The position numbers and the translations under genes are program-made. Positions 1-64,000 of a stretch of DNA of 64,000 bases are shown one piece after another (position 1 is the stretch's first letter; every line of letters begins with the position of its first letter). This DNA is from an uncultured Actinomycetes bacterium (GTDB taxonomy: Bacteria; Actinomycetota; Thermoleophilia; RBG-16-64-13), in the NCBI GenBank assembly GCA_963841735.1, contig CAWJDT010000005.1:128001-192000 (forward strand), given 5' to 3'. The notes under the pieces were generated by a model, which had not been told where the DNA came from, ran no database searches, and saw only the letters and a program-made list of their open reading frames with translations.

Positions 1-574
1 CATACTGCTCGGGGTTGCCTAGACGCCAGCTGAAGCCCCACATGTGCATGCCGCCCCAGTGCCAGCCCTCCCAGCTGTCTGGGTTGTGGTCGGCATAGGT
101 GAATCCCATCATGTTCATGAAGCGGAAATACGTGCTGTGCCTATAGCCTACGTTGCCCCACATGTGATGCGAACTCGGCGAGGAGAGGATGGCCGCGGGA
201 CCGGACTCTCGCTTGACCCGATTGATCTCGTTCACCAGGAGATCCGTGGCCTCATCCCAGGAGATCTGCTCGTAACCGGAGACGCCCCTGTTCTGGATGT
301 TGCGCTCGCCGTCGGGGTCGAAGTCCACGCGCTTCATGGGGTACGGGATGCGTTTGTCGGAGTAGATCATTGACTTGAATCCGGCCGTGTAAACCGAGAC
401 GCTGGTCTTGCGCGGAGGCGCGAAGGTCCGGCCCCGGGCCTCGATCTTCCAAGACGGCGCATCCACCGCATCGTCCAGGTCCATCGGGGTCATTCTTATG
501 ATCTTGCCGTCTTGAACGTAGACGAAGACCGGGCCGCCGGTTGATGAATTTGTCAGGCGGACTACTTTGCCCAT
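1..574 (-). CDS. athL: Pyrogallol-phloroglucinol transhydroxylase large subunit (Mo-bisPGD, DMSO reductase family), 5' part; runs off the window start
   Basis: Hand translation from ATG at 574: MGKVVRLTNSSTGGPVFVYVQDGKIIRMTPMDLDDAVDAPSWKIEARG...SSHHMWGNVGYRHSTYFRFMNMMGFTYADHNPDSWEGWHWGGMHMWGFSWRLGNPEQY. This closely matches the Pelobacter acidigallici AthL N-terminus as I recall it. AGGAG RBS upstream. Confidence 0.9.
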   Translation of the reverse strand, partial: MGKVVRLTNSSTGGPVFVYVQDGKIIRMTPMDLDDAVDAPSWKIEARGRTFAPPRKTSVSVYTAGFKSMIYSDKRIPYPMKRVDFDPDGERNIQNRGVSGYEQISWDEATDLLVNEINRVKRESGPAAILSSPSSHHMWGNVGYRHSTYFRFMNMMGFTYADHNPDSWEGWHWGGMHMWGFSWRLGNPEQY

Positions 575-963
575 CTTGCCATCTCCTTGTTCTTTGCAGG
601 CCTTGAACCCGCTGTCCCAACTGACTGACTACCTGGAGCTGCCTTCTTCCCCCGTGCCCCATAACCTCCGGTCGTCCGAGTGATCGTGGACTCTCTCATT
701 CTACGACCACTGCATCAATAATCTACGCCGCGCCTCGCGCTGGGTAACGCCGCGTCTGCCCCTTTGACCACGGAATCCCACACTCCGGAACATGTCTCCG
801 CAAAACAGCACATACCCCTCAGGACGAAATCTCTATCGGATCAGGGCCCAGTGCAACGACGCGCGCCCGGAAACAGTGGCCCCCGCCGGCAAATGCCGCC
901 GGGGGCCACGCCACTCTCCGTGCCCGGCCAATCCCCTCCGAGCAAAACCGGACCGCCTGTCAC

Positions 964-1929
964 TTACTGGCGCTCTGCGGCCGGGCCGTACCCCGTACCG
1001 CAGTACGTGTAGGTCCTATCCGGAACGTCGTTGTTGACCTGATCTTCGTCGATCTCGGCTACGCAACGGACCATGGAGCCGTCACCCATGTACCAGCGGA
1101 TCGGGAAGCAGTAGAACCGAAAACGCTTACCGGACACCTTGTCCAAGTCGCCACCGAGGTTCTCGACGCCGACTATGCCGTGACCCAGCATCTGCTTGTG
1201 GCAGGGTTCCCAGGTCCCCTCATTGCCAAGCGCTTCCAGATCCCCGAATTTGGCATCATAAGCGGCCTGGCCATGCACCTTGATGTAAACCGCTTTCTCG
1301 AATTCGGCGTACGCTTCTTCACCGAACTGCTCGGCGTATTCGACCGTGATGGTCTTTCCAGAAGCTCCGGGCAGGTTCATCTGCGGCGGGCCGTTCTTGC
1401 CCATGGCCGTGTGGAGCGGATGATCCAGCGCCTGCATATCCATGGCTACGCACTTCACCTTATGCTTCACAAACCATTTTCCCGCTTCGACGCCGGTACC
1501 GCATGAGTAGTGGTAGTACTCTTTGGAGTCGTCGAACTTGCGGTGCATGCCGGTGTTCAAACACACGACCATGCCCTCGAGCTCCTCAGGCTTGATGCCC
1601 GCGCGCTTGCAGGCATCCTCGAGATGCTCGGGCAGGATCAGACCCCAGCGGCCGATCTTGATCTCAAGACAGATGGCGTCACCTGTGTAGGCGTCGACAG
1701 GCATCTCGTGCGTATAGCGGGCTCTCTTGCCGTCGAATTCGCGCTCCATGACGTGGCGAGGCGCGTCTGCGTGAGTGCCTGTGTGCTGGACACAATCGAT
1801 CCTCTGCGTGAGGACGCCGCCCTTCGCCAAGGTGTGCATCGAGTCGATCACCGGCTTTACGAAATACGGCCACCGAGGAATCTCCGCACTGAATGGATGG
1901 GTCAGGTCGACGAAAACTGTCTTGCCCAT
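964..1929 (-). CDS. Cyclase/kynurenine-formamidase-family metal hydrolase; putative dihydrophloroglucinol cyclohydrolase
   Basis: DLTHP N-terminus, HTGTHADAPRH motif, C-terminal VENL; ATG start at 1929; pathway context. Confidence 0.8.
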   Translation of the reverse strand: MGKTVFVDLTHPFSAEIPRWPYFVKPVIDSMHTLAKGGVLTQRIDCVQHTGTHADAPRHVMEREFDGKRARYTHEMPVDAYTGDAICLEIKIGRWGLILPEHLEDACKRAGIKPEELEGMVVCLNTGMHRKFDDSKEYYHYSCGTGVEAGKWFVKHKVKCVAMDMQALDHPLHTAMGKNGPPQMNLPGASGKTITVEYAEQFGEEAYAEFEKAVYIKVHGQAAYDAKFGDLEALGNEGTWEPCHKQMLGHGIVGVENLGGDLDKVSGKRFRFYCFPIRWYMGDGSMVRCVAEIDEDQVNNDVPDRTYTYCGTGYGPAAERQ

Positions 1930-2026
1930 GTGAATCTTCCGCTCCTTTTTAATCTTGTTGCGACGCACGAGCGCGGAAACGCTCGAATACTCCTCCACCG
2001 ACTTGTGGGGCACCGAGTCGGTTACC

Positions 2027-2989
2027 CTACTTGGCTTCGCTCTCCTTCAGGCGCAGTACCGCCTTGGTCAAGTAGTCGAGCAGATTGGCCCGTAGCGCCT
2101 TCTGCCCTTCGGGTGTCCACTGCTGGAATCCTAAGCCACCGGACTTGAAGCCCAGCTCGCCTTTCTCCACCTTCTCTTTGAGCAGCGGCGAGGGCTCGTG
2201 CGAATCTTCCAGATGCTTGAGCACGTAGTTGTGGATGGATAGGGTGAGATCGAGCCCGACCATGTCCGCGTTCTCCAGAGGCGCGAGCACGGGAAGACGG
2301 AGCCCCGGCCCATACTTGAGACTCTCATCCACCGTAGCCGCGTCGGCGATGCCATGCTCGACGATGGAGATGGCTTCACGCCAGAGGGCGTGCTGCAGCC
2401 GGTTGGCGATGAACCCCGGCACGTCCTTCTTGGCATGCACAGGACGCTTGCCGATGACCCGATGAAGGTCCATGGTGGCGTCGATCACCCACTGGGGCGT
2501 GTCTTTGGTCTGAACAACCTCGACAAGCGGGATGAGGAACGGCGGATTCCACCAGTGAGTGCCCAGGATGCGCTCGCGCCCCTTCGAAGTGCTCGCGATC
2601 TCGGTGGGACTCATCACCGAGGTGTTGGTAGCCAGAATCGCGTCCGGGCCGCACATCTGGTCGAGTTTCTGGAACGTGTCTTGCTTAAGCCCCATATCCT
2701 CGGCCACGCACTCCAGCACGAAGTCGGCATCGGCGGCCGCTTCTTCCATGACCTGCGTTGTGGTCACACGGGCCAGCGTCGGTTCAACGTCTTCGAGTCT
2801 TCCCAGACCGCGCTCAGCCAGAAAAGTCAGGTCGGCCCGCATGCCTTCGACGGCCTTCTCCAACGTCTCGGCTTTCCGGCTGTAGAGCCCTACCGGGTAA
2901 CCGGCGCCGGCGAACACCATGGCGCAGCCATGGCCCATGTTGCCGCCGCCGATGATGGCGATCTTCTTGATGTCTTCGAGTCTTTTCAC
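2027..2989 (-). CDS. 3-hydroxyacyl-CoA dehydrogenase-family protein; putative 3-hydroxy-5-oxohexanoate dehydrogenase
   Basis: GGGNMG Rossmann motif, ATNTS, HWWNPPFLIPLVEVV, PGFIANRLQ. Confidence 0.85.
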   Translation of the reverse strand: MKRLEDIKKIAIIGGGNMGHGCAMVFAGAGYPVGLYSRKAETLEKAVEGMRADLTFLAERGLGRLEDVEPTLARVTTTQVMEEAAADADFVLECVAEDMGLKQDTFQKLDQMCGPDAILATNTSVMSPTEIASTSKGRERILGTHWWNPPFLIPLVEVVQTKDTPQWVIDATMDLHRVIGKRPVHAKKDVPGFIANRLQHALWREAISIVEHGIADAATVDESLKYGPGLRLPVLAPLENADMVGLDLTLSIHNYVLKHLEDSHEPSPLLKEKVEKGELGFKSGGLGFQQWTPEGQKALRANLLDYLTKAVLRLKESEAK

Positions 2990-3765
2990 GATGCCAGCCA
3001 GCCTCCGTCTACGTTTACGATTACGCCAGTCATGAAATCCGACGCGGCCGAAGCAAGAAAGACCGCCACTCCAACAAAGTCATCCGGTACTCCCGCGCGG
3101 CCCCACGGGATGCGAGACATGTGCAGATCATGAAGGGGTTTGTCCTCGAGAACCTGCTTCGTCAGCGGCGTCCAAAAGATGGCGGGGGCGATGCAGTTGA
3201 CGTTGATCTTGTGCTTCGCCCACTCGGTCGCCATCTGCTTGGTCAAAGCGTGGACGGCGCCCTTCGACGTGGTGTACCCGGAATAACCTCCCGGGCTCCC
3301 CTGAAATCCGCGGACCGAGCCGATGGTGATGATCTTGCCCTCTCCACGCTCGACCATTCGGGCACCCACCTTCTGGCAGCATAGGAAGGTGCCCCGCACG
3401 TTGACGTCCTGGATGCGCTGCCACTCTTCCACCGGCATGCGTTCCAGGGGGATACGATTGGCGGTCCCTGCTGTGGTGACCAGGATATCGATGGAGCCCA
3501 GCGCCTCGTTCACTTGGGCAACCATGGCCTCCACGCTCGCCTCGTCGGTCACGTCCGCCGCGATAGCCGCGCTTCTCCGGCCGACAGACTCGATCTCTTG
3601 TTTCACAGGCAGCATGGCCGCCGCCGCGGAGTCGGTCAGGGCCACATCGGCACCATGGACGGCCAGTCCCCTGGCGATCGCCCCGCCGAGCGCTCCGCCA
3701 CCCCCAGTCACGAGAGCGACCTTGCCGCCGAGTTTGAACAAGTCGGCGATCGCTTGAGTAGACAT
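2986..3765 (-). CDS. Short-chain dehydrogenase/reductase, phloroglucinol-reductase-like paralog (acidic beta2 residue, NAD(H)-type)
   Basis: TGGGGALG, YTTSK catalytic motif, NCIAP; ATG at 3765. Confidence 0.85.
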   Translation of the reverse strand: MSTQAIADLFKLGGKVALVTGGGGALGGAIARGLAVHGADVALTDSAAAAMLPVKQEIESVGRRSAAIAADVTDEASVEAMVAQVNEALGSIDILVTTAGTANRIPLERMPVEEWQRIQDVNVRGTFLCCQKVGARMVERGEGKIITIGSVRGFQGSPGGYSGYTTSKGAVHALTKQMATEWAKHKINVNCIAPAIFWTPLTKQVLEDKPLHDLHMSRIPWGRAGVPDDFVGVAVFLASAASDFMTGVIVNVDGGWLAS

Positions 3766-3858
3766 GCGTTCGGATGGCCCCACATCGCCTCTCTTAGTCA
3801 CAAAGGAACATTTCCCCGAGCGAGGACCTTGTGGCCCCCGCCCAGGGAAACAAGTCAA

Positions 3859-4665
3859 TCAACCGCCGACAGTCCCGCCGTCAACAGGCAGGATGGTGCC
3901 GGTGACGAAGTCGGAAGCGGGCGCCGAGAGGTAGAGAGCAGCGCCGATGACGTCGTCGGGGATAGCGGCGCGGCCCCACGGGATCCTCGAGAGGAATATC
4001 TGCTTGAGTTTCTCGTCTTCGAGAACCTGCTTCGTGAGCGGGGTCCAGAAGATGCAGGGGGCGATGCAGTTGACGTTGATCTTGTACTTCGCCCATTCGG
4101 TGGCCAACTGAAGGGTCATCAGATGGACGGCGCCCTTGGAGGTGCCGTACGCGCCGTAGCCCCCGGGATGGCCGGCGAAGCCACGGACCGAACCGACGGT
4201 GATGATCTTGCCAGGGCGTTCGTTCTCGATCATCCACTTGCCGGCCTTCTGGCAAGAGAGCCAGGTGCCGCGTACGTTGATGTCCATGACCTTCTGCCAG
4301 GCGTCAACCGGGAACTGCTCGGCCGGATACCGGTCGGCGATGCCGCCGACGGTGATCATGATGTCGATCTTGCCGAACTGTTCGACCGTCTTGGCGACCA
4401 GGTTGTCGACGCTCGCTTCATCGACCACGTCACAGGCTATGGCCACGGCCTTGCCGCCGCCGCCCAGGGCGTTGATCTCCGCGGCCGTGCTCTCGAGGGT
4501 CGCCATGGTGCGGCCGCTGAGGACCACGTCGGCTCCGTAGAGAGTCAGACCCTTCGCCAACGAATGCCCAAGGAAACCGGCACCGCCGGTGATGACGGCG
4601 GTCTTGCCGGTCAAGTCGAAAAGCTTCTTTACTTGTTCAGGGGAGAAGGGAACTGGATCAGCCAT
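3859..4665 (-). CDS. Short-chain dehydrogenase/reductase, putative phloroglucinol reductase (NADP(H)-type)
   Basis: TGGAGFLG, SGRT after beta2, YGTSK, NCIAP; cluster context. Confidence 0.85.
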   Translation of the reverse strand: MADPVPFSPEQVKKLFDLTGKTAVITGGAGFLGHSLAKGLTLYGADVVLSGRTMATLESTAAEINALGGGGKAVAIACDVVDEASVDNLVAKTVEQFGKIDIMITVGGIADRYPAEQFPVDAWQKVMDINVRGTWLSCQKAGKWMIENERPGKIITVGSVRGFAGHPGGYGAYGTSKGAVHLMTLQLATEWAKYKINVNCIAPCIFWTPLTKQVLEDEKLKQIFLSRIPWGRAAIPDDVIGAALYLSAPASDFVTGTILPVDGGTVGG

Positions 4666-4700
4666 TATTCTTCCTCACACTCCTCGTGTCGCCACTGCGC

Positions 4701-5048
4701 TTAGGTGGTGGGGTAGCCCAGGACCACCATCATGCTTGCCGGGTACTGGGTCTTGTTCTTGATAGAACGGCCCTCCTCGGGGCCGATGAAAATGGAGTCG
4801 TTAGGCTTGAGGACGATGTCCTTGCCATCCTTGTCGGTGATGGTGATCTCACCCGCGATGCAGAAATACGTGGTGTCAAACGGGCGCTTGGGGCTGAACT
4901 CCGCACCGCCGCCGGGCAGGAAATGAGTGCAACCCAGGGAGTGCTGCGTGGTGCCCGTCTCGTCTTTGCCCTGCAGCCTGTAGCACTTGCAGTCAAAATG
5001 CCCCGCTGGTTCGTATTGGGGGGCCTCGCCGATCGATACCTTCTTCAT
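4701..5048 (-). CDS. Cupin-domain protein
   Basis: MKKVSIGEAPQY...HFLPGGGAEF...YFCIAGEITI...LKPNDSIFIGPEEGRSIKN cupin pattern. Confidence 0.75.
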   Translation of the reverse strand: MKKVSIGEAPQYEPAGHFDCKCYRLQGKDETGTTQHSLGCTHFLPGGGAEFSPKRPFDTTYFCIAGEITITDKDGKDIVLKPNDSIFIGPEEGRSIKNKTQYPASMMVVLGYPTT

Positions 5049-5116
5049 TCCTTCACTCCCGTCTCCTGCGACCTCGTCGCGACAGCAACACCAGTATTTC
5101 TTGGGCCGTTCGGCCC

Positions 5117-5944
5117 TTAGCTCTTGGCAGGTAATCCCAGGATCTGGCGAGCTTCCGCCACGGTGGCGACCGGCCGCTTGAACTCGGCCGCCAGCCGCTG
5201 CACCTTCTCTACAAACTCGAAATTGTGCTTCGCGAGTTCGCCCTTGCTCAAATAGACGTTGTCCTCCATGCCCACCCGCACGTGGCCGCCCATGTTCATG
5301 GCCATGGCCGTCATGAGGTTGGCCGTGGGGCCGCAGCCGAACGCCGACCAGGTGGAACCTTCGGGCAGCGACTCGACCAGATACGCCAGGTTCTTCGCGG
5401 TGCCCTCCATGCCGCCGAACACGTGCATGCAGCACTGGAAGTGGATGGGGGCCTTGAGGAACCCGTCCTTGAGGAGCCGCTTGGCGTTCCACACCATGCC
5501 CGCGTCAAAGACTTCCACTTCGGGCTTGATGCCGTTCTCGATGTAGGCCGTGCCGAGCTTCTCGAGGAAGGTGGGGGAATTCAGGAACACGCCCTGATAG
5601 AAGTTCATAGAACCGGCGTCGAAGGTGCCCATGTCAGGTTTGAGCACGGTGTGCGGAAGAATGCGTTCCTCGTCGCTGAAGCCGAGGCCGCCGGATGAGG
5701 TCATGTTGATGATGATGTCGGGGCACTTCTGGCGCACGAGGGTGACTGTCTTCTCGAACCTGTCCAAGGCCATGGTGGGCTTGCCCTCTTCGGTGCGCAC
5801 ATGGATGTGTGCGACAGCGGCACCGGCCTGATAGGCCCCGTAGACTTCTTCGGCGATCTCTTCGGGCTGTGTGGGGAGGTGCGGAGTGTTGTCCTTGGTG
5901 GTCATTGCCCCGGTCGTCGCCACGGTGATGATGAGCTTTTCCAT
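5117..5944 (-). CDS. Beta-keto acid cleavage enzyme (BKACE/Kce family); putative triacetate acetoacetate-lyase
   Basis: LIITVATTGA, AHIHVR, GGHVRVGMEDN motifs. Confidence 0.9.
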   Translation of the reverse strand: MEKLIITVATTGAMTTKDNTPHLPTQPEEIAEEVYGAYQAGAAVAHIHVRTEEGKPTMALDRFEKTVTLVRQKCPDIIINMTSSGGLGFSDEERILPHTVLKPDMGTFDAGSMNFYQGVFLNSPTFLEKLGTAYIENGIKPEVEVFDAGMVWNAKRLLKDGFLKAPIHFQCCMHVFGGMEGTAKNLAYLVESLPEGSTWSAFGCGPTANLMTAMAMNMGGHVRVGMEDNVYLSKGELAKHNFEFVEKVQRLAAEFKRPVATVAEARQILGLPAKS

Positions 5945-6362
5945 TCACAAACCTCCACGTCTTTGTTGCGATTGCAGACCGGCCCGCTCTCTTCGAGCAT
6001 GACAAGCCGTGATGGCTGTGATGCACGGCATATGGAGATGCCGCGCCTCGGACCGCGACTTCATTCTGGGCGGTAAACGAAGTTGGTCTTCACTCTACAC
6101 CATTCCCTAACCCGGCTGAAAGAAACGCCCTTCACCGGCGGGCTCAGCCGACCCCTTTCTACTCACCGGAACCGGAGGCCACTCGACGGAACGCAGAATC
6201 AGCCGACAGACAGAATGCCCACGAGCACCCCCGCGGCGACCTCCACTGCCTCTGCCTCTGCCTTGTCGATCTTGGAGATCCTAAGCCGGCCCTCGCTGGC
6301 TCCGCTCACCGGCGCCGCCTCCTCTTCCCGTTTCACGCCCCACTCCAACCCGCTGGCATGAT

Positions 6363-6368
6363 TATAAT
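6363..6368 (+). promoter_or_regulatory. Candidate -10 element of the tRNA promoter
   Basis: Perfect TATAAT 22 nt upstream of the tRNA in a GC-rich background. Confidence 0.5.
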
Positions 6369-6390
6369 AGGACCCTGCATCATGGATCAG

Positions 6391-6476
6391 GCCGAAGTGG
6401 CGGAATTGGCAGACGCGCTGGACTCAAACTCCAGTGAGGCTCACACCTCGTGCGGGTTCGACCCCCGCCTTCGGCA
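6391..6476 (+). tRNA. tRNA-Leu(CAA)
   Basis: GCCGAAG/CTTCGGC acceptor stem, D-loop GG, anticodon arm CTGGA-CTCAAAC-TCCAG, long variable arm, GGTTCGA T-loop; CCA not encoded. Confidence 0.95.
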
Positions 6477-6671
6477 TCGCCTCTCGCATCCCCGATTGAC
6501 CAACCTCGCTGGAAAGCAGGAATCCGCCGGAGGGCAGGAATCGGATGGAGCCCCGCGAATCCACACAGAGGCGAATGGTCAGACAAACCGCCGGATATCG
6601 TGCCGTATGGGTAGATTCCGACACTCTCTGCTGGTACATATATGGGTATAGAGGAGAAGAGAGGAAGTCTC

Positions 6672-7173
6672 ATGGATGAGAGACACGGAGCCAAAGAGAA
6701 GCGCTATGCGGAACTCGTTGGCGAGAAGCTCCGCAAGATGCGCCAAGAGCGCGGAATGAGCCTGCAAGAGGTGTGCTCACTCTCCGGCGGTTCTTTCGTC
6801 GTCTCGACTCTCAGCGCCTACGAGCGCGGCAAGCGCAGCCTCAGTCTCGAGCGTCTTCACGAGCTGGCCGGCATCTATGGCCAGTCACCCAACTCCCTCT
6901 TGGACATCGACAAACAGCCTGATTTCCAGCGCTCCATCGCCGGCAATACCCCACTCCGCATCAGGCTGGAAAGCCTGGCCAGGCTGAGCCCCGAGGAGCG
7001 GCGTCCGCTCGAGACCTACCTGGACTTCCTGCGTCAGTTGCGCAACGACCCCGCGCTGGACATGCTCACCATCCGCAAGGAAGACCTGACGTATCTGTCT
7101 TCGCTGTATGGCGTGCGGCCGCGAGGCCCTCAAGGACTACTTCGAAAAAGAGGGTGTACTCCTTACCGCGTAG
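6672..7173 (+). CDS. bldD: BldD-like XRE transcriptional regulator (frameshift near 7120)
   Basis: YAELVGEKLRKMRQERGMSL...AYERGKRSLSLERLHELAGIYG HTH; C-domain RNDPALDMLTIRKED = RxD-x8-RxxD; alternative frame ends EALKDYFEKEGVLLTA*. Confidence 0.75.
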
Positions 7174-7973
7174 AGGTACCGTTCGATCTCGGTCAAGGCG
7201 TCGGGCAGTCTCTCTTCGCGGGCAACGATGTCCACCAGCGCACTCCCTATGATGACGCCGTCTGCGTAGCCGGCCACTTCGTCCGCCTGCTCCGCGGTGC
7301 TCACCCCAAAGCCCACAGCAAGAGGCAGGTCGGTGTGGCGCCTGATCCGAGCGACGAACGCGGGAAGGTCCTTCCGCAATGACGACCTGGCTCCCGTGAC
7401 CCCGGTGGTCGACACACAGTAGATGAAGCCGGATGCCGCCGCGGCGATGCGGGCCAGGCGCGCATCGGTGCTCGTCGGAGCCGCCAAAAGGATGACGTCC
7501 ACCCCGTTGGCTCTGGCACAGGCCTGCAGCCCAGCGGCCTCTTCCACCGGCAGGTCCGGCACCACCACGCCCATGACCCCTTGCTCGCCGCACCGGGCGA
7601 AGAAACTCTCCGGCCCCCAAGCCAAGATGTTGTTGAGGTAGCTGAGCAGCACCACCCGGGCACCCTCGCCGGTCGCGGCGCCGGCCAAGTCAAGCACGTC
7701 GGCGGGCCGCACACCCTGCCGCAGAGCTACTTGCGACGCCCCCTGGATCACCGGTCCGTCGGCAAGGGGGTCCGAGAACGGTATGCCGATCTCAACCAGG
7801 TCGGCCCCGCCCTTAAGGTAAGTCCGAACGATCTCAAGACACGAGGCAGGGTCGGGATAACAGCCCACCGCGTAGGGCATGAGCAGAGGGCGCCCGGCCT
7901 CGCGGAACACGGCGGTGAGCGCCGTAGCCCCCGAGTCGCGCTTCGTGGAACCGGTGTCCGGAAGACCACCCAT
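7137..7973 (-). CDS. trpA: Tryptophan synthase alpha chain
   Basis: EIGIPFSDPLADGPVIQ, GVTG, VGFGVS. Confidence 0.95.
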   Translation of the reverse strand: MGGLPDTGSTKRDSGATALTAVFREAGRPLLMPYAVGCYPDPASCLEIVRTYLKGGADLVEIGIPFSDPLADGPVIQGASQVALRQGVRPADVLDLAGAATGEGARVVLLSYLNNILAWGPESFFARCGEQGVMGVVVPDLPVEEAAGLQACARANGVDVILLAAPTSTDARLARIAAAASGFIYCVSTTGVTGARSSLRKDLPAFVARIRRHTDLPLAVGFGVSTAEQADEVAGYADGVIIGSALVDIVAREERLPDALTEIERYLYAVRSTPSFSK

Positions 7974-9150
7974 TACCTCATCCCCAGTGCGTCGGCGACG
8001 CTGTAGACATCCTTGTCACCACGGCCGGAGAGACTCACCACCACCACGTCGGAAGGCGAGAAACCGTGACCACCCCGCAAAAGATAGGCGATGGCATGAG
8101 CGCTCTCCAGGGCGGGGATGATGCCCTCGAGCCGCGAGAGCACCTGGAACGCGTCCAGGGCTTCGGCATCGGTGGCACTGGTGTACTCCACCCGGCCGAC
8201 ATCCTTGAGAAACGAGTGCTCGGGGCCCACCGAGGGGTAGTCCAGCCCGGCTGCCAGCGAGTGCGCTTCCTGGATCTGGCCGTCGGCGTCCTGCAGCACA
8301 TAGGAGAAGGAGCCGTGCAGGATGCCTCCCTTGCCCCGAGCCAAGGAGGCCCCATGCTTGCCCGAGTCCAAGCCCAAACCGGCCGCTTCCACTCCCACCA
8401 TGCGGATCGCGCGCGTCGCCGAGAAACTCGTGGAACATGCCGATGGCGTTGCTCCCGGCGCCGACGCACGCCACCAGCCCGTCCGGCAACCGTCCTTCTT
8501 TGGCCATGATCTGCTCCCGCGTCTCGAGTCCGATCACTGCCTGAAAATCGCGGACCATGGTGGGATACGGAGCCGGCCCGACCACCGAGCCGATGATGTA
8601 GTGAGTGGACTCCACGTTGGCCACCCAGTCGCGGATGGCCTCGTTGGTAGCGTCCTTCAGCGTGCCGCTCCCCGAGGTCACCGGCAGCACCTCCGCTCCC
8701 AGCAAACGCATGCGAAAGACGTTGAGCTCCTGGCGGCGGATGTCCTCCTCGCCCATGTACACATGGCACTCCAACCCGAACAGAGCCGCCACCGTGGCCG
8801 TAGCCACACCGTGTTGCCCGGCGCCGGTCTCGGCGATTATGCGCTTCTTGCCCATGCGCACCGCCAGGAGGATCTGACCGAGGGTGTTGTTGATCTTGTG
8901 AGCACCCGTGTGGGCGAGATCTTCTCGCTTGAGGTACGTGCGGCAACCCACCCGCTCCGAGAGCCGGGTCGCCAGAAACAGCGGAGTCGGCCGGCCGGCG
9001 TAGTCGGTCTGCAGCATGCTGCAGCTCGGCCAGGAAGCCTGGGTCGTCGCGGTAGGTCTCGTAGGCCTGCTCGAGTTCCTCGAGGGCCGAGACCAGAGTC
9101 TCGGGGACGTACCGCCCCCCATAGGGTCCGAAGCGTTGTGGCAGTGTCAC
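7973..9150 (-). CDS. trpB: Tryptophan synthase beta chain (frameshifted)
   Basis: [54 protein letters not shown] across three frames. Confidence 0.93.
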
Positions 9151-9875
9151 TTGAACGGTCCTTCCTGTCGCATCTGTCTAAAGAGCTCCCGCAGGAGCAA
9201 GTGATCCTTGATCCCTGGGGAGGTCTCCACCCCACTCGAGACGTCCACCCCCCAAGCGCCCGATTCGTCCAGGGCCGCCCGCACGTTGTCCGGGGTGATG
9301 CCTCCCGCGACGAGAAGCTGCAGATCCTCCCCCACTTCCACGGCCAGACCTCCAGGGGAAGGCAGTGCCGGTGCCTCCGAATCTCTCCGCTCGTCCCGGT
9401 GTCGAGTAGCACCAGGTCGGCCTGCCCGCGAGCCCTCGCGACCGCCCCCGCGAGCGCCTCTCTGCCGGCTGGACCCGAAACGTCCGTGTCCGGGTCGACC
9501 GGCACCGCCTGGATGATCAAAGCCGTATAGCCCCGTGCAGCGAGCGCGGCCCTTACGGCATCGGCATCCGGTCCCCCGAACCCATGAAGCTGCACTGCGT
9601 CGAGCCCCACCTCTTCCGCCACCTGCGCGATCTCGTCCGGCAGACGAGCCGGCGAAGACCCCTACGGTAAGCGGCACCGGAGCCCCAGCCAGGCCACCGA
9701 CGAGATCGCGGGCCGCCGCCGGCGTCACCCGGCGCGGGCTCGGAGCGAACACGAACCCAAGCGCCCACGCCCCCAGTTCACAGGCCAGCATGACATCCTC
9801 AGGCCTGGTAAGGCCGCAGATCTTCACCACCGGCCCAGGGGCAAGCACGTGCGCTTCGCGGCCCAGGTCACTCAT
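9147..9875 (-). CDS. trpF: Phosphoribosylanthranilate isomerase (compensating frameshifts)
   Basis: [37 protein letters not shown]. Confidence 0.9.
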
Positions 9876-10711
9876 GGAACCAGAAGCACCGGGATCCGTA
9901 CCGAGCGCATGAGCTGCTCGGTGGTGCGCCCCACGATGAGATGCTGCAAGTGCCGAATGGCCCCGCATGCCCATGACCAGCAGGTCGGCCGGCTCCTTTG
10001 CCAACAGCGCGGCCGCGACCTTGGAGACCCGGCCGGGCAGCGTCGAATAGAACGGCGTCAGCCCCAGCGGATCCAGATAGGCCCGGGCAATGTCCAGAGT
10101 CGCCTCGCCCTGCTTGGAGTCATCGTCGACGGTCAGCACCCGCAGCTCGACGGAGGTCTGCGCGGCCAGGTCGGCGGCAAGACGCAGCCCGCGATCGGCC
10201 GGCTCGCTGCCGTCGAACAACACCAACACCGACTTGACCGCAGAGGCCTTGCTCCTCGGTCAGGAGCACCGGGACGGCCGACCGGCGGATCACAGCCTCC
10301 GCGGTGGAGCCCAGCAGATCGCGGCCCCACTTGGCGTGCTCTCCCCGCTTGCCCAAGACCACAAGATCGTGCTCCTCCGCGATGTCGGAGATGACCTGAC
10401 CGGGCACCCCTTCCTCGGTGCGGATCTCCACGTCCAGCACCGGCTTTCTCGACCAGAGCGCGCACCTCGCCCAGAACCCGCTCGGCCTTGGCCCGTGACT
10501 TATCCATCACGTCGAGAGGGGCCAGGATCGGAGGCACGGCCTCGAAGGCATACGAGTAGTCCAGGTACGGAGGCATCTCCAGGTAGCGGATGTCGAGCAC
10601 GTGCAGCCCGGTCACCCGCGCCTGGTACAGCCTGGCCAACTCCACCGCGTGCTCCAGCGCCGCCTGCGCATGGGCGGACGAGTCGACCGCCACCAACAAT
10701 GACTTGATCAT
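9872..10711 (-). CDS. Tandem-domain universal stress protein (frameshifted)
   Basis: IKSLLVAVDSSAHA, DLVVLGKRG...LLGSTAEAVIRRSAVPVL, second domain FDGSEPA...LLVMGMRG...IPVLLVP*. Confidence 0.85.
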
Positions 10712-10733
10712 CAAGTCTCCCTTCACTGTCGTT

Positions 10734-11552
10734 TCAGCCGACCTGCCTCGCCCCCACCGGAGGGAGCGGTTGCATCAGGGCGCGTACGGCCACGCCCACG
10801 TCCGGTTCCCGCAAGAGACTCTCCCCCACCAGAACGCCATCGACACCCATGGAGCCAACTTGACCACGTCGGCATGGTCCCGGATGCCGCTCTCGCTCAC
10901 CAACAGCCGCCCCGCGGGCACCAGCCCCGCCAGCCGGTCCGTGGTTTCCAGCGAGACCGCGAAGGTGCGCAGATCGCGGTTGTTCACGCCTATCACTGCG
11001 CCCTCCACCGCAAGCGCCCTGGCCAACTCGGCCTCGTCGTGCACCTCCAAGAGTACGTCCAGACCAAGGCTCTGACGCCAGTGCCGACAGATCACGCAGC
11101 GCCCCGTCGTCGAGAAGCGCCGCGATGAGAAGCACGGCGGAAGCCCCCCAGACCCGAGCCTCATGGACTTGGTAGGCCTCGACGATGAAGTCCTTCCGCA
11201 GCACGGGAAGCGTGGTAGCCGCCACCGCGGCCTGCAGGTCGTCCAGACTGCCAAGAAAGTGGTCCTGCTCGGTGAGCACCGAGATCGCCCGGGCTCCGGC
11301 CTGCTCGTAGGCCTGCACCAGCGGTCGCGACCTCCAGGCCGGGCCGGATGGGACCTTTGCTCGGGGAGGCCCGCTTGACCTCTGCGATGAGCGACACGCC
11401 GGCAGCAGAGACGGCCGCCGCGAACGACGGTCGCCCGGCCGGGCCCGCTCATGGCCTTCAGCTTCGTCAGCGGCAGGCGGCTGCTGCGCTCGTAGACGCG
11501 GCGTCGCACCGCCGGCACAGATGCGGTCCAGATAGGTGCCCGCCTCGCTCAC
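10734..11552 (-). CDS. trpC: Indole-3-glycerol phosphate synthase (frameshifted)
   Basis: [43 protein letters not shown]. Confidence 0.92.
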
Positions 11553-12668
11553 GCCGCTCCCCGGCCAGCTCGTTGGTCACGGCCACCAACTGTTCGAGCA
11601 GACGGGCGGCGGCGCCCGAGTCTATGGAGTGCGCGGCCACTGTCGATGCCCTGGCGAGATCGACGGAGCGGCGCCCGCCACATACAGAGCGGCGGCGGCG
11701 TTGAGCAGCACCGCGTCGCGCGGCGCGCCCTCGGCGCCGGCCAGGACCGCCCGGGTGATGACCGCGTTCTCGGCGGGATCCCCGCCCAGCAGGGCCGCCA
11801 GATCGTGCACCCGCAGGCCGCACTCCTCGGGGTCAAGCGTGTAGGGCGCACCGACCTCCCCATCTCTCACCTCTATCACCGTGCTGGGCCCGGCCACCGA
11901 CAACTCGTCCATGCCCTCGGCCCCGTGCACCAGCAGGGCGTGTTCGCAGCCCACCCGGGCGAGCGCTCCCGCCAGCACTTCCAGATACTCGGCGGCGCCC
12001 ACACCCAACAGTTGCCTACGCACCCCCGCCGGGTTGGTCAGCGGCCCCAGGAAGTTGAAGACCGTGCGTACGCCCAGAGCCCGGCGCACGCCCGCGACCT
12101 TGCCCATGGCCGGATGGTGGAGCGAGGCCAGCATGAAACCCATGCCCACGCGCTCCAGACAGGCCGCCACCTCGGCCGGCGTGAGATCTACGCGCACGCC
12201 CAGCGCCTCCAGCAGATCGGCCGAGCCGCAGCGCGAACTGGCCGCGCGGTTGCCGTGCTTGGCCACCTTGACCCCGGCGCCGGCCACCACGAACGCCGCC
12301 GTGGTGGAGATGTTGAACGTGCCCAGTTGGTCTCCGCCCGTGCCGACGATGTCCACCAGAACGTCCCGGCCGGACGTCTCTACCGGGACGGCAAGCCGGC
12401 GCATGGTCTCGAGCAGCCCGGCGATCTCTTCGGCGGTCTCACCCTTGACCCGCAGGGCCATGAGAAACGCCGCCGCCTGCGCCTCGCCGGCCGTGCCGCT
12501 CGACGATCTGTTCGAGGGCCCAGCGCCGCCTCCTCCCGGGTGAGATCGCGCCCCTCGGCCAGCCGCTGAAGGACGTGCGGCGAAGCCCAGGCCGGAGGCG
12601 GTGCCGGCGGCGTCGCGGGACCCGCGCCGGCGCCGAGGCGGGCGCCCGGCGGCGCCTGGTCCGGCCAC

Positions 12669-12672
<4 letters not shown>
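11549..12672 (-). CDS. trpD: Anthranilate phosphoribosyltransferase (frameshifted)
   Basis: [42 protein letters not shown]. Confidence 0.92.
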
Positions 12673-13315
<643 letters not shown>

Positions 13316-13351
13316 TTCGATTCTTGAATGTGTCGTTGTCATCATCATGAC

Positions 13352-14929
<1,578 letters not shown>

Positions 14930-14935
14930 GGCGGC

Positions 14936-15323
14936 CTACCCTTCTCGGGCAGATGACTGCGCGAGAAACGGCGGCTGCTCTCCGGTGGGAGAGCTGAGCC
15001 ATCGGCCGTCGAAGCAGGAGTGAATCCCCTGTGTGGCAGGCTGCGCCGGTCTGCTCCACTAGGGCCAGCAGAGTGTCGGCGTCGCAGTCGTAGTGCAGTT
15101 CGCGCACCTTCTGAAAGTGGCCCGAGGTGGCCCCTTTGTTCCAGAATTCGTTGCGCGACCGGCTCCAGAACCAGGTGGTGCCCGTCTCTAGAGTGCGGCG
15201 CAGCGACTCCTCGTTCATGTAGGCGAGCATGAGCACCTCGCCGGTGTTCCATTCCTGCACTATGCACGGAATGAGTCCGTTGGAGTCGTACTTGATCTGT
15301 GGGTTGTCGGCCTGTTCTTGCAT
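14936..15323 (-). CDS. hisI: Phosphoribosyl-AMP cyclohydrolase (frameshift in a G run near 15028)
   Basis: [31 protein letters not shown]-(shift)-HSCF. Confidence 0.92.
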
Positions 15324-15377
15324 CTTAGTCCCTTCGTGATCGCTAACCAGCCAGATGACGCATCACTGCGCCGGAAC

Positions 15378-15437
15378 CGGCCACGATGACCAAAGTCATC
15401 CGGCCGCTGGAGGCGCCCCCCGCTCGAAGCGAGGGGC
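15378..15437 (-). promoter_or_regulatory. Two consecutive hairpins after the leader ORF; putative attenuator
   Basis: Minus strand GCCCCTCGC-TTCGA-GCGGGGGGC (15415-15437) and CGGCC-GGATGAC-TTTG-GTCATC-GT-GGCCG (15378-15406); no U-tract. Confidence 0.5.
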
Positions 15438-15562
15438 TAGAACCACAAGGGTTGCCAGCCGCGAAAAGAACCGGAGTGCTGATGATGCTGCCACACACCG
15501 GTCCCGGACGGGATCAAGGCACTGGGGTGCCGCTCGGTCGTATGTGTGGCTTTCTTGTCCAT
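15437..15562 (-). CDS. Putative His/Trp-rich leader peptide (41 aa)
   Basis: GGAG RBS then MDKKATHTTERHPSALIPSGTGVWQHHQHSGSFRGWQPLWF*: 5 His and 3 Trp, directly upstream of hisI-trp. Confidence 0.6.
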   Translation of the reverse strand: MDKKATHTTERHPSALIPSGTGVWQHHQHSGSFRGWQPLWF

Positions 15563-15653
15563 TTTCCCCGCTCCGTCAGCAGTTCGGTAGCGAATGGGTA
15601 TGATACACGGCGGAGCGTTTCCTGTGAAGTAACAGGGTAACCAGGGATGGAGC

Positions 15654-17072
15654 GTGGTGCGAGTGGGCGGTGCGGCATATGACGGCGACTTGGCGGGCGG
15701 CGGGCCCGCGGGCGCAAACGCCCGGACCGGCGGCGGCGCGGTCCCCGGCGATCCCCGAACCGGCGGCGCTTTGACCGGCGCCGATTCGACCGTTGGCGGT
15801 GCCGCCCGCGGCGCCGCCGCCGAGATGATCTTCAGCGGTGACGAGCTGCTGCGCGGCGACACACTCAACACCAACCAGACCTACTTGGGCGAGCGGTTGC
15901 TCGACCTCGGCATCTTCGCCACCCACGCGCTCTGCGTCACCGACGACCTGGCAGCCATGGTCGAGGCCATCCGAGCCAGCCTGGCCCGGCGCCCGCTGGT
16001 GCTGGTGCTTTCGGGCGGACTGGGCCCCACCGACGGACGATCTCACCCGCGAGGCCGTCGCGGAGGCCCTTGGCCGGCCGCTGGAGCAGCACGACGACCT
16101 GCTCGCAGCGATCACGGCGCGGTTCGCCTCTCGGGGCTTCGTCATGGGCGACATCAACCGCAAACAGGCCCTCATCCCCCGAGGCGCCTCCGCCATCCCC
16201 CTCGCCGGCACGGCGCCGGGTTTCCACGTCCAGCAGGGAGATACCCTGGTGGTCGCTCTGCCCGGCGTGCCCTGGGAGCTCAAGCAGATGTGGGAAGAGA
16301 GCGTGGAGCCGCTGCTGCGCGCGCGGGCGGCGGCGCTGGCCACCGGCGCCGGCGCGACCTTCCAGAGCCAAGACGGTCGGCGCATCCGCACCTTCGGCAT
16401 CGGTGAGTCGATGCTGGCCGAGATACTGGGCGAGTTCGACTGGCACGACCCCGCTGGCCGCCATCGGCACGAGAGCCAATCTGGACGGGGTCACCATCAT
16501 CCTGCGCGGGCAGGCGTCACCCGAGGGTGCGAGCCGGCTGGACGACGTGGAGCGGCGCGTGCTGGCCATCCTGGGAGAGCGCGTCTACAGCGTGACCGGC
16601 GAGGACCTCCAGGTGGTCGTAGGCGAGCTGCTCCGGCCGGCCGGCCTCACCGTGGCGGTGGCCGAGTCGTGCACCGGGGGTCTGGTGGGCAAGCACCTCA
16701 CCGACGTGCCGGGCAGCAGCGACTACTTCTTGGGCGGGGTGACCGCCTACGACAACCGCGTTAAGACCGAGGTGCTGGGAGTGCCGGCGGACATGCTGGC
16801 CGCGCACGGCGCCGTGAGCCCCGAGGTGGCCGCGGCGATGGCCGAAGGAGTATGCAGGCTGCTTGGTGCCGATTGCGCGCTCTCCACCACCGGGGTGGCG
16901 GGCCCCGACGGCGGCACGGCGACAAAGCCCGTCGGGCTCGTCTACATCGGCTAGCGTGGTGAACGGAGTCACCCAGGTGGAGCGCCTCCGCTCCCCCGGG
17001 CAACGCGAACATATCCGAGAGCGCGCCGCCTTCGCCGCGCTCGATCTGCTGCGCCGGCGACTACTGCGCTAG
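15654..17072 (+). CDS. cinA: CinA-family protein (MoCF domain plus NMN deamidase PncC), frameshifted; start uncertain
   Basis: GDELLRG..NTN, SGGLGPTxDDLT, LPGVPWE, AVAESCTGG, GAVS, STTGVAGPDGG. Confidence 0.9.
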
Positions 17073-17079
17073 ACCACAG

Positions 17080-18048
17080 CTACCACTTGTGATGCACCTG
17101 CGCGCGGATGTGACGGTCGTAGATCGCTCGCATCGTCGCCATGGCCGAGTCGGAGAGCGGAGGCAAGTCGGCCGCACGAACGTTGTCCTCGGCCTGCGCG
17201 GGGCCTCTGGCTCCGGGTATGGCGCACGTCACGTCCTCGAACATCAATATCCACCGCAAAGCCATCTGCGCCATGGTGGCTCCCGGCGGCACGAGCGGAC
17301 GTAGCTCCTCGACGGCCTGCAGTCCCGCCTCGAAATCCACTCCGGAGAACGTCTCTCCGCGATCGAACGATTGGCCCTCGCGGTTGTAGTTGCGATGGTC
17401 GTCAGCAGCAAAGGTAGTCTCGCGCGTCACCTTGCCGGTCAGCATGCCCGAAGCCAACGGCACCCGTGCGAGGATGCCCACGCGGCGGCGCTTGGCCTCC
17501 GGGAAGAAGTCGTCCGCGGGTCGCTGACGGAAGATGTTGAAGATGATCTGCACCGACTGCACGCCGGGGAACTCTATGGCCTTCAGCGCATCCTCGATAC
17601 GCTCCACGCTGACACCGTAGTGGCGCAGCTTGCCCTGTTTCACCAGCTCGTCCAGGATACCGAACGTCTCGGATTTGTAGACCTCTGGCGGCGGAACGTG
17701 CAGTTGCATAAGGTCGATGGTCTCGACGCCAAGATCGCGCAGGCTGCCATCGACGGCGGCCGTCATGTTCTCAAGCGTGAATGCCTTGGGATCATGATTG
17801 AGCCGCACGCCCAGCTTCGTGGCTATGTAGAACGGCTCGCTTCGCTCGCGGCGCAGCCGGCCGACCAGATGCTCGCTGCCGTACACGTCGGCGGTGTCGA
17901 AGAAGTTGACGCCCAGATCCAGAGCGCGGTGAAGAGCGGCAAGCGACTCGACGTCGTCCACCGGCCCCCATTGACTGCCCATCGCCCATGTGCCAAGACC
18001 GATGGTCGAGACATTCCAGCCTGTGCGTCCGAACTCGCGGTATTCCAT
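17080..18048 (-). CDS. Aldo/keto reductase
   Basis: GLGTWAMG, FFDTADVYG, IDLMQLH, AIPGA. Confidence 0.92.
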   Translation of the reverse strand: MEYREFGRTGWNVSTIGLGTWAMGSQWGPVDDVESLAALHRALDLGVNFFDTADVYGSEHLVGRLRRERSEPFYIATKLGVRLNHDPKAFTLENMTAAVDGSLRDLGVETIDLMQLHVPPPEVYKSETFGILDELVKQGKLRHYGVSVERIEDALKAIEFPGVQSVQIIFNIFRQRPADDFFPEAKRRRVGILARVPLASGMLTGKVTRETTFAADDHRNYNREGQSFDRGETFSGVDFEAGLQAVEELRPLVPPGATMAQMALRWILMFEDVTCAIPGARGPAQAEDNVRAADLPPLSDSAMATMRAIYDRHIRAQVHHKW

Positions 18049-18175
18049 GTTCATTCTCCACCTAGGTAGACGTGCCTGATGTTGATGCGCGTGACCGGCG
18101 AACCGGCAGCGCATCGCCCGAGTGGAGCATACCTCACATCACCGCTTTGTCCGCGTCGAAGCGCGGGTTCCATGC

Positions 18176-18265
18176 ACCTCACGCTAGCGCGTCAGCCGCG
18201 CCCGTTGGCCATGGTACTCCATGCGATAGACGACTCAGGAAGTCGGTTGCACTCGCTTGTTGGGC
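18176..18265 (-). mobile_element. attC site (last in array; R' degenerate)
   Basis: R'' GCCCAAC on minus strand (18259-18265); 41 bp (18184-18224) identical to the attC at 20909-20999; R' degenerated to GTGAGGT. Confidence 0.7.
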
Positions 18266-18302
18266 GTGCCCGAAACCATGCGCGCAGAAACAACGCCAAC
18301 GG

Positions 18303-18842
18303 CTACTCCCGCCAGTACTCGGGCCTGTTGATCGCATCGGCACACACCACCGCACCTCGCACAGATCCGATAGCTCCAGGAGTCAGAGCCTGAACCATCC
18401 ACGCACCGGCATCTTCTTCGGCAATCGGAAATGGAGCAGCGAAACCCAGATGTCCTGCTGGTTCGAATCCATGGCGCGGGTAGTACTCGGGGTGTCCGAG
18501 CACGAAGACCAAGTCGACTCCCGCTTCCGAAAGCACATGCAAACCTTGTTCAATCAACTTGCCACCAATCCCTCGCCGCTGAACATCGGGGACGACGGCC
18601 AGCGGGGCCAGCAGACTGACACTCACAGCCTCGGACGCCTCTGAGATCCGGGCGGCTGTAAACAGAATATGGCCCACGGCTCGCTCGCCCTCAAAGGCAA
18701 GCAGGGAGAGGAGCGGTGAAGCACTTGGATCGTTCAGTAGGTTGCTGACAAGATCAGCTTCGTCGTCCTCGCCGAAAGCCTCACGCTCGATCCGCAGCAC
18801 GTCCGACAGGTCTGACTCCGTAGCCGATGCGATTCTCACCAT
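18303..18842 (-). CDS. GNAT N-acetyltransferase (gene cassette)
   Basis: LAPLAVVPDVQRRGIGGKLI, VLGHPEYYPRHGF; flanked by attC sites. Confidence 0.9.
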   Translation of the reverse strand: MVRIASATESDLSDVLRIEREAFGEDDEADLVSNLLNDPSASPLLSLLAFEGERAVGHILFTAARISEASEAVSVSLLAPLAVVPDVQRRGIGGKLIEQGLHVLSEAGVDLVFVLGHPEYYPRHGFEPAGHLGFAAPFPIAEEDAGAWMVQALTPGAIGSVRGAVVCADAINRPEYWRE

Positions 18843-18873
18843 TCCTCCGATCTTCGCAACCCTTTGAGGCTAC

Positions 18874-18932
18874 GCCTAACGTCTCTGCCGGTCAGCGGCA
18901 GCCGCAGGCTGACTACTACTGGCTTGTTAGGC
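18874..18932 (-). mobile_element. attC site (59 bp)
   Basis: GCCTAAC ... GTTAGGC perfectly complementary ends around an imperfect internal palindrome; 7 nt after the hicA stop. Confidence 0.85.
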
Positions 18933-18939
18933 CGGACTT

Positions 18940-19164
18940 TCACAGAAGACTCAGGAACTCGTCAATGGTCAAATGGACATCGGCCGCAATCTTGCGCAAC
19001 AGCGTAGGAGAGATATCGCGACCTGCGTGGAAAGGAACAGTGGTGCAGCGACCATCAGGGTGTCGGAACTGCTTGTGCGAGCCGCGCTGCCTGACCTCGC
19101 CGAAACCGTGCGCCTCGAGTAGAGCGACGACCTGCCTAGGCTTGAGGACCGGCAGGGTACCCAA
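18940..19164 (-). CDS. hicA: HicA-family toxin
   Basis: GFGEVRQRGSHKQFRHPDGRCTTVPFH motif. Confidence 0.9.
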   Translation of the reverse strand: MGTLPVLKPRQVVALLEAHGFGEVRQRGSHKQFRHPDGRCTTVPFHAGRDISPTLLRKIAADVHLTIDEFLSLL

Positions 19165-19166
19165 GG

Positions 19167-19376
19167 TCAGGCAACCTGGACTGTCCGCACGTCGACGAAC
19201 TCCGACTCAAGCGTCGGCTGACCGTCTTCCAGCAGCATCTCGATTACCTCGCGCAGATTCTGCTGCAGTTCATCAATGTCGGAGCCTTGGGTGTGTGCGC
19301 CTGGCCACCCCGGAACATAACCGACGAAGACACCGGTCTCAGGGTCCCGTTCGACGACAAAACGATAGGAACGCAC
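19167..19376 (-). CDS. hicB: HicB-family antitoxin (short, no DNA-binding domain)
   Basis: FVGYVPGWPGAHTQGSDIDELQQNLREVIEM; GAGGAGG RBS before GTG at 19376. Confidence 0.88.
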   Translation of the reverse strand: MRSYRFVVERDPETGVFVGYVPGWPGAHTQGSDIDELQQNLREVIEMLLEDGQPTLESEFVDVRTVQVA

Positions 19377-19432
19377 GGGCTCACCTCCTCGATACAACCA
19401 TACGATAGCCTACATCGCCACGGACGGTATCG

Positions 19433-19493
19433 ACCTAACGTCGTAGCCGGTCAGCCGCAGCCGCAGGCTGACTGCTGCACTTCTAAGTTGAAG
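19433..19493 (-). mobile_element. attC site (~61 bp, R'' degenerate)
   Basis: R' GTTAGGT; core GCCGGTCAGC.GCAGCCGCAGGCTGACT shared with the 59-bp attC; R'' CTTCAAC. Confidence 0.75.
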
Positions 19494-19770
19494 TCACACA
19501 TCACCGTACCACCTCAGAAATGAAACGCGGTCATCGAGCGCTGCCGAAGCCCACCACAGGATCGGCCCCGCATACGGCCCCGCCGGCCAGCCGACGATCA
19601 CGGAGCCTTGGCCCTAGACGAGGCTGCGACTGAGGCACGGCCTGGGCCATGTTATTCGGCCACCACAGCCGCTCGCTGGAATCGGCCGAGACGATGACCA
19701 CCACCCTGTAGAAGAGAACGTCCTACTCAGAGGAAACGTTGCACTTCAAACTTGAAGTCAGGCAGTGGCC

Positions 19771-20790
19771 TCACTTCTCTCGCCACACGTAGTTGCCATC
19801 TAGGTCGATGTAGGCCATCTTCCCGTTCTCCTCTTCGACACGAACCAGTCCACCCCGGAAGTCCTGTGTGACCCTGAACTGCGTGGGAATAACCAGGGTG
19901 CCCGACTCGTCCATGAAGCCCCATGATCCCTCGGAGGTCTCCGGATCTTCGCCTGCCTCCAGCGCGGCTATGATCCCTCCACGGAGTACGGCCGCTCGTC
20001 CTTCCTTCAAGCCCATCACCTGGTCGTAGTCCAGTGTCTTGAGCACCCGTCCCGTCGTGTCGATGAGTTCGTACTTGAAGAAGTCGTACTCGACCACGGC
20101 GAGACCGTTGCTGAAAGGTGTGGCGCCATCGAATTGAGGCTTGATGACGTAGCCACCCTGCCGGTTTATGTAACCGTAACCGCCACCTGTCCGAACAGCG
20201 GCCAGACCTTCGCTGAAGTCGCCCACTGTAGTAGCCCACCGTAGTCGAATGACTACCTCACCCGACGTGTCTATGAAGCCATAACCTTCCTCCAGAAGCA
20301 CCCCGGCCAGACCCTCATGGAACTCGTAGGCCCCCTCGAACTCCGGTGGGATCACCACTTCACCGGTCTTGTCGATGTAGCCTATTCCTGAATCGGTGAC
20401 AAGTTGTGCTCGGCCGTCGAAGAAGGGGCCAACGTCCGCGAACTGGGGAGCGATCAACATCTTCCCCGACTCGTCGATGAACCCCCAGTCATCTCCTACC
20501 CTGACGGCCGCCACCCCATCAGAGAAATCCCAGGCTTCCTCGTACTGGAAGCCAAGGACCAAGCGACCGGTCTTGTCGATGAACCCCCATTTGCTACCCT
20601 GTCTCACGGGGAAGAGCGTGGGAAGCGTTGGTGCCGGGCCGGACCATTCTTCGATCGTTGCGTTCGTTACGCCTTGGATGGTGGTGTCCGTGAGTCTGCT
20701 GTCGCTATTCACGTTGTCGCAGGCCCCTAGCAAGCCAGCTGCAACGACTGTGATAACGATGACGACAAGCCATAGCAGGCGACTCTGCAC
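19771..20790 (-). CDS. WG-repeat lipoprotein (gene cassette)
   Basis: Lipobox LLGAC; repeated WGFIDxxG...FSEGLAAV units. Confidence 0.88.
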   Translation of the reverse strand: MQSRLLWLVVIVITVVAAGLLGACDNVNSDSRLTDTTIQGVTNATIEEWSGPAPTLPTLFPVRQGSKWGFIDKTGRLVLGFQYEEAWDFSDGVAAVRVGDDWGFIDESGKMLIAPQFADVGPFFDGRAQLVTDSGIGYIDKTGEVVIPPEFEGAYEFHEGLAGVLLEEGYGFIDTSGEVVIRLRWATTVGDFSEGLAAVRTGGGYGYINRQGGYVIKPQFDGATPFSNGLAVVEYDFFKYELIDTTGRVLKTLDYDQVMGLKEGRAAVLRGGIIAALEAGEDPETSEGSWGFMDESGTLVIPTQFRVTQDFRGGLVRVEEENGKMAYIDLDGNYVWREK

Positions 20791-20908
20791 TTGTTTCCCC
20801 CCTCTTCGGAGTGACGCCCAGCTCAAGCATCACCACGGACGCTGGCCCCTACGCTTGGGTTGCGACCAAACGCTATCCCGATGTTTGAAGTCCACGAAGC
20901 ACGCATCT

Positions 20909-20999
20909 GGCTAACGTTCTAGCGCGTCAGCCGCGCCCGTTGGCCATGGTACTCCATGCAACAGACAACGCCGGTGTCGGTTGCACGCACTTGTTAGAC
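20909..20999 (-). mobile_element. attC site (91 bp)
   Basis: R'' GTCTAAC, L'' with extrahelical G (CGT-G-CAACCG / CGGCTG-ACG), R' GTTAGCC; 8 nt after the upstream gene's stop. Confidence 0.85.
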
Positions 21000-21007
21000 A
21001 CGAAGCG

Positions 21008-21817
21008 TCAGCCACACAACTCACCAACCCTCACGACATCAAGCTGTGCTATCGACGAAAGCGCTCTCTTTGCCTTGCGAAAGACCTCTGCCTGGAACCT
21101 CTCCGTGACAACCGCCTCCATATAGGGCGCCGCCGCCATGATCCGAACGTCCGTAACGTCGCTTGCCTCATGAACCCGCCCCGGCTCACGAATACGATAG
21201 AACTGCGAATACAGCATAGCCTGCAGCGCAGGGAATCGGTTTATGTCCAGTGTGCTACCCGAGTTCAGGAGTCCCGCCGTCCAAGATTGGTGATTCTCGG
21301 CCAAGTGAACAACCACTGACTCGGCGACGTACTGGTCAGCTTTGCGACCGTCGTTCGAACGTGAGACCCACTCCCGGAGGGTGTCATTCTCATCGTCGCG
21401 CCACCCGGCCTCAAGCTCGATCATCCAGTCCTGCACAAAGAGCTTCTCTAGGAACGGCCGCAGGAAGTGCCTGTCTTCGGACCCAGCCAGAGTGAAGGCG
21501 TTGAGCAACGGAGGTCCAGCTGGATAGTGGTGATAGGCCGCCACCTCTGCCGCCACGATGCGCGAATATGGCTCAAGAAGGAAGCTCGGATACCTTGAGA
21601 AGAAGTCGAGCCAGGCATCGTATAGTCGTAGATGCTCTGGGGCACGACGCAATTCGATGACGTTGTAGATTGTCCAGCATGGCGCCCAATCACTTGGGGG
21701 AAACCGCTCGATGAAAGCGTGCCCAAAGGTGTCGCGATGCTCGACGATGTTGCTCAAGGCGTTTGTGTCGAGCAAGCACAGTCTGTACTCGGTGCCGCTG
21801 TCGCTCATCCACGACAT
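21008..21817 (-). CDS. Hypothetical protein with PIN-like motifs (first cassette)
   Basis: LLDTNALS near the N-terminus, ELR, DVTDVRI and VTER near the C-terminus. Confidence 0.55.
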   Translation of the reverse strand: MSWMSDSGTEYRLCLLDTNALSNIVEHRDTFGHAFIERFPPSDWAPCWTIYNVIELRRAPEHLRLYDAWLDFFSRYPSFLLEPYSRIVAAEVAAYHHYPAGPPLLNAFTLAGSEDRHFLRPFLEKLFVQDWMIELEAGWRDDENDTLREWVSRSNDGRKADQYVAESVVVHLAENHQSWTAGLLNSGSTLDINRFPALQAMLYSQFYRIREPGRVHEASDVTDVRIMAAAPYMEAVVTERFQAEVFRKAKRALSSIAQLDVVRVGELCG

Positions 21818-21844
21818 TCGCGCCGCGCGCCTCCCAGCGTCTGT

Positions 21845-21999
21845 GTCTAACAATGCTTATCCAGTCTGCCCAAATAGACCGACGAAGCACCAGGGTGTCT
21901 GCATAACTCCGGGTGCGAATCTCAAAACGGCCCCCCTGGTCGGCCTTCCGAGCGGTTTCTGAACCCAGGACGCCCGCTCGGTCTTGGGGTTATGCAGAC
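21845..21999 (-). mobile_element. Putative attI region
   Basis: Crossover ATT-G|TTAGACAC is the exact complement of the first cassette's R'' (GTGTCTAAC); no attC hairpin upstream; 11-bp inverted repeat GTCTGCATAAC at 21897-21907 and 21989-21999. Confidence 0.6.
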
Positions 22000-22029
22000 T
22001 TCCATGAGAAGCCGGCCGGTGTCAAGAGC

Positions 22030-22365
22030 GATTCTTGGGTTGCTTCTTCCTCCTCTGCTCGGTTTCTATCATCCCTCTTCCGCCGCGAAGAGCCAAGACC
22101 ACGGCCACGCTTCCATTCGCACTTTTTGTCGGGAACCTATGGCGGGACCCGGTGCACGTTGGGGTCCGGCCGGGGGAAGCGCTGCTATCTGTATAGCGGC
22201 CTTGGGGACGGCACCGGGTTGGTGTCGTTCTGTACGGCCGAGTCTGTGTGCGCAGTCGCTTTCACCCTGGGCGGTTGGTCTTTTTGCTGGTCTCCTGCGA
22301 TGGGTTCACCCGCCGGTCTTCCTTGGTTATCGATCCTTCCCGTCGGCATCTCTCATCTTCACCGC
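22030..22365 (-). ncRNA. Putative bridge/seek RNA region of the IS
   Basis: Non-coding 3' region containing TATACAG(AT), CAGACT and ATGGAAG, which match the target flanks and donor end. Confidence 0.55.
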
Positions 22366-22367
22366 TC

Positions 22368-23450
22368 CTAGGTGGTGGGCGCAGTCTCGCCGCGGAGCCG
22401 GACGTTGCGCAGTGGCTCGTAGACCTCACCGGTCCTCCAGAGGTGCAGGAGGAGCACCGAGAGCTTGCGGGCCACCGCCACTACCGCTCGCTTCTTGCCC
22501 CGCTTGCCGCCCTGCGCGGCCAAGGCAAGACCCCAACGCCTGAGATCCGAGTCCGGGCCGAAGGGCCCGAGGATGTAGTGGGCGGCGCTCACGAGGAGCC
22601 AGCGCAGGTGCTCGTCCCCGGCTTTGGTGATGCGCAGCTGAGGCTCCAGGGAACCGGAGCTTGCCTGCCGGGGCCTGAGGCCGAGATACGAGCCCACCGA
22701 GCGGCACTTGGGGAAGCGCTCGGGATCTTCCACGGTAAGGACATAGACTGTGGCCGTAAGCGTGCCCACGCCGGGCACCTGGGAGAGAAGCGCGGTCTCT
22801 GGGTAGCGCTCCTTGGCCATGTCTTCGATCTTCTGATCGAGAGCGCGGATCTCATCGGAGATGTTCTGGATGACGGTGAGGACCGGAGCCAGGGCGGGAG
22901 CAAGCTCCTCGGGGACACACGGCCCGGCCTTTTGGGCAAAGACGTCGCTCGCGCAGGTGGGCAGGCGGCTGCCCAAGGACTTCGTGCAGCCGCGGGCATG
23001 ACTGATCAGACGGGTGCGAGCCCTGACCAGGGCATTGCGACTGCGCACAAGCGCGAGGTCGGACTGGGTCTCGGCTCTCCGATGGGTGAGGGGGGCCAGC
23101 AGCTCCGGGTCCAGACGACCGACCCGGGCCAGGTACTCGGCGTCCACCCGGTCTGACTTCGAGTCGTTCTGGTAGATGAAGCGGAGCTTGCGGGGATTGG
23201 CCACGACAACGTCGTGTCCAAGTTCGGAAAGCAGACGGCTAACCCAGGGGGAGTGGGTGCCGGCCTCGATCACGATGCGTAGCGGATCCGCCCCGGAGAA
23301 GCGGCGACGCAAGGCTTCCGGCTTGGTCGTCACCCGGCCCTCCTCGGTCACCTCGCCCGCTTCGTCGAGCACACAGATCTGACAACAACGGTCGCTCAGA
23401 TCGAGACCCACGGTCACCTTCGCTTGCTCGGTGGTGCTAGCATCGCACAT
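22368..23450 (-). CDS. IS110-family DEDD transposase/recombinase
   Basis: VGLDLS, IEAG, KSDRVDA, VPGVG, YLGLRP..SSG...ITKAG, AVARKL. Confidence 0.95.
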   Translation of the reverse strand: MCDASTTEQAKVTVGLDLSDRCCQICVLDEAGEVTEEGRVTTKPEALRRRFSGADPLRIVIEAGTHSPWVSRLLSELGHDVVVANPRKLRFIYQNDSKSDRVDAEYLARVGRLDPELLAPLTHRRAETQSDLALVRSRNALVRARTRLISHARGCTKSLGSRLPTCASDVFAQKAGPCVPEELAPALAPVLTVIQNISDEIRALDQKIEDMAKERYPETALLSQVPGVGTLTATVYVLTVEDPERFPKCRSVGSYLGLRPRQASSGSLEPQLRITKAGDEHLRWLLVSAAHYILGPFGPDSDLRRWGLALAAQGGKRGKKRAVVAVARKLSVLLLHLWRTGEVYEPLRNVRLRGETAPTT

Positions 23451-23551
23451 GGCTGGCCTCCTTCATTTGGGCCCACGAGCCCGACTCTGATTGGGGACCT
23501 CACGGTACTCCGGGGGAGGTCGGCCTTCTCATCCCATCTGTATATGCAGCC

Positions 23552-23750
23552 CTACAGGTAGTCAAGCGGACTGCGCACTCCCTGGCCACCCCCCTGGCCA
23601 CCCGGGTTAGAACATGGACGTAGATCATGGTGGTGCGGATGTCGTACCCGGCCTCCAGCAGGTGGGTGGCGAAGGAATGCCGCAACGTGTGACAGCCGAC
23701 GTGCTTGACCACGCCGGCCCGGCTCACCGCCTCCTTCATCGCGCGCAGGT
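23552..23750 (-). pseudogene. intI: Integron integrase C-terminal remnant
   Basis: [25 protein letters not shown]|TMIYVHVL...GVRSPLD; the VQELLGHxDV segment is deleted and the 5' part is missing. Confidence 0.8.
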
Positions 23751-23783
23751 GATTTTGCGGCGGGAGAAGTCGAGGCCCTTTGG

Positions 23784-24152
23784 CTAGACCCCCCGCATCG
23801 ATTGCCGGTACAGCGCGACCTGCGATTCGGACATCTTCTCCACCCACATAACCAGCAGGGCCTTGAGGTCCTCGCTCTGGTCGGAGACCGGCCCGTCCCC
23901 AGCCTCAAGCCTATCCAGCACCTCGAACTCGAACGCTTCCGAGCCCAGCTCTGTCCAGTCCGCCTGAAGCTCCTTGTCTGGGTGTGAACCCAAATCGAGC
24001 TGGAACCTCTGGCGGTTCAGCATTCCTGGGAGATTGGGACTCGACCCGATCAGCGACTTCCCGGTCTGCGTGTTGCGCACGAGGTAGATGCCCGCGGGCT
24101 GCGGAGTCTCCTTGTACTCGCGGATGAGCGCTTTGCGGTCTATGCTTGTCAC
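23784..24152 (-). CDS. Small GIY-YIG-family protein
   Basis: AGIYLVRN...LIGSS.NL...NRQRFQL...LQADW...FEFEVL. Confidence 0.75.
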
Positions 24153-24189
24153 CAGTTCAGCTCCTGCTCGGTTGTGTTGGCGAGTGACC

Positions 24190-25182
24190 TCATGTGGCCA
24201 CCCCGGCATATATGCTTAGAATGCTATCCATTTCCGCGTTCACAGCCGCGTCTACCACCCGCCGCTCCTCGTCGGCCGCAAACCAGTCAAGGGCCCGGCG
24301 GATGCCATCCCGGAAGGGGATGGTGGCCCGAAAGCCGGGCACGAACTCCTTGATCTTGCTGTTGTCGAAAGCGACGCTCCACGTCTTGTCGCCCAACAGG
24401 CTCCCAGCCAGTTCCGGCACCACCTTCGCGATGAAATCGGAGGGGATGTGCACGATCTTCGCCTCGACCCCCAGCGCCTCGGCGATGCCCTGGTATATCT
24501 GATTCCAGGTGAGCACCTCGTCGGTGGTGATGTGAAACGCCTCGCCCAGCGCCCGCTCGTTGCCCAGCAGCCCCAAAAGCCCCTGCGCCAAGTCGTCGGC
24601 GTGCGTCACCACCCAGAGCGACGAGCCATCGCCATGAACTATGACCGGCAGGCCCCGCAACAGCCGGTCGGCCAGCGTGTAGGTGCCCCACCCCCCGAGT
24701 GCGATGGGGAGGTTGGCGCCGTAGGTCATCGAGGGACGGACGATGGTGGCGGGAAAGCCCTCTTCGCGGTACGCCTGCATGAGTCTCCTCTCGCAGGCGA
24801 TCTTGCCGCGGGCGTAATCCCAGAACGGGTTGCTCAGCGGCGTCGACTCAGTGATGAGGTAGTGGTCGGGCGGCTTCTGGTAAGCGGAGGCCGAGCTGAT
24901 GAAGACGTACTGCTTCACCCGCCCTCGAAAGAGGCTGAGGTCGCGCTCGATATCATCCGCGGTATAGGCGACCCAATCGACCACAACGTCAAAGTCCAGA
25001 CCCTGAAGAGCGGCGCGGACCTCCTCGGGGCGGTGTATGTCGGCGACCATGCTATGGCTGCCGGGCATATCCGCGATGCGCGCTCCGCGATTGAGCAGAT
25101 AGAGGTCGAGCCCTCTGGAGATCGCCATCCTGCTGGCCGCGGCGCTGATCATCCCAGTGCCGCCGATAAACAGAACCCTCAT
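24190..25182 (-). CDS. NAD-dependent epimerase/dehydratase (extended SDR)
   Basis: FIGGTGMIS, FISSASAY, YARGK. Confidence 0.9.
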   Translation of the reverse strand: MRVLFIGGTGMISAAASRMAISRGLDLYLLNRGARIADMPGSHSMVADIHRPEEVRAALQGLDFDVVVDWVAYTADDIERDLSLFRGRVKQYVFISSASAYQKPPDHYLITESTPLSNPFWDYARGKIACERRLMQAYREEGFPATIVRPSMTYGANLPIALGGWGTYTLADRLLRGLPVIVHGDGSSLWVVTHADDLAQGLLGLLGNERALGEAFHITTDEVLTWNQIYQGIAEALGVEAKIVHIPSDFIAKVVPELAGSLLGDKTWSVAFDNSKIKEFVPGFRATIPFRDGIRRALDWFAADEERRVVDAAVNAEMDSILSIYAGVAT

Positions 25183-25245
25183 GACCCGCGGCCCCTTTCG
25201 CTTGGCTGCCGAACAGGTAGGCTTCGCGCTCGTGTTGCGCCGCCG

Positions 25246-26121
25246 CTAGGCGGCGCCCAGCAACTCCACCATCGCCCGGATGTGGGCCGGGGACGTACCG
25301 CAGCAACCACCGAGCAGCCGCGCTCCTGCCTGCAGGCACTCACGCACCCCGGAGGCAAAATCGGCAGGCGACATTTCAAAGACCGTCTCACCGTCTACCA
25401 GCCTGGGCCTGCCCGCATTCGGCTGCGCTATGATCGGCAGAGAGGTGCCCTGCCGCATTTCGGTGACTATTCCGGCCATCTCCGCTGGGTCGAGGCTGCC
25501 GCAGTTGGTTCCCACCGCGCACGCTCCCGCTTCGGCGAGGGCCTGGGCACACTCCCGGGCTGTGTTGCCCATGACGGTCCGCCCCCCGTTCTTGAGCGTG
25601 CTGAAAGATATGCTTGCGATAACCGGCAGGTCGCAGGCTTCCTTGGAAGCTCGCACGGCACATAGGGCTTCGCGCAGATCGATCATGGTCTCGATGATCA
25701 GGCCGTCTACCCCACCCTCGGCCAGAATCGTGGCCTGCTGGACGAAGGTCGCGAAGGCTTCGTCCTCTGGAAGCTTGCCGTAAGGTTGCAGCATCTTGCC
25801 GGTGGAGCCCATGTCGCCCAGCACGTACTGGCCCTCGCCGGCCGCGGCCTTGGCGAGCCGGGCTCCGGCCAGATTGACCTCGCGCACCTCCACGCCCACT
25901 TTGTGGGAGCTGAGGTTGACGCCGTTCATGGTGAGGGTGTTGGTGATGAGCAGATGGATGCCGCAACCGGCGTACTGCTGGTGCACCGCCAGCACCGCAT
26001 CCGGATTGGTGACGTTGTTCTGGCCACCCATCTCCAGCCCGGCCTCTCCCAACTGGGTGCCCATGGCGCCGTCAAGAAAGATAGGCGTCTTGTCACTGGA
26101 AAGAAGCTCTAGCAGGTTCAT
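25246..26121 (-). CDS. Homocysteine S-methyltransferase domain protein (split MetH-type)
   Basis: LDGAMGT, GTNC, QPNAG, GGCCGT zinc motif. Confidence 0.9.
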   Translation of the reverse strand: MNLLELLSSDKTPIFLDGAMGTQLGEAGLEMGGQNNVTNPDAVLAVHQQYAGCGIHLLITNTLTMNGVNLSSHKVGVEVREVNLAGARLAKAAAGEGQYVLGDMGSTGKMLQPYGKLPEDEAFATFVQQATILAEGGVDGLIIETMIDLREALCAVRASKEACDLPVIASISFSTLKNGGRTVMGNTARECAQALAEAGACAVGTNCGSLDPAEMAGIVTEMRQGTSLPIIAQPNAGRPRLVDGETVFEMSPADFASGVRECLQAGARLLGGCCGTSPAHIRAMVELLGAA

Positions 26122-26168
26122 TCGCTCTCCTCGCTGCACACCGTTTTGGGGCCGTCGCCCCGACTATC

Positions 26169-26693
26169 CTATTGTACCGTGGGCCCGGCCGCCGTGGCCT
26201 CAGTCGAGCCGGACTCAGTCGCAGCGACCTTTTCAAGGTGAGCGAGACTGACGGCGTCTGAGAACCACTCCACCCCGGTGACAACGTAGCCGTGACGCTG
26301 GTAGAGCCGAAGGTTCGGCTCGCTCTTGCTCCCGGTGAAGAGCTCGTACTTGGCAACGCTGGGGAAGCGAGCTTCGACCTCCCGCAGGAGCTGCGAACCT
26401 ATCCCCCGCCCTTGGAGATCGGGGTGGACCATGAGCCGCCCGATGTAGCACACACCCGCCGTGACCTTGGCCTTCACCGAGCCGATCAGTCGTCCGTCCA
26501 CGGTCGCTTTGAGCACGAGAGTCGTCGCGAACTCCTCATGCAACTCGGCCAAAGTCTGGGTCAACGGCGAGATCGACCAGTCACCGTAGAGCCTCGCCTC
26601 CGCCTCATACGCCAACTTCTGAAGAGCAAGTATGGCCTCGGCGTCGTCAAGCGAGGCTACAGATATCGCCGCTAGGGCCGGTGCGGACGTCAA
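26169..26693 (-). CDS. GNAT N-acetyltransferase
   Basis: IGRLMVHPDLQGRGIG, LFTG..S..NLRLYQRHGY. Confidence 0.88.
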   Translation of the reverse strand: MTSAPALAAISVASLDDAEAILALQKLAYEAEARLYGDWSISPLTQTLAELHEEFATTLVLKATVDGRLIGSVKAKVTAGVCYIGRLMVHPDLQGRGIGSQLLREVEARFPSVAKYELFTGSKSEPNLRLYQRHGYVVTGVEWFSDAVSLAHLEKVAATESGSTEATAAGPTVQ

Positions 26694-26709
26694 AAACCGC
26701 CCCCGCCAA

Positions 26710-27147
26710 TCACTTGGCCAATCGCCCGAACCTCTTCCAAAGCCAACGGTGGAACGCGTGCACCGACTGCACCGGCTGCGCGTACATGAGCACGCAGGCT
26801 CCGGACACCACCGGCATGCCGTTGGCTTCGCACAGGTCGATGGCCGCCTGCGACTGACACCCGTTCTGGATCCACACCCGGGGTATCCCTGCCGCGATGG
26901 CTTCTTTGACCGCCTGCTCGGCGTATGGCTTGGAGACGGCGATGATGACCCCCTCCACCGGCTCCTTGAGAGTGCTCAGGCGCGGCTCGGTGACCGTATC
27001 GCTCAAGTACACGACGGTCACGTCGTATCCCTTGGGCTTGAGCTCCTCATCGATCTTCGCGCCGGCTACCGCTTTTGTCGGAGCCGACCGGACCAGCGCC
27101 AGCTTCTTGTGGCCTAGGAACTCGTCGATCATCGCTTGGGTAGCCAT
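26710..27147 (-). CDS. CoA-binding domain protein
   Basis: GIPRVWIQNG...GACVLMY pattern. Confidence 0.75.
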   Translation of the reverse strand: MATQAMIDEFLGHKKLALVRSAPTKAVAGAKIDEELKPKGYDVTVVYLSDTVTEPRLSTLKEPVEGVIIAVSKPYAEQAVKEAIAAGIPRVWIQNGCQSQAAIDLCEANGMPVVSGACVLMYAQPVQSVHAFHRWLWKRFGRLAK

Positions 27148-27159
27148 TAGCTCACACTC

Positions 27160-28460
27160 CTATAGATAGTAGATGTCTATCGGCGTACCCGTGGGGATCT
27201 GGTAGTACAGCTCTTCGCACATCCACATGGGCACCCGCACGCATCCGTGGCTGGCCGGCCAAGGCGGCACACTCGGGTATCCGTGGATGGCCGTCTTGCT
27301 GACGACGTAGGAGGGGTAGTAGAAGTAGCCCTCCAGCGTGACCAGCTTGACCGTGCCCGGGATCTTGGTCCCGATCGTGAAGTGGCCGGTGCGCGTGCCC
27401 TTCTTGCCGGTGGACACATGCACGATCTTCCAGACCCTGTTGTTGTCTACGAGCATCAGCACCTGGCGGCTGAGGTCCACTTCGATGCGATAGCCGTCGG
27501 CGGTGATGTGAGGAGCTGGTGCTTGGGCGGTGAAGATGTGCTCCCACGCGCTCGCCCCCACCACTCCGTCCCTGGTCAGTCGTTCGACCTTCTGAAAGGC
27601 CATCACCGCGTCGCGGGTGGACTTGTCGTAGACCCCATCGATGGGACCGGGGCAGTAGCCAAGAGCCGTGCAGCCGGGATTCCACGTAGCTCACCAACGG
27701 CCCCTTCGAGTCGATGGACAGCCGGGGATAGCCGGACACCGCTTCCACCGCCACCGGCAGGGCGCCCTTTGGCTGGATGGGCTGCACGAAGGCACGGTAG
27801 AGCATCAGCGCCGCCTGCGCCCGGCTGAGAGGAAAGTCGGGGAAGAACCACCCGTCGGCTCCCCCGCTGGTTATGCCCAACCGGAAGGCGTTGGCGACGG
27901 CCCAGGCGTTCTTGGCATCGATCATGGTGCGATCACGGAAGCCAGCCAGGCAGGCAGCCTGCTCGACCTGCGGCAGGCGGTAGGGCAACGACGAAGTCGG
28001 GGTCATTGGCCACCCGGTATCCGAGCGCGGCCGCCACCCATGCGGCCGCATCCTCGCGGGTCACCGGCTCGTCAGGCGAGAAGGTGGCCGGGCCGGAGCC
28101 GGACAATAGCCCCGCCTGAGACATGGCCCCCACCGCCCCCGCATACCACTCGTCGGCGGCGACATCGGAGAAGACCTGGGAGGCCACCCCGGGCAGACCC
28201 AGAGCGCGAGCCAGATAGCCCGCCAACTGCCCCCGGGTTACGAGATCTTCGGGAATGAACGAGGCGGCGTCGCGGCCCGCCAAGATGCCCGCGTCGGCGA
28301 GCGCCTGCACTGCGGCAGTCACTTCGGAGTCGGGCCGAGCGGCCGCCGGCGTCTCGGCCAGCGCCGCCGCTGGAGAGACGGCGAAGACCAGGGCGGCCAG
28401 AAGCCCAGCGGCAAGAGCCGTCACCGATTCACGATAGCGAAACGACAAAAGTCCGTGCAT
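27160..28460 (-). CDS. SLH-domain and peptidoglycan-binding L,D-transpeptidase (frameshifted)
   Basis: Signal peptide, SLH repeats (VTRGQLA, FSDV..WY, LSRAQAA), AFQ..DGVVG, AIHG...SHGCVR. Confidence 0.8.
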
Positions 28461-28542
28461 AATCTCGCGTATCGTAGGGTACTTCCCTTGCCAAGTCAAC
28501 GAACCGGGCATCCTGCGCCCGGTGCAGTCGGAAGGGGACAGC

Positions 28543-28798
28543 ATGGATCAGCCTAAGGTCTTCGTATACGCACTCAGCACCTGCGGTCACTGCAGAAACG
28601 CCAAGAAGCTACTGGATGAGCACGGCGTGCAGCTACGACTTCGTCGACGTCGACCTTCTGCCCAGAGAAGAGCTCAAGACGGTCCTGGAAGAAGTCGCCA
28701 AATACAATCCGCAGCGGTCCTTCCCCACAATCCTCATCGGCGACACGGTCATCGTCGGCGATCGGGAACTCGAGATCTTGGAGGCATTGGGCCTATGA
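28543..28798 (+). CDS. Glutaredoxin-like protein (frameshifted)
   Basis: YALSTCGHC, SFPTILIG. Confidence 0.85.
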
Positions 28799-29154
28799 GC
28801 GACGTGCAGGACATGTATGAACGCTTAAAGAGGGTCAACGAACCCAAGGGCTACTTCTTCAGCAACAACAACGATCTGGCGATGCAGCTCATCGCCGGAC
28901 TCCTCACTAACAAGGAACGATACGGCTACATGTGCTGCCCCTGCCGCTTGGCCTCGGGCGACCGCGATACCGACAAGGACATCATCTGCCCATGCGACTA
29001 TCGCGAAGCAGACGTCAAGGAATACGGCACCTGTTTCTGCAGCCTATACGCATCCAAAGAGTGGAACGAGGGCACCATCCCCCACGTCACGGTGCCCGAG
29101 CGCCGGCCACCCGAGAAGTCCGATTGGCTGACGTGGCCAAGCGAAGACGCGTAG
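28795..29154 (+). CDS. Ferredoxin-thioredoxin reductase catalytic subunit-like
   Basis: CPCR, ICPC, CFCSLY motifs; ATGA overlap with grx. Confidence 0.88.
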   Translation: MSDVQDMYERLKRVNEPKGYFFSNNNDLAMQLIAGLLTNKERYGYMCCPCRLASGDRDTDKDIICPCDYREADVKEYGTCFCSLYASKEWNEGTIPHVTVPERRPPEKSDWLTWPSEDA

Positions 29155-29322
29155 GGCGGCAGCCGACTAGCAGCCGGGGACCTCTTATGGAGGCCTTCAC
29201 CCGGCATTCGGCGGCAGCGTCCGCCGGTCATCCGATAGGAGCAGTCCCCGGCCGTATGCTAGCCTAGAAACCGGAACGAAAACGGGGTGCGCCGGCTGCG
29301 TGCCCGGGGTGACGGAGGCGAG

Positions 29323-30939
29323 TTGGAACTACCGGAGAGAGGCAAGGTCCTAGTTGCCGAGCTGATGGAGGACGAAGCCATCGCGCTGCTCGCCGCGGCC
29401 TGCGAAGTCGACGTCAAGTATCGCTTGAGCCGCGAGGAGATCCTCGCCATCATCCCTGAGTATCAGGGCATAATCGTGCGCAGCGAGACCATCATCGACA
29501 AGGATCTGCTCGACGCGGCCACCAACCTGCGCATCGTAGGTCGCGCGGGCTCCGGGCTCGACAACATAGACGTACCCTCCGCCACCCAAAAGGGCGTCAT
29601 CGTCTGCAACACCCCGGAGAGCAACGTGGTCTCGGCCGCGGAGCATACCGTGGGCCTCCTGCTTGCCAGCAGCCGCAACATCCCCTGGGCCGACCGCTTC
29701 ATCAAGAGCGGCCAGTGGGGCCGCAAGCAGTTCGAGGGCAGCGAGCTCTACGGCAAGACCTTGGGGATCATCGGGCTGGGCCGCATAGGCGGGTTGGTGT
29801 CGCAGCGCGCCCGTGGCTTCGCCATGCGGGTCATCGCCTACGACCCCTACATCACCGATTCCCGCTTCGCCAACCTGAGCGTCGAGAAGAGTGACACTCT
29901 GGAGGAACTGCTCAAGGAGTCGGACTTCATCACCATCCATACCCCCAGGACCAAAGAGACCTTGAACATGATCGACGACGCCCAGATCGCGCTCATGAAG
30001 CCGGGGGTCCGCTTGGTCAATTGCGCGCGCGGCGGGCTCTTCAACGAGGAGGCCTTGGCCCGCGGGCTCAAGTCGGGACATATCGCCTCTGTCGGCATCG
30101 ACACCTGGGTGAACGAGCCGCAGAGCGGCCACCCTCTCTATGAGTTCGACAACGTGGTGGGCACCCCCCACCTGGGCGCCTCCACCTTCGAGGCCTCGCG
30201 GCGGGTGGGCCACGAAGTGGTGGCTGAAGTGATCGCGGGGCTGCAGGGCGATATCGTCAAGAACGCCGTCAACATCCCCACCGTCTCGGAGGAAGTCGTT
30301 CGCGAAGCTGCAGATGTTCATCCGGCTGGCCGGGCAGATGGGCGCCCTCTACCGCCAGATCCGGCGCGGCAAGCGTCAAGCGGGTGGAGATCGTCTTTGC
30401 CGGCCGCGAGATCGACGACCCGGCCGATGCCAAGATCCTGTCTCTGGTCGCGCTAAAAGGCGTGCTGGAGGGAAGCATGGCCTCGGGAAGCGTCAACTTC
30501 GTCAACGCCGGCTTGGTGGCCGAGCAGATGGGCATCGAGGTATGCGAGACCATAAGCCTCGAGAGCGGCGACTACCGCAACCTCATCCGCCTGGTCGTCA
30601 CCGAAGGCGACGGTAACACCTTCGCGGTGGCCGGCACCGTGCTCGACCGCAAGCACCCGCGCATCGTGCAGATAGGGGAGTTCCCCATCAGCTTCACCCC
30701 GGAGGGCAAGCTGGCCTATGTGCCCCACAGGAACGTCCCCGGAGTCATCGGGCGCGTGTGCACCATACATGGGCGACTACGGGGTGAACATCTCCCGAAT
30801 GGCCACTTCGAGCGGGCTCAACAACGCCGCCAGAGACTCCATCATGATCCTCGGGCTCGACAACGACGTGCCCCAGGAAGCCATTGACCGCTGTTTGGAG
30901 ATGGAGCAGATCCACGAGATGATGGTCATCGACTTCTGA
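29323..30939 (+). CDS. serA: D-3-phosphoglycerate dehydrogenase with ASB/ACT domains (frameshifted)
   Basis: GRAGSGLDNID, SAAEH, GLGRIG, NCARGG, TPHLGAST, NVPGVIG. Confidence 0.9.
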
Positions 30940-31152
30940 CCTCCGGTCCCGGAGCAAGCCGCTGGAACACGGCGGCCTCAAGTGGTTAGAATGGCTTCAT
31001 GTTTGCAGGGTGAAACAGCCGCCCGCGGGCTTCGCAGCGCCGTGACGCCCGCGCGCCAGGTAGAGGGGAAAGGAGGTCCCACCGAGCGTTTGACGGCGAT
31101 CGCCCGCACGCTGGGGCTGCCAATCGACAAGAAGTGAGAGGTGCTTCGAATA

Positions 31153-32468
31153 ATGACCAAATCCCGTTCGCGCCGCGTCTTAATCAGCAGCGCACTCGTT
31201 GTCCTAGCTCGTTCTCATCGGTCTGTTCGCCGCCGCGTGCGGCGGCAGCGACGAGACCACCACCACAGCCGCACCCGGCACCGGTGACGACCACCGCCAC
31301 CACAGCCGCACCCGACACGGGCGGCTCTACCACCACCGCTGCCGTCACCGAGGAGTTCGTCTTCGGCATGGTGCTCGTCGGCCCCTACAACGACGGTGGC
31401 TGGAGCCAGGCCAACTATGATGGCGGCCTCTACGTCGCAGGACAACATGCCCGGCTCGAAGATGGTCTACATCGACAAAGCCAACTCCGCCGACCGTCCT
31501 GGCACCACCGTCGAGCAACTGGCCGAGGAACTGGTCGCCGAGGGCGCCAAGATGATCTTCTTCACCTCCGACGACATGAAGGACGGCGCTATCGCCTTCG
31601 CCGACCGCCCATCCGGAGATCCCGGTGGTGCATAGCTCCGGCGACGGCGCCTGGACGGACGGCAAGGACTTCAAGAACCTGCCCAACCTCAGCAACGTCA
31701 TGGGCAAGATGGAATACGGCAAGATGATCGCCGGCGTCGCCGCCGCCCTCACCACCAAGACCGGCAAGATCGGGTACCTCGGCCCGCTGATCAACGACGA
31801 GACCCGCCGCCTGGCCGCCTCCGTCTATCTGGGCGCCAGGTACGCCTGGACGGAATACCTGGGCAAAGACCCGGCCGACCTCAAGTTCACGGTCAACTGG
31901 ATCGGCTTCTGGTTCAACATCCCCGGAGTCACGTCCGACCCGACCCAGGTGGCCGACAACTTCTTCAACCAGGGCTGCGACGTGGTCATCTCGGGCATCG
32001 ACACCACCGAAGCCATGGCTGAGGCCAAGAAGATGACCGACTCCGGCAAGCAGGTCTTCGCCATTCCCGTACGACTACGTCGGCGCGCTCGAGCAGGCTC
32101 CCGCGGTCGCCCTGGGTGTGCCCTACTTCAACTGGGGCCCGCGAGTACCTGAAGGCCGTCACCGCGGCCCGCGACGGCGAGTTTGGTCGAGCTACTGGGA
32201 CTGGGTCGGTCCCGATTGGGCCGACATCAACAACCTCGACACGTCCATGATCGGCTTCGTGAAGGGTGAAGGCCTCTCCGCCGAAGCTTCCGCCAAGGTC
32301 GACGAGTTCATCGCCGCACTGGCCGGCGGTCTGAACCTCTGGACCGGCCCGCTGAATCTGCAGGACGGCACCGCCTACCTCGCCGACGGCGAAGTGGCCA
32401 CCGACCAGCAGGTCTGGTACCTGCCTCAGTTGCTCGAGGGCATGGAAGGCCAGAGCGTAGCCGAGTAG
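31153..32468 (+). CDS. BMP-family ABC substrate-binding lipoprotein (frameshifted)
   Basis: VGPYNDGGWSQA, TKTGKIGYLG, WIGFWF, YFNWGP. Confidence 0.85.
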
Positions 32469-32501
32469 ATCCTTCGACCTTGACGAAGAACGTATCCGAG
32501 C

Positions 32502-32533
32502 GAAAGGGGAGACCACGCGTGGTCTCCCCTTTC
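32502..32533 (+). terminator. Perfect 32-bp palindrome; terminator or mRNA-stabilising hairpin
   Basis: GAAAGGGGAGACCACGCGTGGTCTCCCCTTTC after the BMP stop. Confidence 0.7.
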
Positions 32534-32582
32534 TGTTCTACTGATCGTAGACCTAACCCGAAACCGATAGACCCCGAGGCCC

Positions 32583-34055
32583 GTGGAAGTCCGACTCACC
32601 GATATCCGCAAGCACTTCGGCCCCGTCAAGGCCAACGACGGCATCAGCCTGACCGTTCCCGCCGGCACCATCCAGGGCGTCCTGGGCGAGAACGGGGCCG
32701 GCAAGAGCACCCTCATGAAGATCCTGTCCGGCTTCCAGCCCGCCGACAGCGGCACCATCGAGCTCGACGGCCAGACGGTGCGTATGCGCTCTCCAGCCGA
32801 TGCCATCAAGCACGGCGTGGGCATGCTGCACCAGGACCCGCTGGACTTCCCGCCCATGTCGGTCATCGACGACCTGCTGATCGGCGCACCGGGACGCATC
32901 ATGCCCCGCAGAGCCGCAGGCCGCAGCCGCCGTCACCGAGCTGGCCGCTTCGCTCGGGCATCTCGCTGGACCTCAAGGCCGAGGTGGAGTCGCTGACCCT
33001 GGGCGAGCGGCAGCAGCTGGAGCTTCTCCGCCTGCTGTGGCTGGGAGCCCGGGTCCTCATCTTGGACGAGCCCACCACCGGCATCAGCGCGCGCCAGCGG
33101 CAGGAGCTCTTCGATACCCTGCGCCGGCTGGCCGCTCAGGGCAAGACGGTGCTCTTCGTCTCGCACAAGCTGGAAGAGGTGCAGGAGCTCTGCACCCGGG
33201 TGGCCGTGCTGCGCCAGGGCCGTCTGGTAGGCGAGGCGCTTCCCCCGTTCCGAGTGCGACCGGCTGGTGACGATGATGTTCGAGCGGGAGGTCTCGCCCG
33301 GCGAGCGGCACCACCTGCGTCGCCGGCAAGACGATATTCCGGCTCTCCGGCCTGAGCGCCGAACACGGCCGCATCCGCTTCGAAGGTCTTGATCTGGAAG
33401 TGCGAGCGGGCGAGACCATCGGCCTGGCGGGCATGGAGGGCAGCGGCCAGAGCCTCCTGCTGGAGACATGCGCCGGGCTGGCTCCCGCCACCGGGGGCCG
33501 CATGTTCCTGGAAGACGTCGACCTCACCGGCAAGCCGTACCGGCACTTCAAGCGGCGGGGCGTCGCCTACGTCCCCGCCACCCGCCTGGAGGAGGGGCTC
33601 ATGCCCGGGCTCTCTCTGACCGAGCACTTCCTGCTCACCGAGAAGAAGCCGGGATTCTTCATCAACCGCGAGAAGAGGCCGCAGGATCGCCCAGGAGCGC
33701 ATCGCCGAGTTCAACATCAAGGGCACACCCGACCAACGCGGTGGAGTCGCTCTCCGGCGGCAACCAGCAGCGGGCCCTGCTCGCCCTGGTCAAGCCCGGC
33801 GCGAAGCTCATGCTGCTGGAGCACCCCACCCGGGGACTCGACGTCGAGTCGGTCATCTACCTGTGGAGCAAGCTCAAGGAACGCTGCGGACAGGGAGAGG
33901 CCATCATCTTCACCTCGAGCGACCTTGACGAACTGCTGCGCTACAGCGACCGCATCCTGGTCTTCTTCGCCGGACGGGTCTCGGGGCCGCTGGACGCCGC
34001 CGACCACCTCGGTAGATGAGTTGGGCCAACTGATCGGGGGCGGCGAGCGAACTGA
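32583..34055 (+). CDS. Sugar/nucleoside ABC ATPase, two domains (frameshifted)
   Basis: GENGAGKST, LILDEPT, LSGGNQQ, EHPTRGLD. Confidence 0.88.
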
Positions 34056-35195
34056 CCGACGGCGCACCTCAAGCCACCGGCAGACCTGGATCAATCTGGG
34101 CCTTCAGCTCGGCGCCCTGGTGCTGGCCTTCCTGCTCACCAGCGTGATCCTGCTGATAGCCGGCGCTCCCCCCTTCGAGGCCTTCAAGCAGATAGCGCTG
34201 GGCGCTGTCGGGTCGGTCTCCGGCTTCTCGGACGTGCTCGTGGCCTGGGTGCCGCTGCTTCTGGCTATCGGCCGGTGTGCTGGCGACTTTCGCCGCCGGG
34301 CTGTGGAACATCGGCGTCGAGGGGCAGATCGTGCTGGGCGCCGCCCTCACCACGCTTGTCCTGCGTCTGCTGCAGAACACCACTCTCTCCCCCGCCCTCA
34401 TCATCGTGCTGGCCATGCTCGCGGGCATCTGTGGGCGGCATGCTCTGGGCCGTCCTGGCCGGCATCCTCAAGACCTTCGGCGGAGTCAACGAGATCTTCG
34501 GCGGCCTGGGGCTCAACTACGTGGCCCAAGCCCTCATCCTGTGGCTCATCTTCGGGCCCTGGAAACGCGCCGGGATCGCCTCCATGAGCGGCACCGAGCC
34601 CTTCCCCGAGCCAACTGGCCCTGCCCACAGTGGGGGGACGCGCCTCAGCCTTTGGTCGCTGGCGCTGGGCGTCGTCGCTGTCATCGCGGTGTACGTGCTG
34701 CTCGAGCGCACCCACGCCGGTCTGCGTCTCAAGGCGGTGGGACGCAACCGTCGCGCCGCCTTCCTGCTGGGTGTGCCTACCTGGCAGTACGGGTTGCTGG
34801 CCTTCGCCCTCTGCGGCGCGCTGGCGGGACTGGCCGGGGCCGTGCAGGTGACGGCCGTCTATCACCGCCTCATCCCCACGATATCCAGCGGCTACGGCTA
34901 CCTGGGGCTCATGGTCGGCATGCTCATCCTCTACCGGGCCATCTGGGTGGCTCCGATCGCACTGTTCTTCGCCGCGCTCAACATCGGCAGCATCCAGTCT
35001 GCCCATCGTGCTCCAGCTCGACTCCACTCTCTCCGGCGTGCTCCAGGGCGCCCTGGTGCTGTTCGTATTGGGGGTCGAAGGGGCACGGCAGCGCTACATC
35101 CGCCGGGCCAAAGCCGCGGCTTGGCGACCTCCGGCCGGGACCCCAGCCGCTCGCCGGTAGCCCACGCCTCCCCGGATAGCACGGAGGCCGGCTGA
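34050..35195 (+). CDS. ABC permease (frameshifted; start approximate)
   Basis: WNIGVEGQ, GVNEI, GYGYLG. Confidence 0.82.
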
Positions 35196-36196
35196 TGGAC
35201 GGCACCACCCTAGTCGTCGGACTGGCCGGTGTGCTGACGGCGTCGGCCCCCATCTTGGTGGCCACCATCGGGGAGACGCTCGACCGAGCGGGCCGGCGTC
35301 ATCAACCTCTCGGTCAACGGCAGCATCGTCCTTTCGGCCATGGGCAGCTTCGCCGTGGCTGTCACCACCGGCAGCCTCGTGCTGGGCTTCATCACCGGGG
35401 CCGCCATCGGAGCGCTGGTGGCGCTGATCGTGGCCTTTGGCAGCATCACGCTGCGCCAATCGCAGGTGGCCATCGGCTTCGTGCTCACCCTCTTCTGCCG
35501 CGAACTGGCCTACTTCCTGGGCAATCCCGTTCATGAGCGAGCAGGGCCCCACCCTCGCGGTGCACCCCATCCCCCTGCTGGAGGACATCCCCGTTCTGGG
35601 CACCCTGCTCTTCAAGCACGACATCATGACCTACCTCAGCTTCGTGCTGATCGTCGTGGCCTGGTGGTGGGTCTTCCGCACCCGCCCGGGACTTGACGCT
35701 GCGGGCGGTGGGCGAGCGTCCCGAGGCGGCCTTCGCCCGGGGGTCCCGGGTCAACTTGATCAGATACCTCTACACCGTCGTGGGCGGCGCTCTGGTCGGC
35801 CTGGCCGGCCCCATGTTCTCCCTGGGCGTCAAGGCGGGATGGAAGGGCAGCATATCCGGGTTGGACGGCCTGGGCTGGATCGTGCTCGCCATCGTCATCT
35901 TCGGCGCCTGGAACCCCGTCCGCGCCGCGGTGGGCGCCTACCTCTTCGGACTGCTCCAGTGGCTTAGCGTGGTCCTCCAGCCAAGCCTCCAAGACATCCC
36001 CACGCAGGTGATCCAAGTGGCTCCCTTCCCCTTGATGATCCTCACCCTGCTGCTGGTCAACATCGGCAGCGCCGAGTGGGTGGAGCGTCTGCTGGCCTCA
36101 CTGCCGGAGCCGGTGCGACGGCCGATCGCCCGCTTCTTCCGCTGGCTGCGTGTTTCTCAGCCGAGCGGCCTGGGAATTCCTTTCGAGCAGGACTAA
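35195..36196 (+). CDS. ABC permease (frameshifted)
   Basis: GET..ERAGVINL, LRAVGERP, GLGWIVLAIVIFGAWNP. Confidence 0.85.
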
Positions 36197-36389
36197 CCTT
36201 GTGAGCGGGCCTGCGGCCGGCTTGGCTTGGCCACATGTACTAGTCTACTTCGGCGAAATCTAGGCCTCTTGGACAAAGCCTGAGCCACCCTGCGTTGCTA
36301 TGCTCAGCCCAAGTTCGTCGGAAGGCCGAGAAGCGTACCGAGCCGGCACACGAGACCAACACCGGCACAGCAGGGGTGATGGGAAGATC

Positions 36390-37709
36390 ATGAGACGGAT
36401 GACCATGTTTTGGGGCTGCACCATCCCCGCCCGTTTCCCCTTCATCGAGAAGGCCACCCGGGTCGCCCTGCAGGACCTGGGCGCGGAGCCGGTCGACCTG
36501 GCCGGGTTCACCTGTTGCCCCGAGGCCACCCTGGTCAGATCGGCCGACGAGGAAGTCTTCTACCTCACCGCCGCCCGCAACCTGGCCCTGGCCGAAGAAC
36601 AGGGTCTTCCGTTGCTGACTCCCTGCAACGGCTGCTATTCCACCTTCAAGACCGTCCTCGCCGACCTCAAGATCGACTGGCGGCTGCGCGACAGGGTCAA
36701 CCAGCATCTGGCCGCGAGCCGGCCTGTCTCTGAGCGGTGACCTCGAGGTCTGGCATCTGGTGGAATGGCTGAGCGAAGACCTGGGACCGGCCGCTATGGT
36801 CAAGAAGATCGACAAAACCGCTGTGGGGCATGCGCTTGGCGGTGCACCACGGCTGCCACCTGCTCCGGCCCAGTCCAGCCGTGCGCTGGGACAGCCCCAC
36901 CGCGCCCACCAAGTTCGAGGCGCTGGTGCGCTCCCTGGGCGCGACGGTGGTGGACTATCCCACCAAGATGGACTGCTGCGGCAACGCCCTCGACCGAGTG
37001 GGCGCGCCGGCAGGATTCGCTGGCCATGCTCGAGCGCAAACTCAGCGACGTCCGAAGCCAGGAGATCGACGCCCTGGTGGTCTCCTGCCCCTCCTGCTTC
37101 CTGCAATTCGACCTGAACCAGGCCGCTCAGACGCCGCGCGACCGGCGGCGACATACCGGTGTTCTACATCACCGAACTCATAGCTCTCGCTCTCGGCCAC
37201 AAGCCCGAGGAACTGGGGCTCGCCCGGCACCGGGTGGAGGTGGCGCCGTTCCTGGAGAAATGGGCGGTCAAGCTGGAGCAACGCAAGGCCCTCGCCGAGA
37301 GCCTTCGATGTTGGTCTACTGCAGACCTGCGCCAGTTGCGGCGCCTGCGACGCCGACTGCCCGGTGGCCCAGACCGACACCGACTTCGTGCCGTCGGCCA
37401 TAGTGGGCGCGCTGCTCGCGGACGGACCTGCAGGCGATGCTTGAGAACCCGGATGTATGGCGCTGCGTGGACTGCATGACCTGCTTCGAGCGCTGCCACA
37501 GCCGCATCGGCATGGCCGAAGTGTTCGAGAAGCTGAAGCGTCTTGCCCAGGCGCGCGGCCTGGAACCGGCCGCCGTCCGCGCCAACTACGAGGCCTTTCT
37601 CGCCAACGGGACGCTGGGGAGCGGCCGCGCGGCCGTGAGAGAGAAACTCGGGCTCCCCCCTCTGCCCGAAGGCGGCACCGAAGACTGGAAGACCGTCCTC
37701 GCCGGCTGA
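36390..37709 (+). CDS. HdrB-like CCG-domain protein fused to a C-terminal HdrC-like 2x[4Fe-4S] domain (frameshifted)
   Basis: FWGC, FTCCP, TPCNGC, HHGCH, DCCG, SCPSCFLQFD; then CASCGACDADCP and CVDCMTCFERC. Confidence 0.8.
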
Positions 37710-37729
37710 GGAGGAGGAGTCGTGAGCGG

Positions 37730-38982
37730 GTGGACCTCATCGCTGCCGGCCCGCGGGCCTCCGCCCGCGGCGGCGACGCGCCGGGGCGGGAGTTCGCTCC
37801 CCGTCCCGCCTACCGCGAGGAGGCCGAGCAGCGCCTGCTGGGCGGCTGCGGGCTCATGGGCGTGTGCGACCAGTCGGGCGCCCGCATGAGCGGTGAGCTG
37901 GCCCTGCGCAGCATGGCCTCCATGCACGACCGGGGCAACGGCCTGGGCGGCGGTTTCGCCGGCTACGGCATCTACCCCGAGTTGCCGCATCTTTACTGCT
38001 TCCATCTGCTCTACAACGACGACGCGGCCAAGGCCGACACCGAGTACTACCTCAAGAAGCATTTCCGGGTGGTCATGGACGAGCCCATCCCCACCAAGCC
38101 CATCCGCGGCATCGAGAACGAGCCCATCCTGTGGCGATACTTCCTGGACATCGCCGAGGAGCGGCTGCTGGAGACCCAGCTCACCGAGGCCGACTACGTG
38201 GTCCACGCGGTCATGGACGTCAACACCCACATCGACGGCGCGTTCGTGGCCTCGTCGGGCAAGAACATGGGCGCCTTCAAGGGGGTCGGCTTTCCCGAAG
38301 AGATCGGGGAATTCTTCCGTATCGACGAGTACAAGGGCTGGACCTGGACCGGCCACGGCCGCTTTCCCGACCAACACCCCCGGCTGGTGGGGCGGTGCCC
38401 ACCCCTTCGCCCTGCTGGACTACTCCATCGTGCACAACGGCGAGATCAGCTCGTACGGCATCAACCAGCGCTACCTGCAGACCTTCGGGTACAAGTGCTC
38501 GCTGCAGACCGACACCGAGGTGGTCACCTATCTGTTCGACCTGATGCTCCGGCGGCACGGACTGCCCGTGGAAATAGCGTGCAAGGCTTTGGCCAGCCCC
38601 TTCTGGAAAGACATCGACCTCATGCCTGAGGAACAGCGCAAGCTGTTCACCGCTCTGCGCATGGTGTACGGCCCGGCCCTGCTCAACGGTCCCTTCGCCG
38701 TGGTGCTGGGCATGGCGGACGGCATGGTGGCCCTCAACGACCGCATCAAACTGCGGCCTTTGGTCGCCGCCAGCCACGGCGACGTGGTCTACGTGGCCAG
38801 CGAAGAATCGGCCATCCGCGAGATCTGCCCGCATCCCGAGAAGAGCTGGATGCCCATGGCCGGCGAGCCGGTCATAGCGCGGGTCAGCGAAAAGGGCCGG
38901 CAGAAGGCGTTGGCCCAGGCCAGACTGGGTGAGGGTCAGCGGCGAGCGGCCCCGGGCACCCGGCCGGCGGGGGTGCTCGTGA
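37730..38982 (+). CDS. Glutamate synthase glutamine-amidotransferase subunit (split GltB1-type), frameshifted
   Basis: [55 protein letters not shown]. Confidence 0.85.
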
Positions 38983-40500
38983 TGGCCAACGCCACTTTCA
39001 TCCCCTCGGAGTTCAGGGTGGTCATCGACAAGGACGCCTGCATCCAGTGCGGCCGCTGCGTCAAGCAGTGCGGCTGGGGCGTCTACACGTGGGACGAGGC
39101 CGAGAAGCGGCCCGTGCCCGACCACAGCAAGTGCTCGGCCTGCCACCGCTGCGTGACCTACTGCCCGGCCGGAGCCATCAGCATCAAGAAGAACGAACTG
39201 GCCTTCAAGCGCTCCGACAGCATGTCGCCGGATCTGATCAAGGCCATCTGGAGGCAGGCCGAGACCGGAGGCGTGCAGCTCACCGGCATGGGCAACGACA
39301 AGCCCTACCTGCGCATCTTCGACCATCTGCTGCTGGACGCCTGCCAAGTGACCAACCCCTCCATCGACCCGCTGCGCGAGCCCATGGAGATGCGGACCTT
39401 CCTGGGCCGCAAACCCGACTTCGTAGAAGTGGCCGCGGGTGGGCCCGGCGGGCCGCGCCTGCTCACCGAACTCGACCGCCAGCTCCAACTCGAGACGCCC
39501 ATCATGTTCGGCGGCATGAGCTACGGCTCCGTGTCGCTCAACGTGCACCGCTCGCTGGCCCTGGCCGCCAAGGAGCTCGGCACCTTCATGAACACCGGCG
39601 AAGGCGGCCTCCATGCCGACCTCGAGCCCTACCAGGACAACATCATCGTGCAGTGCGCCTCCGGCCGCTTCGGAGTGGACTCCAGCTACCTGCAGGCCGG
39701 CGCAGCCGTGGAGATCAAGATAGGCCAGGGCGCCAAGCCCGGCATCGGCGGCCATCTGCCGGGCGAGAAGATCGACTACGAGGTCTCCCTCACCCGGATG
39801 ATCCCGCAGGGCACCGACGCCCTCTCCCCTGCGCCCCATCACGACATCTATTCCATCGAAGACCTGCGGCAGCTCATCTACGCCCTCAAGGAAGCCACCG
39901 GCTACAAGCCCATCTCGGTCAAGATCGCCTGCGTGCACAACATCGCGGCCATCGCCTCTGGGGTGGTGCGGGCCGGCGCCGACATCGTCTATCTCGACGG
40001 ATTCCGGGGCGGCACCGGCGCCGCTCCCACCATCATCCGCGACCACGTGGGCCTGCCCATCGAGATCGGCATAGCCACCGTCGACCAGCGCCTGCGCGAC
40101 GAGGGCATCCGCAACCGGGCTTCGCATCGTCGCGGCCGGCGGCATCCGCAGCTCCGCCGACGTGGTCAAGGCCATCGCCTTGGGCGCCGACGCGTGCGCC
40201 ATCGGCACCGCCGCCCTGGTGGCGCTGGGCTGCCACGTTTGCCAGAAGTGCCACACCGGCGCCTGCTCCTGGGGCATATGCACTCAGCGCCCCGAGCTGA
40301 CCCGCAGGCTCGACCCGGAGTGGGGCGCCTCGCAGCTGGTCAACCTCGTGCACGCCTGGACCCACGAGATCGCGGAGGTCTTGGGCGCTCTGGGTGTCAA
40401 CGCCATCGAGAGCCTGCGCGGCAGCCGCGAGCGGCTCCGCGGCCTGGGCCTGGACAAGACCACCCTGGACATCATGGGCGTGAAGCCCGCCGGACTGTGA
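38982..40500 (+). CDS. Glutamate synthase FMN subunit with N-terminal ferredoxin (archaeal GltB2-type), frameshifted
   Basis: [64 protein letters not shown]. Confidence 0.9.
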
Positions 40501-40513
40501 GAGCGAGCCGGCC

Positions 40514-41410
40514 TTGACCAGCCAGCAAGAGAGAACAGCGGTCCCCAACTCGGCGGTGGTGCGCAACGTGCCCACCGGCCCGGCGCGCAAAGGGCCCACC
40601 GGCATCGAACCGGCGCGCCTCACCGCCGGCCAGCCCGGCACCACGCGCGGCGCGGCCGCACGCAAGGGCAGGCGGTCGGTCATCGACAGCCGCGGGGTCT
40701 ACTACAAGACCTTGAACGAACAGATCCGCGAGGAGATCGAGCGGGGAGCCACCGAGGTGGTGCTCGACAACGTCATCGGCCAACGCTACATCGGCACCGG
40801 ACTGGCCTACCCGGGCGTCACGGTGACCATCAACGGAGTGCCGGGCAACGACCTGGCCGCGTTCATGAACGGCCCCACTCTGGTGGTCAACGAGAACGCT
40901 CAGGACGGAGTGGCCAACACCATGAACTCCGGCCTCGTGGTCATCAACGGCGACGCCGGCGACGTGATCGGCTACGGCATGCGAGGCGGGTCGGTGTACG
41001 TGCGGGGCGATGTGGGCTACCGCGTGGGAATCCATATGAAGGCCTTTGGCGACAGCCATCCCCTCCTCGTGGTGGGAGGCCATGCTCGAGACTTTCTGGG
41101 AGAATACATGGCCGGTGGAGAGATCGTCGTATTGGGCCTGGGCAAGGATGACGGCCCGATAGTGGGCTCCTACGTGGGCACCGGCATGCACGCCGGGGTC
41201 ATGTACATACGAGGAGAAGTGGCGGAGCATCAACTGGGCAAGGAAGTCCGCATGATGGAGCCGTCAGACGCCGACAGCGCCCGCATAGCCGAGATCGTCA
41301 CCGACTACTGCCGGTTGATGGACCTGGACCCGCAGGAGGTCATGCAGGAGCCGTTCGTCAAGATCTATCCCTATTCTTCGCGGCCGTACGGCCGCCTGTA
41401 CGTCTACTAG
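40514..41410 (+). CDS. Glutamate synthase GXGXG subunit (GltB3-type)
   Basis: [38 protein letters not shown]. Confidence 0.88.
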
Positions 41411-41441
41411 AGTGCGCACCCGCACCGGAAAGGAGCAAGGA

Positions 41442-42776
41442 GTGGCAGAGAAGTTGACCAAGGAGGATGTCCTTCGAATCGTGGAGGACAAGCAGATCAA
41501 GTTCGTGCGTTTCTGGTTCACCGACGTTCTGGGAACCCTGAAGAGCTTCGCAGTGACCCCCGCCGAGCTGGAGGGCGCTTTCGACGAGGGCATGGGCTTC
41601 GACGGCTCGTCGATCGAGGGATTTCACCCGCATCGAAGAATCCGACATGATCGCCTACCCCGATCCCAGCACTTTCTCGGTGCTGCCGTGGCGGGCCGGC
41701 GCCGGCGGCGCGGCGCGGATGTTCTGCGAGATCCGCACGCCCGACGGCAACCCCTTCCCCGGCGACCCGCGCAACGTGCTCAAGAAGGTCGTCGCCAGAG
41801 CCGAGGCCCTGGGCTACACCATGTATCGTGGGCCCGGAGCTCGAGTTCTTCTACTTCGAGGACAGCAACGGCACCAAGGTGCTCGACCATGGTGGCTACT
41901 TTGACCTCACCACTCTCGACGCCGGCAGCGACCTGCGCCGCGACACCATCAACGCCCTGCACGCCTTCGGCATCCAGGTCGAGTACTCCCACCACGAAGT
42001 GGCGCCCTCCCAGCACGAGATCGACCTGCGGTACAAAGACGTGCTGACCATGGCCGACAACGTCATGACCTACCGTCTCACCGTCAAGGAGATCGCCGCG
42101 CAGAAGGGCCTGTACGCCACCTTCATGCCCAAGCCCATGTACGGCGTGAACGGCTCGGGCATGCACGTGCACCAGTCGCTGTTCAAGGGCGACCGCAACG
42201 CCTTCTTCGACGCCAGCGACCCGTGCAGCCTGTCCCCGGTGGGCCGCTCCTACATCGCCGGCCTGCTGGCCCACGTCAAAGAGATCGCCCTGGTCACCAA
42301 CCAGTGGGTCAACTCCTACAAGCGCCTGGTGCCGGGCTACGAAGCGCCCGTGTACATCTGCTGGTCGCGCAGAAACCGCTCGGCCATGGTGCGCGTGCCT
42401 CTCTACAAACCGGGCAAGGAGAACGCCACCCGGGTAGAGCTCCGCAACCCCGACCCGGCCTGCAACCCCTATCTGGCCTTCGCCGCCATGCTCGCCGCCG
42501 GACTGGACGGCATCGAGAAGGGCATGGAGCTTCCCGCCGAGCAGGGCGACAACATCTTCGAGATGACCGAGGCCGAGCGCGAACGCGGCCGGCATCGACT
42601 CGCTTCCCGGAGACCTGAACGAGGCCATCAAGGAGTTCGAGAAGTCCAGCTTCGTGCGCGAGGCGCTGGGCGATCACGTCTGCGACTACCTCATCCGCAA
42701 CAAGGTGGCTGAGTGGAACGAGTACAAGATGCTCATCACCCCGTACGAGCTCGAACGCTATCTGCCCAACCTCTAG
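41442..42776 (+). CDS. glnA: Glutamine synthetase type I (frameshifted)
   Basis: FDGSSIEG, GPELEFF, HHEVAPSQHEI, FMPKP...NGSGMH, NSYKRLVPGYEAP, RVELRNPD. Confidence 0.93.
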
Positions 42777-42879
42777 ACAACGATCCCTCCTGTCCGCCCG
42801 GCGGTCTCCGACCGCCGGGCGGCTTCTCTGTGCCGCAAGTCTGGTGCCTTGCCCGCCGCGCGTTCTTTGGAGGAGTCCT

Positions 42880-43391
42880 TTGGTAGAGACCCTGCCCGTG
42901 ACCGGCGCCCGAGCCGTCACGGCTTTTATATGCGCCAACTGTTCGCGACCCTGGCCGGCCAGTCTGACCCCACCGGCTTGGCGCCTGCCGCAGCCGCCGC
43001 TGTTCGAGTGGCCCGTTCCGGTGCGCGAAGTCCTGGTGCCTGCACCGGACGGCTACAGCCCGAGCACGTGCTCAAGGCGTTCGAGTCGGGCGCCGACCTG
43101 GTGCTCACCGTGTCGTGCGAGCAGGCTGACTGCCGGTACCTCCAGGGCAGCGAGCGCTGGAGCCGCCGCGCGGACTACGTGAGGGCCATCCTCGACGAGA
43201 TCGGGCTGGGCGGCAACCGCCTGATGCACTTCCAGCTGACGGGCGCGACAGGGGCAGACGCCGTCCGCGACGCGGTGCTGCTGGCCCTTGAGGGGCTAGC
43301 CCCCAATCCTTTGCACCGCGAGCTCCCGGTCGATGCAGCCGAGGAGGCCTACCAACAAGTGGAAACGAGCGAGGAAGAGAATGAAGACTGA
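42880..43391 (+). CDS. MvhD/FlpD-like [2Fe-2S] protein, divergent (frameshifted)
   Basis: FICANC, PCTGRL, AFESGAD, C...CRYLQG, IGLGGNRL. Confidence 0.75.
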
Positions 43392-44238
43392 CCTTGGCCA
43401 GGCCCTCAGCTCCGGGCGGCTGCTGCTCACCGCCGAGTGCGTGCCGCCGCGCAGCGGCGGCGCAGAGGCCGTCCGCGCCCTCTCGGCCGCGCTGGCCGCC
43501 GAACCTTGACGCCGTAGTGGTGGCGGACAATCCGGACGAGATCCACGGTTCGGCGCTGGCGTGCGCCGCTCTGCTGGCCCGAGAAGGGCCGCGAGGTCAT
43601 ATTGACCATGGCCACGCGCGACCGCAACCGGATCGCTCTGGAAAGCGACGCCCTGGGCGCCTCCACCTTGGGTGTCAAGGGCATTCTCTGCCTCAGCGGC
43701 CAGCACCAGTCGCTGGGTGTATGCCCCCAGGCCGCGGGCGCCAACGACATCGATTCCTTGCAGCTCACTCAGGCCCTGAAGGGGCTCGAGACTCCCGAAC
43801 CTGCTGCTGGCAGCGGTGGCCCACCCCTATCTGCGACCCCTCGAACTGAACCTGATCAGGCTCAAGAAGAAGATCGCCGCCGGCGCGGACCTCCTGTTCA
43901 CCCAGCCGGTGTTCGACTTCGACGCCTTCGCCTCCTGGATGGACGCCGTGCGGGCCGCCGGGCTCGAGGGCCGGGCCGCCATCATAGCGAGCGTGCTCCC
44001 CCTCACCAGCGTGGAGCAGGCCGAGTTGCTCCGGCAGCGGCAGACCTACGGACCTCTGGACGAAGCCGTGATCGCCCGCCTGAACGAAGCCTCCGACGCC
44101 GCCAAGGAAGGACTGGCCATAGCGGCCGAGATCGCCGGCCGGCTCAAGACGGTCCCCGGCGTCCGCGGCATCCATATCCTGTGTGGCGGCGCCGAAGCCC
44201 TCTCGGGCCAGGTCGTCCAGGCGGCGGGACTGGCGTAG
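43381..44238 (+). CDS. metF: Methylenetetrahydrofolate reductase (frameshifted)
   Basis: TAECVPP, DNP, RDRNRIAL, LCLSG, KKIAAGAD..FTQPVFD, GIHI. Confidence 0.82.
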
Positions 44239-44249
44239 GTGAGCATGTC

Positions 44250-45693
44250 GTGCCCGACCGCTATCACATCCACACCGCCGCCACGGCTCCCCGATTCCAC
44301 CGGGTGGGCAAGTTCGGCAACGTCGACTGGCGCGAGGACTGCTCGCGCTGCACCAACTGCGTCAAGCTCCGCTGCCTCTACGACGTCTACAAGCACGAGG
44401 CCGCGTACAACCGCGACCCGCTCGTCTCGGTCGACACGCTCAACGAATGCAAGTCCTGCCTGTCGTGCGTCCAGGGCTGCACCAAAGGCCTGCTGAGCGT
44501 CTCGGTCAACCCCGAGTATCCTCGCCATGGGCGACGAATACTGGAAGCCCGACATCCTGCTCACCACCTGGAACCAGGCCGACAACGGCAAGAGTCCCCG
44601 TCTCGGGCGCCGGCTACCGCGGGCGCTTCCACGGCCCGGGCTTCGACTCCATCTGGACCGACATGTCGGAGATCGTCCGCCCCACCCGCGACGGCATCCA
44701 CGGACGCGAATACATCTCCACCTCGGTGGACATCGGCACCAAGCCTATGCGTCTGCAGCTTCGCCGCCGACGGCAGTCTGCTCACTCCGCCTTCGCGCCT
44801 TGTGGAGCTGCAGCTCCCGGCCGTCCTGGACATGCCGGGCTGGCCCGTGGAGAGTCGCGACCTCTGGCCGCGGCCCGGGCAGAGGCGGCCGCGCAGCTGA
44901 AGACCCTGGCGGTGATGACGGCCGCCGAGGCCTCCCTGGTGCCGGCCGAGCTACTCGCGTCGGTGCGTGCCCCTGGTCAGCGAAACCGAAGCCGAGAGCC
45001 ACGGGCAGCTGCTCGACCAAGTGCGTCATGGCCCAGATCGCCGATCGCCGGCCACGGCCGGCCGGGCGACCTTGCCCGCAAGTTGCAGGCACGCCCACCC
45101 GCGGTTGCTGGTCGCCGTCCGCATGGAACTCCGCCCCAACAGTGCCGACCGCATCATCGAACTGAGCCGGCAGGGCATCGGGGTCTTCCAGTTGTGCGCC
45201 GACCTGCACGGGCGCGAGCGCCTGGAGAACGGCAGGCGCCGGCCGGCACATCAAGGACGCTATGCGCGAAGTCCACGGCCGGCTGGTCACGGCGGGCCTG
45301 CGCGACGAGGTGACGTCTGATCGTCTCCGGCGGCATCGCGCTGGCCGAGCACATGGCCAAGGCCATCATCTGCGGGGCCGACCTCGTGGCGGTGGACACA
45401 CCGCTCCTGGTCGCCCTGGGCTGCCGCGTCTGCGGTGGCGGCGGCGACTGCGACTCGGGCACGCGACTGCCCGGTGGACATCGGTTCGGCTCGATGCCGA
45501 CTACGCCGTCCACAGGATGGTGAATCTGATGGGCGCGTGGCACAGCCAGCTCATCGAGGTGCTCGGGGCTATGGGCATCCGCGAAGTCCGCCGCCTGCGG
45601 GGCGAAGTGGGACGAGCCATCTTCATGGAAGACATCGAGAAGGAGGCCTTCGGCGATCTCGCCCACGTGCCTCAGACTGAGGTGCACGCATGA
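44250..45693 (+). CDS. Divergent glutamate-synthase FMN-subunit-like protein with ferredoxin (frameshifted)
   Basis: CSRCTNC, CKSCLSCVQGC, GFDSIWTDMSEIVRPTRDGIHGREYIS, SGGIA..EHMAKAIICGAD, MGIREVRRLRGE. Confidence 0.75.
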
Positions 45694-47342
45694 CCACCGA
45701 CACAGCGATCCGCCCCGAAACCCCGGCTGAGGCCCCGGCTGCGGCTGCCGGCCGACGCGCCGCCGAGATCGCGGGCAACAGCGATTGGCCGCAAGGAGCA
45801 GGTGGAGCGCGCGAGTCCAGCCGGCCCCCGATCGCTACCGCAACGTCCTCGGCAAGTACAAGATCGACCGTCTGGCCCGCTGCCAGTCCTGCGGGCACTG
45901 CGTGGAGGTCTGCCAGTACGGCGTGCACGTCAAGCCCGAAGGCTACGCGTTCACCCTGCGCCCGCAGGACCACCTCTGCATCGGCCCCGAGTGCGCCGAG
46001 AGCGACAAGTCCTGCATCGCCCAGTGCCCGCAGAAGGCCCTCGTCCTGCGCCCCAACCCCAGTGCCGAGTGCATGGGCGATCCGCGCTGGCCGAGCGATC
46101 TGATCCTCTCCACCTGGCATCAGGCCGCCACCGGGCATGCCGCGCCGCCGCATCTCGAAGGCCGGTTCGGCGCCTCGGGCGGCGGGTTCGACCGGCTGCG
46201 CTTCAAGTTCGAACTGCCCGAGATCTTCGGCGAGGGTCCCGACAAGCTGGCGCCCACCGGTCGAGGCCGCGTCCCCGACCGACGCGGCCGACATCGACAC
46301 CAGCCTGGATCTCAACCACGAGCGACGACGGCCGGCCGCAGGTGCACATCGACATCCCCGTGTACGGCGGCGGCATGAGCTTCGGCTCGGTGAGCATCCA
46401 CACCATCCTCGCCAAGGCCCGCGCGGCCGACGGCCTGGAACAGCTTCACCTGCACCGGCGAGGGCGGCTATCACGACCGCCTCCGGCCCTACGACGACCA
46501 CGTGATCACCCAGGTGGCCACCGGGCTCTTCGGCGTGCGCGAGGAGACCATCCAGCGGGTGCGCATCGTGGAGTTCAAGTACGCCCAGGGCGCCAAGCCC
46601 GGTCTGGGCGGCCACCTCTTGGGCGACAAGAACACTCCCCCGGTGGCCCGCATGCGCGAGGCCGTGGCCGGCAACGCGCTGTTCAGCCCCTTCCCCTTCC
46701 ACAGCGTCTACAGCGTCGAGGACCACAAGAAGCACCTCGACTGGATCAAGGAGATCAACCCCGACTGCCTGGTGAGCGTGAAGGTCTCCACCCCCACCGA
46801 CGTCGACATGGTCGCCGTGGGCAGCTACTACGCCGGGGCGCACATCGTCCACCTGGACGGCAGCTACGGCGGCACCGGCGCGGCGCCCGACATCGCCAAG
46901 AAGAACATCGCCATGCCCATCGAGTACGCCATCCCCAAGGTGCACAAGTTCCTGGTGGCCGAGGGCATCCGCGACCAGATCACGCTCATCGCCTCGGGCG
47001 GCGTCCGCACGGCGCTACGACGCGCTGAAGGCCATCGCCCTGGGCGCCGACGGCGTGGTCATCGGCACCGCCGAGATGGTGGCCCTGGGCTGCGTCCGCT
47101 GCGCCTGCTGCGAGAGCGGCCGCGGCTGCCCGCGCGGCATCGCCACCACCGACCCCGAACTGGTGGCGCAGATGAGCATGGAGTGGGCCACGCAGCGCCT
47201 CATCAACCTCCAGAACGCCTGGCGGGAGCAGATGCTGGCCGTGCTGGCGCGCCTGGGCATGAAGTCCATCCGCGAGCTGCGAGGCCGCAGCGACGTGCTC
47301 TGCTACCTCGACGAGCGAGCACGGCTCCGGCCGGGGAGGTGA
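45690..47342 (+). CDS. Second glutamate synthase FMN subunit with ferredoxin (frameshifted)
   Basis: CQSCGHC, GMSFGS, TGEGG, QVATGLFGV, EFKYAQGAKPGLGGHL, CVRCACCESGRGC. Confidence 0.85.
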
Positions 47343-47347
47343 GCGTC

Positions 47348-49972
47348 GTGAGCGATCTTCGCCGAACGCCTACTGGCCGCCCGCTCGCAGGTCTACACCG
47401 GCCCGAGACCGGCCGGCTCCGACCCTGTCGAGGAGGGCGGCTGCGGAGTCACCGGCTTCGCCTGCACCGTGCCGGTGAAGGGGCGCCACATCTACGAGCC
47501 CTCCAAGCAGATGCAGAACCGCGGCAACGGCAAGGGCGGCGGCATCGCCGCCGCGGGCCTGGTGCCCGAGCAGCTGGGCATCTCCGCCGACATGCTCGAG
47601 AGCCACTACCTGCTGCAGATCGCCCTGCTCGACCCCGACTGCCACGCCGAGTTGGAGCGGCAGTTCGTGCTGCCCCACTTCGACGTCGCCCTGTCCACCC
47701 GGCAGCCCCACATCGACGACTATCGCGACATCGGGCCTGGAGGTCCGGCCGCCCGACGTGCACCGCTACGTGGTGCGCGCCAAACCGAGCGCCCTCAAGG
47801 CCTTCGCCGAAGCGGCCGGGCTGCAGGACCTGGAGCCGCGCGCGCTCGAAGACGAGTTCGTGTGGCGCAACTCGTACGCAGCTCAACGACGCCTACTACG
47901 CCTCGCTCGGCGAGAAACGCGCCTTCGTGCTGTCGCACTCGCGCAACCTGCTCATCTTCAAGACTGGTGGGCTACGCCGAGCAGAACGTGGAGTACTACC
48001 AGCTGCAGGACTTCAGCGCCCACGTGTGGATCGCCCATCAGCGCTATCCGACCAAGGGCCGCGTGTGGCACCCGGGTGGCGCCCACCCCTTCGTGGGCAT
48101 GAACGAGGCCCTGGTGCACAACGGCGACTTCGCCAACTACCACTCGGTCAGCGAGTACCTGCGCCAGCGCAACATCCGGCAGCAGTTCCTCACCGACACC
48201 GAGGTCTCGGTGCAGCTCTTCGACCTGTGGGACCGTGTCTATCGACTATCCGCTGGAGTACATCATCGAGGCGCTGGCCCCCACCACCGAGCTGGACTTC
48301 GACCAGTTGCCGCCCGAGAAGCAGGCCATCTACCGAGAGATCCAGGCCACCCACATCCACGCCTCGCCCGACGGGCCCTGGTTCTTCATCATCGCCCGCA
48401 GCCAGGGCGACCGCTTCCAGCTCATGGGCATCACCGACACGGCCATGCTGCGGCCGCAGGTCTTCGCGCTCTCCGACAGCGGCGAGGTCCAGATCGGCCT
48501 CATCTGCTCCGAGAAGCAGGCCATCGACGCGACCCTGCGCAGCCTCGCCGAGGAAGACCCGCGCTTCTGCCCGGTGGCCGACAAGTACTGGAACGCGCGC
48601 GGCGGCTCGTCCACCGACGGGGGCGCCTTCATCTTCACCGTGGCGCCGGAATGGTGACGCCGGCCAGCATGCGGCTCTCCTGCACCGACAAGTTCGGCCG
48701 CGAGGTCACCTGCAGCGCCGGCTCGGTGCGCTGCGACCTGCCCGCTCGATGTCAACGACTCGTCGGACGCGGCTGCCCCGTCGAGCTCTTCAGCGCCGAC
48801 GAGGTGCAGGAGAAGCTCCGCAGAGGCGACCTCGACGCCCTCTTCGCCTCGGTGCGAGACATCGGCTCCTGGCCGGCCGACCAGCTGCGCCGCTTCTGCC
48901 AGTACGTGCTGGCCGCGGCCGACGACCCCAAGACGTGCCTGTCGGCCATCGATCCTGCTCACCGATCTGCACGACCGCCGCTTCGCGACCGGCGACAAGC
49001 GGCGCGCGACCGTGGTCCGCGTCCTCGAAGACGCCCTCGACCAGTTGTTCGACACCGCTCCGCTCTTCGGCGAGCCGGGCAATCGCTTCTGGCGACGGAT
49101 CAACTGGGACACCCGCGATCGTCTGCAGGCCCCGCAGGCCGGCGAAGAGCTGCTCTGCATCGACAGCCAGGGCTTCCCGCCCGAAGGCGACGACTGCGAC
49201 GCGGTGCTCATGCGCGAGGCCTACAAGCTGGGCTGGAAGCACTTCTGCGTCTATCGCCTGCGCGGCCAGCGCTTCCATGGCGTGGGTCTGGGCGCGGCCA
49301 CCGACGGCGTGCGCATCGACCTCTACGGCTCCAACGGCGACTACACCGCCAGCGGCATGGACGGCCTCGAGATGCACATCCACGGCAACGCCCAGGACCA
49401 GGTGGCTCAGATCGCCAAGCGCGGCAAGCTGGTCATCTACGGCGACGTCGGGCAGACCTTCATGTACGGCGCCAAGGGCGGTGAGGTCTTCATCCTGGGC
49501 AACGGGGCGGGCCGGCCGCTCATCAACGCGGTGGGACGGCCGCGGGTGGTCATCAACGGCACCTGTCTGGACTTCCTGGCGGAGTCGTTCATGGCCGGCG
49601 ACCCCCTGAACGGCGGCGGCTTCGTGATCCTGAACGGCGTCGAGTTCGACGACGACGGCGAGCATCGTCCCCCAGGCGACTCCCTACCCGGGCAGCAACC
49701 TGTTCTCGCTGGCCAGCGGCGGCGCCATCTACATCCGCGACCCTCACAACAAGGTGGTCGAGCGGCAGCTCAACGGCGGGGTGTTCTCGCCCCTGGACGA
49801 CAAGGACTGGCGCCTCATCCGCGGCTACCTGGAAGAGAACGAGCGTCTCTTCGGCATCAAAGTGCAGGACCTCCTGACGGTGGATGGCCAGGTCCGGGCC
49901 CCGCAGGATGTCTATCGCAAGGTCAGCGCGGTCACGCTGTCGGTGCTGGCCGGATCGGAGAAGAAGAAATGA
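47348..49972 (+). CDS. Fused glutamine-amidotransferase plus GXGXG glutamate-synthase subunit (frameshifted)
   Basis: EEGGCGV, NRGNGKGGG, HQRYPT, AHPF, HNGDFANY, then GQRFHGVG, GDVGQTFMYGAKGG, DFLAESFMAG. Confidence 0.82.
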
Positions 49973-49978
49973 CCCCCG

Positions 49979-50538
49979 GTGACCATAGAGATCAACACCA
50001 TCGGCGGGAGCCTGGCCGACGAGCTCAAGGCGCTGACCGGCGTCTCCCCCATGAGCTGCTACCAGTGCACCAAGTGCTCCAGCGGCTGCCCCGTGGCCGG
50101 CCGCGGCGATCTGCGGTCGCACGAGCTGGTGCGGCTGGTGCAGATGGACCAGCGCGAGGCGGTACTCTCCAGCCGCTTCATCTGGGAGTGCACCTCTTGC
50201 CATACCTGCGTCACCCGCTGCCCGCAGAAGGTGGACATCTGCGCCATGAACGACGCGCTCCGCGCTCTCAGCGTCAAAGAGGGACTGGCGACGCCGAGCA
50301 CGGCCGTGCCGGTGTTCAACGACGCGTTCCTGGCGAGCGTCCGCAAGCGCGGGCGCGTGCACGAGTTGGGCCTGATGGCGGCCTTCAAGCTGCGTACCCG
50401 GCGCTTCTTCGAAGACGTCGACAAGGCCCCCATGATGCTGTCCAAGGGCAAGCTGTCGCTGTTCGGCGACCGGGTCGCTGGGCGCAGCGAGCGCGAGAAG
50501 CTCTTCAGCCGGGCGAGCAAAGGCGGTGCGAGCGATGA
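49979..50538 (+). CDS. hdrC: Heterodisulfide reductase subunit C-like
   Basis: [12 protein letters not shown] and [14 protein letters not shown]. Confidence 0.85.
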
Positions 50539-51420
50539 AATACACGTTCTACCCTGGCTGTTCGCTGGAAGGCACCGCCAAGGACTTCCACAGTCTCAAC
50601 GCTGGCGGTGGCGGCCGGGCTGGGGCTCGAGCTGGCCGAGATGCAGGACTGGATCTGCTGCGGCTCCACTGCCGCCCACAACAGCAATCCACTCCTGGCC
50701 GACGCCCTGCCGGCGCAGAACCTGCGCGCGGCCGAGGGCCAACCGGTCGCGGTGGCCTGTGCCGCCTGCTACAGCCGCCTCAAGATGGCCAACCACCACA
50801 TCGCCGGCCGACGACAACCGTGCGCGCCAAGGTCGCCGAAGTGGTGGGCGGCGACTACGACGGACTCACCCCGGTGCGGCACCTGCTGGAGATCCTGGGC
50901 CAGGACATGGCGCGAGAAGACATCGCCGCGAAGATCCGCCAGCCCCTGACCGGGCTCAAGGTGGCCTGCTACTACGGCTGCCTGCTGTCGCGTCCGCCGG
51001 AGATAACGCAGTTCGACGACGCCGAGAACCCCACTCTCATGGACAAGCTCCTGGAGACGGCCGGGGCCACCCCCGTCGACTGGCCGCACAAGACCGAGTG
51101 CTGCGGCGCCAGCTTCTCCATCACCGATGCGAGCATCGTGCTCGAGCTGAGCGACAAGATCCTCGCTATGGCGCAGGCCGCCGGCGTGGACTGCATCGCC
51201 ACCGCCTGCCCGCTCTGCCAGCTCAACCTGGACATGAGGCAAAAGGACATCGAGACCAAGTACGGGCGCCGCTACGGCCTGCCCGTGTTCTACTTCACGC
51301 AACTGCTGGGCCTGGCCCTGGGCTGTTCGCCGAGCGAGGTGTCGCTCGACAGCCTGATAGTCGATCCACGAGAGTTGCTCCGATCCAAAGGATCTGCTCG
51401 TGAACGAGGCGGGACGATGA
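50535..51420 (+). CDS. hdrB: Heterodisulfide reductase subunit B-like (frameshifted)
   Basis: [35 protein letters not shown]. Confidence 0.88.
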
Positions 51421-54400
51421 GCACTAGCAACGGTAACAACGGAAACGGAAACGGCGACCCCGTGGCCCCGGTCGCCACCCCGGAAGCCCTCGGCGCCGCG
51501 CCTGAGGCTGTGGGCGCTGCGCCTGAGGCTGTGGGCGCTGTCCTGGTCTGCGGCGCCGGCATCACCGGCATCCAGGCTTCGCTCGACCTGGCCGAGAGTG
51601 GCTTCAAGGTCTACTTGGTGGACTCCTCGCCCGCTATCGGCGGCAGGATGGCCCAACTCGACAAGACCTTCCCCACCGGCGACTGCGCCATGTGCATCAT
51701 CTCGCCCAAGCTGGTCGAGGTGCGCCCGCAACAAGAACATCGAGATCATCACGCTGGCCGACATCCAAGGCATCTCGGGTGAGCCGGGCAACTTCAAGGT
51801 GAAGCTGCGCCAGAACCCGCGCTACATCGACCTGGCCAAGTGCAACGCCTGCGGCGACTGCAACCTGGCCTGCCCGGTGGACCTGCCCAGCGAGTTCGAC
51901 CGCAACCTGGGTACGCGCAAGGCGGTGTTCCGCCCCTACCCACAGGCCATTCCCAACGTGTTCGGCATCTCCAAGGCCGAGGGCAAGGCGCCCTGCAAGG
52001 CCGCCTGCCCCGCCGGCGTGAATGCCCAGGGCTACGTGGCCCTCATCGGCGCCTCGCAAGTTCAAGGAAGCCTACGAGCTGGTGCGCGAGCGTTGCCCTC
52101 TCCCCTCTGCGTGCGGGCGCGTCTGCCAGCATCCCTGTGAGGACGAGTGCAACCGTAGCGACATCGACCAGCCGGTGTCCATCCGTGATCTCAAGCGGTT
52201 TGCCGGCGACTACGTCATGAACAACCCCGAGGGCTGTCCCCCGGTCGCGACCCTCGTCGCCAAACTTGATAGCAAGGTCGCCGTTATCGGTGGTGGCCCC
52301 GCCGGTCTGACCGCGGCCTACGATCTGGCCCAACTGGGCTACGGAGTGACCTTGTTCGAGGCCCAGCCGCATCTGGGCGGCATGCTGCGCTACGGCATCC
52401 CCGGCTATCGCCTGCCCAAGGACGTCCTTGAGCGGGAGATCCAGTCGATCCTCGACCTGGGCATCGAAGCCAAGACGGGCACCAAGGTGTCCGATCCCAA
52501 GAGCCTGCTCGACTCGGGGTTCAAAGCCGTGTTCGCGGCCCCAGGCGCGTGGATCGGCCGCAAGCTGGGCGTGCCCGGCGAAGAAGCCTCGGGCGTGCGG
52601 ACGGGTCTGGAGTTTCTCCGCCAAGTGAACAGCGGCGAGACGCCCGCTCTCGGCGCGAAGGTGTTGGTCATCGGCGGCGGCGACGTCGCCATGGACGCGG
52701 CCCGCTGCGCTCTGCGCATGCCCGGCGTCAACTCGGTGCACCTGGCCTGCCTGGAGAGCCGCGCAGAGATGCCGGCCCACTCCTGGGAAGCGGCCGAGGC
52801 GCTTGAGGAAGGCGTGGTGTTCCACAACAGCCTCGGCCCGACGAGCATCGAGACCGGCGGCGACAAGGTCACGGGCGTAGCCTTCAGAGCCTGCACCAGC
52901 GTGTTCAACGACGAGGGCAAGTTCGCTCCCCAGTTCGACGATGCCAAGACGGAGCTTCTGCCCGCCGACACGGTCATCGTGACCATCGGCCAAGGCATCG
53001 ACGCCGCCGGACTCGGCGTAGCCACCGGCCCCGGCGGGCGCATCACAGCCGACAAAGACACCCTTGCCACCGACGTCGCCCGGCGTGTTCGCCGGCGGCG
53101 ATGCCGTGCTGGGCCCGGCCTCCATGGTCGACGCCATGGCCCAGGGCCACAAGGCCGCTGAGGCCATCGACGCGTACATACGAGGCGTCAAGCTGCCCCA
53201 GTCCCCGGCTTCGGCCGAGGCAGAAGCGGAGACTGGCCAAGAACCCCCGGCCCGACGCTCCCCGCGCGGACCGCGTCAAGATGCCCCAGACCGAAGCGGC
53301 CACGCGGGTGGCCGGCTTCGTCGAGATCGACCAGGGCTACAGCGTCGAACAAGCCGTGGCCGAAGCCCAGCGCTGCCTGGACTGTGGTCTTTGCAGCGAG
53401 TGCATGCAATGCGTCAAGGCCTGCACCGCCGGCGCCGTCTGCCACGACCAGCTGTCCAGAAGAGATCGAGATCGCCGCCGGTAGCGTGATCCTCACCCCC
53501 GGTTTCGAGGAGTTCCAGCCGGCTCTCCGTGGCGAGTTCGGCCACGGTCGCTACGCCAACGTGCTTTCGAGCGTCCAGTTCGAGCGCATGCTCTCGGCTG
53601 CGGGTCCCACCGGCGGCCACGTGGAGCGGCCTTCGGACGGCGGCGAGGTCAGAACGCGTCGGCTTCATCCAGTGCGTGGGCAGTCGTGATACCGCCCGCG
53701 GCAACGGCTACTGCTCGTCCATCTGCTGCATGAGCGCCACCAAAGAGGCGATGATCGCCATCGAACACGCTCACGGCCAGCACGACGTCGACGCCACCAT
53801 CTTCTGCATGGATGTCCGCGCGTTCGGCAAGGAGTTCGACGCCTACGTCAACCGGGCCCGCGACGAGAACGGTGTGAAGTACATCCGGGCGATTCCCTCC
53901 CGCGTGGTCGAGATGCCCGGCAGCAAGAACCCGCGAGTGCGCTACTTCGACCAGGACGGCGTCGAGCAGCAACCAGGAGTTCGACCTAGTGGTTCTGAGC
54001 GTGGGCATGCAGGTTCCGGCCAGCGTGCGCGAGACGGCCGGCAAGCTAGGCGTCGATCTAAACGAGTTCGGCTTCGCCCAGACCGAGCGGCTGGCCCCAC
54101 TGGCCACCACCAAGCCCGGCCTGTATGTGGCCGGAGCCTTCCAGGAACCCAAGGACATCCCCGAGTCGGTGGCCCAGGCCTCCGCGGCCGCGGCGTGCGC
54201 CATGGACCAGTTGGCCGAGGCGCGTGGAAATCTCATAACGCGCCGCGAGTACCCGTGGGAGCGTGACACCACCGACGAACCGCCCCGGGTAGGCGTGTTC
54301 ATCTGCCACTGCGGACAGAACATCGCCTCGGTCATCGATGTGAAGCACGTGGCCCAAGAGGCCACCAAGCTGCCCAACGTCTTCCATGCCGAAGCGAGTC

Positions 54401-55972
54401 TCTACACCTGCTCCGACACCACCCAGCAGCACATCAAGGACATGATCAAGGAGCACCGGCTCAACCGGCTGGTGGTGGCCTCCTGCACACCGCGCACACA
54501 CGAGGTCCTCTTCCAGGAGACGCTGCGCGACAGCGGACTCAACCAATACCTGTTCTCTATGGCCAACATCCGCGACCAGGGGTCATGGGTGCACAAGAAC
54601 GAACCCGTGGCGGCCACCGAGAAGGCCATAGACCTCATGGCCATGGCGGTAGCGCGCGCCCGGCACCTCAAGGCCCTGCAGACCGGCCAACTGCCGGTGA
54701 CGGCTTCGGCGCTCGTGTTGGGCGGCGGGCTGGCCGGCATGACGGCGGCGCTCGGCATCGCCGACCAGGGCTTCCAAGTGCACCTGGTCGAGAAGGAACC
54801 GGTGCTTGGCGGCCTCATGAGCCAGATCCACAGCACCCTGGAGGGCACCGACGTAGAGTCGTTCCGCGCCGCACTGGTGGACAAGGTGCAGACCCATCCG
54901 CTGGTGGACGTCTACCTGAACACCACCCTTGCCCGCATCACCGGGCACATCGGCCACTTCGAGAGCGTGCTTGACGGTGGAGGGGAGTGAGCAGCCGGTG
55001 CACCACGGAGTCATCATCGTGGCCACGGGCGGCCAGGAACGCACCACCGAGCTCTACCTGCACGGCAAGAACCCGCACGTCACCACCCAGAGCAAACTCG
55101 AGGCGCAACTGGCCGCCGGTGAGCTTCCAGCCGAGCTGCAGGGCAGGACCGACCCCACCGTGGTGATGATCCAGTGCGTCGAGAGCCGCAACGACGAGCA
55201 TCCCTACTGCAGCCGGGTGTGCTGCTCGGAGGCGGTCAAGAACGCGCTCGACATCAAGCGCAGGCTCCCCGGCGCCAACGTGGCGGTGCTGGGCCGGGAC
55301 ATCCGCACCTATGGTTTCCGCGAGCTCTTCTTCCAGCAGGCTCGGGAAGAGGGGATCATGTTCGTCCGCTACCCGGAGAAGAACGACCCTGTAGTGGCCG
55401 AGCAAGACGGCCGGCTCCAGGTGACTGTGCACGACGCCTCCAGCAACCGTGACCTGGTGCTGCGGCCCGACTTGCTGGTGCTCTCCACCGGCATCGCCCC
55501 GGCTACGAACAACCCGGTACTGTCTGGCCAACTGCGCAGCGCCCTTACGTCCGACGGCTTCTTCCTAGAGGCGCATCCCAAGCTCCGCCCGGTCGACCTG
55601 GCCAACGAGGGCGAGTACATCTGCGGGCTCTCCCACTCCCCCCGCTTCATGGACGAGACCATCGCCCAGGCCATGGCGGCGGTGGGCCGCGCCACTACGG
55701 TGCTCTCCAAAACACATCTGGAGATCCCCGGCCAGGTGGCCCAGGTGGACCCAACAGACTGCGTGGCCTGCGCCACCTGTGTGAAGACCTGCCCCTACGG
55801 AGCCCCCATGATCAACGAACTGGGCAAGGCTGAGATCCAAGTAGCCCTGTGCATGGGTTGCGGCAGCTGTGCCGCGTCCTGCCCGGCCCGCACCATCACC
55901 CTGCTTCATCAAGAAGACCAGGCGTTGGTGGCCATGCTGGACGAACTGCTGGTGGAAGGAGCGAGGCTATGA
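51417..55972 (+). CDS. hdrA: Large HdrA/HdrL-type flavoprotein with an inserted GltD-like NAD(P)H-binding module (frameshifted, ~1500 aa)
   Basis: [26 protein letters not shown]; [40 protein letters not shown] insert; [20 protein letters not shown]; second GGGLAG and QCVESR; C-terminal ferredoxin. Confidence 0.88.
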
Positions 55973-56481
55973 CCCAGGCCACCACCCCAATGACGCCCTC
56001 GGAGACAACGGAGGCCACCACGGCGGCGACGCCCGCGGCGGCCGCTTGGGAGCCCCAGATCATCGCGTTCTGCTGCAACTACTGCGCCTATGCGGCGGCC
56101 GACCTGGCCGGATCAAAGCGTATGCAATACCCGGCCAACGTGCGGATCATCCACGCGCCCTGCACCGGCAAGATCGAGATGGAGCACATTCTTGACGCCT
56201 TCCTAAAGGGTATCGATGGCATCCTGGTGGCCGGTTGCCTGGAAGGTGGGTGTCACTTCATGGAGGGCAACCTCCGGGCGCGCAAGCGCACCGACCGCAT
56301 CCGCGAGATGTTGGCCGAGGTAGGCGTCGGCGAGGAGAGGCTCAAGATGGTCAACCTGTCGGCCGCCGAGGCTCCCACCTTTGTGAGGAGCGTACAGGAG
56401 ATGGTGAACACGGTCAGAGCGTTGGGACCGAGCCCTCTCAGGAGCTCGAACGAGTCTCAGACGTTGGAAAGCGAAGGTTAA
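55969..56481 (+). CDS. mvhD: MvhD/FlpD [2Fe-2S] subunit
   Basis: FCCNYCAYAAADLAG, PCTGK, GCLEGGCHF..GN. Confidence 0.9.
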   Translation: MTQATTPMTPSETTEATTAATPAAAAWEPQIIAFCCNYCAYAAADLAGSKRMQYPANVRIIHAPCTGKIEMEHILDAFLKGIDGILVAGCLEGGCHFMEGNLRARKRTDRIREMLAEVGVGEERLKMVNLSAAEAPTFVRSVQEMVNTVRALGPSPLRSSNESQTLESEG

Positions 56482-56483
56482 GA

Positions 56484-57152
56484 ATGATTGTTGCTTCTCC
56501 CAAATCGATCACCGAGCTGAGGAACCTCATCTCGGGCCACAAGCGCGTGCTCTTCGCCGGCTGTGGCACTTGTGTCACAGTCTGCCTGGCCGGTGGCGAG
56601 CGTGAGGTGGGATTAGCCTCATACGCCATCCGCATGGCGCGCAAACTCGAAGGAGAGCCACTCGAACTCACCCAGATGACCATCGAGCGCCAGTGCGAGA
56701 ACGAGTTCATCAAAGACCTGGCCGAAGCGGCCGCCAAAGTCGACGCCATCGTCTCGTTCGGGTGCGGTGTGGGCGTGCAGGCCGTGGCCGAGAGCTTCCC
56801 CGAGAAGCCGGTCTATGCCGCCCTCAACACTCAGTTCATGGGCACTCTCGAGGAGCAGGCCGTCTGGGCCGAGAAGTGCCTGGGCTGCGGCGATTGCATG
56901 TTGGCGCAGTTCGGCGGGGTCTGCCCGGTGACGCGCTGCGCCAAGCGGCTCTTGAACGGTCCCTGCGGTGGTTCCACCGAGGACCATTGTGAAGTGGACG
57001 AAGACCGTCCCTGCGCCTGGCAGCTCATCTACACGCGCCTCAAGAACATCGAGCAGTTGGACCGGCTTGATGAGGTCGTTCCCGCCAAGGATTGGAGCAC
57101 CTCCTGGCACTCCGGAGCGCGCAAAGTGGTACGCAAAGAACACCGGGTGTAG
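56484..57152 (+). CDS. metV: MetV (MTHFR-associated Cys-rich subunit)
   Basis: GCGTCVTVC, RQCE, CLGCGDC...CPVTRCAKRLLNGPCGG..CEV...CAW. Confidence 0.88.
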   Translation: MIVASPKSITELRNLISGHKRVLFAGCGTCVTVCLAGGEREVGLASYAIRMARKLEGEPLELTQMTIERQCENEFIKDLAEAAAKVDAIVSFGCGVGVQAVAESFPEKPVYAALNTQFMGTLEEQAVWAEKCLGCGDCMLAQFGGVCPVTRCAKRLLNGPCGGSTEDHCEVDEDRPCAWQLIYTRLKNIEQLDRLDEVVPAKDWSTSWHSGARKVVRKEHRV

Positions 57153-57179
57153 CCCGAACCTCACAGTCTGGCGAGCCTG

Positions 57180-57217
57180 GGGGCTCGGTCCCACTCGGGG
57201 CCGGGCCCTCTTCTTTG
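57180..57217 (+). terminator. Probable intrinsic terminator of the redox operon
   Basis: GGGCTCGGTCCC/GGGGCCGGGCCC stem followed by TCTTCTTT. Confidence 0.55.
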
Positions 57218-57324
57218 CCGGACCGGGGTGTTCGCTACGCGCCGCCCTCCGACACCAGCTTTTCGCTACACTGATATTGACCAGTTGCGCTCGCGCGCGT
57301 AGCTGTATGTGGGCGCCGCGTTGA

Positions 57325-60300
57325 GTGGAGACTGGTATGAATATTCGGGATGCAGTCGGCCCAGCCGCAAGCAGAGACGTCAACAAGCGCTTCCCACCGG
57401 ACGGTGTTATGGAGCACAACCCAGAGTTCGCCTCCCTTATCTCTCAATTGGCGAGCGACTTCGGCTGCCTCTCACCTAAAACGGATGACGGACACATCAC
57501 CGATACGCTGAGGGAGCTTGCCCACCTTGCTCAGGCCGTTGGCGGTTTCGTGGTCGCCATTTCCCCCGATATGGCCTCCGCTTCCATCACACACGTCTGG
57601 AGCGCCAGCCTAGATGACCCCCCCACCGCTTTGTTCTCGTCCTTCCCGGTCGAGGGCCTTTCGTGGTGTGCCGATGCGCTCGGCCGTGGCGAGAGCGTCG
57701 CCTTGCGCACTCCGAAAGACGTTCCCCTGGAGGCGCGGGGCGCAAGGCAATTGATGGAGACCCACGGGTTTCGCCCCCTGCTCTTTGTTCCCATGAGGGC
57801 GGGGGGTGACCTGCGCGGATGTCTGGCCTTCTACGGAGCAGCGGGAGAAGAACAAGACTGGCCCAAAGATAGACTGCCGCTTCTGCAGTTCACCGCCGAC
57901 CTGATCGCGGAGCGCAGGCAGGCTGAAGAGGCATCACGCGAGAGCGAGAGACAGTACCGTGTCCTGATCGATAACGCACCCGTCGGCATCGGCGTGACCG
58001 ATGAGCACGGTAGACTACTGGCGTTCAACGACGCCATGCTCCGTCCCGGTGGACATAGCCGCGCCGATATCGGGAGGATCGGTCATATCTCCGCGTTGTA
58101 CTACGATGCGGAAGAACGGGATGAGGTCCGGGAGCTCCTCCAGAGGCAGGGCTTCGTCAAGGGCCACAAGGTACGCTTCAGACGCAAGGACGGCAGCCCC
58201 TACTGGGCATCGCTCTCCCTCTCCCAAGTGACATTCCAGGGGCGTCCCTGTACGCAGGCTCTGGTTGAGGACATCACCGAGCGCCAGCGCACCGACGAGC
58301 TGCTGCAACTGCGCGCCGGCCAGCAGACCGCCATCGCCTCGCTGGGCCTGAGGGCGCTGTCAGGAGCCGACCTCCCGAGCTTCATGCAGGAACTGGCAGC
58401 GCTGGTCACGCAGACACTGGGAGTCAAACACTGCCAGATCATGGAGCTGCTGCCGGACGGCCTCGCCTTGCAGCTGCGCGCGGGCGTCGGCTGGAGGGAC
58501 GGACTGGTAGGCAACGCCACCGTCGATGCGGAACTCGGCTCACAGGCCGGCTTCACACTCCATTCCGACGCGCCGGTGATCGTCGAAGACCTGCGCACCG
58601 AGACACGCTTCCACGCTCCCCCTTGCTGCGCGACCACCACATGGTCAGCGGCCTGAGCGTGGTCATCACCGGGAAGGACCGCCCCTATGGTGTGCTTGGG
58701 GTCTTCACCACTCGGCACCACAGTTTCACCGAGGACGACGCCCACTTTCTGCAGGCTGCAGCAAACATCCTGGCAGCGACAATCGAAGGCAGGCGAGCGG
58801 AAGAACAACTGCGAGAGAGCGAGGCGCGGTTTGCCGCTTTCATGAAGCATCTGCCCGCCACGGCCTTCATCAAGGATTCACACTCCCGCCTTATATACGC
58901 GAATCACCACGTGAAGAGGCACCTCGAAGATCACGAATGGGTCGGTCGTTCCGCGCCGGACATCTTCCCAGAGCCCCTCGCCCAGAAGATGGTCGCGGGT
59001 GATCAGGAGGCGCTCGAGAGCGGATACACCCTGACGATAGACGAGGTGCCCGACGCGGACGGCGATGTCAGAACCGTGGAGACCCGCAAATTCCGTATCG
59101 ACCGCGAGAATCAAGAGCCGTTGCTTGGCGGATTCGCTCTTGACATCACCGAGCGCACGGAACTGGAGCGGTCCCTGCGCTTCACTCAATACTCAGTGGA
59201 CCACGCCGCCGACAATATCTTATGGCTGGACGAGGACGGCAGAATCATCTACGCGAGCGAGGCAACTTGCGAGCGGCTGGGCTACACGCTCGAGGAGATG
59301 CTCGCCCTGAAAATACATGACATCGACACCGCGGCGCCAGCGCCTTGGCACGAACACTGGGAGAAAGTGAGACACGAGGGACGTCGGACCTTCGAGGTCA
59401 TCCACCGGGCCAAGGACGGCACATGCATGCCCGTGGAGGTGAGTACCAGCCTCGTGGTCTACGAAGGCAAGGAGTACCACTTCTCGTATGCCCGCGACAT
59501 CACCGAGCGCAGGCAGGCCGACGAGGAGCGGGAGAGGCTCCAGGCTCAGCTGCTCCAAGCTCAGAAGATGGAGTCGGTCGGGCAGTTGGCTGGAGGTGTA
59601 GCCCATGACTTCAACAACATGTTGGAGGTGATCCTCGGCCGTGCGGAGCTGGCGATGGACCAGTTGGGCCCTTCTCACCCAGTGACTGCCGACCTATCGG
59701 AGATCCGCAAGGCGGCCGAGCGCTCCGCCCACATCACGCGCCAGCTCTTGGCCTTCGCCCGCCGCCAGATCGTCACCCCAAGGCTGATCGACCTCAACGA
59801 AACCGTCGCCGGCACCCTCAAGATGCTGGAGAGGTTGATCGGTGAAGGCATCGAGCTGGTCTGGCGCCCAGGCGCCGACCTGGGGCCTATCGAAGTAGAC
59901 CCAGCGCAGATCGACCAGATCCTGGTGAACCTCTGCATCAACAGCCGGGATGCTGTCGATGGTGCCGGTAGAATCACCATCGAGACGGCCGCCACGATCA
60001 TTGACGAACCCTTCAGCGCGACGCGCGAGGAATGCGAGCCCGGTGAGTATGTGCTGCTCACCGTGAGTGACAACGGCTGCGGCATGAGTCAGGAACTGCA
60101 GACCCACCTGTTCGAGCCCTTCTTCACCACGAAGGAGACGGGCAAGGGCAGCGGCCTGGGTCTGGCCACCATCTACGGCATTGTGAAGCAGAACAACGGC
60201 TTTCTGGAAGTGCAGAGCGAACCGAGCCTTGGCACCACCATCAGTGTCTATCTGCCCCGACACGCAGGAGACCCCGTAGCCGAGGCGCAAGACCGACCGG

Positions 60301-60698
60301 CGCCCAGCTCCACGCTCCCCATGGGCAACGGAGAAACACTTCTGGTGGTCGAAGATGAGCTGCCCATACTGGCATTGATCGAGAAGGTACTCACCCAAGC
60401 CAACTACCGGGTACTCGCGGCATCGGCTCCCTCCGAAGCGCTGAGCTCCGCTGCGGCTTTTCCCGACAAGATAGCCCTGCTCATCACCGACGTGGTCATG
60501 CCCCAGATGGACGGCTGGGACTTGGCGAAGCAGTTGGTTTGCATCCGACCGGACCTCAAGACCCTCTTTATGTCGGGCTACGCGGCCGACATCGTGTCCG
60601 GCCGCGATCTTCTGGGCAGAGAGGTACGCTTCATGCAGAAACCGTTCTCGCCTCGTGACTTGGTCATCGCGGTCAGGGCGACTCTCGACCAGAAGTGA
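57325..60698 (+). CDS. GAF/PAS hybrid sensor histidine kinase with receiver domain (frameshift near 58620)
   Basis: AGGVAHDFNN H-box, NLCINSRDA, DNGCG, FEPFFTTK, GLGL, receiver TDVVMP..KP. Confidence 0.9.
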
Positions 60699-60747
60699 GC
60701 AGGCCGCCCGCGACGTCGCGGGCGCCGGCCCCTATCGCCCGACGCTG

Positions 60748-61089
60748 CTAGGCCAGGGCCGACACTCCCGTCTCACCCGTGCGGATGCGCAGGCATTCTT
60801 CCATCTCCAGCACGAAGATCTTGCCGTCGCCAATGTTGCCTGTGTGCGCCCCCCGGGTGATGGCGTCAACCGCGTGCCATACATTGGAGTTGCTCACGGC
60901 CACTTCCACCTTGATCTTGTGAAGCAGTCCGCCCCTCTCCACATGACTCCGATAAACCTCAGCTATGCCCTTCTGCCTGCCCCTGCCCATCACCTCCGAG
61001 ACAGTAACCAGGTTGATCTCTTCCGACTCGAGAGCGGCCATGACCTCATCCAACTTGTCGGGCTGGATGATGGCGATGATGTATTTCAT
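60748..61089 (-). CDS. glnK: P-II nitrogen regulatory protein
   Basis: GRGRQKG, TGNIGDGKIFV, RIRTGE; directly downstream of amtB. Confidence 0.9.
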   Translation of the reverse strand: MKYIIAIIQPDKLDEVMAALESEEINLVTVSEVMGRGRQKGIAEVYRSHVERGGLLHKIKVEVAVSNSNVWHAVDAITRGAHTGNIGDGKIFVLEMEECLRIRTGETGVSALA

Positions 61090-61123
61090 GATCTCGGCTC
61101 CTTATTCGTCATCTATCCGGCGG

Positions 61124-62360
61124 CTATCCGACGACCGTGTACGCCGATTCGCGGTGCTGGGTTAGATCCAGGCCGATGTTCTCTTGGTCCGGGTTCACCC
61201 TTAGGCCGATGAACTTATCGACAAGTTTGAGCAGGCCCCACGACAACACGAACGAGTAGGCGGCACAGACCGCGACGGCCGCGATTTGCAGCAGCATCAG
61301 CTTGCCTCCCCCGTGAAATACCCCGTTAGCGCCGGCCGGGTTGATCACGGTACTCGCCCACAACCCGGTGGCCAGGGCACCCACTATCCCCCCGACACCG
61401 TGCACTCCGAAGGCATCGAGCGAGTCGTCGTAGCCCAGCTTGCCCTTTACCACTACCACCGACACGTAGCACACCAGACCGGCCAGGGCTCCGATGCCCA
61501 TGGCCCCCAGCGGGCCGACGAAGCCGGACGCCGGTGTCACCGCCACCAAGCCGGCCACAGCGCCTGAGATAATGCCCAGCGCCGTCGGCCGCTTGCGGGT
61601 GATCCATTCAAGTGCCGCCCAAGCTACGGCCGAAGCAGCCGCCGCCATGTGGGTGGCCAGGAAGGCCGAGACCGCCAACCCTCCTGAGGAGAGTGCGCTG
61701 CCTGACGTTGAAGCCGAACCACCCGAACCACAACAGCGCCGCTCCCAGGATGGCGAAGGGCAGGTTGTGCGGCGGAGAGGTGTCGGGGTAGCCCTTGCGC
61801 TTGCCTATGACCAGCGCGGCCGCCAGCGCCGCCATGCCCGCATTGATGTGCACCACGGTGCCACCAGCGAAGTCGAGGGCCCCCAGCTCACGCAGCCAGC
61901 CGCCTACCCCCCAGACCCAGTGGGCCATGGGGTCGTAGACGATGGTGGTCCACAGCAAAGAGAACACCAGAAACGCGCTGAACTTCATGCGCTCGGCGAA
62001 GGCGCCGATGACGAGGGCGGGAGTGATGATGGCGAACATCATCTGAAACGCCATGAACAACTGGTGGGGCACCGTGGCCGCATACGCTGCGTTGGGCTCG
62101 AGGCCGACACCATTCAAGCCCAGCCAGCTGAAGTCGCCGATGAAGCCCCCGTGGTCTGGGCCAAAGGCCAGGCTGTAGCCAAAGACCACCCACTGCACAC
62201 TGATCACGCCCACCAATATGAAGCACTGCATCATGATGGAGAGAACATTCTTGCGGCGCACCAGCCCGCCATAGAAGAAGGCCAACCCAGGAGTCATCAA
62301 CATCACGAGTGCAGTGCTGATGATCATCCAGGCGGTATCGCCGGTGTCTACGCTCGTCAT
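61124..62360 (-). CDS. amtB: Ammonium transporter (frameshifted)
   Basis: [51 protein letters not shown]. Confidence 0.95.
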
Positions 62361-62579
62361 GTCCACCCTCCTAGGCCGGATCTGCTGTTCGCCCGCATGC
62401 GCCCGGGGCAACAAATCCGGTGGCCATGCGTGTTCTCAATTACAGCGGAGGGAGCCTAGAAAGGAAACCGCCTAACGTACAAGGATTGGCGCGTTTCGTT
62501 GTACCTTTGGAGCCAGCGCCGTACTATTGCGCCGCCCAGCGCGTTCTGGGCGACCGGGACGACCGGGGCGCCGCTGCGC

Positions 62580-64000
62580 TCAGGTCATCAGTAGGCTGCG
62601 GGCCTTGAGACCCAGGCCGAGGCGCTCCTTGTGCTCAGTCTGGAAGACACTCAGCCCAGATATGTCGGCGATCTTCTCCAGCCGGTAGCGGATGGTGTGC
62701 CGGTGGGCAAAGAGGTCGGCGGCACTCTGAGTGAGACTCTCGTTGTTCCGAAAGAACACCACCAGGGTCTCGGTAAGCTGCGTGCCGTTGGCTTGGTCGT
62801 AGCGGTCCACCGGTCCGATGGTGTCCTCGTACAGACGGCGGATCTCGTCGGGGTCCCGCTCCCAGATGTCCAGCAGCAGCCTATAGGTGCCCACGTCCTC
62901 GAAGTGCAACAGGCTGCCCACGCCGCTGAGCCTGCGCGCCACCTTCAACGCGACCAATGCTTCCTGATACGCCCGGCCCATCTGCCCGGCGTCGGGCGTG
63001 AAGCCCCCGATACCTGCCGAGATACTCAAGTCGGCGGACGTCCTCCCAAGAGCCTGCAACGTGGTGGCGAGCTTCTTTAGAGAGGTCGCATCCTGGGCGG
63101 TCTTCCCGCACACAAAGATCACCACGTGGCCGGACTTCAGGCTGGCGAGCGACGAGGGTTCGGTCGAGCCCAGGTGGCGCGAGCACTGGGAGAAGAACTG
63201 CTCGGCCCTCCGATCCAGCTCCTCCTGACCCCAGCCCTTGCGGGGCACCAAACCGTCGAAATCATCCACCCCGAGCAAGATGACGGTGGACCCCTGGCTC
63301 AGGTCACATCCCAAGAACGCGCCGCGTCGTGAGAGGGAGTCTCCATCCCGCGCCCCTCCGCTCACCACGTCGTCCACGAAGTCGCCCTTCAAACGCACCT
63401 CGGTCTCGAAGCGCACCCGGTCCTGAGCCATCTCGAGAGCCGCGATGGTGACGGAGTGCTCCAAGATCATGATCTCATTGGCCGAAAGCTCCTCCGCCTC
63501 AGTGAGTGAGCACACATAGCCCAACCGCCTGTGACTGGCCACGATGGGCAGCGCAAACATGGCCGGCAGCCCTTCTTCGCTCAACCGCACCGGCTTTTGC
63601 CCCTCCCCCATTCCCGCGAACAGCTCTCGTGCTTTGGCGCCGGCCAGGCCCGTCTTCAGGTGGATCCAAGCCGCGGCCAAGCCCTTCGAGGCTGCCAGCA
63701 CCTCCAGGGAAGTGTCAAGCACCAGTGCAGGGCTCTCCAGCAGGCGGGAGGCCTCATCGGCCAGGTCTTGCCAGCCGCCTCCCCGAATCACCACTCCCAG
63801 TAGACTCCGGTGAATCGACTGCGACTGCTCCAGCAACGACGCCTGCCGGTTGATGATCAGCTCGGTGGCGTCCTGCATAAGCCGCGTCCAGCGAAGGCTC
63901 TGCGCCACCTCGACAATGGGGAACCTGCGCTTCTCGGCCAGCTCCAAGATGTCCCCCGGCAGGCTCTCGACAAAGCGAGTGGTCTTGATGAACAGCGCAG
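62580..64000 (-). CDS. PucR/CdaR-family transcriptional regulator (5' end beyond the window)
   Basis: GAF-like region, ETEVRLKGDFVDD, C-terminal HTH AADLFAHRHTIRYRLEKI. Confidence 0.9.
   Translation of the reverse strand, partial: ALFIKTTRFVESLPGDILELAEKRRFPIVEVAQSLRWTRLMQDATELIINRQASLLEQSQSIHRSLLGVVIRGGGWQDLADEASRLLESPALVLDTSLEVLAASKGLAAAWIHLKTGLAGAKARELFAGMGEGQKPVRLSEEGLPAMFALPIVASHRRLGYVCSLTEAEELSANEIMILEHSVTIAALEMAQDRVRFETEVRLKGDFVDDVVSGGARDGDSLSRRGAFLGCDLSQGSTVILLGVDDFDGLVPRKGWGQEELDRRAEQFFSQCSRHLGSTEPSSLASLKSGHVVIFVCGKTAQDATSLKKLATTLQALGRTSADLSISAGIGGFTPDAGQMGRAYQEALVALKVARRLSGVGSLLHFEDVGTYRLLLDIWERDPDEIRRLYEDTIGPVDRYDQANGTQLTETLVVFFRNNESLTQSAADLFAHRHTIRYRLEKIADISGLSVFQTEHKERLGLGLKARSLLMT

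Follow-up and report, generated by a model that had tools for sequence, protein, structure and literature searches.

An IS1111-group insertion sequence with a predicted guide RNA, inserted beside an integron integrase gene at a probable attI site

The described insertion sequences that come closest to the one treated here belong mostly to the IS1111 group of the IS110 family. In the RNAs of that group, called seekRNAs, the segment that matches the top strand of the target lies 5' of the segment that matches the bottom strand, and the two overlap at the point of insertion (PMC11187229). For ISKpn4 and ISPst6, a seekRNA coming from the downstream non-coding region has been demonstrated, while for ISEc11 and ISXne4 both natural and engineered retargeting are described (PMC11187229). 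In many IS1111 RNAs, the bases that bind the donor are placed in a multi-loop (PMC11208160).

The targets of these elements differ. ISPa11 and IS4321/IS5075 are IS1111 members aimed at REP elements or at the inverted repeats of the Tn21 family (PMC11187229). Others are found in integrons. Here, the IS1111-attC elements are described as lying in the attC sites of cassettes, close to the 5' end, and as running antisense to the array (PMC3001079; PMC11187229).

The element considered here lies in a stretch of 64,000 nucleotides (the window) from an uncultured Actinomycetes bacterium, whose genome is represented by 2.82 Mb in 8 contigs and is 89.7% complete. The preferred reading, to which a probability of roughly 0.78 is given, is that this is an intact and recently active insertion sequence of the IS1111 group, that a bridge (seek) RNA containing two guide loops is encoded in the non-coding region on its 3' side, and that its target lies about 15 bp past the stop codon of an integron integrase gene (intI), in a platform that is probably attI. 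The features of the locus are collected in Table 1.

Table 1. Features of the element and of its surroundings, in window coordinates, listed in the order in which they are met on the minus strand.
Feature	Coordinates	Strand	Details
Integron integrase remnant	23552..23746	minus	last ~65 codons, with internal deletion; stop TAG 23554-23552
Target left half, CATATAC	23540..23546	minus	6 nt past the stop of the intI remnant; identical at 5/5 occupied sites
Whole insertion sequence	22001..23539	minus	1539 bp by the IS1111 convention; left extension counts one copy of the AG core
Left end	23521..23539	minus	extension AGATGGG 23539-23533; subterminal inverted repeat 23532-23521
Transposase gene	22368..23450	minus	360 aa, uninterrupted ORF
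Predicted bridge/seek RNA core	22104..22272	minus	consensus fold; outer stem 5' strand 22272-22270, 3' strand 22106-22104
Target loop, 5' side ('T' guide)	22241..22250	minus	10-nt variable; final 6 nt (22246-22241) equal core + right flank in reverse complement
Target loop, 3' side ('B' guide)	22189..22198	minus	last 7 nt (22195-22189) are left flank + core
Candidate donor loop, 5' side	22158..22163	minus	CCCAAC; complementary 5/6 (by eye) to left-extension positions 7-2
Candidate donor loop, 3' side	22110..22116	minus	ATGGAAG, the element's last 5 nt + AG core
Right end	22001..22025	minus	TTGACA 22025-22020 (perfect); subterminal inverted repeat 22014-22004; extension GGA 22003-22001
Core AG + target right half	21989..22000	minus	first conserved platform block; 5' arm of ~105-bp imperfect hairpin
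Rest of platform	21849..21907	minus	3' hairpin arm 21907-21896, spacer, third conserved block, GTT 21851-21849
Four-cassette array	18175..21848	minus	attC-like sites ~21005-20910, 19495-19433, 18934-18874, 18260-18175, partly by eye

The boundaries of the element were fixed by a paralogous empty site in the same genome and by empty sites in relatives. Read on the minus strand, the parts follow one another as AGATGGG, a 12-nt left repeat, an 89-nt leader, a gene of 360 codons, a 367-nt non-coding region, an 11-nt right repeat, and GGA. The left junction reads ..tatac-AG-atggg-ATGAGAAG, with the AG at 23539-23538; the right junction reads CTTCTCAT-gga-AG-tctgcataa, with the AG at 22000-21999. 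The subterminal inverted repeats, 12 nt on the left and 11 nt on the right, pair except for one additional G on the left. The extensions outside them are asymmetric, being 7 bp on the left (AGATGGG) and 3 bp on the right (GGA). When the occupied site is compared with paralogous and orthologous empty sites, the empty site has one AG, and no target duplication is seen. The left end is common to relatives whose flanks differ, and those relatives that have both ends on their contig share the ends of the window element while lying in quite different flanks.

An earlier reading, made from the sequence only, had proposed these junctions with an AG core on both sides. They are exact in the sequence, and the paralogous empty site does join the two halves by one AG, each half differing at one position. 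The range given in that reading for the element, 21989-23545, spans it but also takes in both target halves; the element proper runs from 23539 to 22001. The 3' non-coding region, put there at ~340 nt, has to be lengthened to 367 nt (22367..22001), compared with 89 nt of non-coding DNA upstream of the transposase gene.

The right end raises the matter of promoters. The sequence CTTGAC is kept there in five of seven aligned relatives, and the TTGACA hexamer might serve as the -35 element of a putative promoter created at the junction of a circle. A promoter scan of the inserted element found no sigma-70-like promoter. A hybrid outward promoter, combining the right-end TTGACA with the flank, was read by eye and is unconvincing; the spacing yields a poor second hexamer.

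The assignment to a family follows from the transposase together with the anatomy. The translation contains both a DEDD (RuvC-like) N-terminal domain (DEDD_Tnp_IS110, PF01548, 63.9 bits) and the C-terminal domain PF02371 (Transposase_20, 67.4 bits), and it scores 217.7 bits against the NCBIfam model for the IS110 family RNA-guided transposase (NF033542), where the cut-off is 140. IS1111 transposases carry a C-terminal GL-P----S(T)G motif (PMC11187229), and a GL-P----SG motif is found here as GLRPRQASSG. The domains, the motif, the repeats of ~11-13 bp, the 7-bp and 3-bp extensions, the long downstream non-coding region and the order of the guides are all those of the IS1111 group. By every defining feature that can be read at the level of sequence, the element is a member of the IS1111 group of the IS110 family. 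Among the 5000 best-scoring records of PLSDB, all matches to the transposase fall below 60% identity, the 25 top-ranked lying at 33-37%; on this basis, a close relationship to plasmid-borne members is unlikely.

The genome contains five copies, which differ from one another by no more than one substitution or a 1-nt difference in length. A comparison of the flanks of other copies had been suggested as a check on the sequence-only reading, and these flanks are not unrelated: all five copies lie at one identical point and in one orientation, about 15 bp 3' of the stop codon of intI or of an intI remnant. The left flank is identical in all five, with the final intI codons and the stop followed by ..CATATAC. 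The right flank is AGTCTGCATA.. in four, and in the fifth it has one difference. Two of the integrase genes beside the copies are intact and three are remnants. The remnant in the window is among the latter, with 69% identity to the intact paralogue over residues 376-440 (tblastn) and a fragment of the Pfam Phage_integrase domain; that paralogue, one of the two intact genes, reaches 486 bits with the TIGR02249 model (integron integrase), for which the cut-off is 265.

A sixth platform, on contig C1 near position 392037, is unoccupied, and its halves are joined by a single AG. It departs from the target twice, by a C in place of a T within the left half and by a single change in the right half, at its far end. 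Empty sites are also found in relatives, at four loci in three genomes (G020, G013, and two loci in G010), in each case directly after an integrase stop codon. At two of these four, the match to the target is perfect.

Five copies at one point need not, of course, mean five insertions at one point. They could have arisen by duplication of a segment comprising intI, the IS and the platform, followed by gene conversion of the IS, in which case the site specificity would be an artefact. One pair of loci looks like this. The window locus and the locus at 810 kb on contig C1 are 97% identical over 2.8 kb, including the element and the first cassette, and because they are so alike, these two copies may not be independent insertions. 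The remaining loci, however, have different hairpin interiors and different first cassettes, the first cassette differing in three of the five copies. The same site is unoccupied in the source genome and in three relatives, an element 89% identical lies at the equivalent site in an unrelated metagenome contig (L040), and relatives with the same ends lie in quite different flanks that match their own loops. Further, the divergence of the parts is unequal: the IS copies are near 100% identical, whereas the platforms are 81-89% identical to the empty platform, and the platform on contig C6 aligns to it over 59 nt only. Duplication with conversion is accordingly regarded as very improbable for the set as a whole, and insertion at a specific site is preferred.

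What is that site? Ten platforms were aligned, comprising the five occupied, the paralogous empty one, and four from relatives, each of which follows the 3' end of intI. Three blocks are conserved in this alignment. The first is the right half of the target, the second is its inverted repeat about 95 nt further on, and the third is a block that ends at GTT. The sequence that separates the first block from the second exists in three or more unrelated versions, and conservation stops at the GTT. The intI remnant, the element and the cassette ORFs are all oriented in the same direction, on the minus strand; such co-orientation of intI with cassettes characterises the 'inverted integrase group' of integrons (PMC3575428). 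The cassettes of the window encode a protein of no family, a WG-repeat protein, a HicB-like/HicA pair, and a GNAT acetyltransferase. Past the cassettes lies an ordinary aldo/keto reductase gene.

The platform adjoins intI, is conserved among integrons with related integrases, and ends at the GTT where cassette sequence begins. From its position and its conservation, the platform is most likely attI. The insertion would then most likely have occurred at the integrase-proximal edge of this probable attI, with the three blocks staying with the cassettes and the integrase gene held 1.5 kb away. The sequence-only reading had set the target outside attC, overlapping an inverted repeat on the attI side, and this agrees with the alignment, in which the target coincides with the first of the conserved blocks in the platform from intI to GTT.

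A separate observation comes from an RNA-library run (X18), in which one assembled contig links the right end of the element with the platform's 3' arm and omits 98 nt from the interior of the hairpin. A roughly equal number of unaligned letters would appear to lie between the two aligned parts. The X18 library may contain DNA, and assembled contigs cannot reveal transcription, the ends of an RNA, or the junction of a circle.

Alternatively, the target hairpin might be an attC site, for example that of a first cassette that has no ORF. The element would then be simply another attC-targeting IS1111 member, like ISPa21, ISPst6 and ISKpn4. The insertion does lie at the 5' end of an imperfect inverted repeat of ~105 bp with the ends ..ATAAC / GTTAT.., the interior of this hairpin is unrelated between copies while its ends are conserved, as in attC sites, and IS1111-attC elements are reported near the 5' end of attC (PMC3001079). 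Conservation, however, runs ~50 bp past the GTTAT arm, and the copies diverge only once the next GTT is passed. After intI the hairpin always comes first, and in the relative G013 its 3' arm is barely complementary. None of the four attC-like sites of the cassettes in the window holds the element or its target, and a genome-wide search for the target that allowed 3 mismatches gave only the paralogous empty site and one 3-mismatch site on C5, the contig to which the window belongs, at a position outside the window.

The structure of the hairpin bears on the same point. Sites of the attC type typically have a bulged architecture. The terminal stem here consists instead of 11-14 perfect pairs. 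When the ~105-nt hairpin is folded as DNA, either strand gives a z of about -2.5, a value that speaks neither for nor against an attC. Finally, the element is co-oriented with the cassettes, whereas IS1111-attC elements are reported as antisense (PMC3001079). An attC target is therefore held to be unlikely, and the platform is treated below as a probable attI.

The non-coding region downstream of the transposase gene is where the guide RNA of an IS1111 element would be sought. A consensus fold of 31 homologous regions predicts such an RNA. The scaffold has an outer stem, a stem of 9 pairs, an internal loop with ~11 nt on each side, and a short stem that closes a variable hairpin; there is also a second conserved stem, which is flanked by two conserved single-stranded segments. 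The fold has 21 pairs. In the alignment, 94.5% of the cells are paired, and 12 of the 21 pairs have changed on both sides. When columns were shuffled 500 times, the observed value was never reached for four of five measures, and was reached three times for the fifth. As a control, the partners were slid by 1-3 columns, and pairing went down to 25-42%. Folding the element as a single sequence gives the same 11-by-11 internal loop, with both sides unpaired, and the scaffold was detected in 33 related elements. Rfam 15, searched over 20500-25500 at a permissive threshold, gave no match, so the predicted RNA appears to have no curated Rfam family.

The two target guides are found in the internal loop, where CAGACT and TATACAG form the 3' ends of its two sides. 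Their order, and their overlap at the core, are as in the seekRNAs of IS1111 members, and the same holds family-wide. The sequence-only reading had proposed three segments as bridge/seek guides, each on the minus strand: CAGACT (22246-22241), TATACAG (22195-22189) and ATGGAAG (22116-22110). They were rightly placed. That proposal is also supported by their setting, as the three lie in unpaired loops of a conserved, covarying scaffold and not in paired, non-conserved regions.

Matches of just 6 and 7 nt are short, of course, and might be coincidental. Before 2024, IS1111 targets that lie in folded structures (REP, attC) were discussed as cases of structure recognition, and the transposase might here read the hairpin or the sequence by protein contacts alone. 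To gauge the chance of such matches, the 367-nt region was simulated 50000 times with a first-order Markov model. Of the simulated regions, 6.6% had the 6-mer and 0.23% the 7-mer; the two together, in the right order and 20-100 nt apart, were present in 2 of the 50000. The segments are, moreover, exactly the variable loops of the conserved scaffold, they covary with the flanks across the family, and guidance by RNA has been experimentally shown for members of IS1111 (PMC11187229). Coincidence combined with recognition by protein contacts is hardly credible beside these observations, and the reading in which the loops act as guides is the one pursued here.

The covariation was assessed with relatives of the transposase for which flanks were available; reference genomes contributed 19 loci and metagenome contigs 39, with protein identities of 41-89%. 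The 33 elements with the scaffold give 26 distinct pairs of T loop and right flank, and in 17 of these no other flank matches the loop over as great a length as its own; for the B loop, the same is true of the left flank in 12 of 26 distinct pairs. Covariation between guides and targets in homologs had been named as a check before this analysis, and both target loops do follow their own flanks: when flanks were permuted among the elements, none of 20000 permutations reached the observed total for either loop, although these figures overstate independence and are not true probabilities, because the relatives share ancestry. In an initial pass with 7 elements, the corresponding counts were 1 of 5040 and 3 of 720 permutations.

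The match of a loop to its own flank is usually 8-9 nt on the 5' side and 6-8 nt on the 3' side. For the window element the matches are comparatively short, with 6 contiguous nt (7 of 10 in register) for the T loop and 7 nt for the B loop. Exceptions exist. The T loops of L020 and L059 do not fit their own flanks, and the B loops of L006/L046 fit them poorly; these may be decayed copies, or copies whose ends have been misplaced.

Individual relatives illustrate how the guides change. On the metagenome contig L040, the element is 90% identical in DNA and 89% identical in protein, and it directly follows a recognisable 3' end of intI. Its left half-site and its B loop are as in the window. Its right half-site differs, and the T loop has changed in step, giving a match of 8 nt. 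Relatives at 78-85% (L041-L043, L066, L080) lie in other flanks with no adjoining integrase, and the loops of L041 and L043 have been rewritten so that they match the flanks of those elements. More broadly, of 36 further genomes from the same family, 13 contained related elements, versus none of the 24 genomes of other families that were searched. An intI gene lay beside the element at none of the 13 related-genome loci examined. At locus L083, a weak tyrosine-recombinase match (24% identity) lies ~350 nt past the last stretch that matches the element.

The scaffold may also hold the guides for the donor. ATGGAAG falls within a motif that is kept in nearly all relatives, and CCCAAC is opposite to it, across the second stem. 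The following comparisons were made by eye. Changes in the fifth or sixth base of the left extension are compensated in four of five variant lineages (L047/L058, L052/L068, L021 and L045, but not L059), and changes in its last base are never compensated. In L045, where the right extension is GGC, the motif has a matching change; the single-copy L020 and L017 are unmatched. These patterns fit a donor-binding loop that mirrors the target loop, the case for it being weaker than that for the target loop.

Putting these parts together suggests how the element would move. One internal loop would present two segments, the first pairing with the top strand of the AG and the right flank, the second with the bottom strand of the left flank and the AG. 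A second loop would do the same for the joined ends of the element itself. On the model of ISEc11, ISKpn4 and IS621, the RNA, once transcribed and processed, would act with the DEDD transposase, and a circularised copy would be recombined into the target at the AG core. The outcome would be insertion in a single orientation, with no duplication. In integrons where integrase and cassettes share one direction, the element would target the first of the conserved blocks in the platform, a probable attI that stops at the crossover GTT.

A broader hypothesis can be built upon this, and it is given about an even chance. Here, the element would represent a lineage of bridge-RNA-guided IS1111 elements that is separate from the attC group and specialised on the integrase-proximal attI edge of 'inverted integrase' integrons. 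It would fill every matching platform of a genome and sever intI from the array, and its relatives at 78-89% would be elements in which one or both guide loops have been rewritten naturally. If this is true, the clade of those relatives already supplies a series of recombinase-RNA pairs with changed targets. Few mobile elements are listed as homing to the recombination structures of integrons, and their range would now extend beyond attC to the integrase/attI boundary. Integrons whose integrase points with the cassettes are little studied, and if the targeted block is a binding site for IntI, then the element points to a part of that attI which is conserved and as yet uncharacterised. The 1.5-kb separation of intI from attI could alter the expression or the capture of cassettes. 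Last, the 33 natural variants of the scaffold have guide-target pairs that can be read, with close relatives differing mainly in their guide loops, and are useful for learning the guide rules of IS1111-type RNAs.

The known mechanism is left unchanged by these findings, being of the seekRNA/bridge-RNA type of the IS110 family. The target is another matter. Literature searches, whose scope did not extend to the main paper on the IS1111-attC elements, found no report of an IS110 or IS1111 element aimed at attI in the published text that they covered; judged by these searches, a target at the edge of attI is previously unreported for the IS1111 family.

The IS1111-attC group (ISPa21, ISPst6, ISKpn4, ISPa25) likewise homes to integron recombination structures, and likewise inserts at one end of an inverted-repeat site with fixed position and orientation. 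In contrast, all five copies of the window element, and the one in L040, are placed after the stop codon of intI and before the platform, with none in the attC of a cassette, and the transposase gene is in the sense of the cassettes rather than antisense. Judged by the published descriptions, the window element is not a member of the IS1111-attC group.

The core of IS621 is CT, while that of the window element is AG. In IS621, of the IS110 group, as is proposed for the window element, a two-loop RNA base-pairs to the two strands of the target and of the donor about a core of 2 nt, and acts with a DEDD recombinase (PMC11208160). The RNA of IS621 is upstream of the gene and its subterminal repeats are very short, whereas the predicted RNA of the window element is downstream. 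The candidate donor segments of the window element are in a multi-loop closed by the outer stem, as in many IS1111 members (PMC11208160).

ISEc11 and ISXne4, both of IS1111, share the layout of the window element. They too have a top-strand match 5' of the bottom-strand match in a downstream RNA, with an overlap in the target; a conserved stem, with guide bases that vary between close relatives having different targets; and extensions of 7 and 3 bp with no duplication (PMC11187229). The window element differs from them in its target and in the lineage of its transposase.

Group IIC-attC introns are also mobile elements specialised on the recombination sites of integrons (PMC3001079), but they are retroelements that target attC by an unrelated mechanism. 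A last likeness is to ISPa11 and IS4321/IS5075, which home to sequences that are repeated, conserved and probably neutral, something that permits many copies per genome (PMC11187229). The window element shares this habit, with the difference that its target is tied to the integrase genes of integrons.

The integrase 3' ends in this 2.8-Mb genome, each followed by a platform (the region from the intI stop codon to the cassette crossover GTT, probably attI), number six, and only two of these platforms have an intact integron integrase gene. The remaining four have short remnants.

Coordinates of the cassette array and of the platforms in the element's own genome
Feature	Location	Position	Strand
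Four-cassette array	window	18175-21848	-
Integrase 3' end/platform	C1	~809.6-810.6 kb	
Integrase 3' end/platform	C6	~31.6-32.5 kb	
Integrase 3' end/platform	C1	~392 kb	
Integrase 3' end/platform	(listed after C1 ~392 kb)	~403.8 kb	
Integrase 3' end/platform	(listed after C1 ~392 kb)	~1356 kb	
Integrase 3' end/platform	window	23552-23746	

The stretch that separates the two conserved inverted arms of the platform is of much the same length throughout, yet its sequence falls into three or more unrelated versions (window 21908-21988 and the platforms aligned with it in A2). This interior looks like a replaceable module.

The array carries a 281-aa ORF that belongs to no family, together with genes for a WG-repeat protein, a HicB-like/HicA pair, and a GNAT acetyltransferase. 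Cassettes 1 and 4 have attC-like sites that share 88% identity, and where a GTT box would close the last attC-like site of the array, GTGAGGT stands instead.

A single further site in the genome lies within three mismatches of the joined target, in which both half-sites are fused through one AG. This site is on C5 near 36223, outside the window, and tblastn found no integrase beside it.

A perfect TTGACA (window 22020-22025, minus strand) stands 17 nt ahead of the last base pairs of the IS1111-type element, and is kept in most relatives. It could be the -35 box of a promoter that exists only when a copy of the element is circular; a scan of the element as inserted gave no promoter-like site.

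The 5'-side target loop of the predicted bridge/seek RNA carries a base change at window 22248 (and 22247) in contigs from three public runs (X1, X3, and X18), which are 90-99% like the element. By our own reading, this change lets the loop pair with the same right half-site at one additional position.

Seven copies of a related element (L006-L012), with identical ends, are found in one Acidobacteriota MAG. Here, the 3'-side loop matches its flank poorly, the 5'-side loop matches its flank over 9 nt, and the insertion point is in a REP-like palindrome, a repeated sequence, within its loop.

Follow-up and report, generated by a model that had tools for sequence, protein, structure and literature searches.

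A split glutamate synthase beside HdrL, MvhD and MetF/MetV genes: two separable units with a link to nitrogen assimilation in a Wood-Ljungdahl-bearing member of the Actinomycetota

The window, a 64,000-nucleotide stretch of a contig from an uncultured member of the Actinomycetota, carries a run of 15 genes, all on the + strand. Pfam searches of 40 stop-free window pieces and tblastn with the intact orthologues of two congeneric genomes (G009 and G011), themselves scanned with Pfam and NCBIfam, bore out the gene list and order proposed in a first-pass annotation. The first five genes (hdrBC-gltB1-gltB2-gltB3-glnA) form unit 1, an ordinary archaeal-type split glutamate synthase with a type I glutamine synthetase. 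It starts with a frameshifted hdrBC-like fusion (36300-37709) of two CCG domains, found on three frame pieces, and an HdrC-type 4Fe-4S domain (Fer4_9); the G011 orthologue recovers it as three tblastn pieces and itself stays below the cut-offs of TIGR03288 (at 233.6 bits) and TIGR03290 (at 55.8 bits). It is followed by gltB1 (37778-38981), a class-II glutamine amidotransferase subunit in two frame pieces (GATase_6/7; tblastn residues 6-405, 76-84% identity), gltB2 (38982-40500) with a 2x[4Fe-4S] ferredoxin domain (2x Fer4) and an FMN/synthase domain (Glu_synthase, PF01645; tblastn 88-96% identity), gltB3 (40514-41410), the GXGXG beta-helix subunit with an intact ORF (PF01493, 116.7 bits), and glnA (41442-42776), with its Gln-synt_N and Gln-synt_C domains split over four pieces. 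The G011 GlnA orthologue reaches 519.9 bits on the type I model TIGR00653 (cut-off 429.15).

A terminator-like hairpin (42794-42822, + strand; 13 bp stem with 12 G-C pairs) lies 18 nt past the glnA stop and is the strongest terminator-like site within the 20 kb scanned. A matching hairpin stands 3' of glnA in G010 (locus L013, 9950-9981), and units 1 and 2 lie apart in G011 and G012. The window run is thus two separable units; its description as one same-strand run of ~21 kb holds for strand and order but not as a single system.

Unit 2 opens with a frameshifted FlpD/MvhD-like gene, mvhD' (42880-43391; PF02662, 64.6 bits; two tblastn pieces), and a MTHFR-like metF gene in four frame pieces (43384-44238; PF02219 on the C-terminal half; four tblastn pieces). 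Next come gltB2' (44250-45693), a divergent Glu_synthase-like FMN/synthase paralogue with many frameshifts, recognised by tblastn, family consensus and profile alignment; a frameshifted gltB2 (45812-47342) with a ferredoxin domain (Fer4) and an FMN/synthase domain (PF01645) in two frames; and gltB1/3 (47358-49972; tblastn), a fusion of glutaminase (GATase_6) and GXGXG domains in three frame pieces. The unit continues with hdrC (49976-50540; Fer4_8/Fer4_17; tblastn 80% identity), which has lost its own stop in the window copy, a frameshifted hdrB (50535-51400; two CCG domains in two frames, tblastn) with private insertions at 50594 and 50813, and hdrL in six frame pieces (51513-55972; FAD_oxidored, Fer4, Fer4_20, Pyr_redox_2; tblastn), coding for an HdrA-like protein into which a GltD/NfnB-like NAD(P)H module is inserted. 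In the HdrL orthologue of ~1500 aa, Fer4_20 occupies positions 278-355 and Pyr_redox_2 positions 374-664, in the numbering of the scanned 1610-aa ORF, which starts upstream. Two intact genes close the unit: mvhD (55849-56481; PF02662 at full length, 164.1 bits; PDB MvhD chains at E 4e-41) and metV (56484-57152; DUF5981; 89% tblastn identity to G009 MetV, which scores 123.6 bits on PF12225), whose stop is at position 57152. The reported lack of a stand-alone gltD is true within the window only, where a GltD-like domain is present inside HdrL; in the rest of the genome, tblastn found five separate GltD-like stretches. Overlapping start and stop codons are unreadable in the window copy, but 4-nt overlaps do occur at most junctions of the intact orthologues. 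As had been noted, glnK (60748-61089, P-II) and amtB (61124-62414, Ammonium_transp in two frame pieces) are nearby, 3.6 kb downstream on the - strand.

Three of the 15 genes (gltB3, the second mvhD and metV) have open frames in the window. Single Pfam domains are divided between frames: PF01645 of unit 1 gltB2 is broken at ~40125, with positions 7-277 in one frame and 276-369 in another, and GlnA is in four frame pieces. In total, ~43 non-3n insertions are private to the window, nearly all of one base. Compared with six relatives, unit 2 has 33-34 of them (30 being +1) together with six non-3n deletions. In unit 1, 10-11 of the private insertions, each +1, stand beside three non-3n deletions. 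That the cluster is a decaying pseudogene array and the frameshifts are real mutations is improbable, although stop-less frame changes peak genome-wide in its bin (16 vs a median of 1), a partial second copy of mvhD'-metF-gltB2' lies on contig C2 (tblastn), and the exact window sequence is absent from the public sequencing runs searched (best word share 0.09). Against decay, the lesions are almost exclusively +1 insertions and no in-frame nonsense codon was found in the window genes: all eight stops inspected inside tblastn pieces fall in out-of-frame stretches, seven of them flanked by mapped indels on both sides and the eighth (36738) adjoining a frame change at 36719. Moreover, the tblastn pieces have 63-96% amino-acid identity to the orthologues (44-61% in a few short or indel-dense ones), with very high GC3, and the cluster contains the genome's only strong glutamate-synthase matches to the queries besides the fragmentary C2 copy. 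The same type of lesion is seen in fhs, amtB and serA, with hot spots on every larger contig; genome-wide, the 296 stop-less frame changes are patchy (196 in 33 of 176 bins) and correlate with GC (Spearman correlation 0.49). At seven insertion sites the short-read contigs of relatives have exactly one letter fewer, a comparison in which sequencing error and real mutation of the window's strain look alike, while two related long-read-style MAG loci (L016 and L017) carry eight private non-3n insertions each, which fits an artefact but is not proof. The window frameshifts most likely stem from consensus errors in the assembly, so that the organism itself presumably has functional genes.

A gene-neighbourhood survey of 138 loci (some counts refer to the first 80, others to 78 or 61) showed that the order of unit 2 is more than a chance arrangement: it recurs in loci labelled as at least nine bacterial phyla. 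All 141 locus titles seen were those of MAGs, and the family is very large, uncultured-only and uncharacterised. Its invariant core is GltB2'-GltB2-GltB1/3, with MetVF and Hdr as optional additions. The arrangement MvhD-MetV-MetF-GltB2'-GltB2-GltB1/3 was present in 50 of the 138 loci and the MvhD'-MetF-...-Hdr arrangement of the window in 32 (six without HdrBC), while in six MvhD stood with the core and neither MetF nor MetV was seen. In the archaeal loci, from Bathyarchaeia and Heimdallarchaeota, the core is alone, and in five loci GltB2' is fused to GltB2. A literature search found no published description of the unit 2 operon. What stands of the proposed undescribed 21-kb system is, hence, a conserved association of split GltS-like, MvhD, MetF/MetV and Hdr proteins, apparently undescribed and tied to nitrogen assimilation.

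In the GltB1/3 protein, the Cys nucleophile is preceded by a conserved propeptide with the sequence EEGG in 78 of 78 loci, and in an alignment of the glutaminase domain with GlmS the motifs R, HNG and TDTE are retained. The GXGXG domain of the unit 2 orthologue scores 46 bits against a cut-off of 32.5. The GltB2 orthologue aligns to residues 857-1169 of the Azospirillum GltS alpha subunit and keeps the AQGAKPG motif and three cluster Cys. GltB2', with a TIM barrel as its predicted structure and a profile alignment to GltS alpha residues 974-1160, has in its family consensus two invariant ferredoxin-type Cys motifs at the N-terminal side and one cluster motif at the C-terminal side; the AQGAKPG substrate motif is absent from this consensus, which has its own invariant motif block instead. 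Sequence searches detected no counterpart of the GltS central domain (PF04898). Judging from these motifs, the unit 2 core would be a glutamine-dependent glutamate synthase, and the ferredoxin-type cluster motifs of both GltB2-type subunits point to a probable net input of electrons.

The genomic surroundings of the core were also surveyed. GlnA matches occurred in 16 of the 138 loci. Nine were among the first 80, six of them at 61-66% identity to type I GlnA and three at only 36-40%; directly upstream of the core, GlnA was found in four distant loci (61-65% identity). AmtB lies within ~10 kb in 13 and GlnK in 12 of the 80 loci, and a strict sigma-54-type motif stands upstream in 8 of 61. In two of five (near-)complete genomes, the only strong PF01645 matches are those of unit 2. 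The other three have another Glu_synthase gene, so the role of unit 2 could be different or conditional. It is improbable that the substrates of the GltS-like core are not glutamine and 2-oxoglutarate but, for instance, another 2-oxo acid or an amide donor, or that GltB2' serves as a second active site for a different substrate. Such activity would agree with the conservation of GltB2' as an FMN-barrel/Fe-S protein with a motif block of its own, and with an NCBIfam scan of five proteins from unit 2 (MetF, GltB2', GltB2, GltB1/3 and MetV), none of which reaches an equivalog cut-off. It is opposed by the 2-oxoglutarate-site motif and cluster Cys of the solved GltS retained in GltB2, by the retained glutaminase residues, by the linkage of glutamine synthetase, AmtB and P-II genes to the core, and by the two complete genomes with unit 2 as sole GOGAT-like system.

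The alternative put forward earlier, an anaerobic N-methylglutamate/methylamine route in which the GltB-like proteins would be MgsABC and GlnA would be GmaS, was rejected here as highly improbable. Homology speaks for it: in Methylobacterium extorquens DM4, according to the excerpts of PMC6237917, GltB1-, GltB3- and GltB2-type subunits (MgsA, MgsB and MgsC of 300, 225 and 442 aa, without electron carriers) work with GmaS, a glutamine-synthetase-like ligase. However, the same excerpts assign GmaS to type III, whereas the window GlnA is type I; its G011 orthologue clears the cut-off of the type I model but, at 322.4 bits, stays below that of the type III/GmaS-type model (469.6), and the core-adjacent GlnA proteins of the four distant loci are likewise close to type I. 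Unlike MgsABC, the window has ferredoxin domains, with cluster motifs in both GltB2-type subunits, and dedicated electron carriers (MvhD, Hdr) in the operon, and no sarcosine-oxidase-like Mgd match was seen among 50 window pieces scanned with Pfam.

The first-pass annotation had further suggested a coupling of glutamate synthesis or oxidation to the methyl-/methylene-THF couple, in which case MetF/MetV would be a catalytic folate site that exchanges electrons with the GltS part through Hdr. In support, most loci have MetF and MetV alongside the core, the host has the Wood-Ljungdahl markers CdhC and FTHFS, and the E/D/Q triad (equivalents of E. coli MetF Glu28/Asp120/Gln183, columns mapped on E. 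coli MetF) is complete in 55 of 55 MetV-adjacent MetF sequences of MetV-MetF-type operons. In operons of the Hdr-type architecture, to which the window belongs, the triad is intact in 7 of 30 and has lost at least one residue in 23, with 12 variant triads. The window MetF has E-Q-Q (motifs TAEC, LSGQHQS, FTQP), with Gln at the Asp120 position, and its closest relatives have E-N-Q, with Asn there; in E. coli MetF, kcat falls to 0.3% with Asp120Asn and to 0.01% with Glu28Gln, as given in the excerpts of PMC11094777. The genome also encodes a separate canonical MetV-MetF beside fhs, with an intact triad, and a separate HdrCBA-MvhD elsewhere (tblastn). Together with the MvhD-core loci in which neither MetF nor MetV was seen, this makes coupling of glutamate synthesis to methyl-THF unlikely in this lineage, and the MetF-like subunit of the Hdr-type architecture is probably a non-catalytic relic or a structural subunit. 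A folate-linked reaction is possible in the MetV-MetF-type operons, since MetF is kept in most operons and the triad in all of this type.

With moderate confidence, we favor two nitrogen-assimilation units in a Wood-Ljungdahl-bearing Actinomycetota genome, a split GltS with GlnA and a glutamate synthase that draws on NAD(P)H via HdrL/MvhD, the latter not coupled to methyl-THF in this lineage. The electrons of NAD(P)H would most likely be taken up by the GltD-like module of HdrL and passed to the flavin and iron-sulfur clusters of HdrA type, to HdrBC and to the [2Fe-2S] adaptors of MvhD type; they would then move on through the ferredoxin-like domains of GltB2'/GltB2 to FMN, where 2-iminoglutarate would be reduced. 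MetV is retained beside the probably non-catalytic MetF-like subunit. We infer this path, like the substrates, the direction of the reaction and any bifurcation, from sequence. As a whole, the earlier observation was partly confirmed and its interpretation partly supported.

Like GltBD of Azospirillum brasilense (PDB 1EA0, 2VDC, 6S6S), unit 2 combines an Ntn glutaminase exposed after a propeptide, a GXGXG beta-helix, an FMN/synthase domain with AQGAKPG and three cluster Cys, and a GltD-type NAD(P)H module. It departs from GltBD in its split and permuted domains (GltB2', GltB2, GltB1+3 fusion) with PF04898 undetected, in the additional ferredoxin-type cluster motifs of each GltB2-type subunit, in having its GltD-like module inside an HdrA-type protein, and in the further components MvhD, HdrBC and MetF/MetV. 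Six families (MetF, MetV, HdrC, HdrB, HdrA-type and MvhD) are common to unit 2 and the operon of the Moorella thermoacetica MetFV-HdrCBA-MvhD methylene-THF reductase (Mock et al. 2014, as described in excerpts of PMC5736913 and PMC7325909). In contrast to what these excerpts describe, unit 2 has three glutamate-synthase genes between metF and hdrC, a metV-metF distance of 12 kb, HdrL as its HdrA and an eroded MetF triad, and the genome has the canonical MetV-MetF and HdrCBA-MvhD separately. Known HdrL, as far as the excerpts on it go, is likewise HdrA-like and large, carries a GltD-like pyridine-nucleotide module and is encoded directly ahead of mvhD; those excerpts do not mention a link to glutamate-synthase large-subunit genes and, in the genome they treat, place other partners beside HdrL, e.g., dsr genes at HdrL1. 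Archaeal GltS domains occur as separate ORFs (excerpts of PMC8097209), and unit 1 is exactly of this type (separate GltB1, Fer4+GltB2 and GltB3 next to glnA), apart from the HdrB+HdrC-like fusion gene that precedes it; unit 2 differs by fusing GltB1 to GltB3 and adding the paralogue GltB2'. Within the phylum, the GltB1 type was present in 42 of 201 sampled genomes, and the HdrB+HdrC-like fusion gene stood ahead of the split GltS in 7 of 30 loci.

The stretch between 36.2 and 57.2 kb of the window is coding throughout on the forward strand by a codon-position GC model; the G+C content of the window is high (58-70% in 2-kb windows), and for this reason long ORFs are found in all of its frames. 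Pfam domains called on 40 stop-free pieces, together with orthologues from two genomes of the same genus (G011 and G009), bear out the domains and the gene order named in the first-pass annotation. Indeed, uninterrupted versions of the genes are present in these relatives. The first set, unit 1 (window 36.3-42.8 kb), reads in G011 as an HdrB+HdrC fusion (463 aa), GltB1 (405), Fer4+GltB2 (507), GltB3 and a type I GlnA. The second, unit 2 (42.9-57.2 kb), reads in G009 as an MvhD-like protein (MvhD'), a MetF-like protein (286), GltB2' (479), Fer4+GltB2 (564) and a GATase+GXGXG fusion (GltB1/3, 895), followed by HdrC, HdrB, HdrL (an HdrA-like protein of ~1500 aa with inserted Fer4_20+Pyr_redox_2), MvhD and MetV. 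By tblastn, 33 pieces of the window cover 84-100% of each of these G011 and G009 proteins. On sequence grounds, unit 2 is a genuine glutamate synthase variant, both widespread and uncharacterised, that is poorly represented in this assembly.

The earlier reading of the whole ~21-kb run as a single system did not hold, since the two units are separable by a hairpin after glnA and by the gene order of relatives. The hairpin begins 18 nt past the glnA stop, has 13 bp with 12 G-C pairs and outranks every other terminator-like site in the 20 kb scanned; the related genome G010 has the same hairpin after glnA. In another relative, G012, the 3.2 kb upstream of mvhD' are free of unit 1 genes, and in G011 the 4 kb downstream of glnA are free of unit 2 genes. 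In G010, glnA precedes unit 2, and further upstream there is only a GltB2-like match, 5 kb off. A PIN-domain gene (L009 18120-18521) and a gene for 308 aa lie upstream of mvhD' in G009, at the place of the window's glnA. Unit 1 is an archaeal-type split glutamate synthase with glutamine synthetase (GS): its GltB1, Fer4+GltB2 and GltB3 are separate polypeptides, as that type requires, and the G011 GltB1 has GGCG after a leader. To our knowledge, the electron donor of split "archaeal-type" glutamate synthases is still unsettled. A search for related loci with the unit 1 HdrBC-like protein returned two close relatives only, and the phylum sample was built on GltB1 in its place; this GltB1 type occurred in 42 of 201 sampled genomes, with an HdrBC-like gene upstream in 7/30 loci and glnA in 5/30.

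Gene content and order thus stood, with the genes of this particular copy broken by frameshifts. The coding frame shifts every few hundred bases without stop codons, and single Pfam domains are cut between frames: PF01645 is divided into positions 7-277 and 276-369 in two frames (break at ~40125), a CCG domain is cut at ~37005 and GlnA is split into four pieces. Set against six relatives, the window copy of unit 2 carries 33 insertions private to it, every one of a length not divisible by three, and 6 private deletions of such lengths; +1 events make up 30 of the 34 listed. The corresponding private insertions and deletions were 3 and 2 in G009, 4 and 6 in G010, 10 and 3 in G012, and 1 and 2 in L019. 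Two related MAG loci, L016 and L017, have 8 and 0 each. The lesion type is that of the window but less frequent, which may point to a common technical origin. In unit 1, counted without G010 because its slice is non-collinear, the window has 10-11 private +1 insertions and 3 private deletions not divisible by three, and G011 has none. Homopolymer slippage was rejected as the cause, the 16 inspected sites lying outside long homopolymers, as was selenocysteine or other recoding, the breaks being frame changes and not in-frame TGA.

All eight stop codons within the tblastn pieces fall in out-of-frame stretches, seven between two mapped indels and the eighth (36738) beside a frame change at 36719, and there are therefore zero in-frame nonsense mutations. 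Genome-wide, 296 stop-less frame changes were counted on every larger contig; their spread is patchy, with 196 of them in 33 of the 176 16-kb bins, and is correlated with G+C (Spearman 0.49). The genome maximum, 16, is reached in the bin with the two units. The genes fhs, amtB and serA are also frameshifted. Upstream of unit 1, the stretch 29263-36196, likewise rich in frame changes, holds serA (2-hydroxyacid dehydrogenase domains and a PGDH intervening domain, in two frames) and a PnrA/Bmp-type ABC transporter (binding protein, ATPase and BPD_transp_2 permease). At seven frameshift sites (41621, 44594, 46430, 47015, 49661, 51719 and 53651), short-read contigs from four public runs, belonging to related organisms and not to the window strain, have one letter fewer. 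No public sequencing run had the exact window sequence (best share 0.09 of sampled words), and no RNA run had it. The near-purity of +1 insertions, the lack of any other decay and the spread of the lesions over essential genes make it very probable that the frameshifts are an artefact of poor long-read consensus. The same three features speak against real frameshifts, with the genes being pseudogenes in the window strain, which we regard as quite improbable. The locus is badly served by its assembly, and annotation of pseudogenes is unwarranted before a check of the reads.

Relatives of the GltB1/3 fusion number at least 570 in species-representative genomes, and at E <= 1e-50 at least 7646 environmental clusters (90% identity) were found, which their source labels only as "glutamate synthase domain-containing protein 1/3" or similar. 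Record titles name Actinomycetota, Acidobacteriota, Myxococcota, Desulfobacterota-type "delta" bacteria, Chloroflexota, Planctomycetota, Nitrospirota, Latescibacterota, Spirochaetota, Bacteroidota and Lentisphaerales and, among archaea, Bathyarchaeia, Heimdallarchaeota and Methanocellales. All 141 locus titles belong to MAGs, with no cultured host of the unit 2 operon among them. A neighbourhood census of 138 loci confirmed that the unit 2 order recurs: the window's arrangement, MvhD'-MetF-...-Hdr (Hdr-type), was found in 32 loci, with the full ten genes in 18 and without HdrBC in 6. The order MvhD-MetV-MetF-GltB2'-GltB2-GltB1/3 was found in 50/138; the core (GltB2'-GltB2-GltB1/3) was followed by MetV-MetF in 6 loci, and in another 6 MvhD and the core were seen with neither MetF nor MetV. 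The core stands alone in L170-L172 (Bathyarchaeia, Heimdallarchaeota), is joined by GltB3- and GlnA-like matches in L178 (Methanocellales) and takes the form (GlnA-)MvhD-GltB2'-GltB2-GltB1/3 in L055, L153, L158, L160, L180 and L161, where the flanks covered show neither MetF nor MetV nor Hdr. In intact operons most gene junctions are 4-nt overlaps. GltB2' and GltB2 are fused in five loci (L049, L050, L074, L077 and L088; Planctomycetota-, Chloroflexi- and "delta"-labelled MAGs) as ORFs of ~2900-2980 nt, or ~980 codons, which argues that both paralogues act as one unit. Given these arrangements, fusions and overlaps, it is the glutamate-synthase-like core that stays invariant, MvhD is present almost throughout, and MetVF and Hdr are exchangeable additions; the core is combined with interchangeable electron-input modules, which are just MvhD, or MetVF, or HdrL (accompanied by HdrBC or lacking it). 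No description of the unit 2 operon was found in the openly searchable full-text literature, including PMC2702500, PMC5736913, PMC9012536, PMC7325909 and PMC8097209. What the window adds is a unit 2 that lies beside a split GS-GOGAT unit of the ordinary kind, the eroded MetF triad of Hdr-type operons and a caution about the state of the assembly.

With glutamate synthase (GltS), the unit 2 core shares the Ntn glutaminase, PF01645 with the 2-oxoglutarate motif and cluster cysteines, and GXGXG. In each of 78 loci, the glutaminase Cys lies in CGV(T/V)GF after a conserved EEGG and a 30- to 47-residue leader. It is preceded by Gly and never by a start codon, and propeptide removal is therefore required to expose the Cys; bacterial GltB matures likewise. 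Alignment to GlmS and PurF shows the glutamine-site residues Arg, Asn-Gly and Asp retained (AHxR, HNG and TDTE in GlmS). GltB2 matches PF01645 with 298 bits and, against residues 857-1169 of the Azospirillum GltS alpha subunit (2VDC), keeps AQGAKPG and the three [3Fe-4S] cysteines, with additional Cys beside them. The GltB1/3 fusion matches PF01493 (GXGXG) with 46 bits (cut-off 32.5). For the central domain, PF04898, no unit 2 subunit reached the cut-off, and the single match, to GltB2, was sub-threshold (20.5 bits vs 22.8). GltB2' aligns to the FMN-domain half of GltS alpha (residues 974-1160), is modelled as a generic FMN-type TIM barrel and has two invariant N-terminal CxxCxxCxxxC motifs and its own cluster motif; AQGAKPG is absent from it. 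It may serve as a substitute for the tunnel or central domain, as an electron relay or as a second site. Complex prediction of GltB2' with MetF (alignments of 41 rows each) scored 0.00 and 0.00, which is neutral either way.

Glutamate synthase is the main gate of nitrogen into biomass. A GlnA match was found in 16 of the 138 unit 2 loci; among the first 80 there were nine, six with 61-66% identity to type I GlnA (four immediately ahead of the core, two at 3 and 8 kb downstream) and three with 36-40%. Within ~10 kb of the core, AmtB occurred in 13/80 loci and GlnK in 12/80, a strict sigma-54-type motif was found upstream in 8/61, and the unit 2 genes were the sole strong PF01645 matches in two of five complete or near-complete genomes; all these counts are indicative only, because related genomes are not independent. 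The predicted core reaction, Gln + 2-oxoglutarate + 2 e- -> 2 Glu, is supported indirectly by this linkage to GS, AmtB and P-II and by the sole PF01645 genes. The proposal of an uncharacterised glutamate synthase variant survives; of its two metabolic extensions, an N-methylglutamate route is rejected, and coupling to methyl-/methylene-THF is unlikely in the window lineage. As to the former, the G011 orthologue of the window's GlnA is type I (TIGR00653, 519.9 bits, above the cut-off of 429.15; type III TIGR03105, 322.4, below 469.6), whereas the GmaS of the GmaS + MgsABC + MgdABCD pathway is a type III ligase, and none of the Pfam families of the sarcosine-oxidase-like N-methylglutamate dehydrogenase appeared among 50 window pieces scanned.

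As to the latter, Glu28, Asp120 and Gln183 of E. coli MetF were mapped on the family via the MG1655 gene, in agreement with a human MTHFR profile alignment. The E-D-Q triad is intact in all 55 of 55 MetF adjoining MetV and is kept in 7 of 30 Hdr-type MetF; the other 23 are substituted, giving 12 variant triads, in which Asp is replaced by N, A, T, L, F, Y or R, Glu by A or G, and Gln by D, S, N or R. The window MetF has E-Q-Q and its nearest relatives E-N-Q. In E. coli, according to PMC11094777, Asp120Asn retains 0.3% of kcat while its Km is more than 40-fold higher, activity falls to 0.01% in Glu28Gln, and changes of Gln183 raise Km more than 250-fold. Elsewhere in the same genome (contig C1), a canonical MetV-MetF with E-D-Q lies ~2 kb from fhs in a canonical Wood-Ljungdahl stretch (C1:1423251-1428025, with fhs in three frame pieces). 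The genome also has CdhC (C1:1317009-1317470), an HdrCBA-MvhD separate from unit 2 (C1:445148-449278) and a second full-length HdrL-like gene (C1:1144477-1149038). Given the eroded triad, the kinetics of the E. coli mutants and the separate canonical MetV-MetF, the MetF-like subunit of the window lineage is probably not a working methylene-THF reductase, and the fact that it is retained suggests a role in structure or electron relay. Unit 2, like the Moorella-type MetFV-HdrCBA-MvhD, encodes MetV, HdrC, HdrB, an HdrA-type protein and MvhD with MetF, but differs in that its HdrA is HdrL, metV is apart from metF and the catalytic and folate residues of MetF are not all kept. Eroded versus intact MetF provides a testable prediction on which forms touch folate. 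A partial, frameshifted second mvhD'-metF-gltB2' copy was seen at the end of a 9.4-kb contig of the same genome (C2:115-2263). Its proteins are 47-71% identical to those of G009, and its DNA is 72-76% identical to that of the window copy; either paralogy or contamination by a related population could account for it.

In the numbering of a 1610-aa ORF that starts upstream of the ~1500-aa protein, HdrL has Fer4_20 at 278-355, Pyr_redox_2 at 374-664, a second FAD domain from 1190 and a C-terminal Fer4; it thus combines HdrA FAD and Fe-S parts with an inserted NAD(P)H module, as in the HdrL type, and mvhD is directly downstream. NAD(P)H would enter at the GltD-like module of HdrL, and electrons would pass from the HdrA-type flavin and clusters via HdrBC and MvhD to the ferredoxin-like domains of GltB2' and GltB2 and on to FMN, where the imine formed from 2-oxoglutarate and the ammonia that GltB1/3 would free from glutamine may be reduced. 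A bolder reading, to which we give a low but appreciable chance, is that the glutamate synthase of the Hdr-type operon is electron-bifurcating and also reduces ferredoxin. The potential of the acceptor couple is much more positive than that of NAD(P)H, and such bifurcation is therefore thermodynamically possible: reduction of 2-iminoglutarate, strongly exergonic with glutamine hydrolysis, would be the high-potential branch and would pay for ferredoxin reduction at the HdrA flavin, so that ammonium assimilation would yield low-potential reducing power. MetF would then be a fossil of an ancestral MetVF-fed enzyme, and the ancestral-type Hdr-less operons may still take electrons from methyl-THF. 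Should the Hdr form bifurcate, anaerobes in soils, wetlands and sediments would conserve energy as they assimilate nitrogen.

A PDB sequence search with MetV, the last product of unit 2, gave no match at E <= 1. The metV gene is followed by GAF-PAS and PAS-HisKA-HATPase-receiver pieces (57325-60698), which probably belong to a single large hybrid sensor kinase that a frameshift near 58620 divides. Further genes downstream of metV, on the opposite strand, are amtB and glnK, with a PucR-type regulator after amtB (62580-63947, reverse strand).
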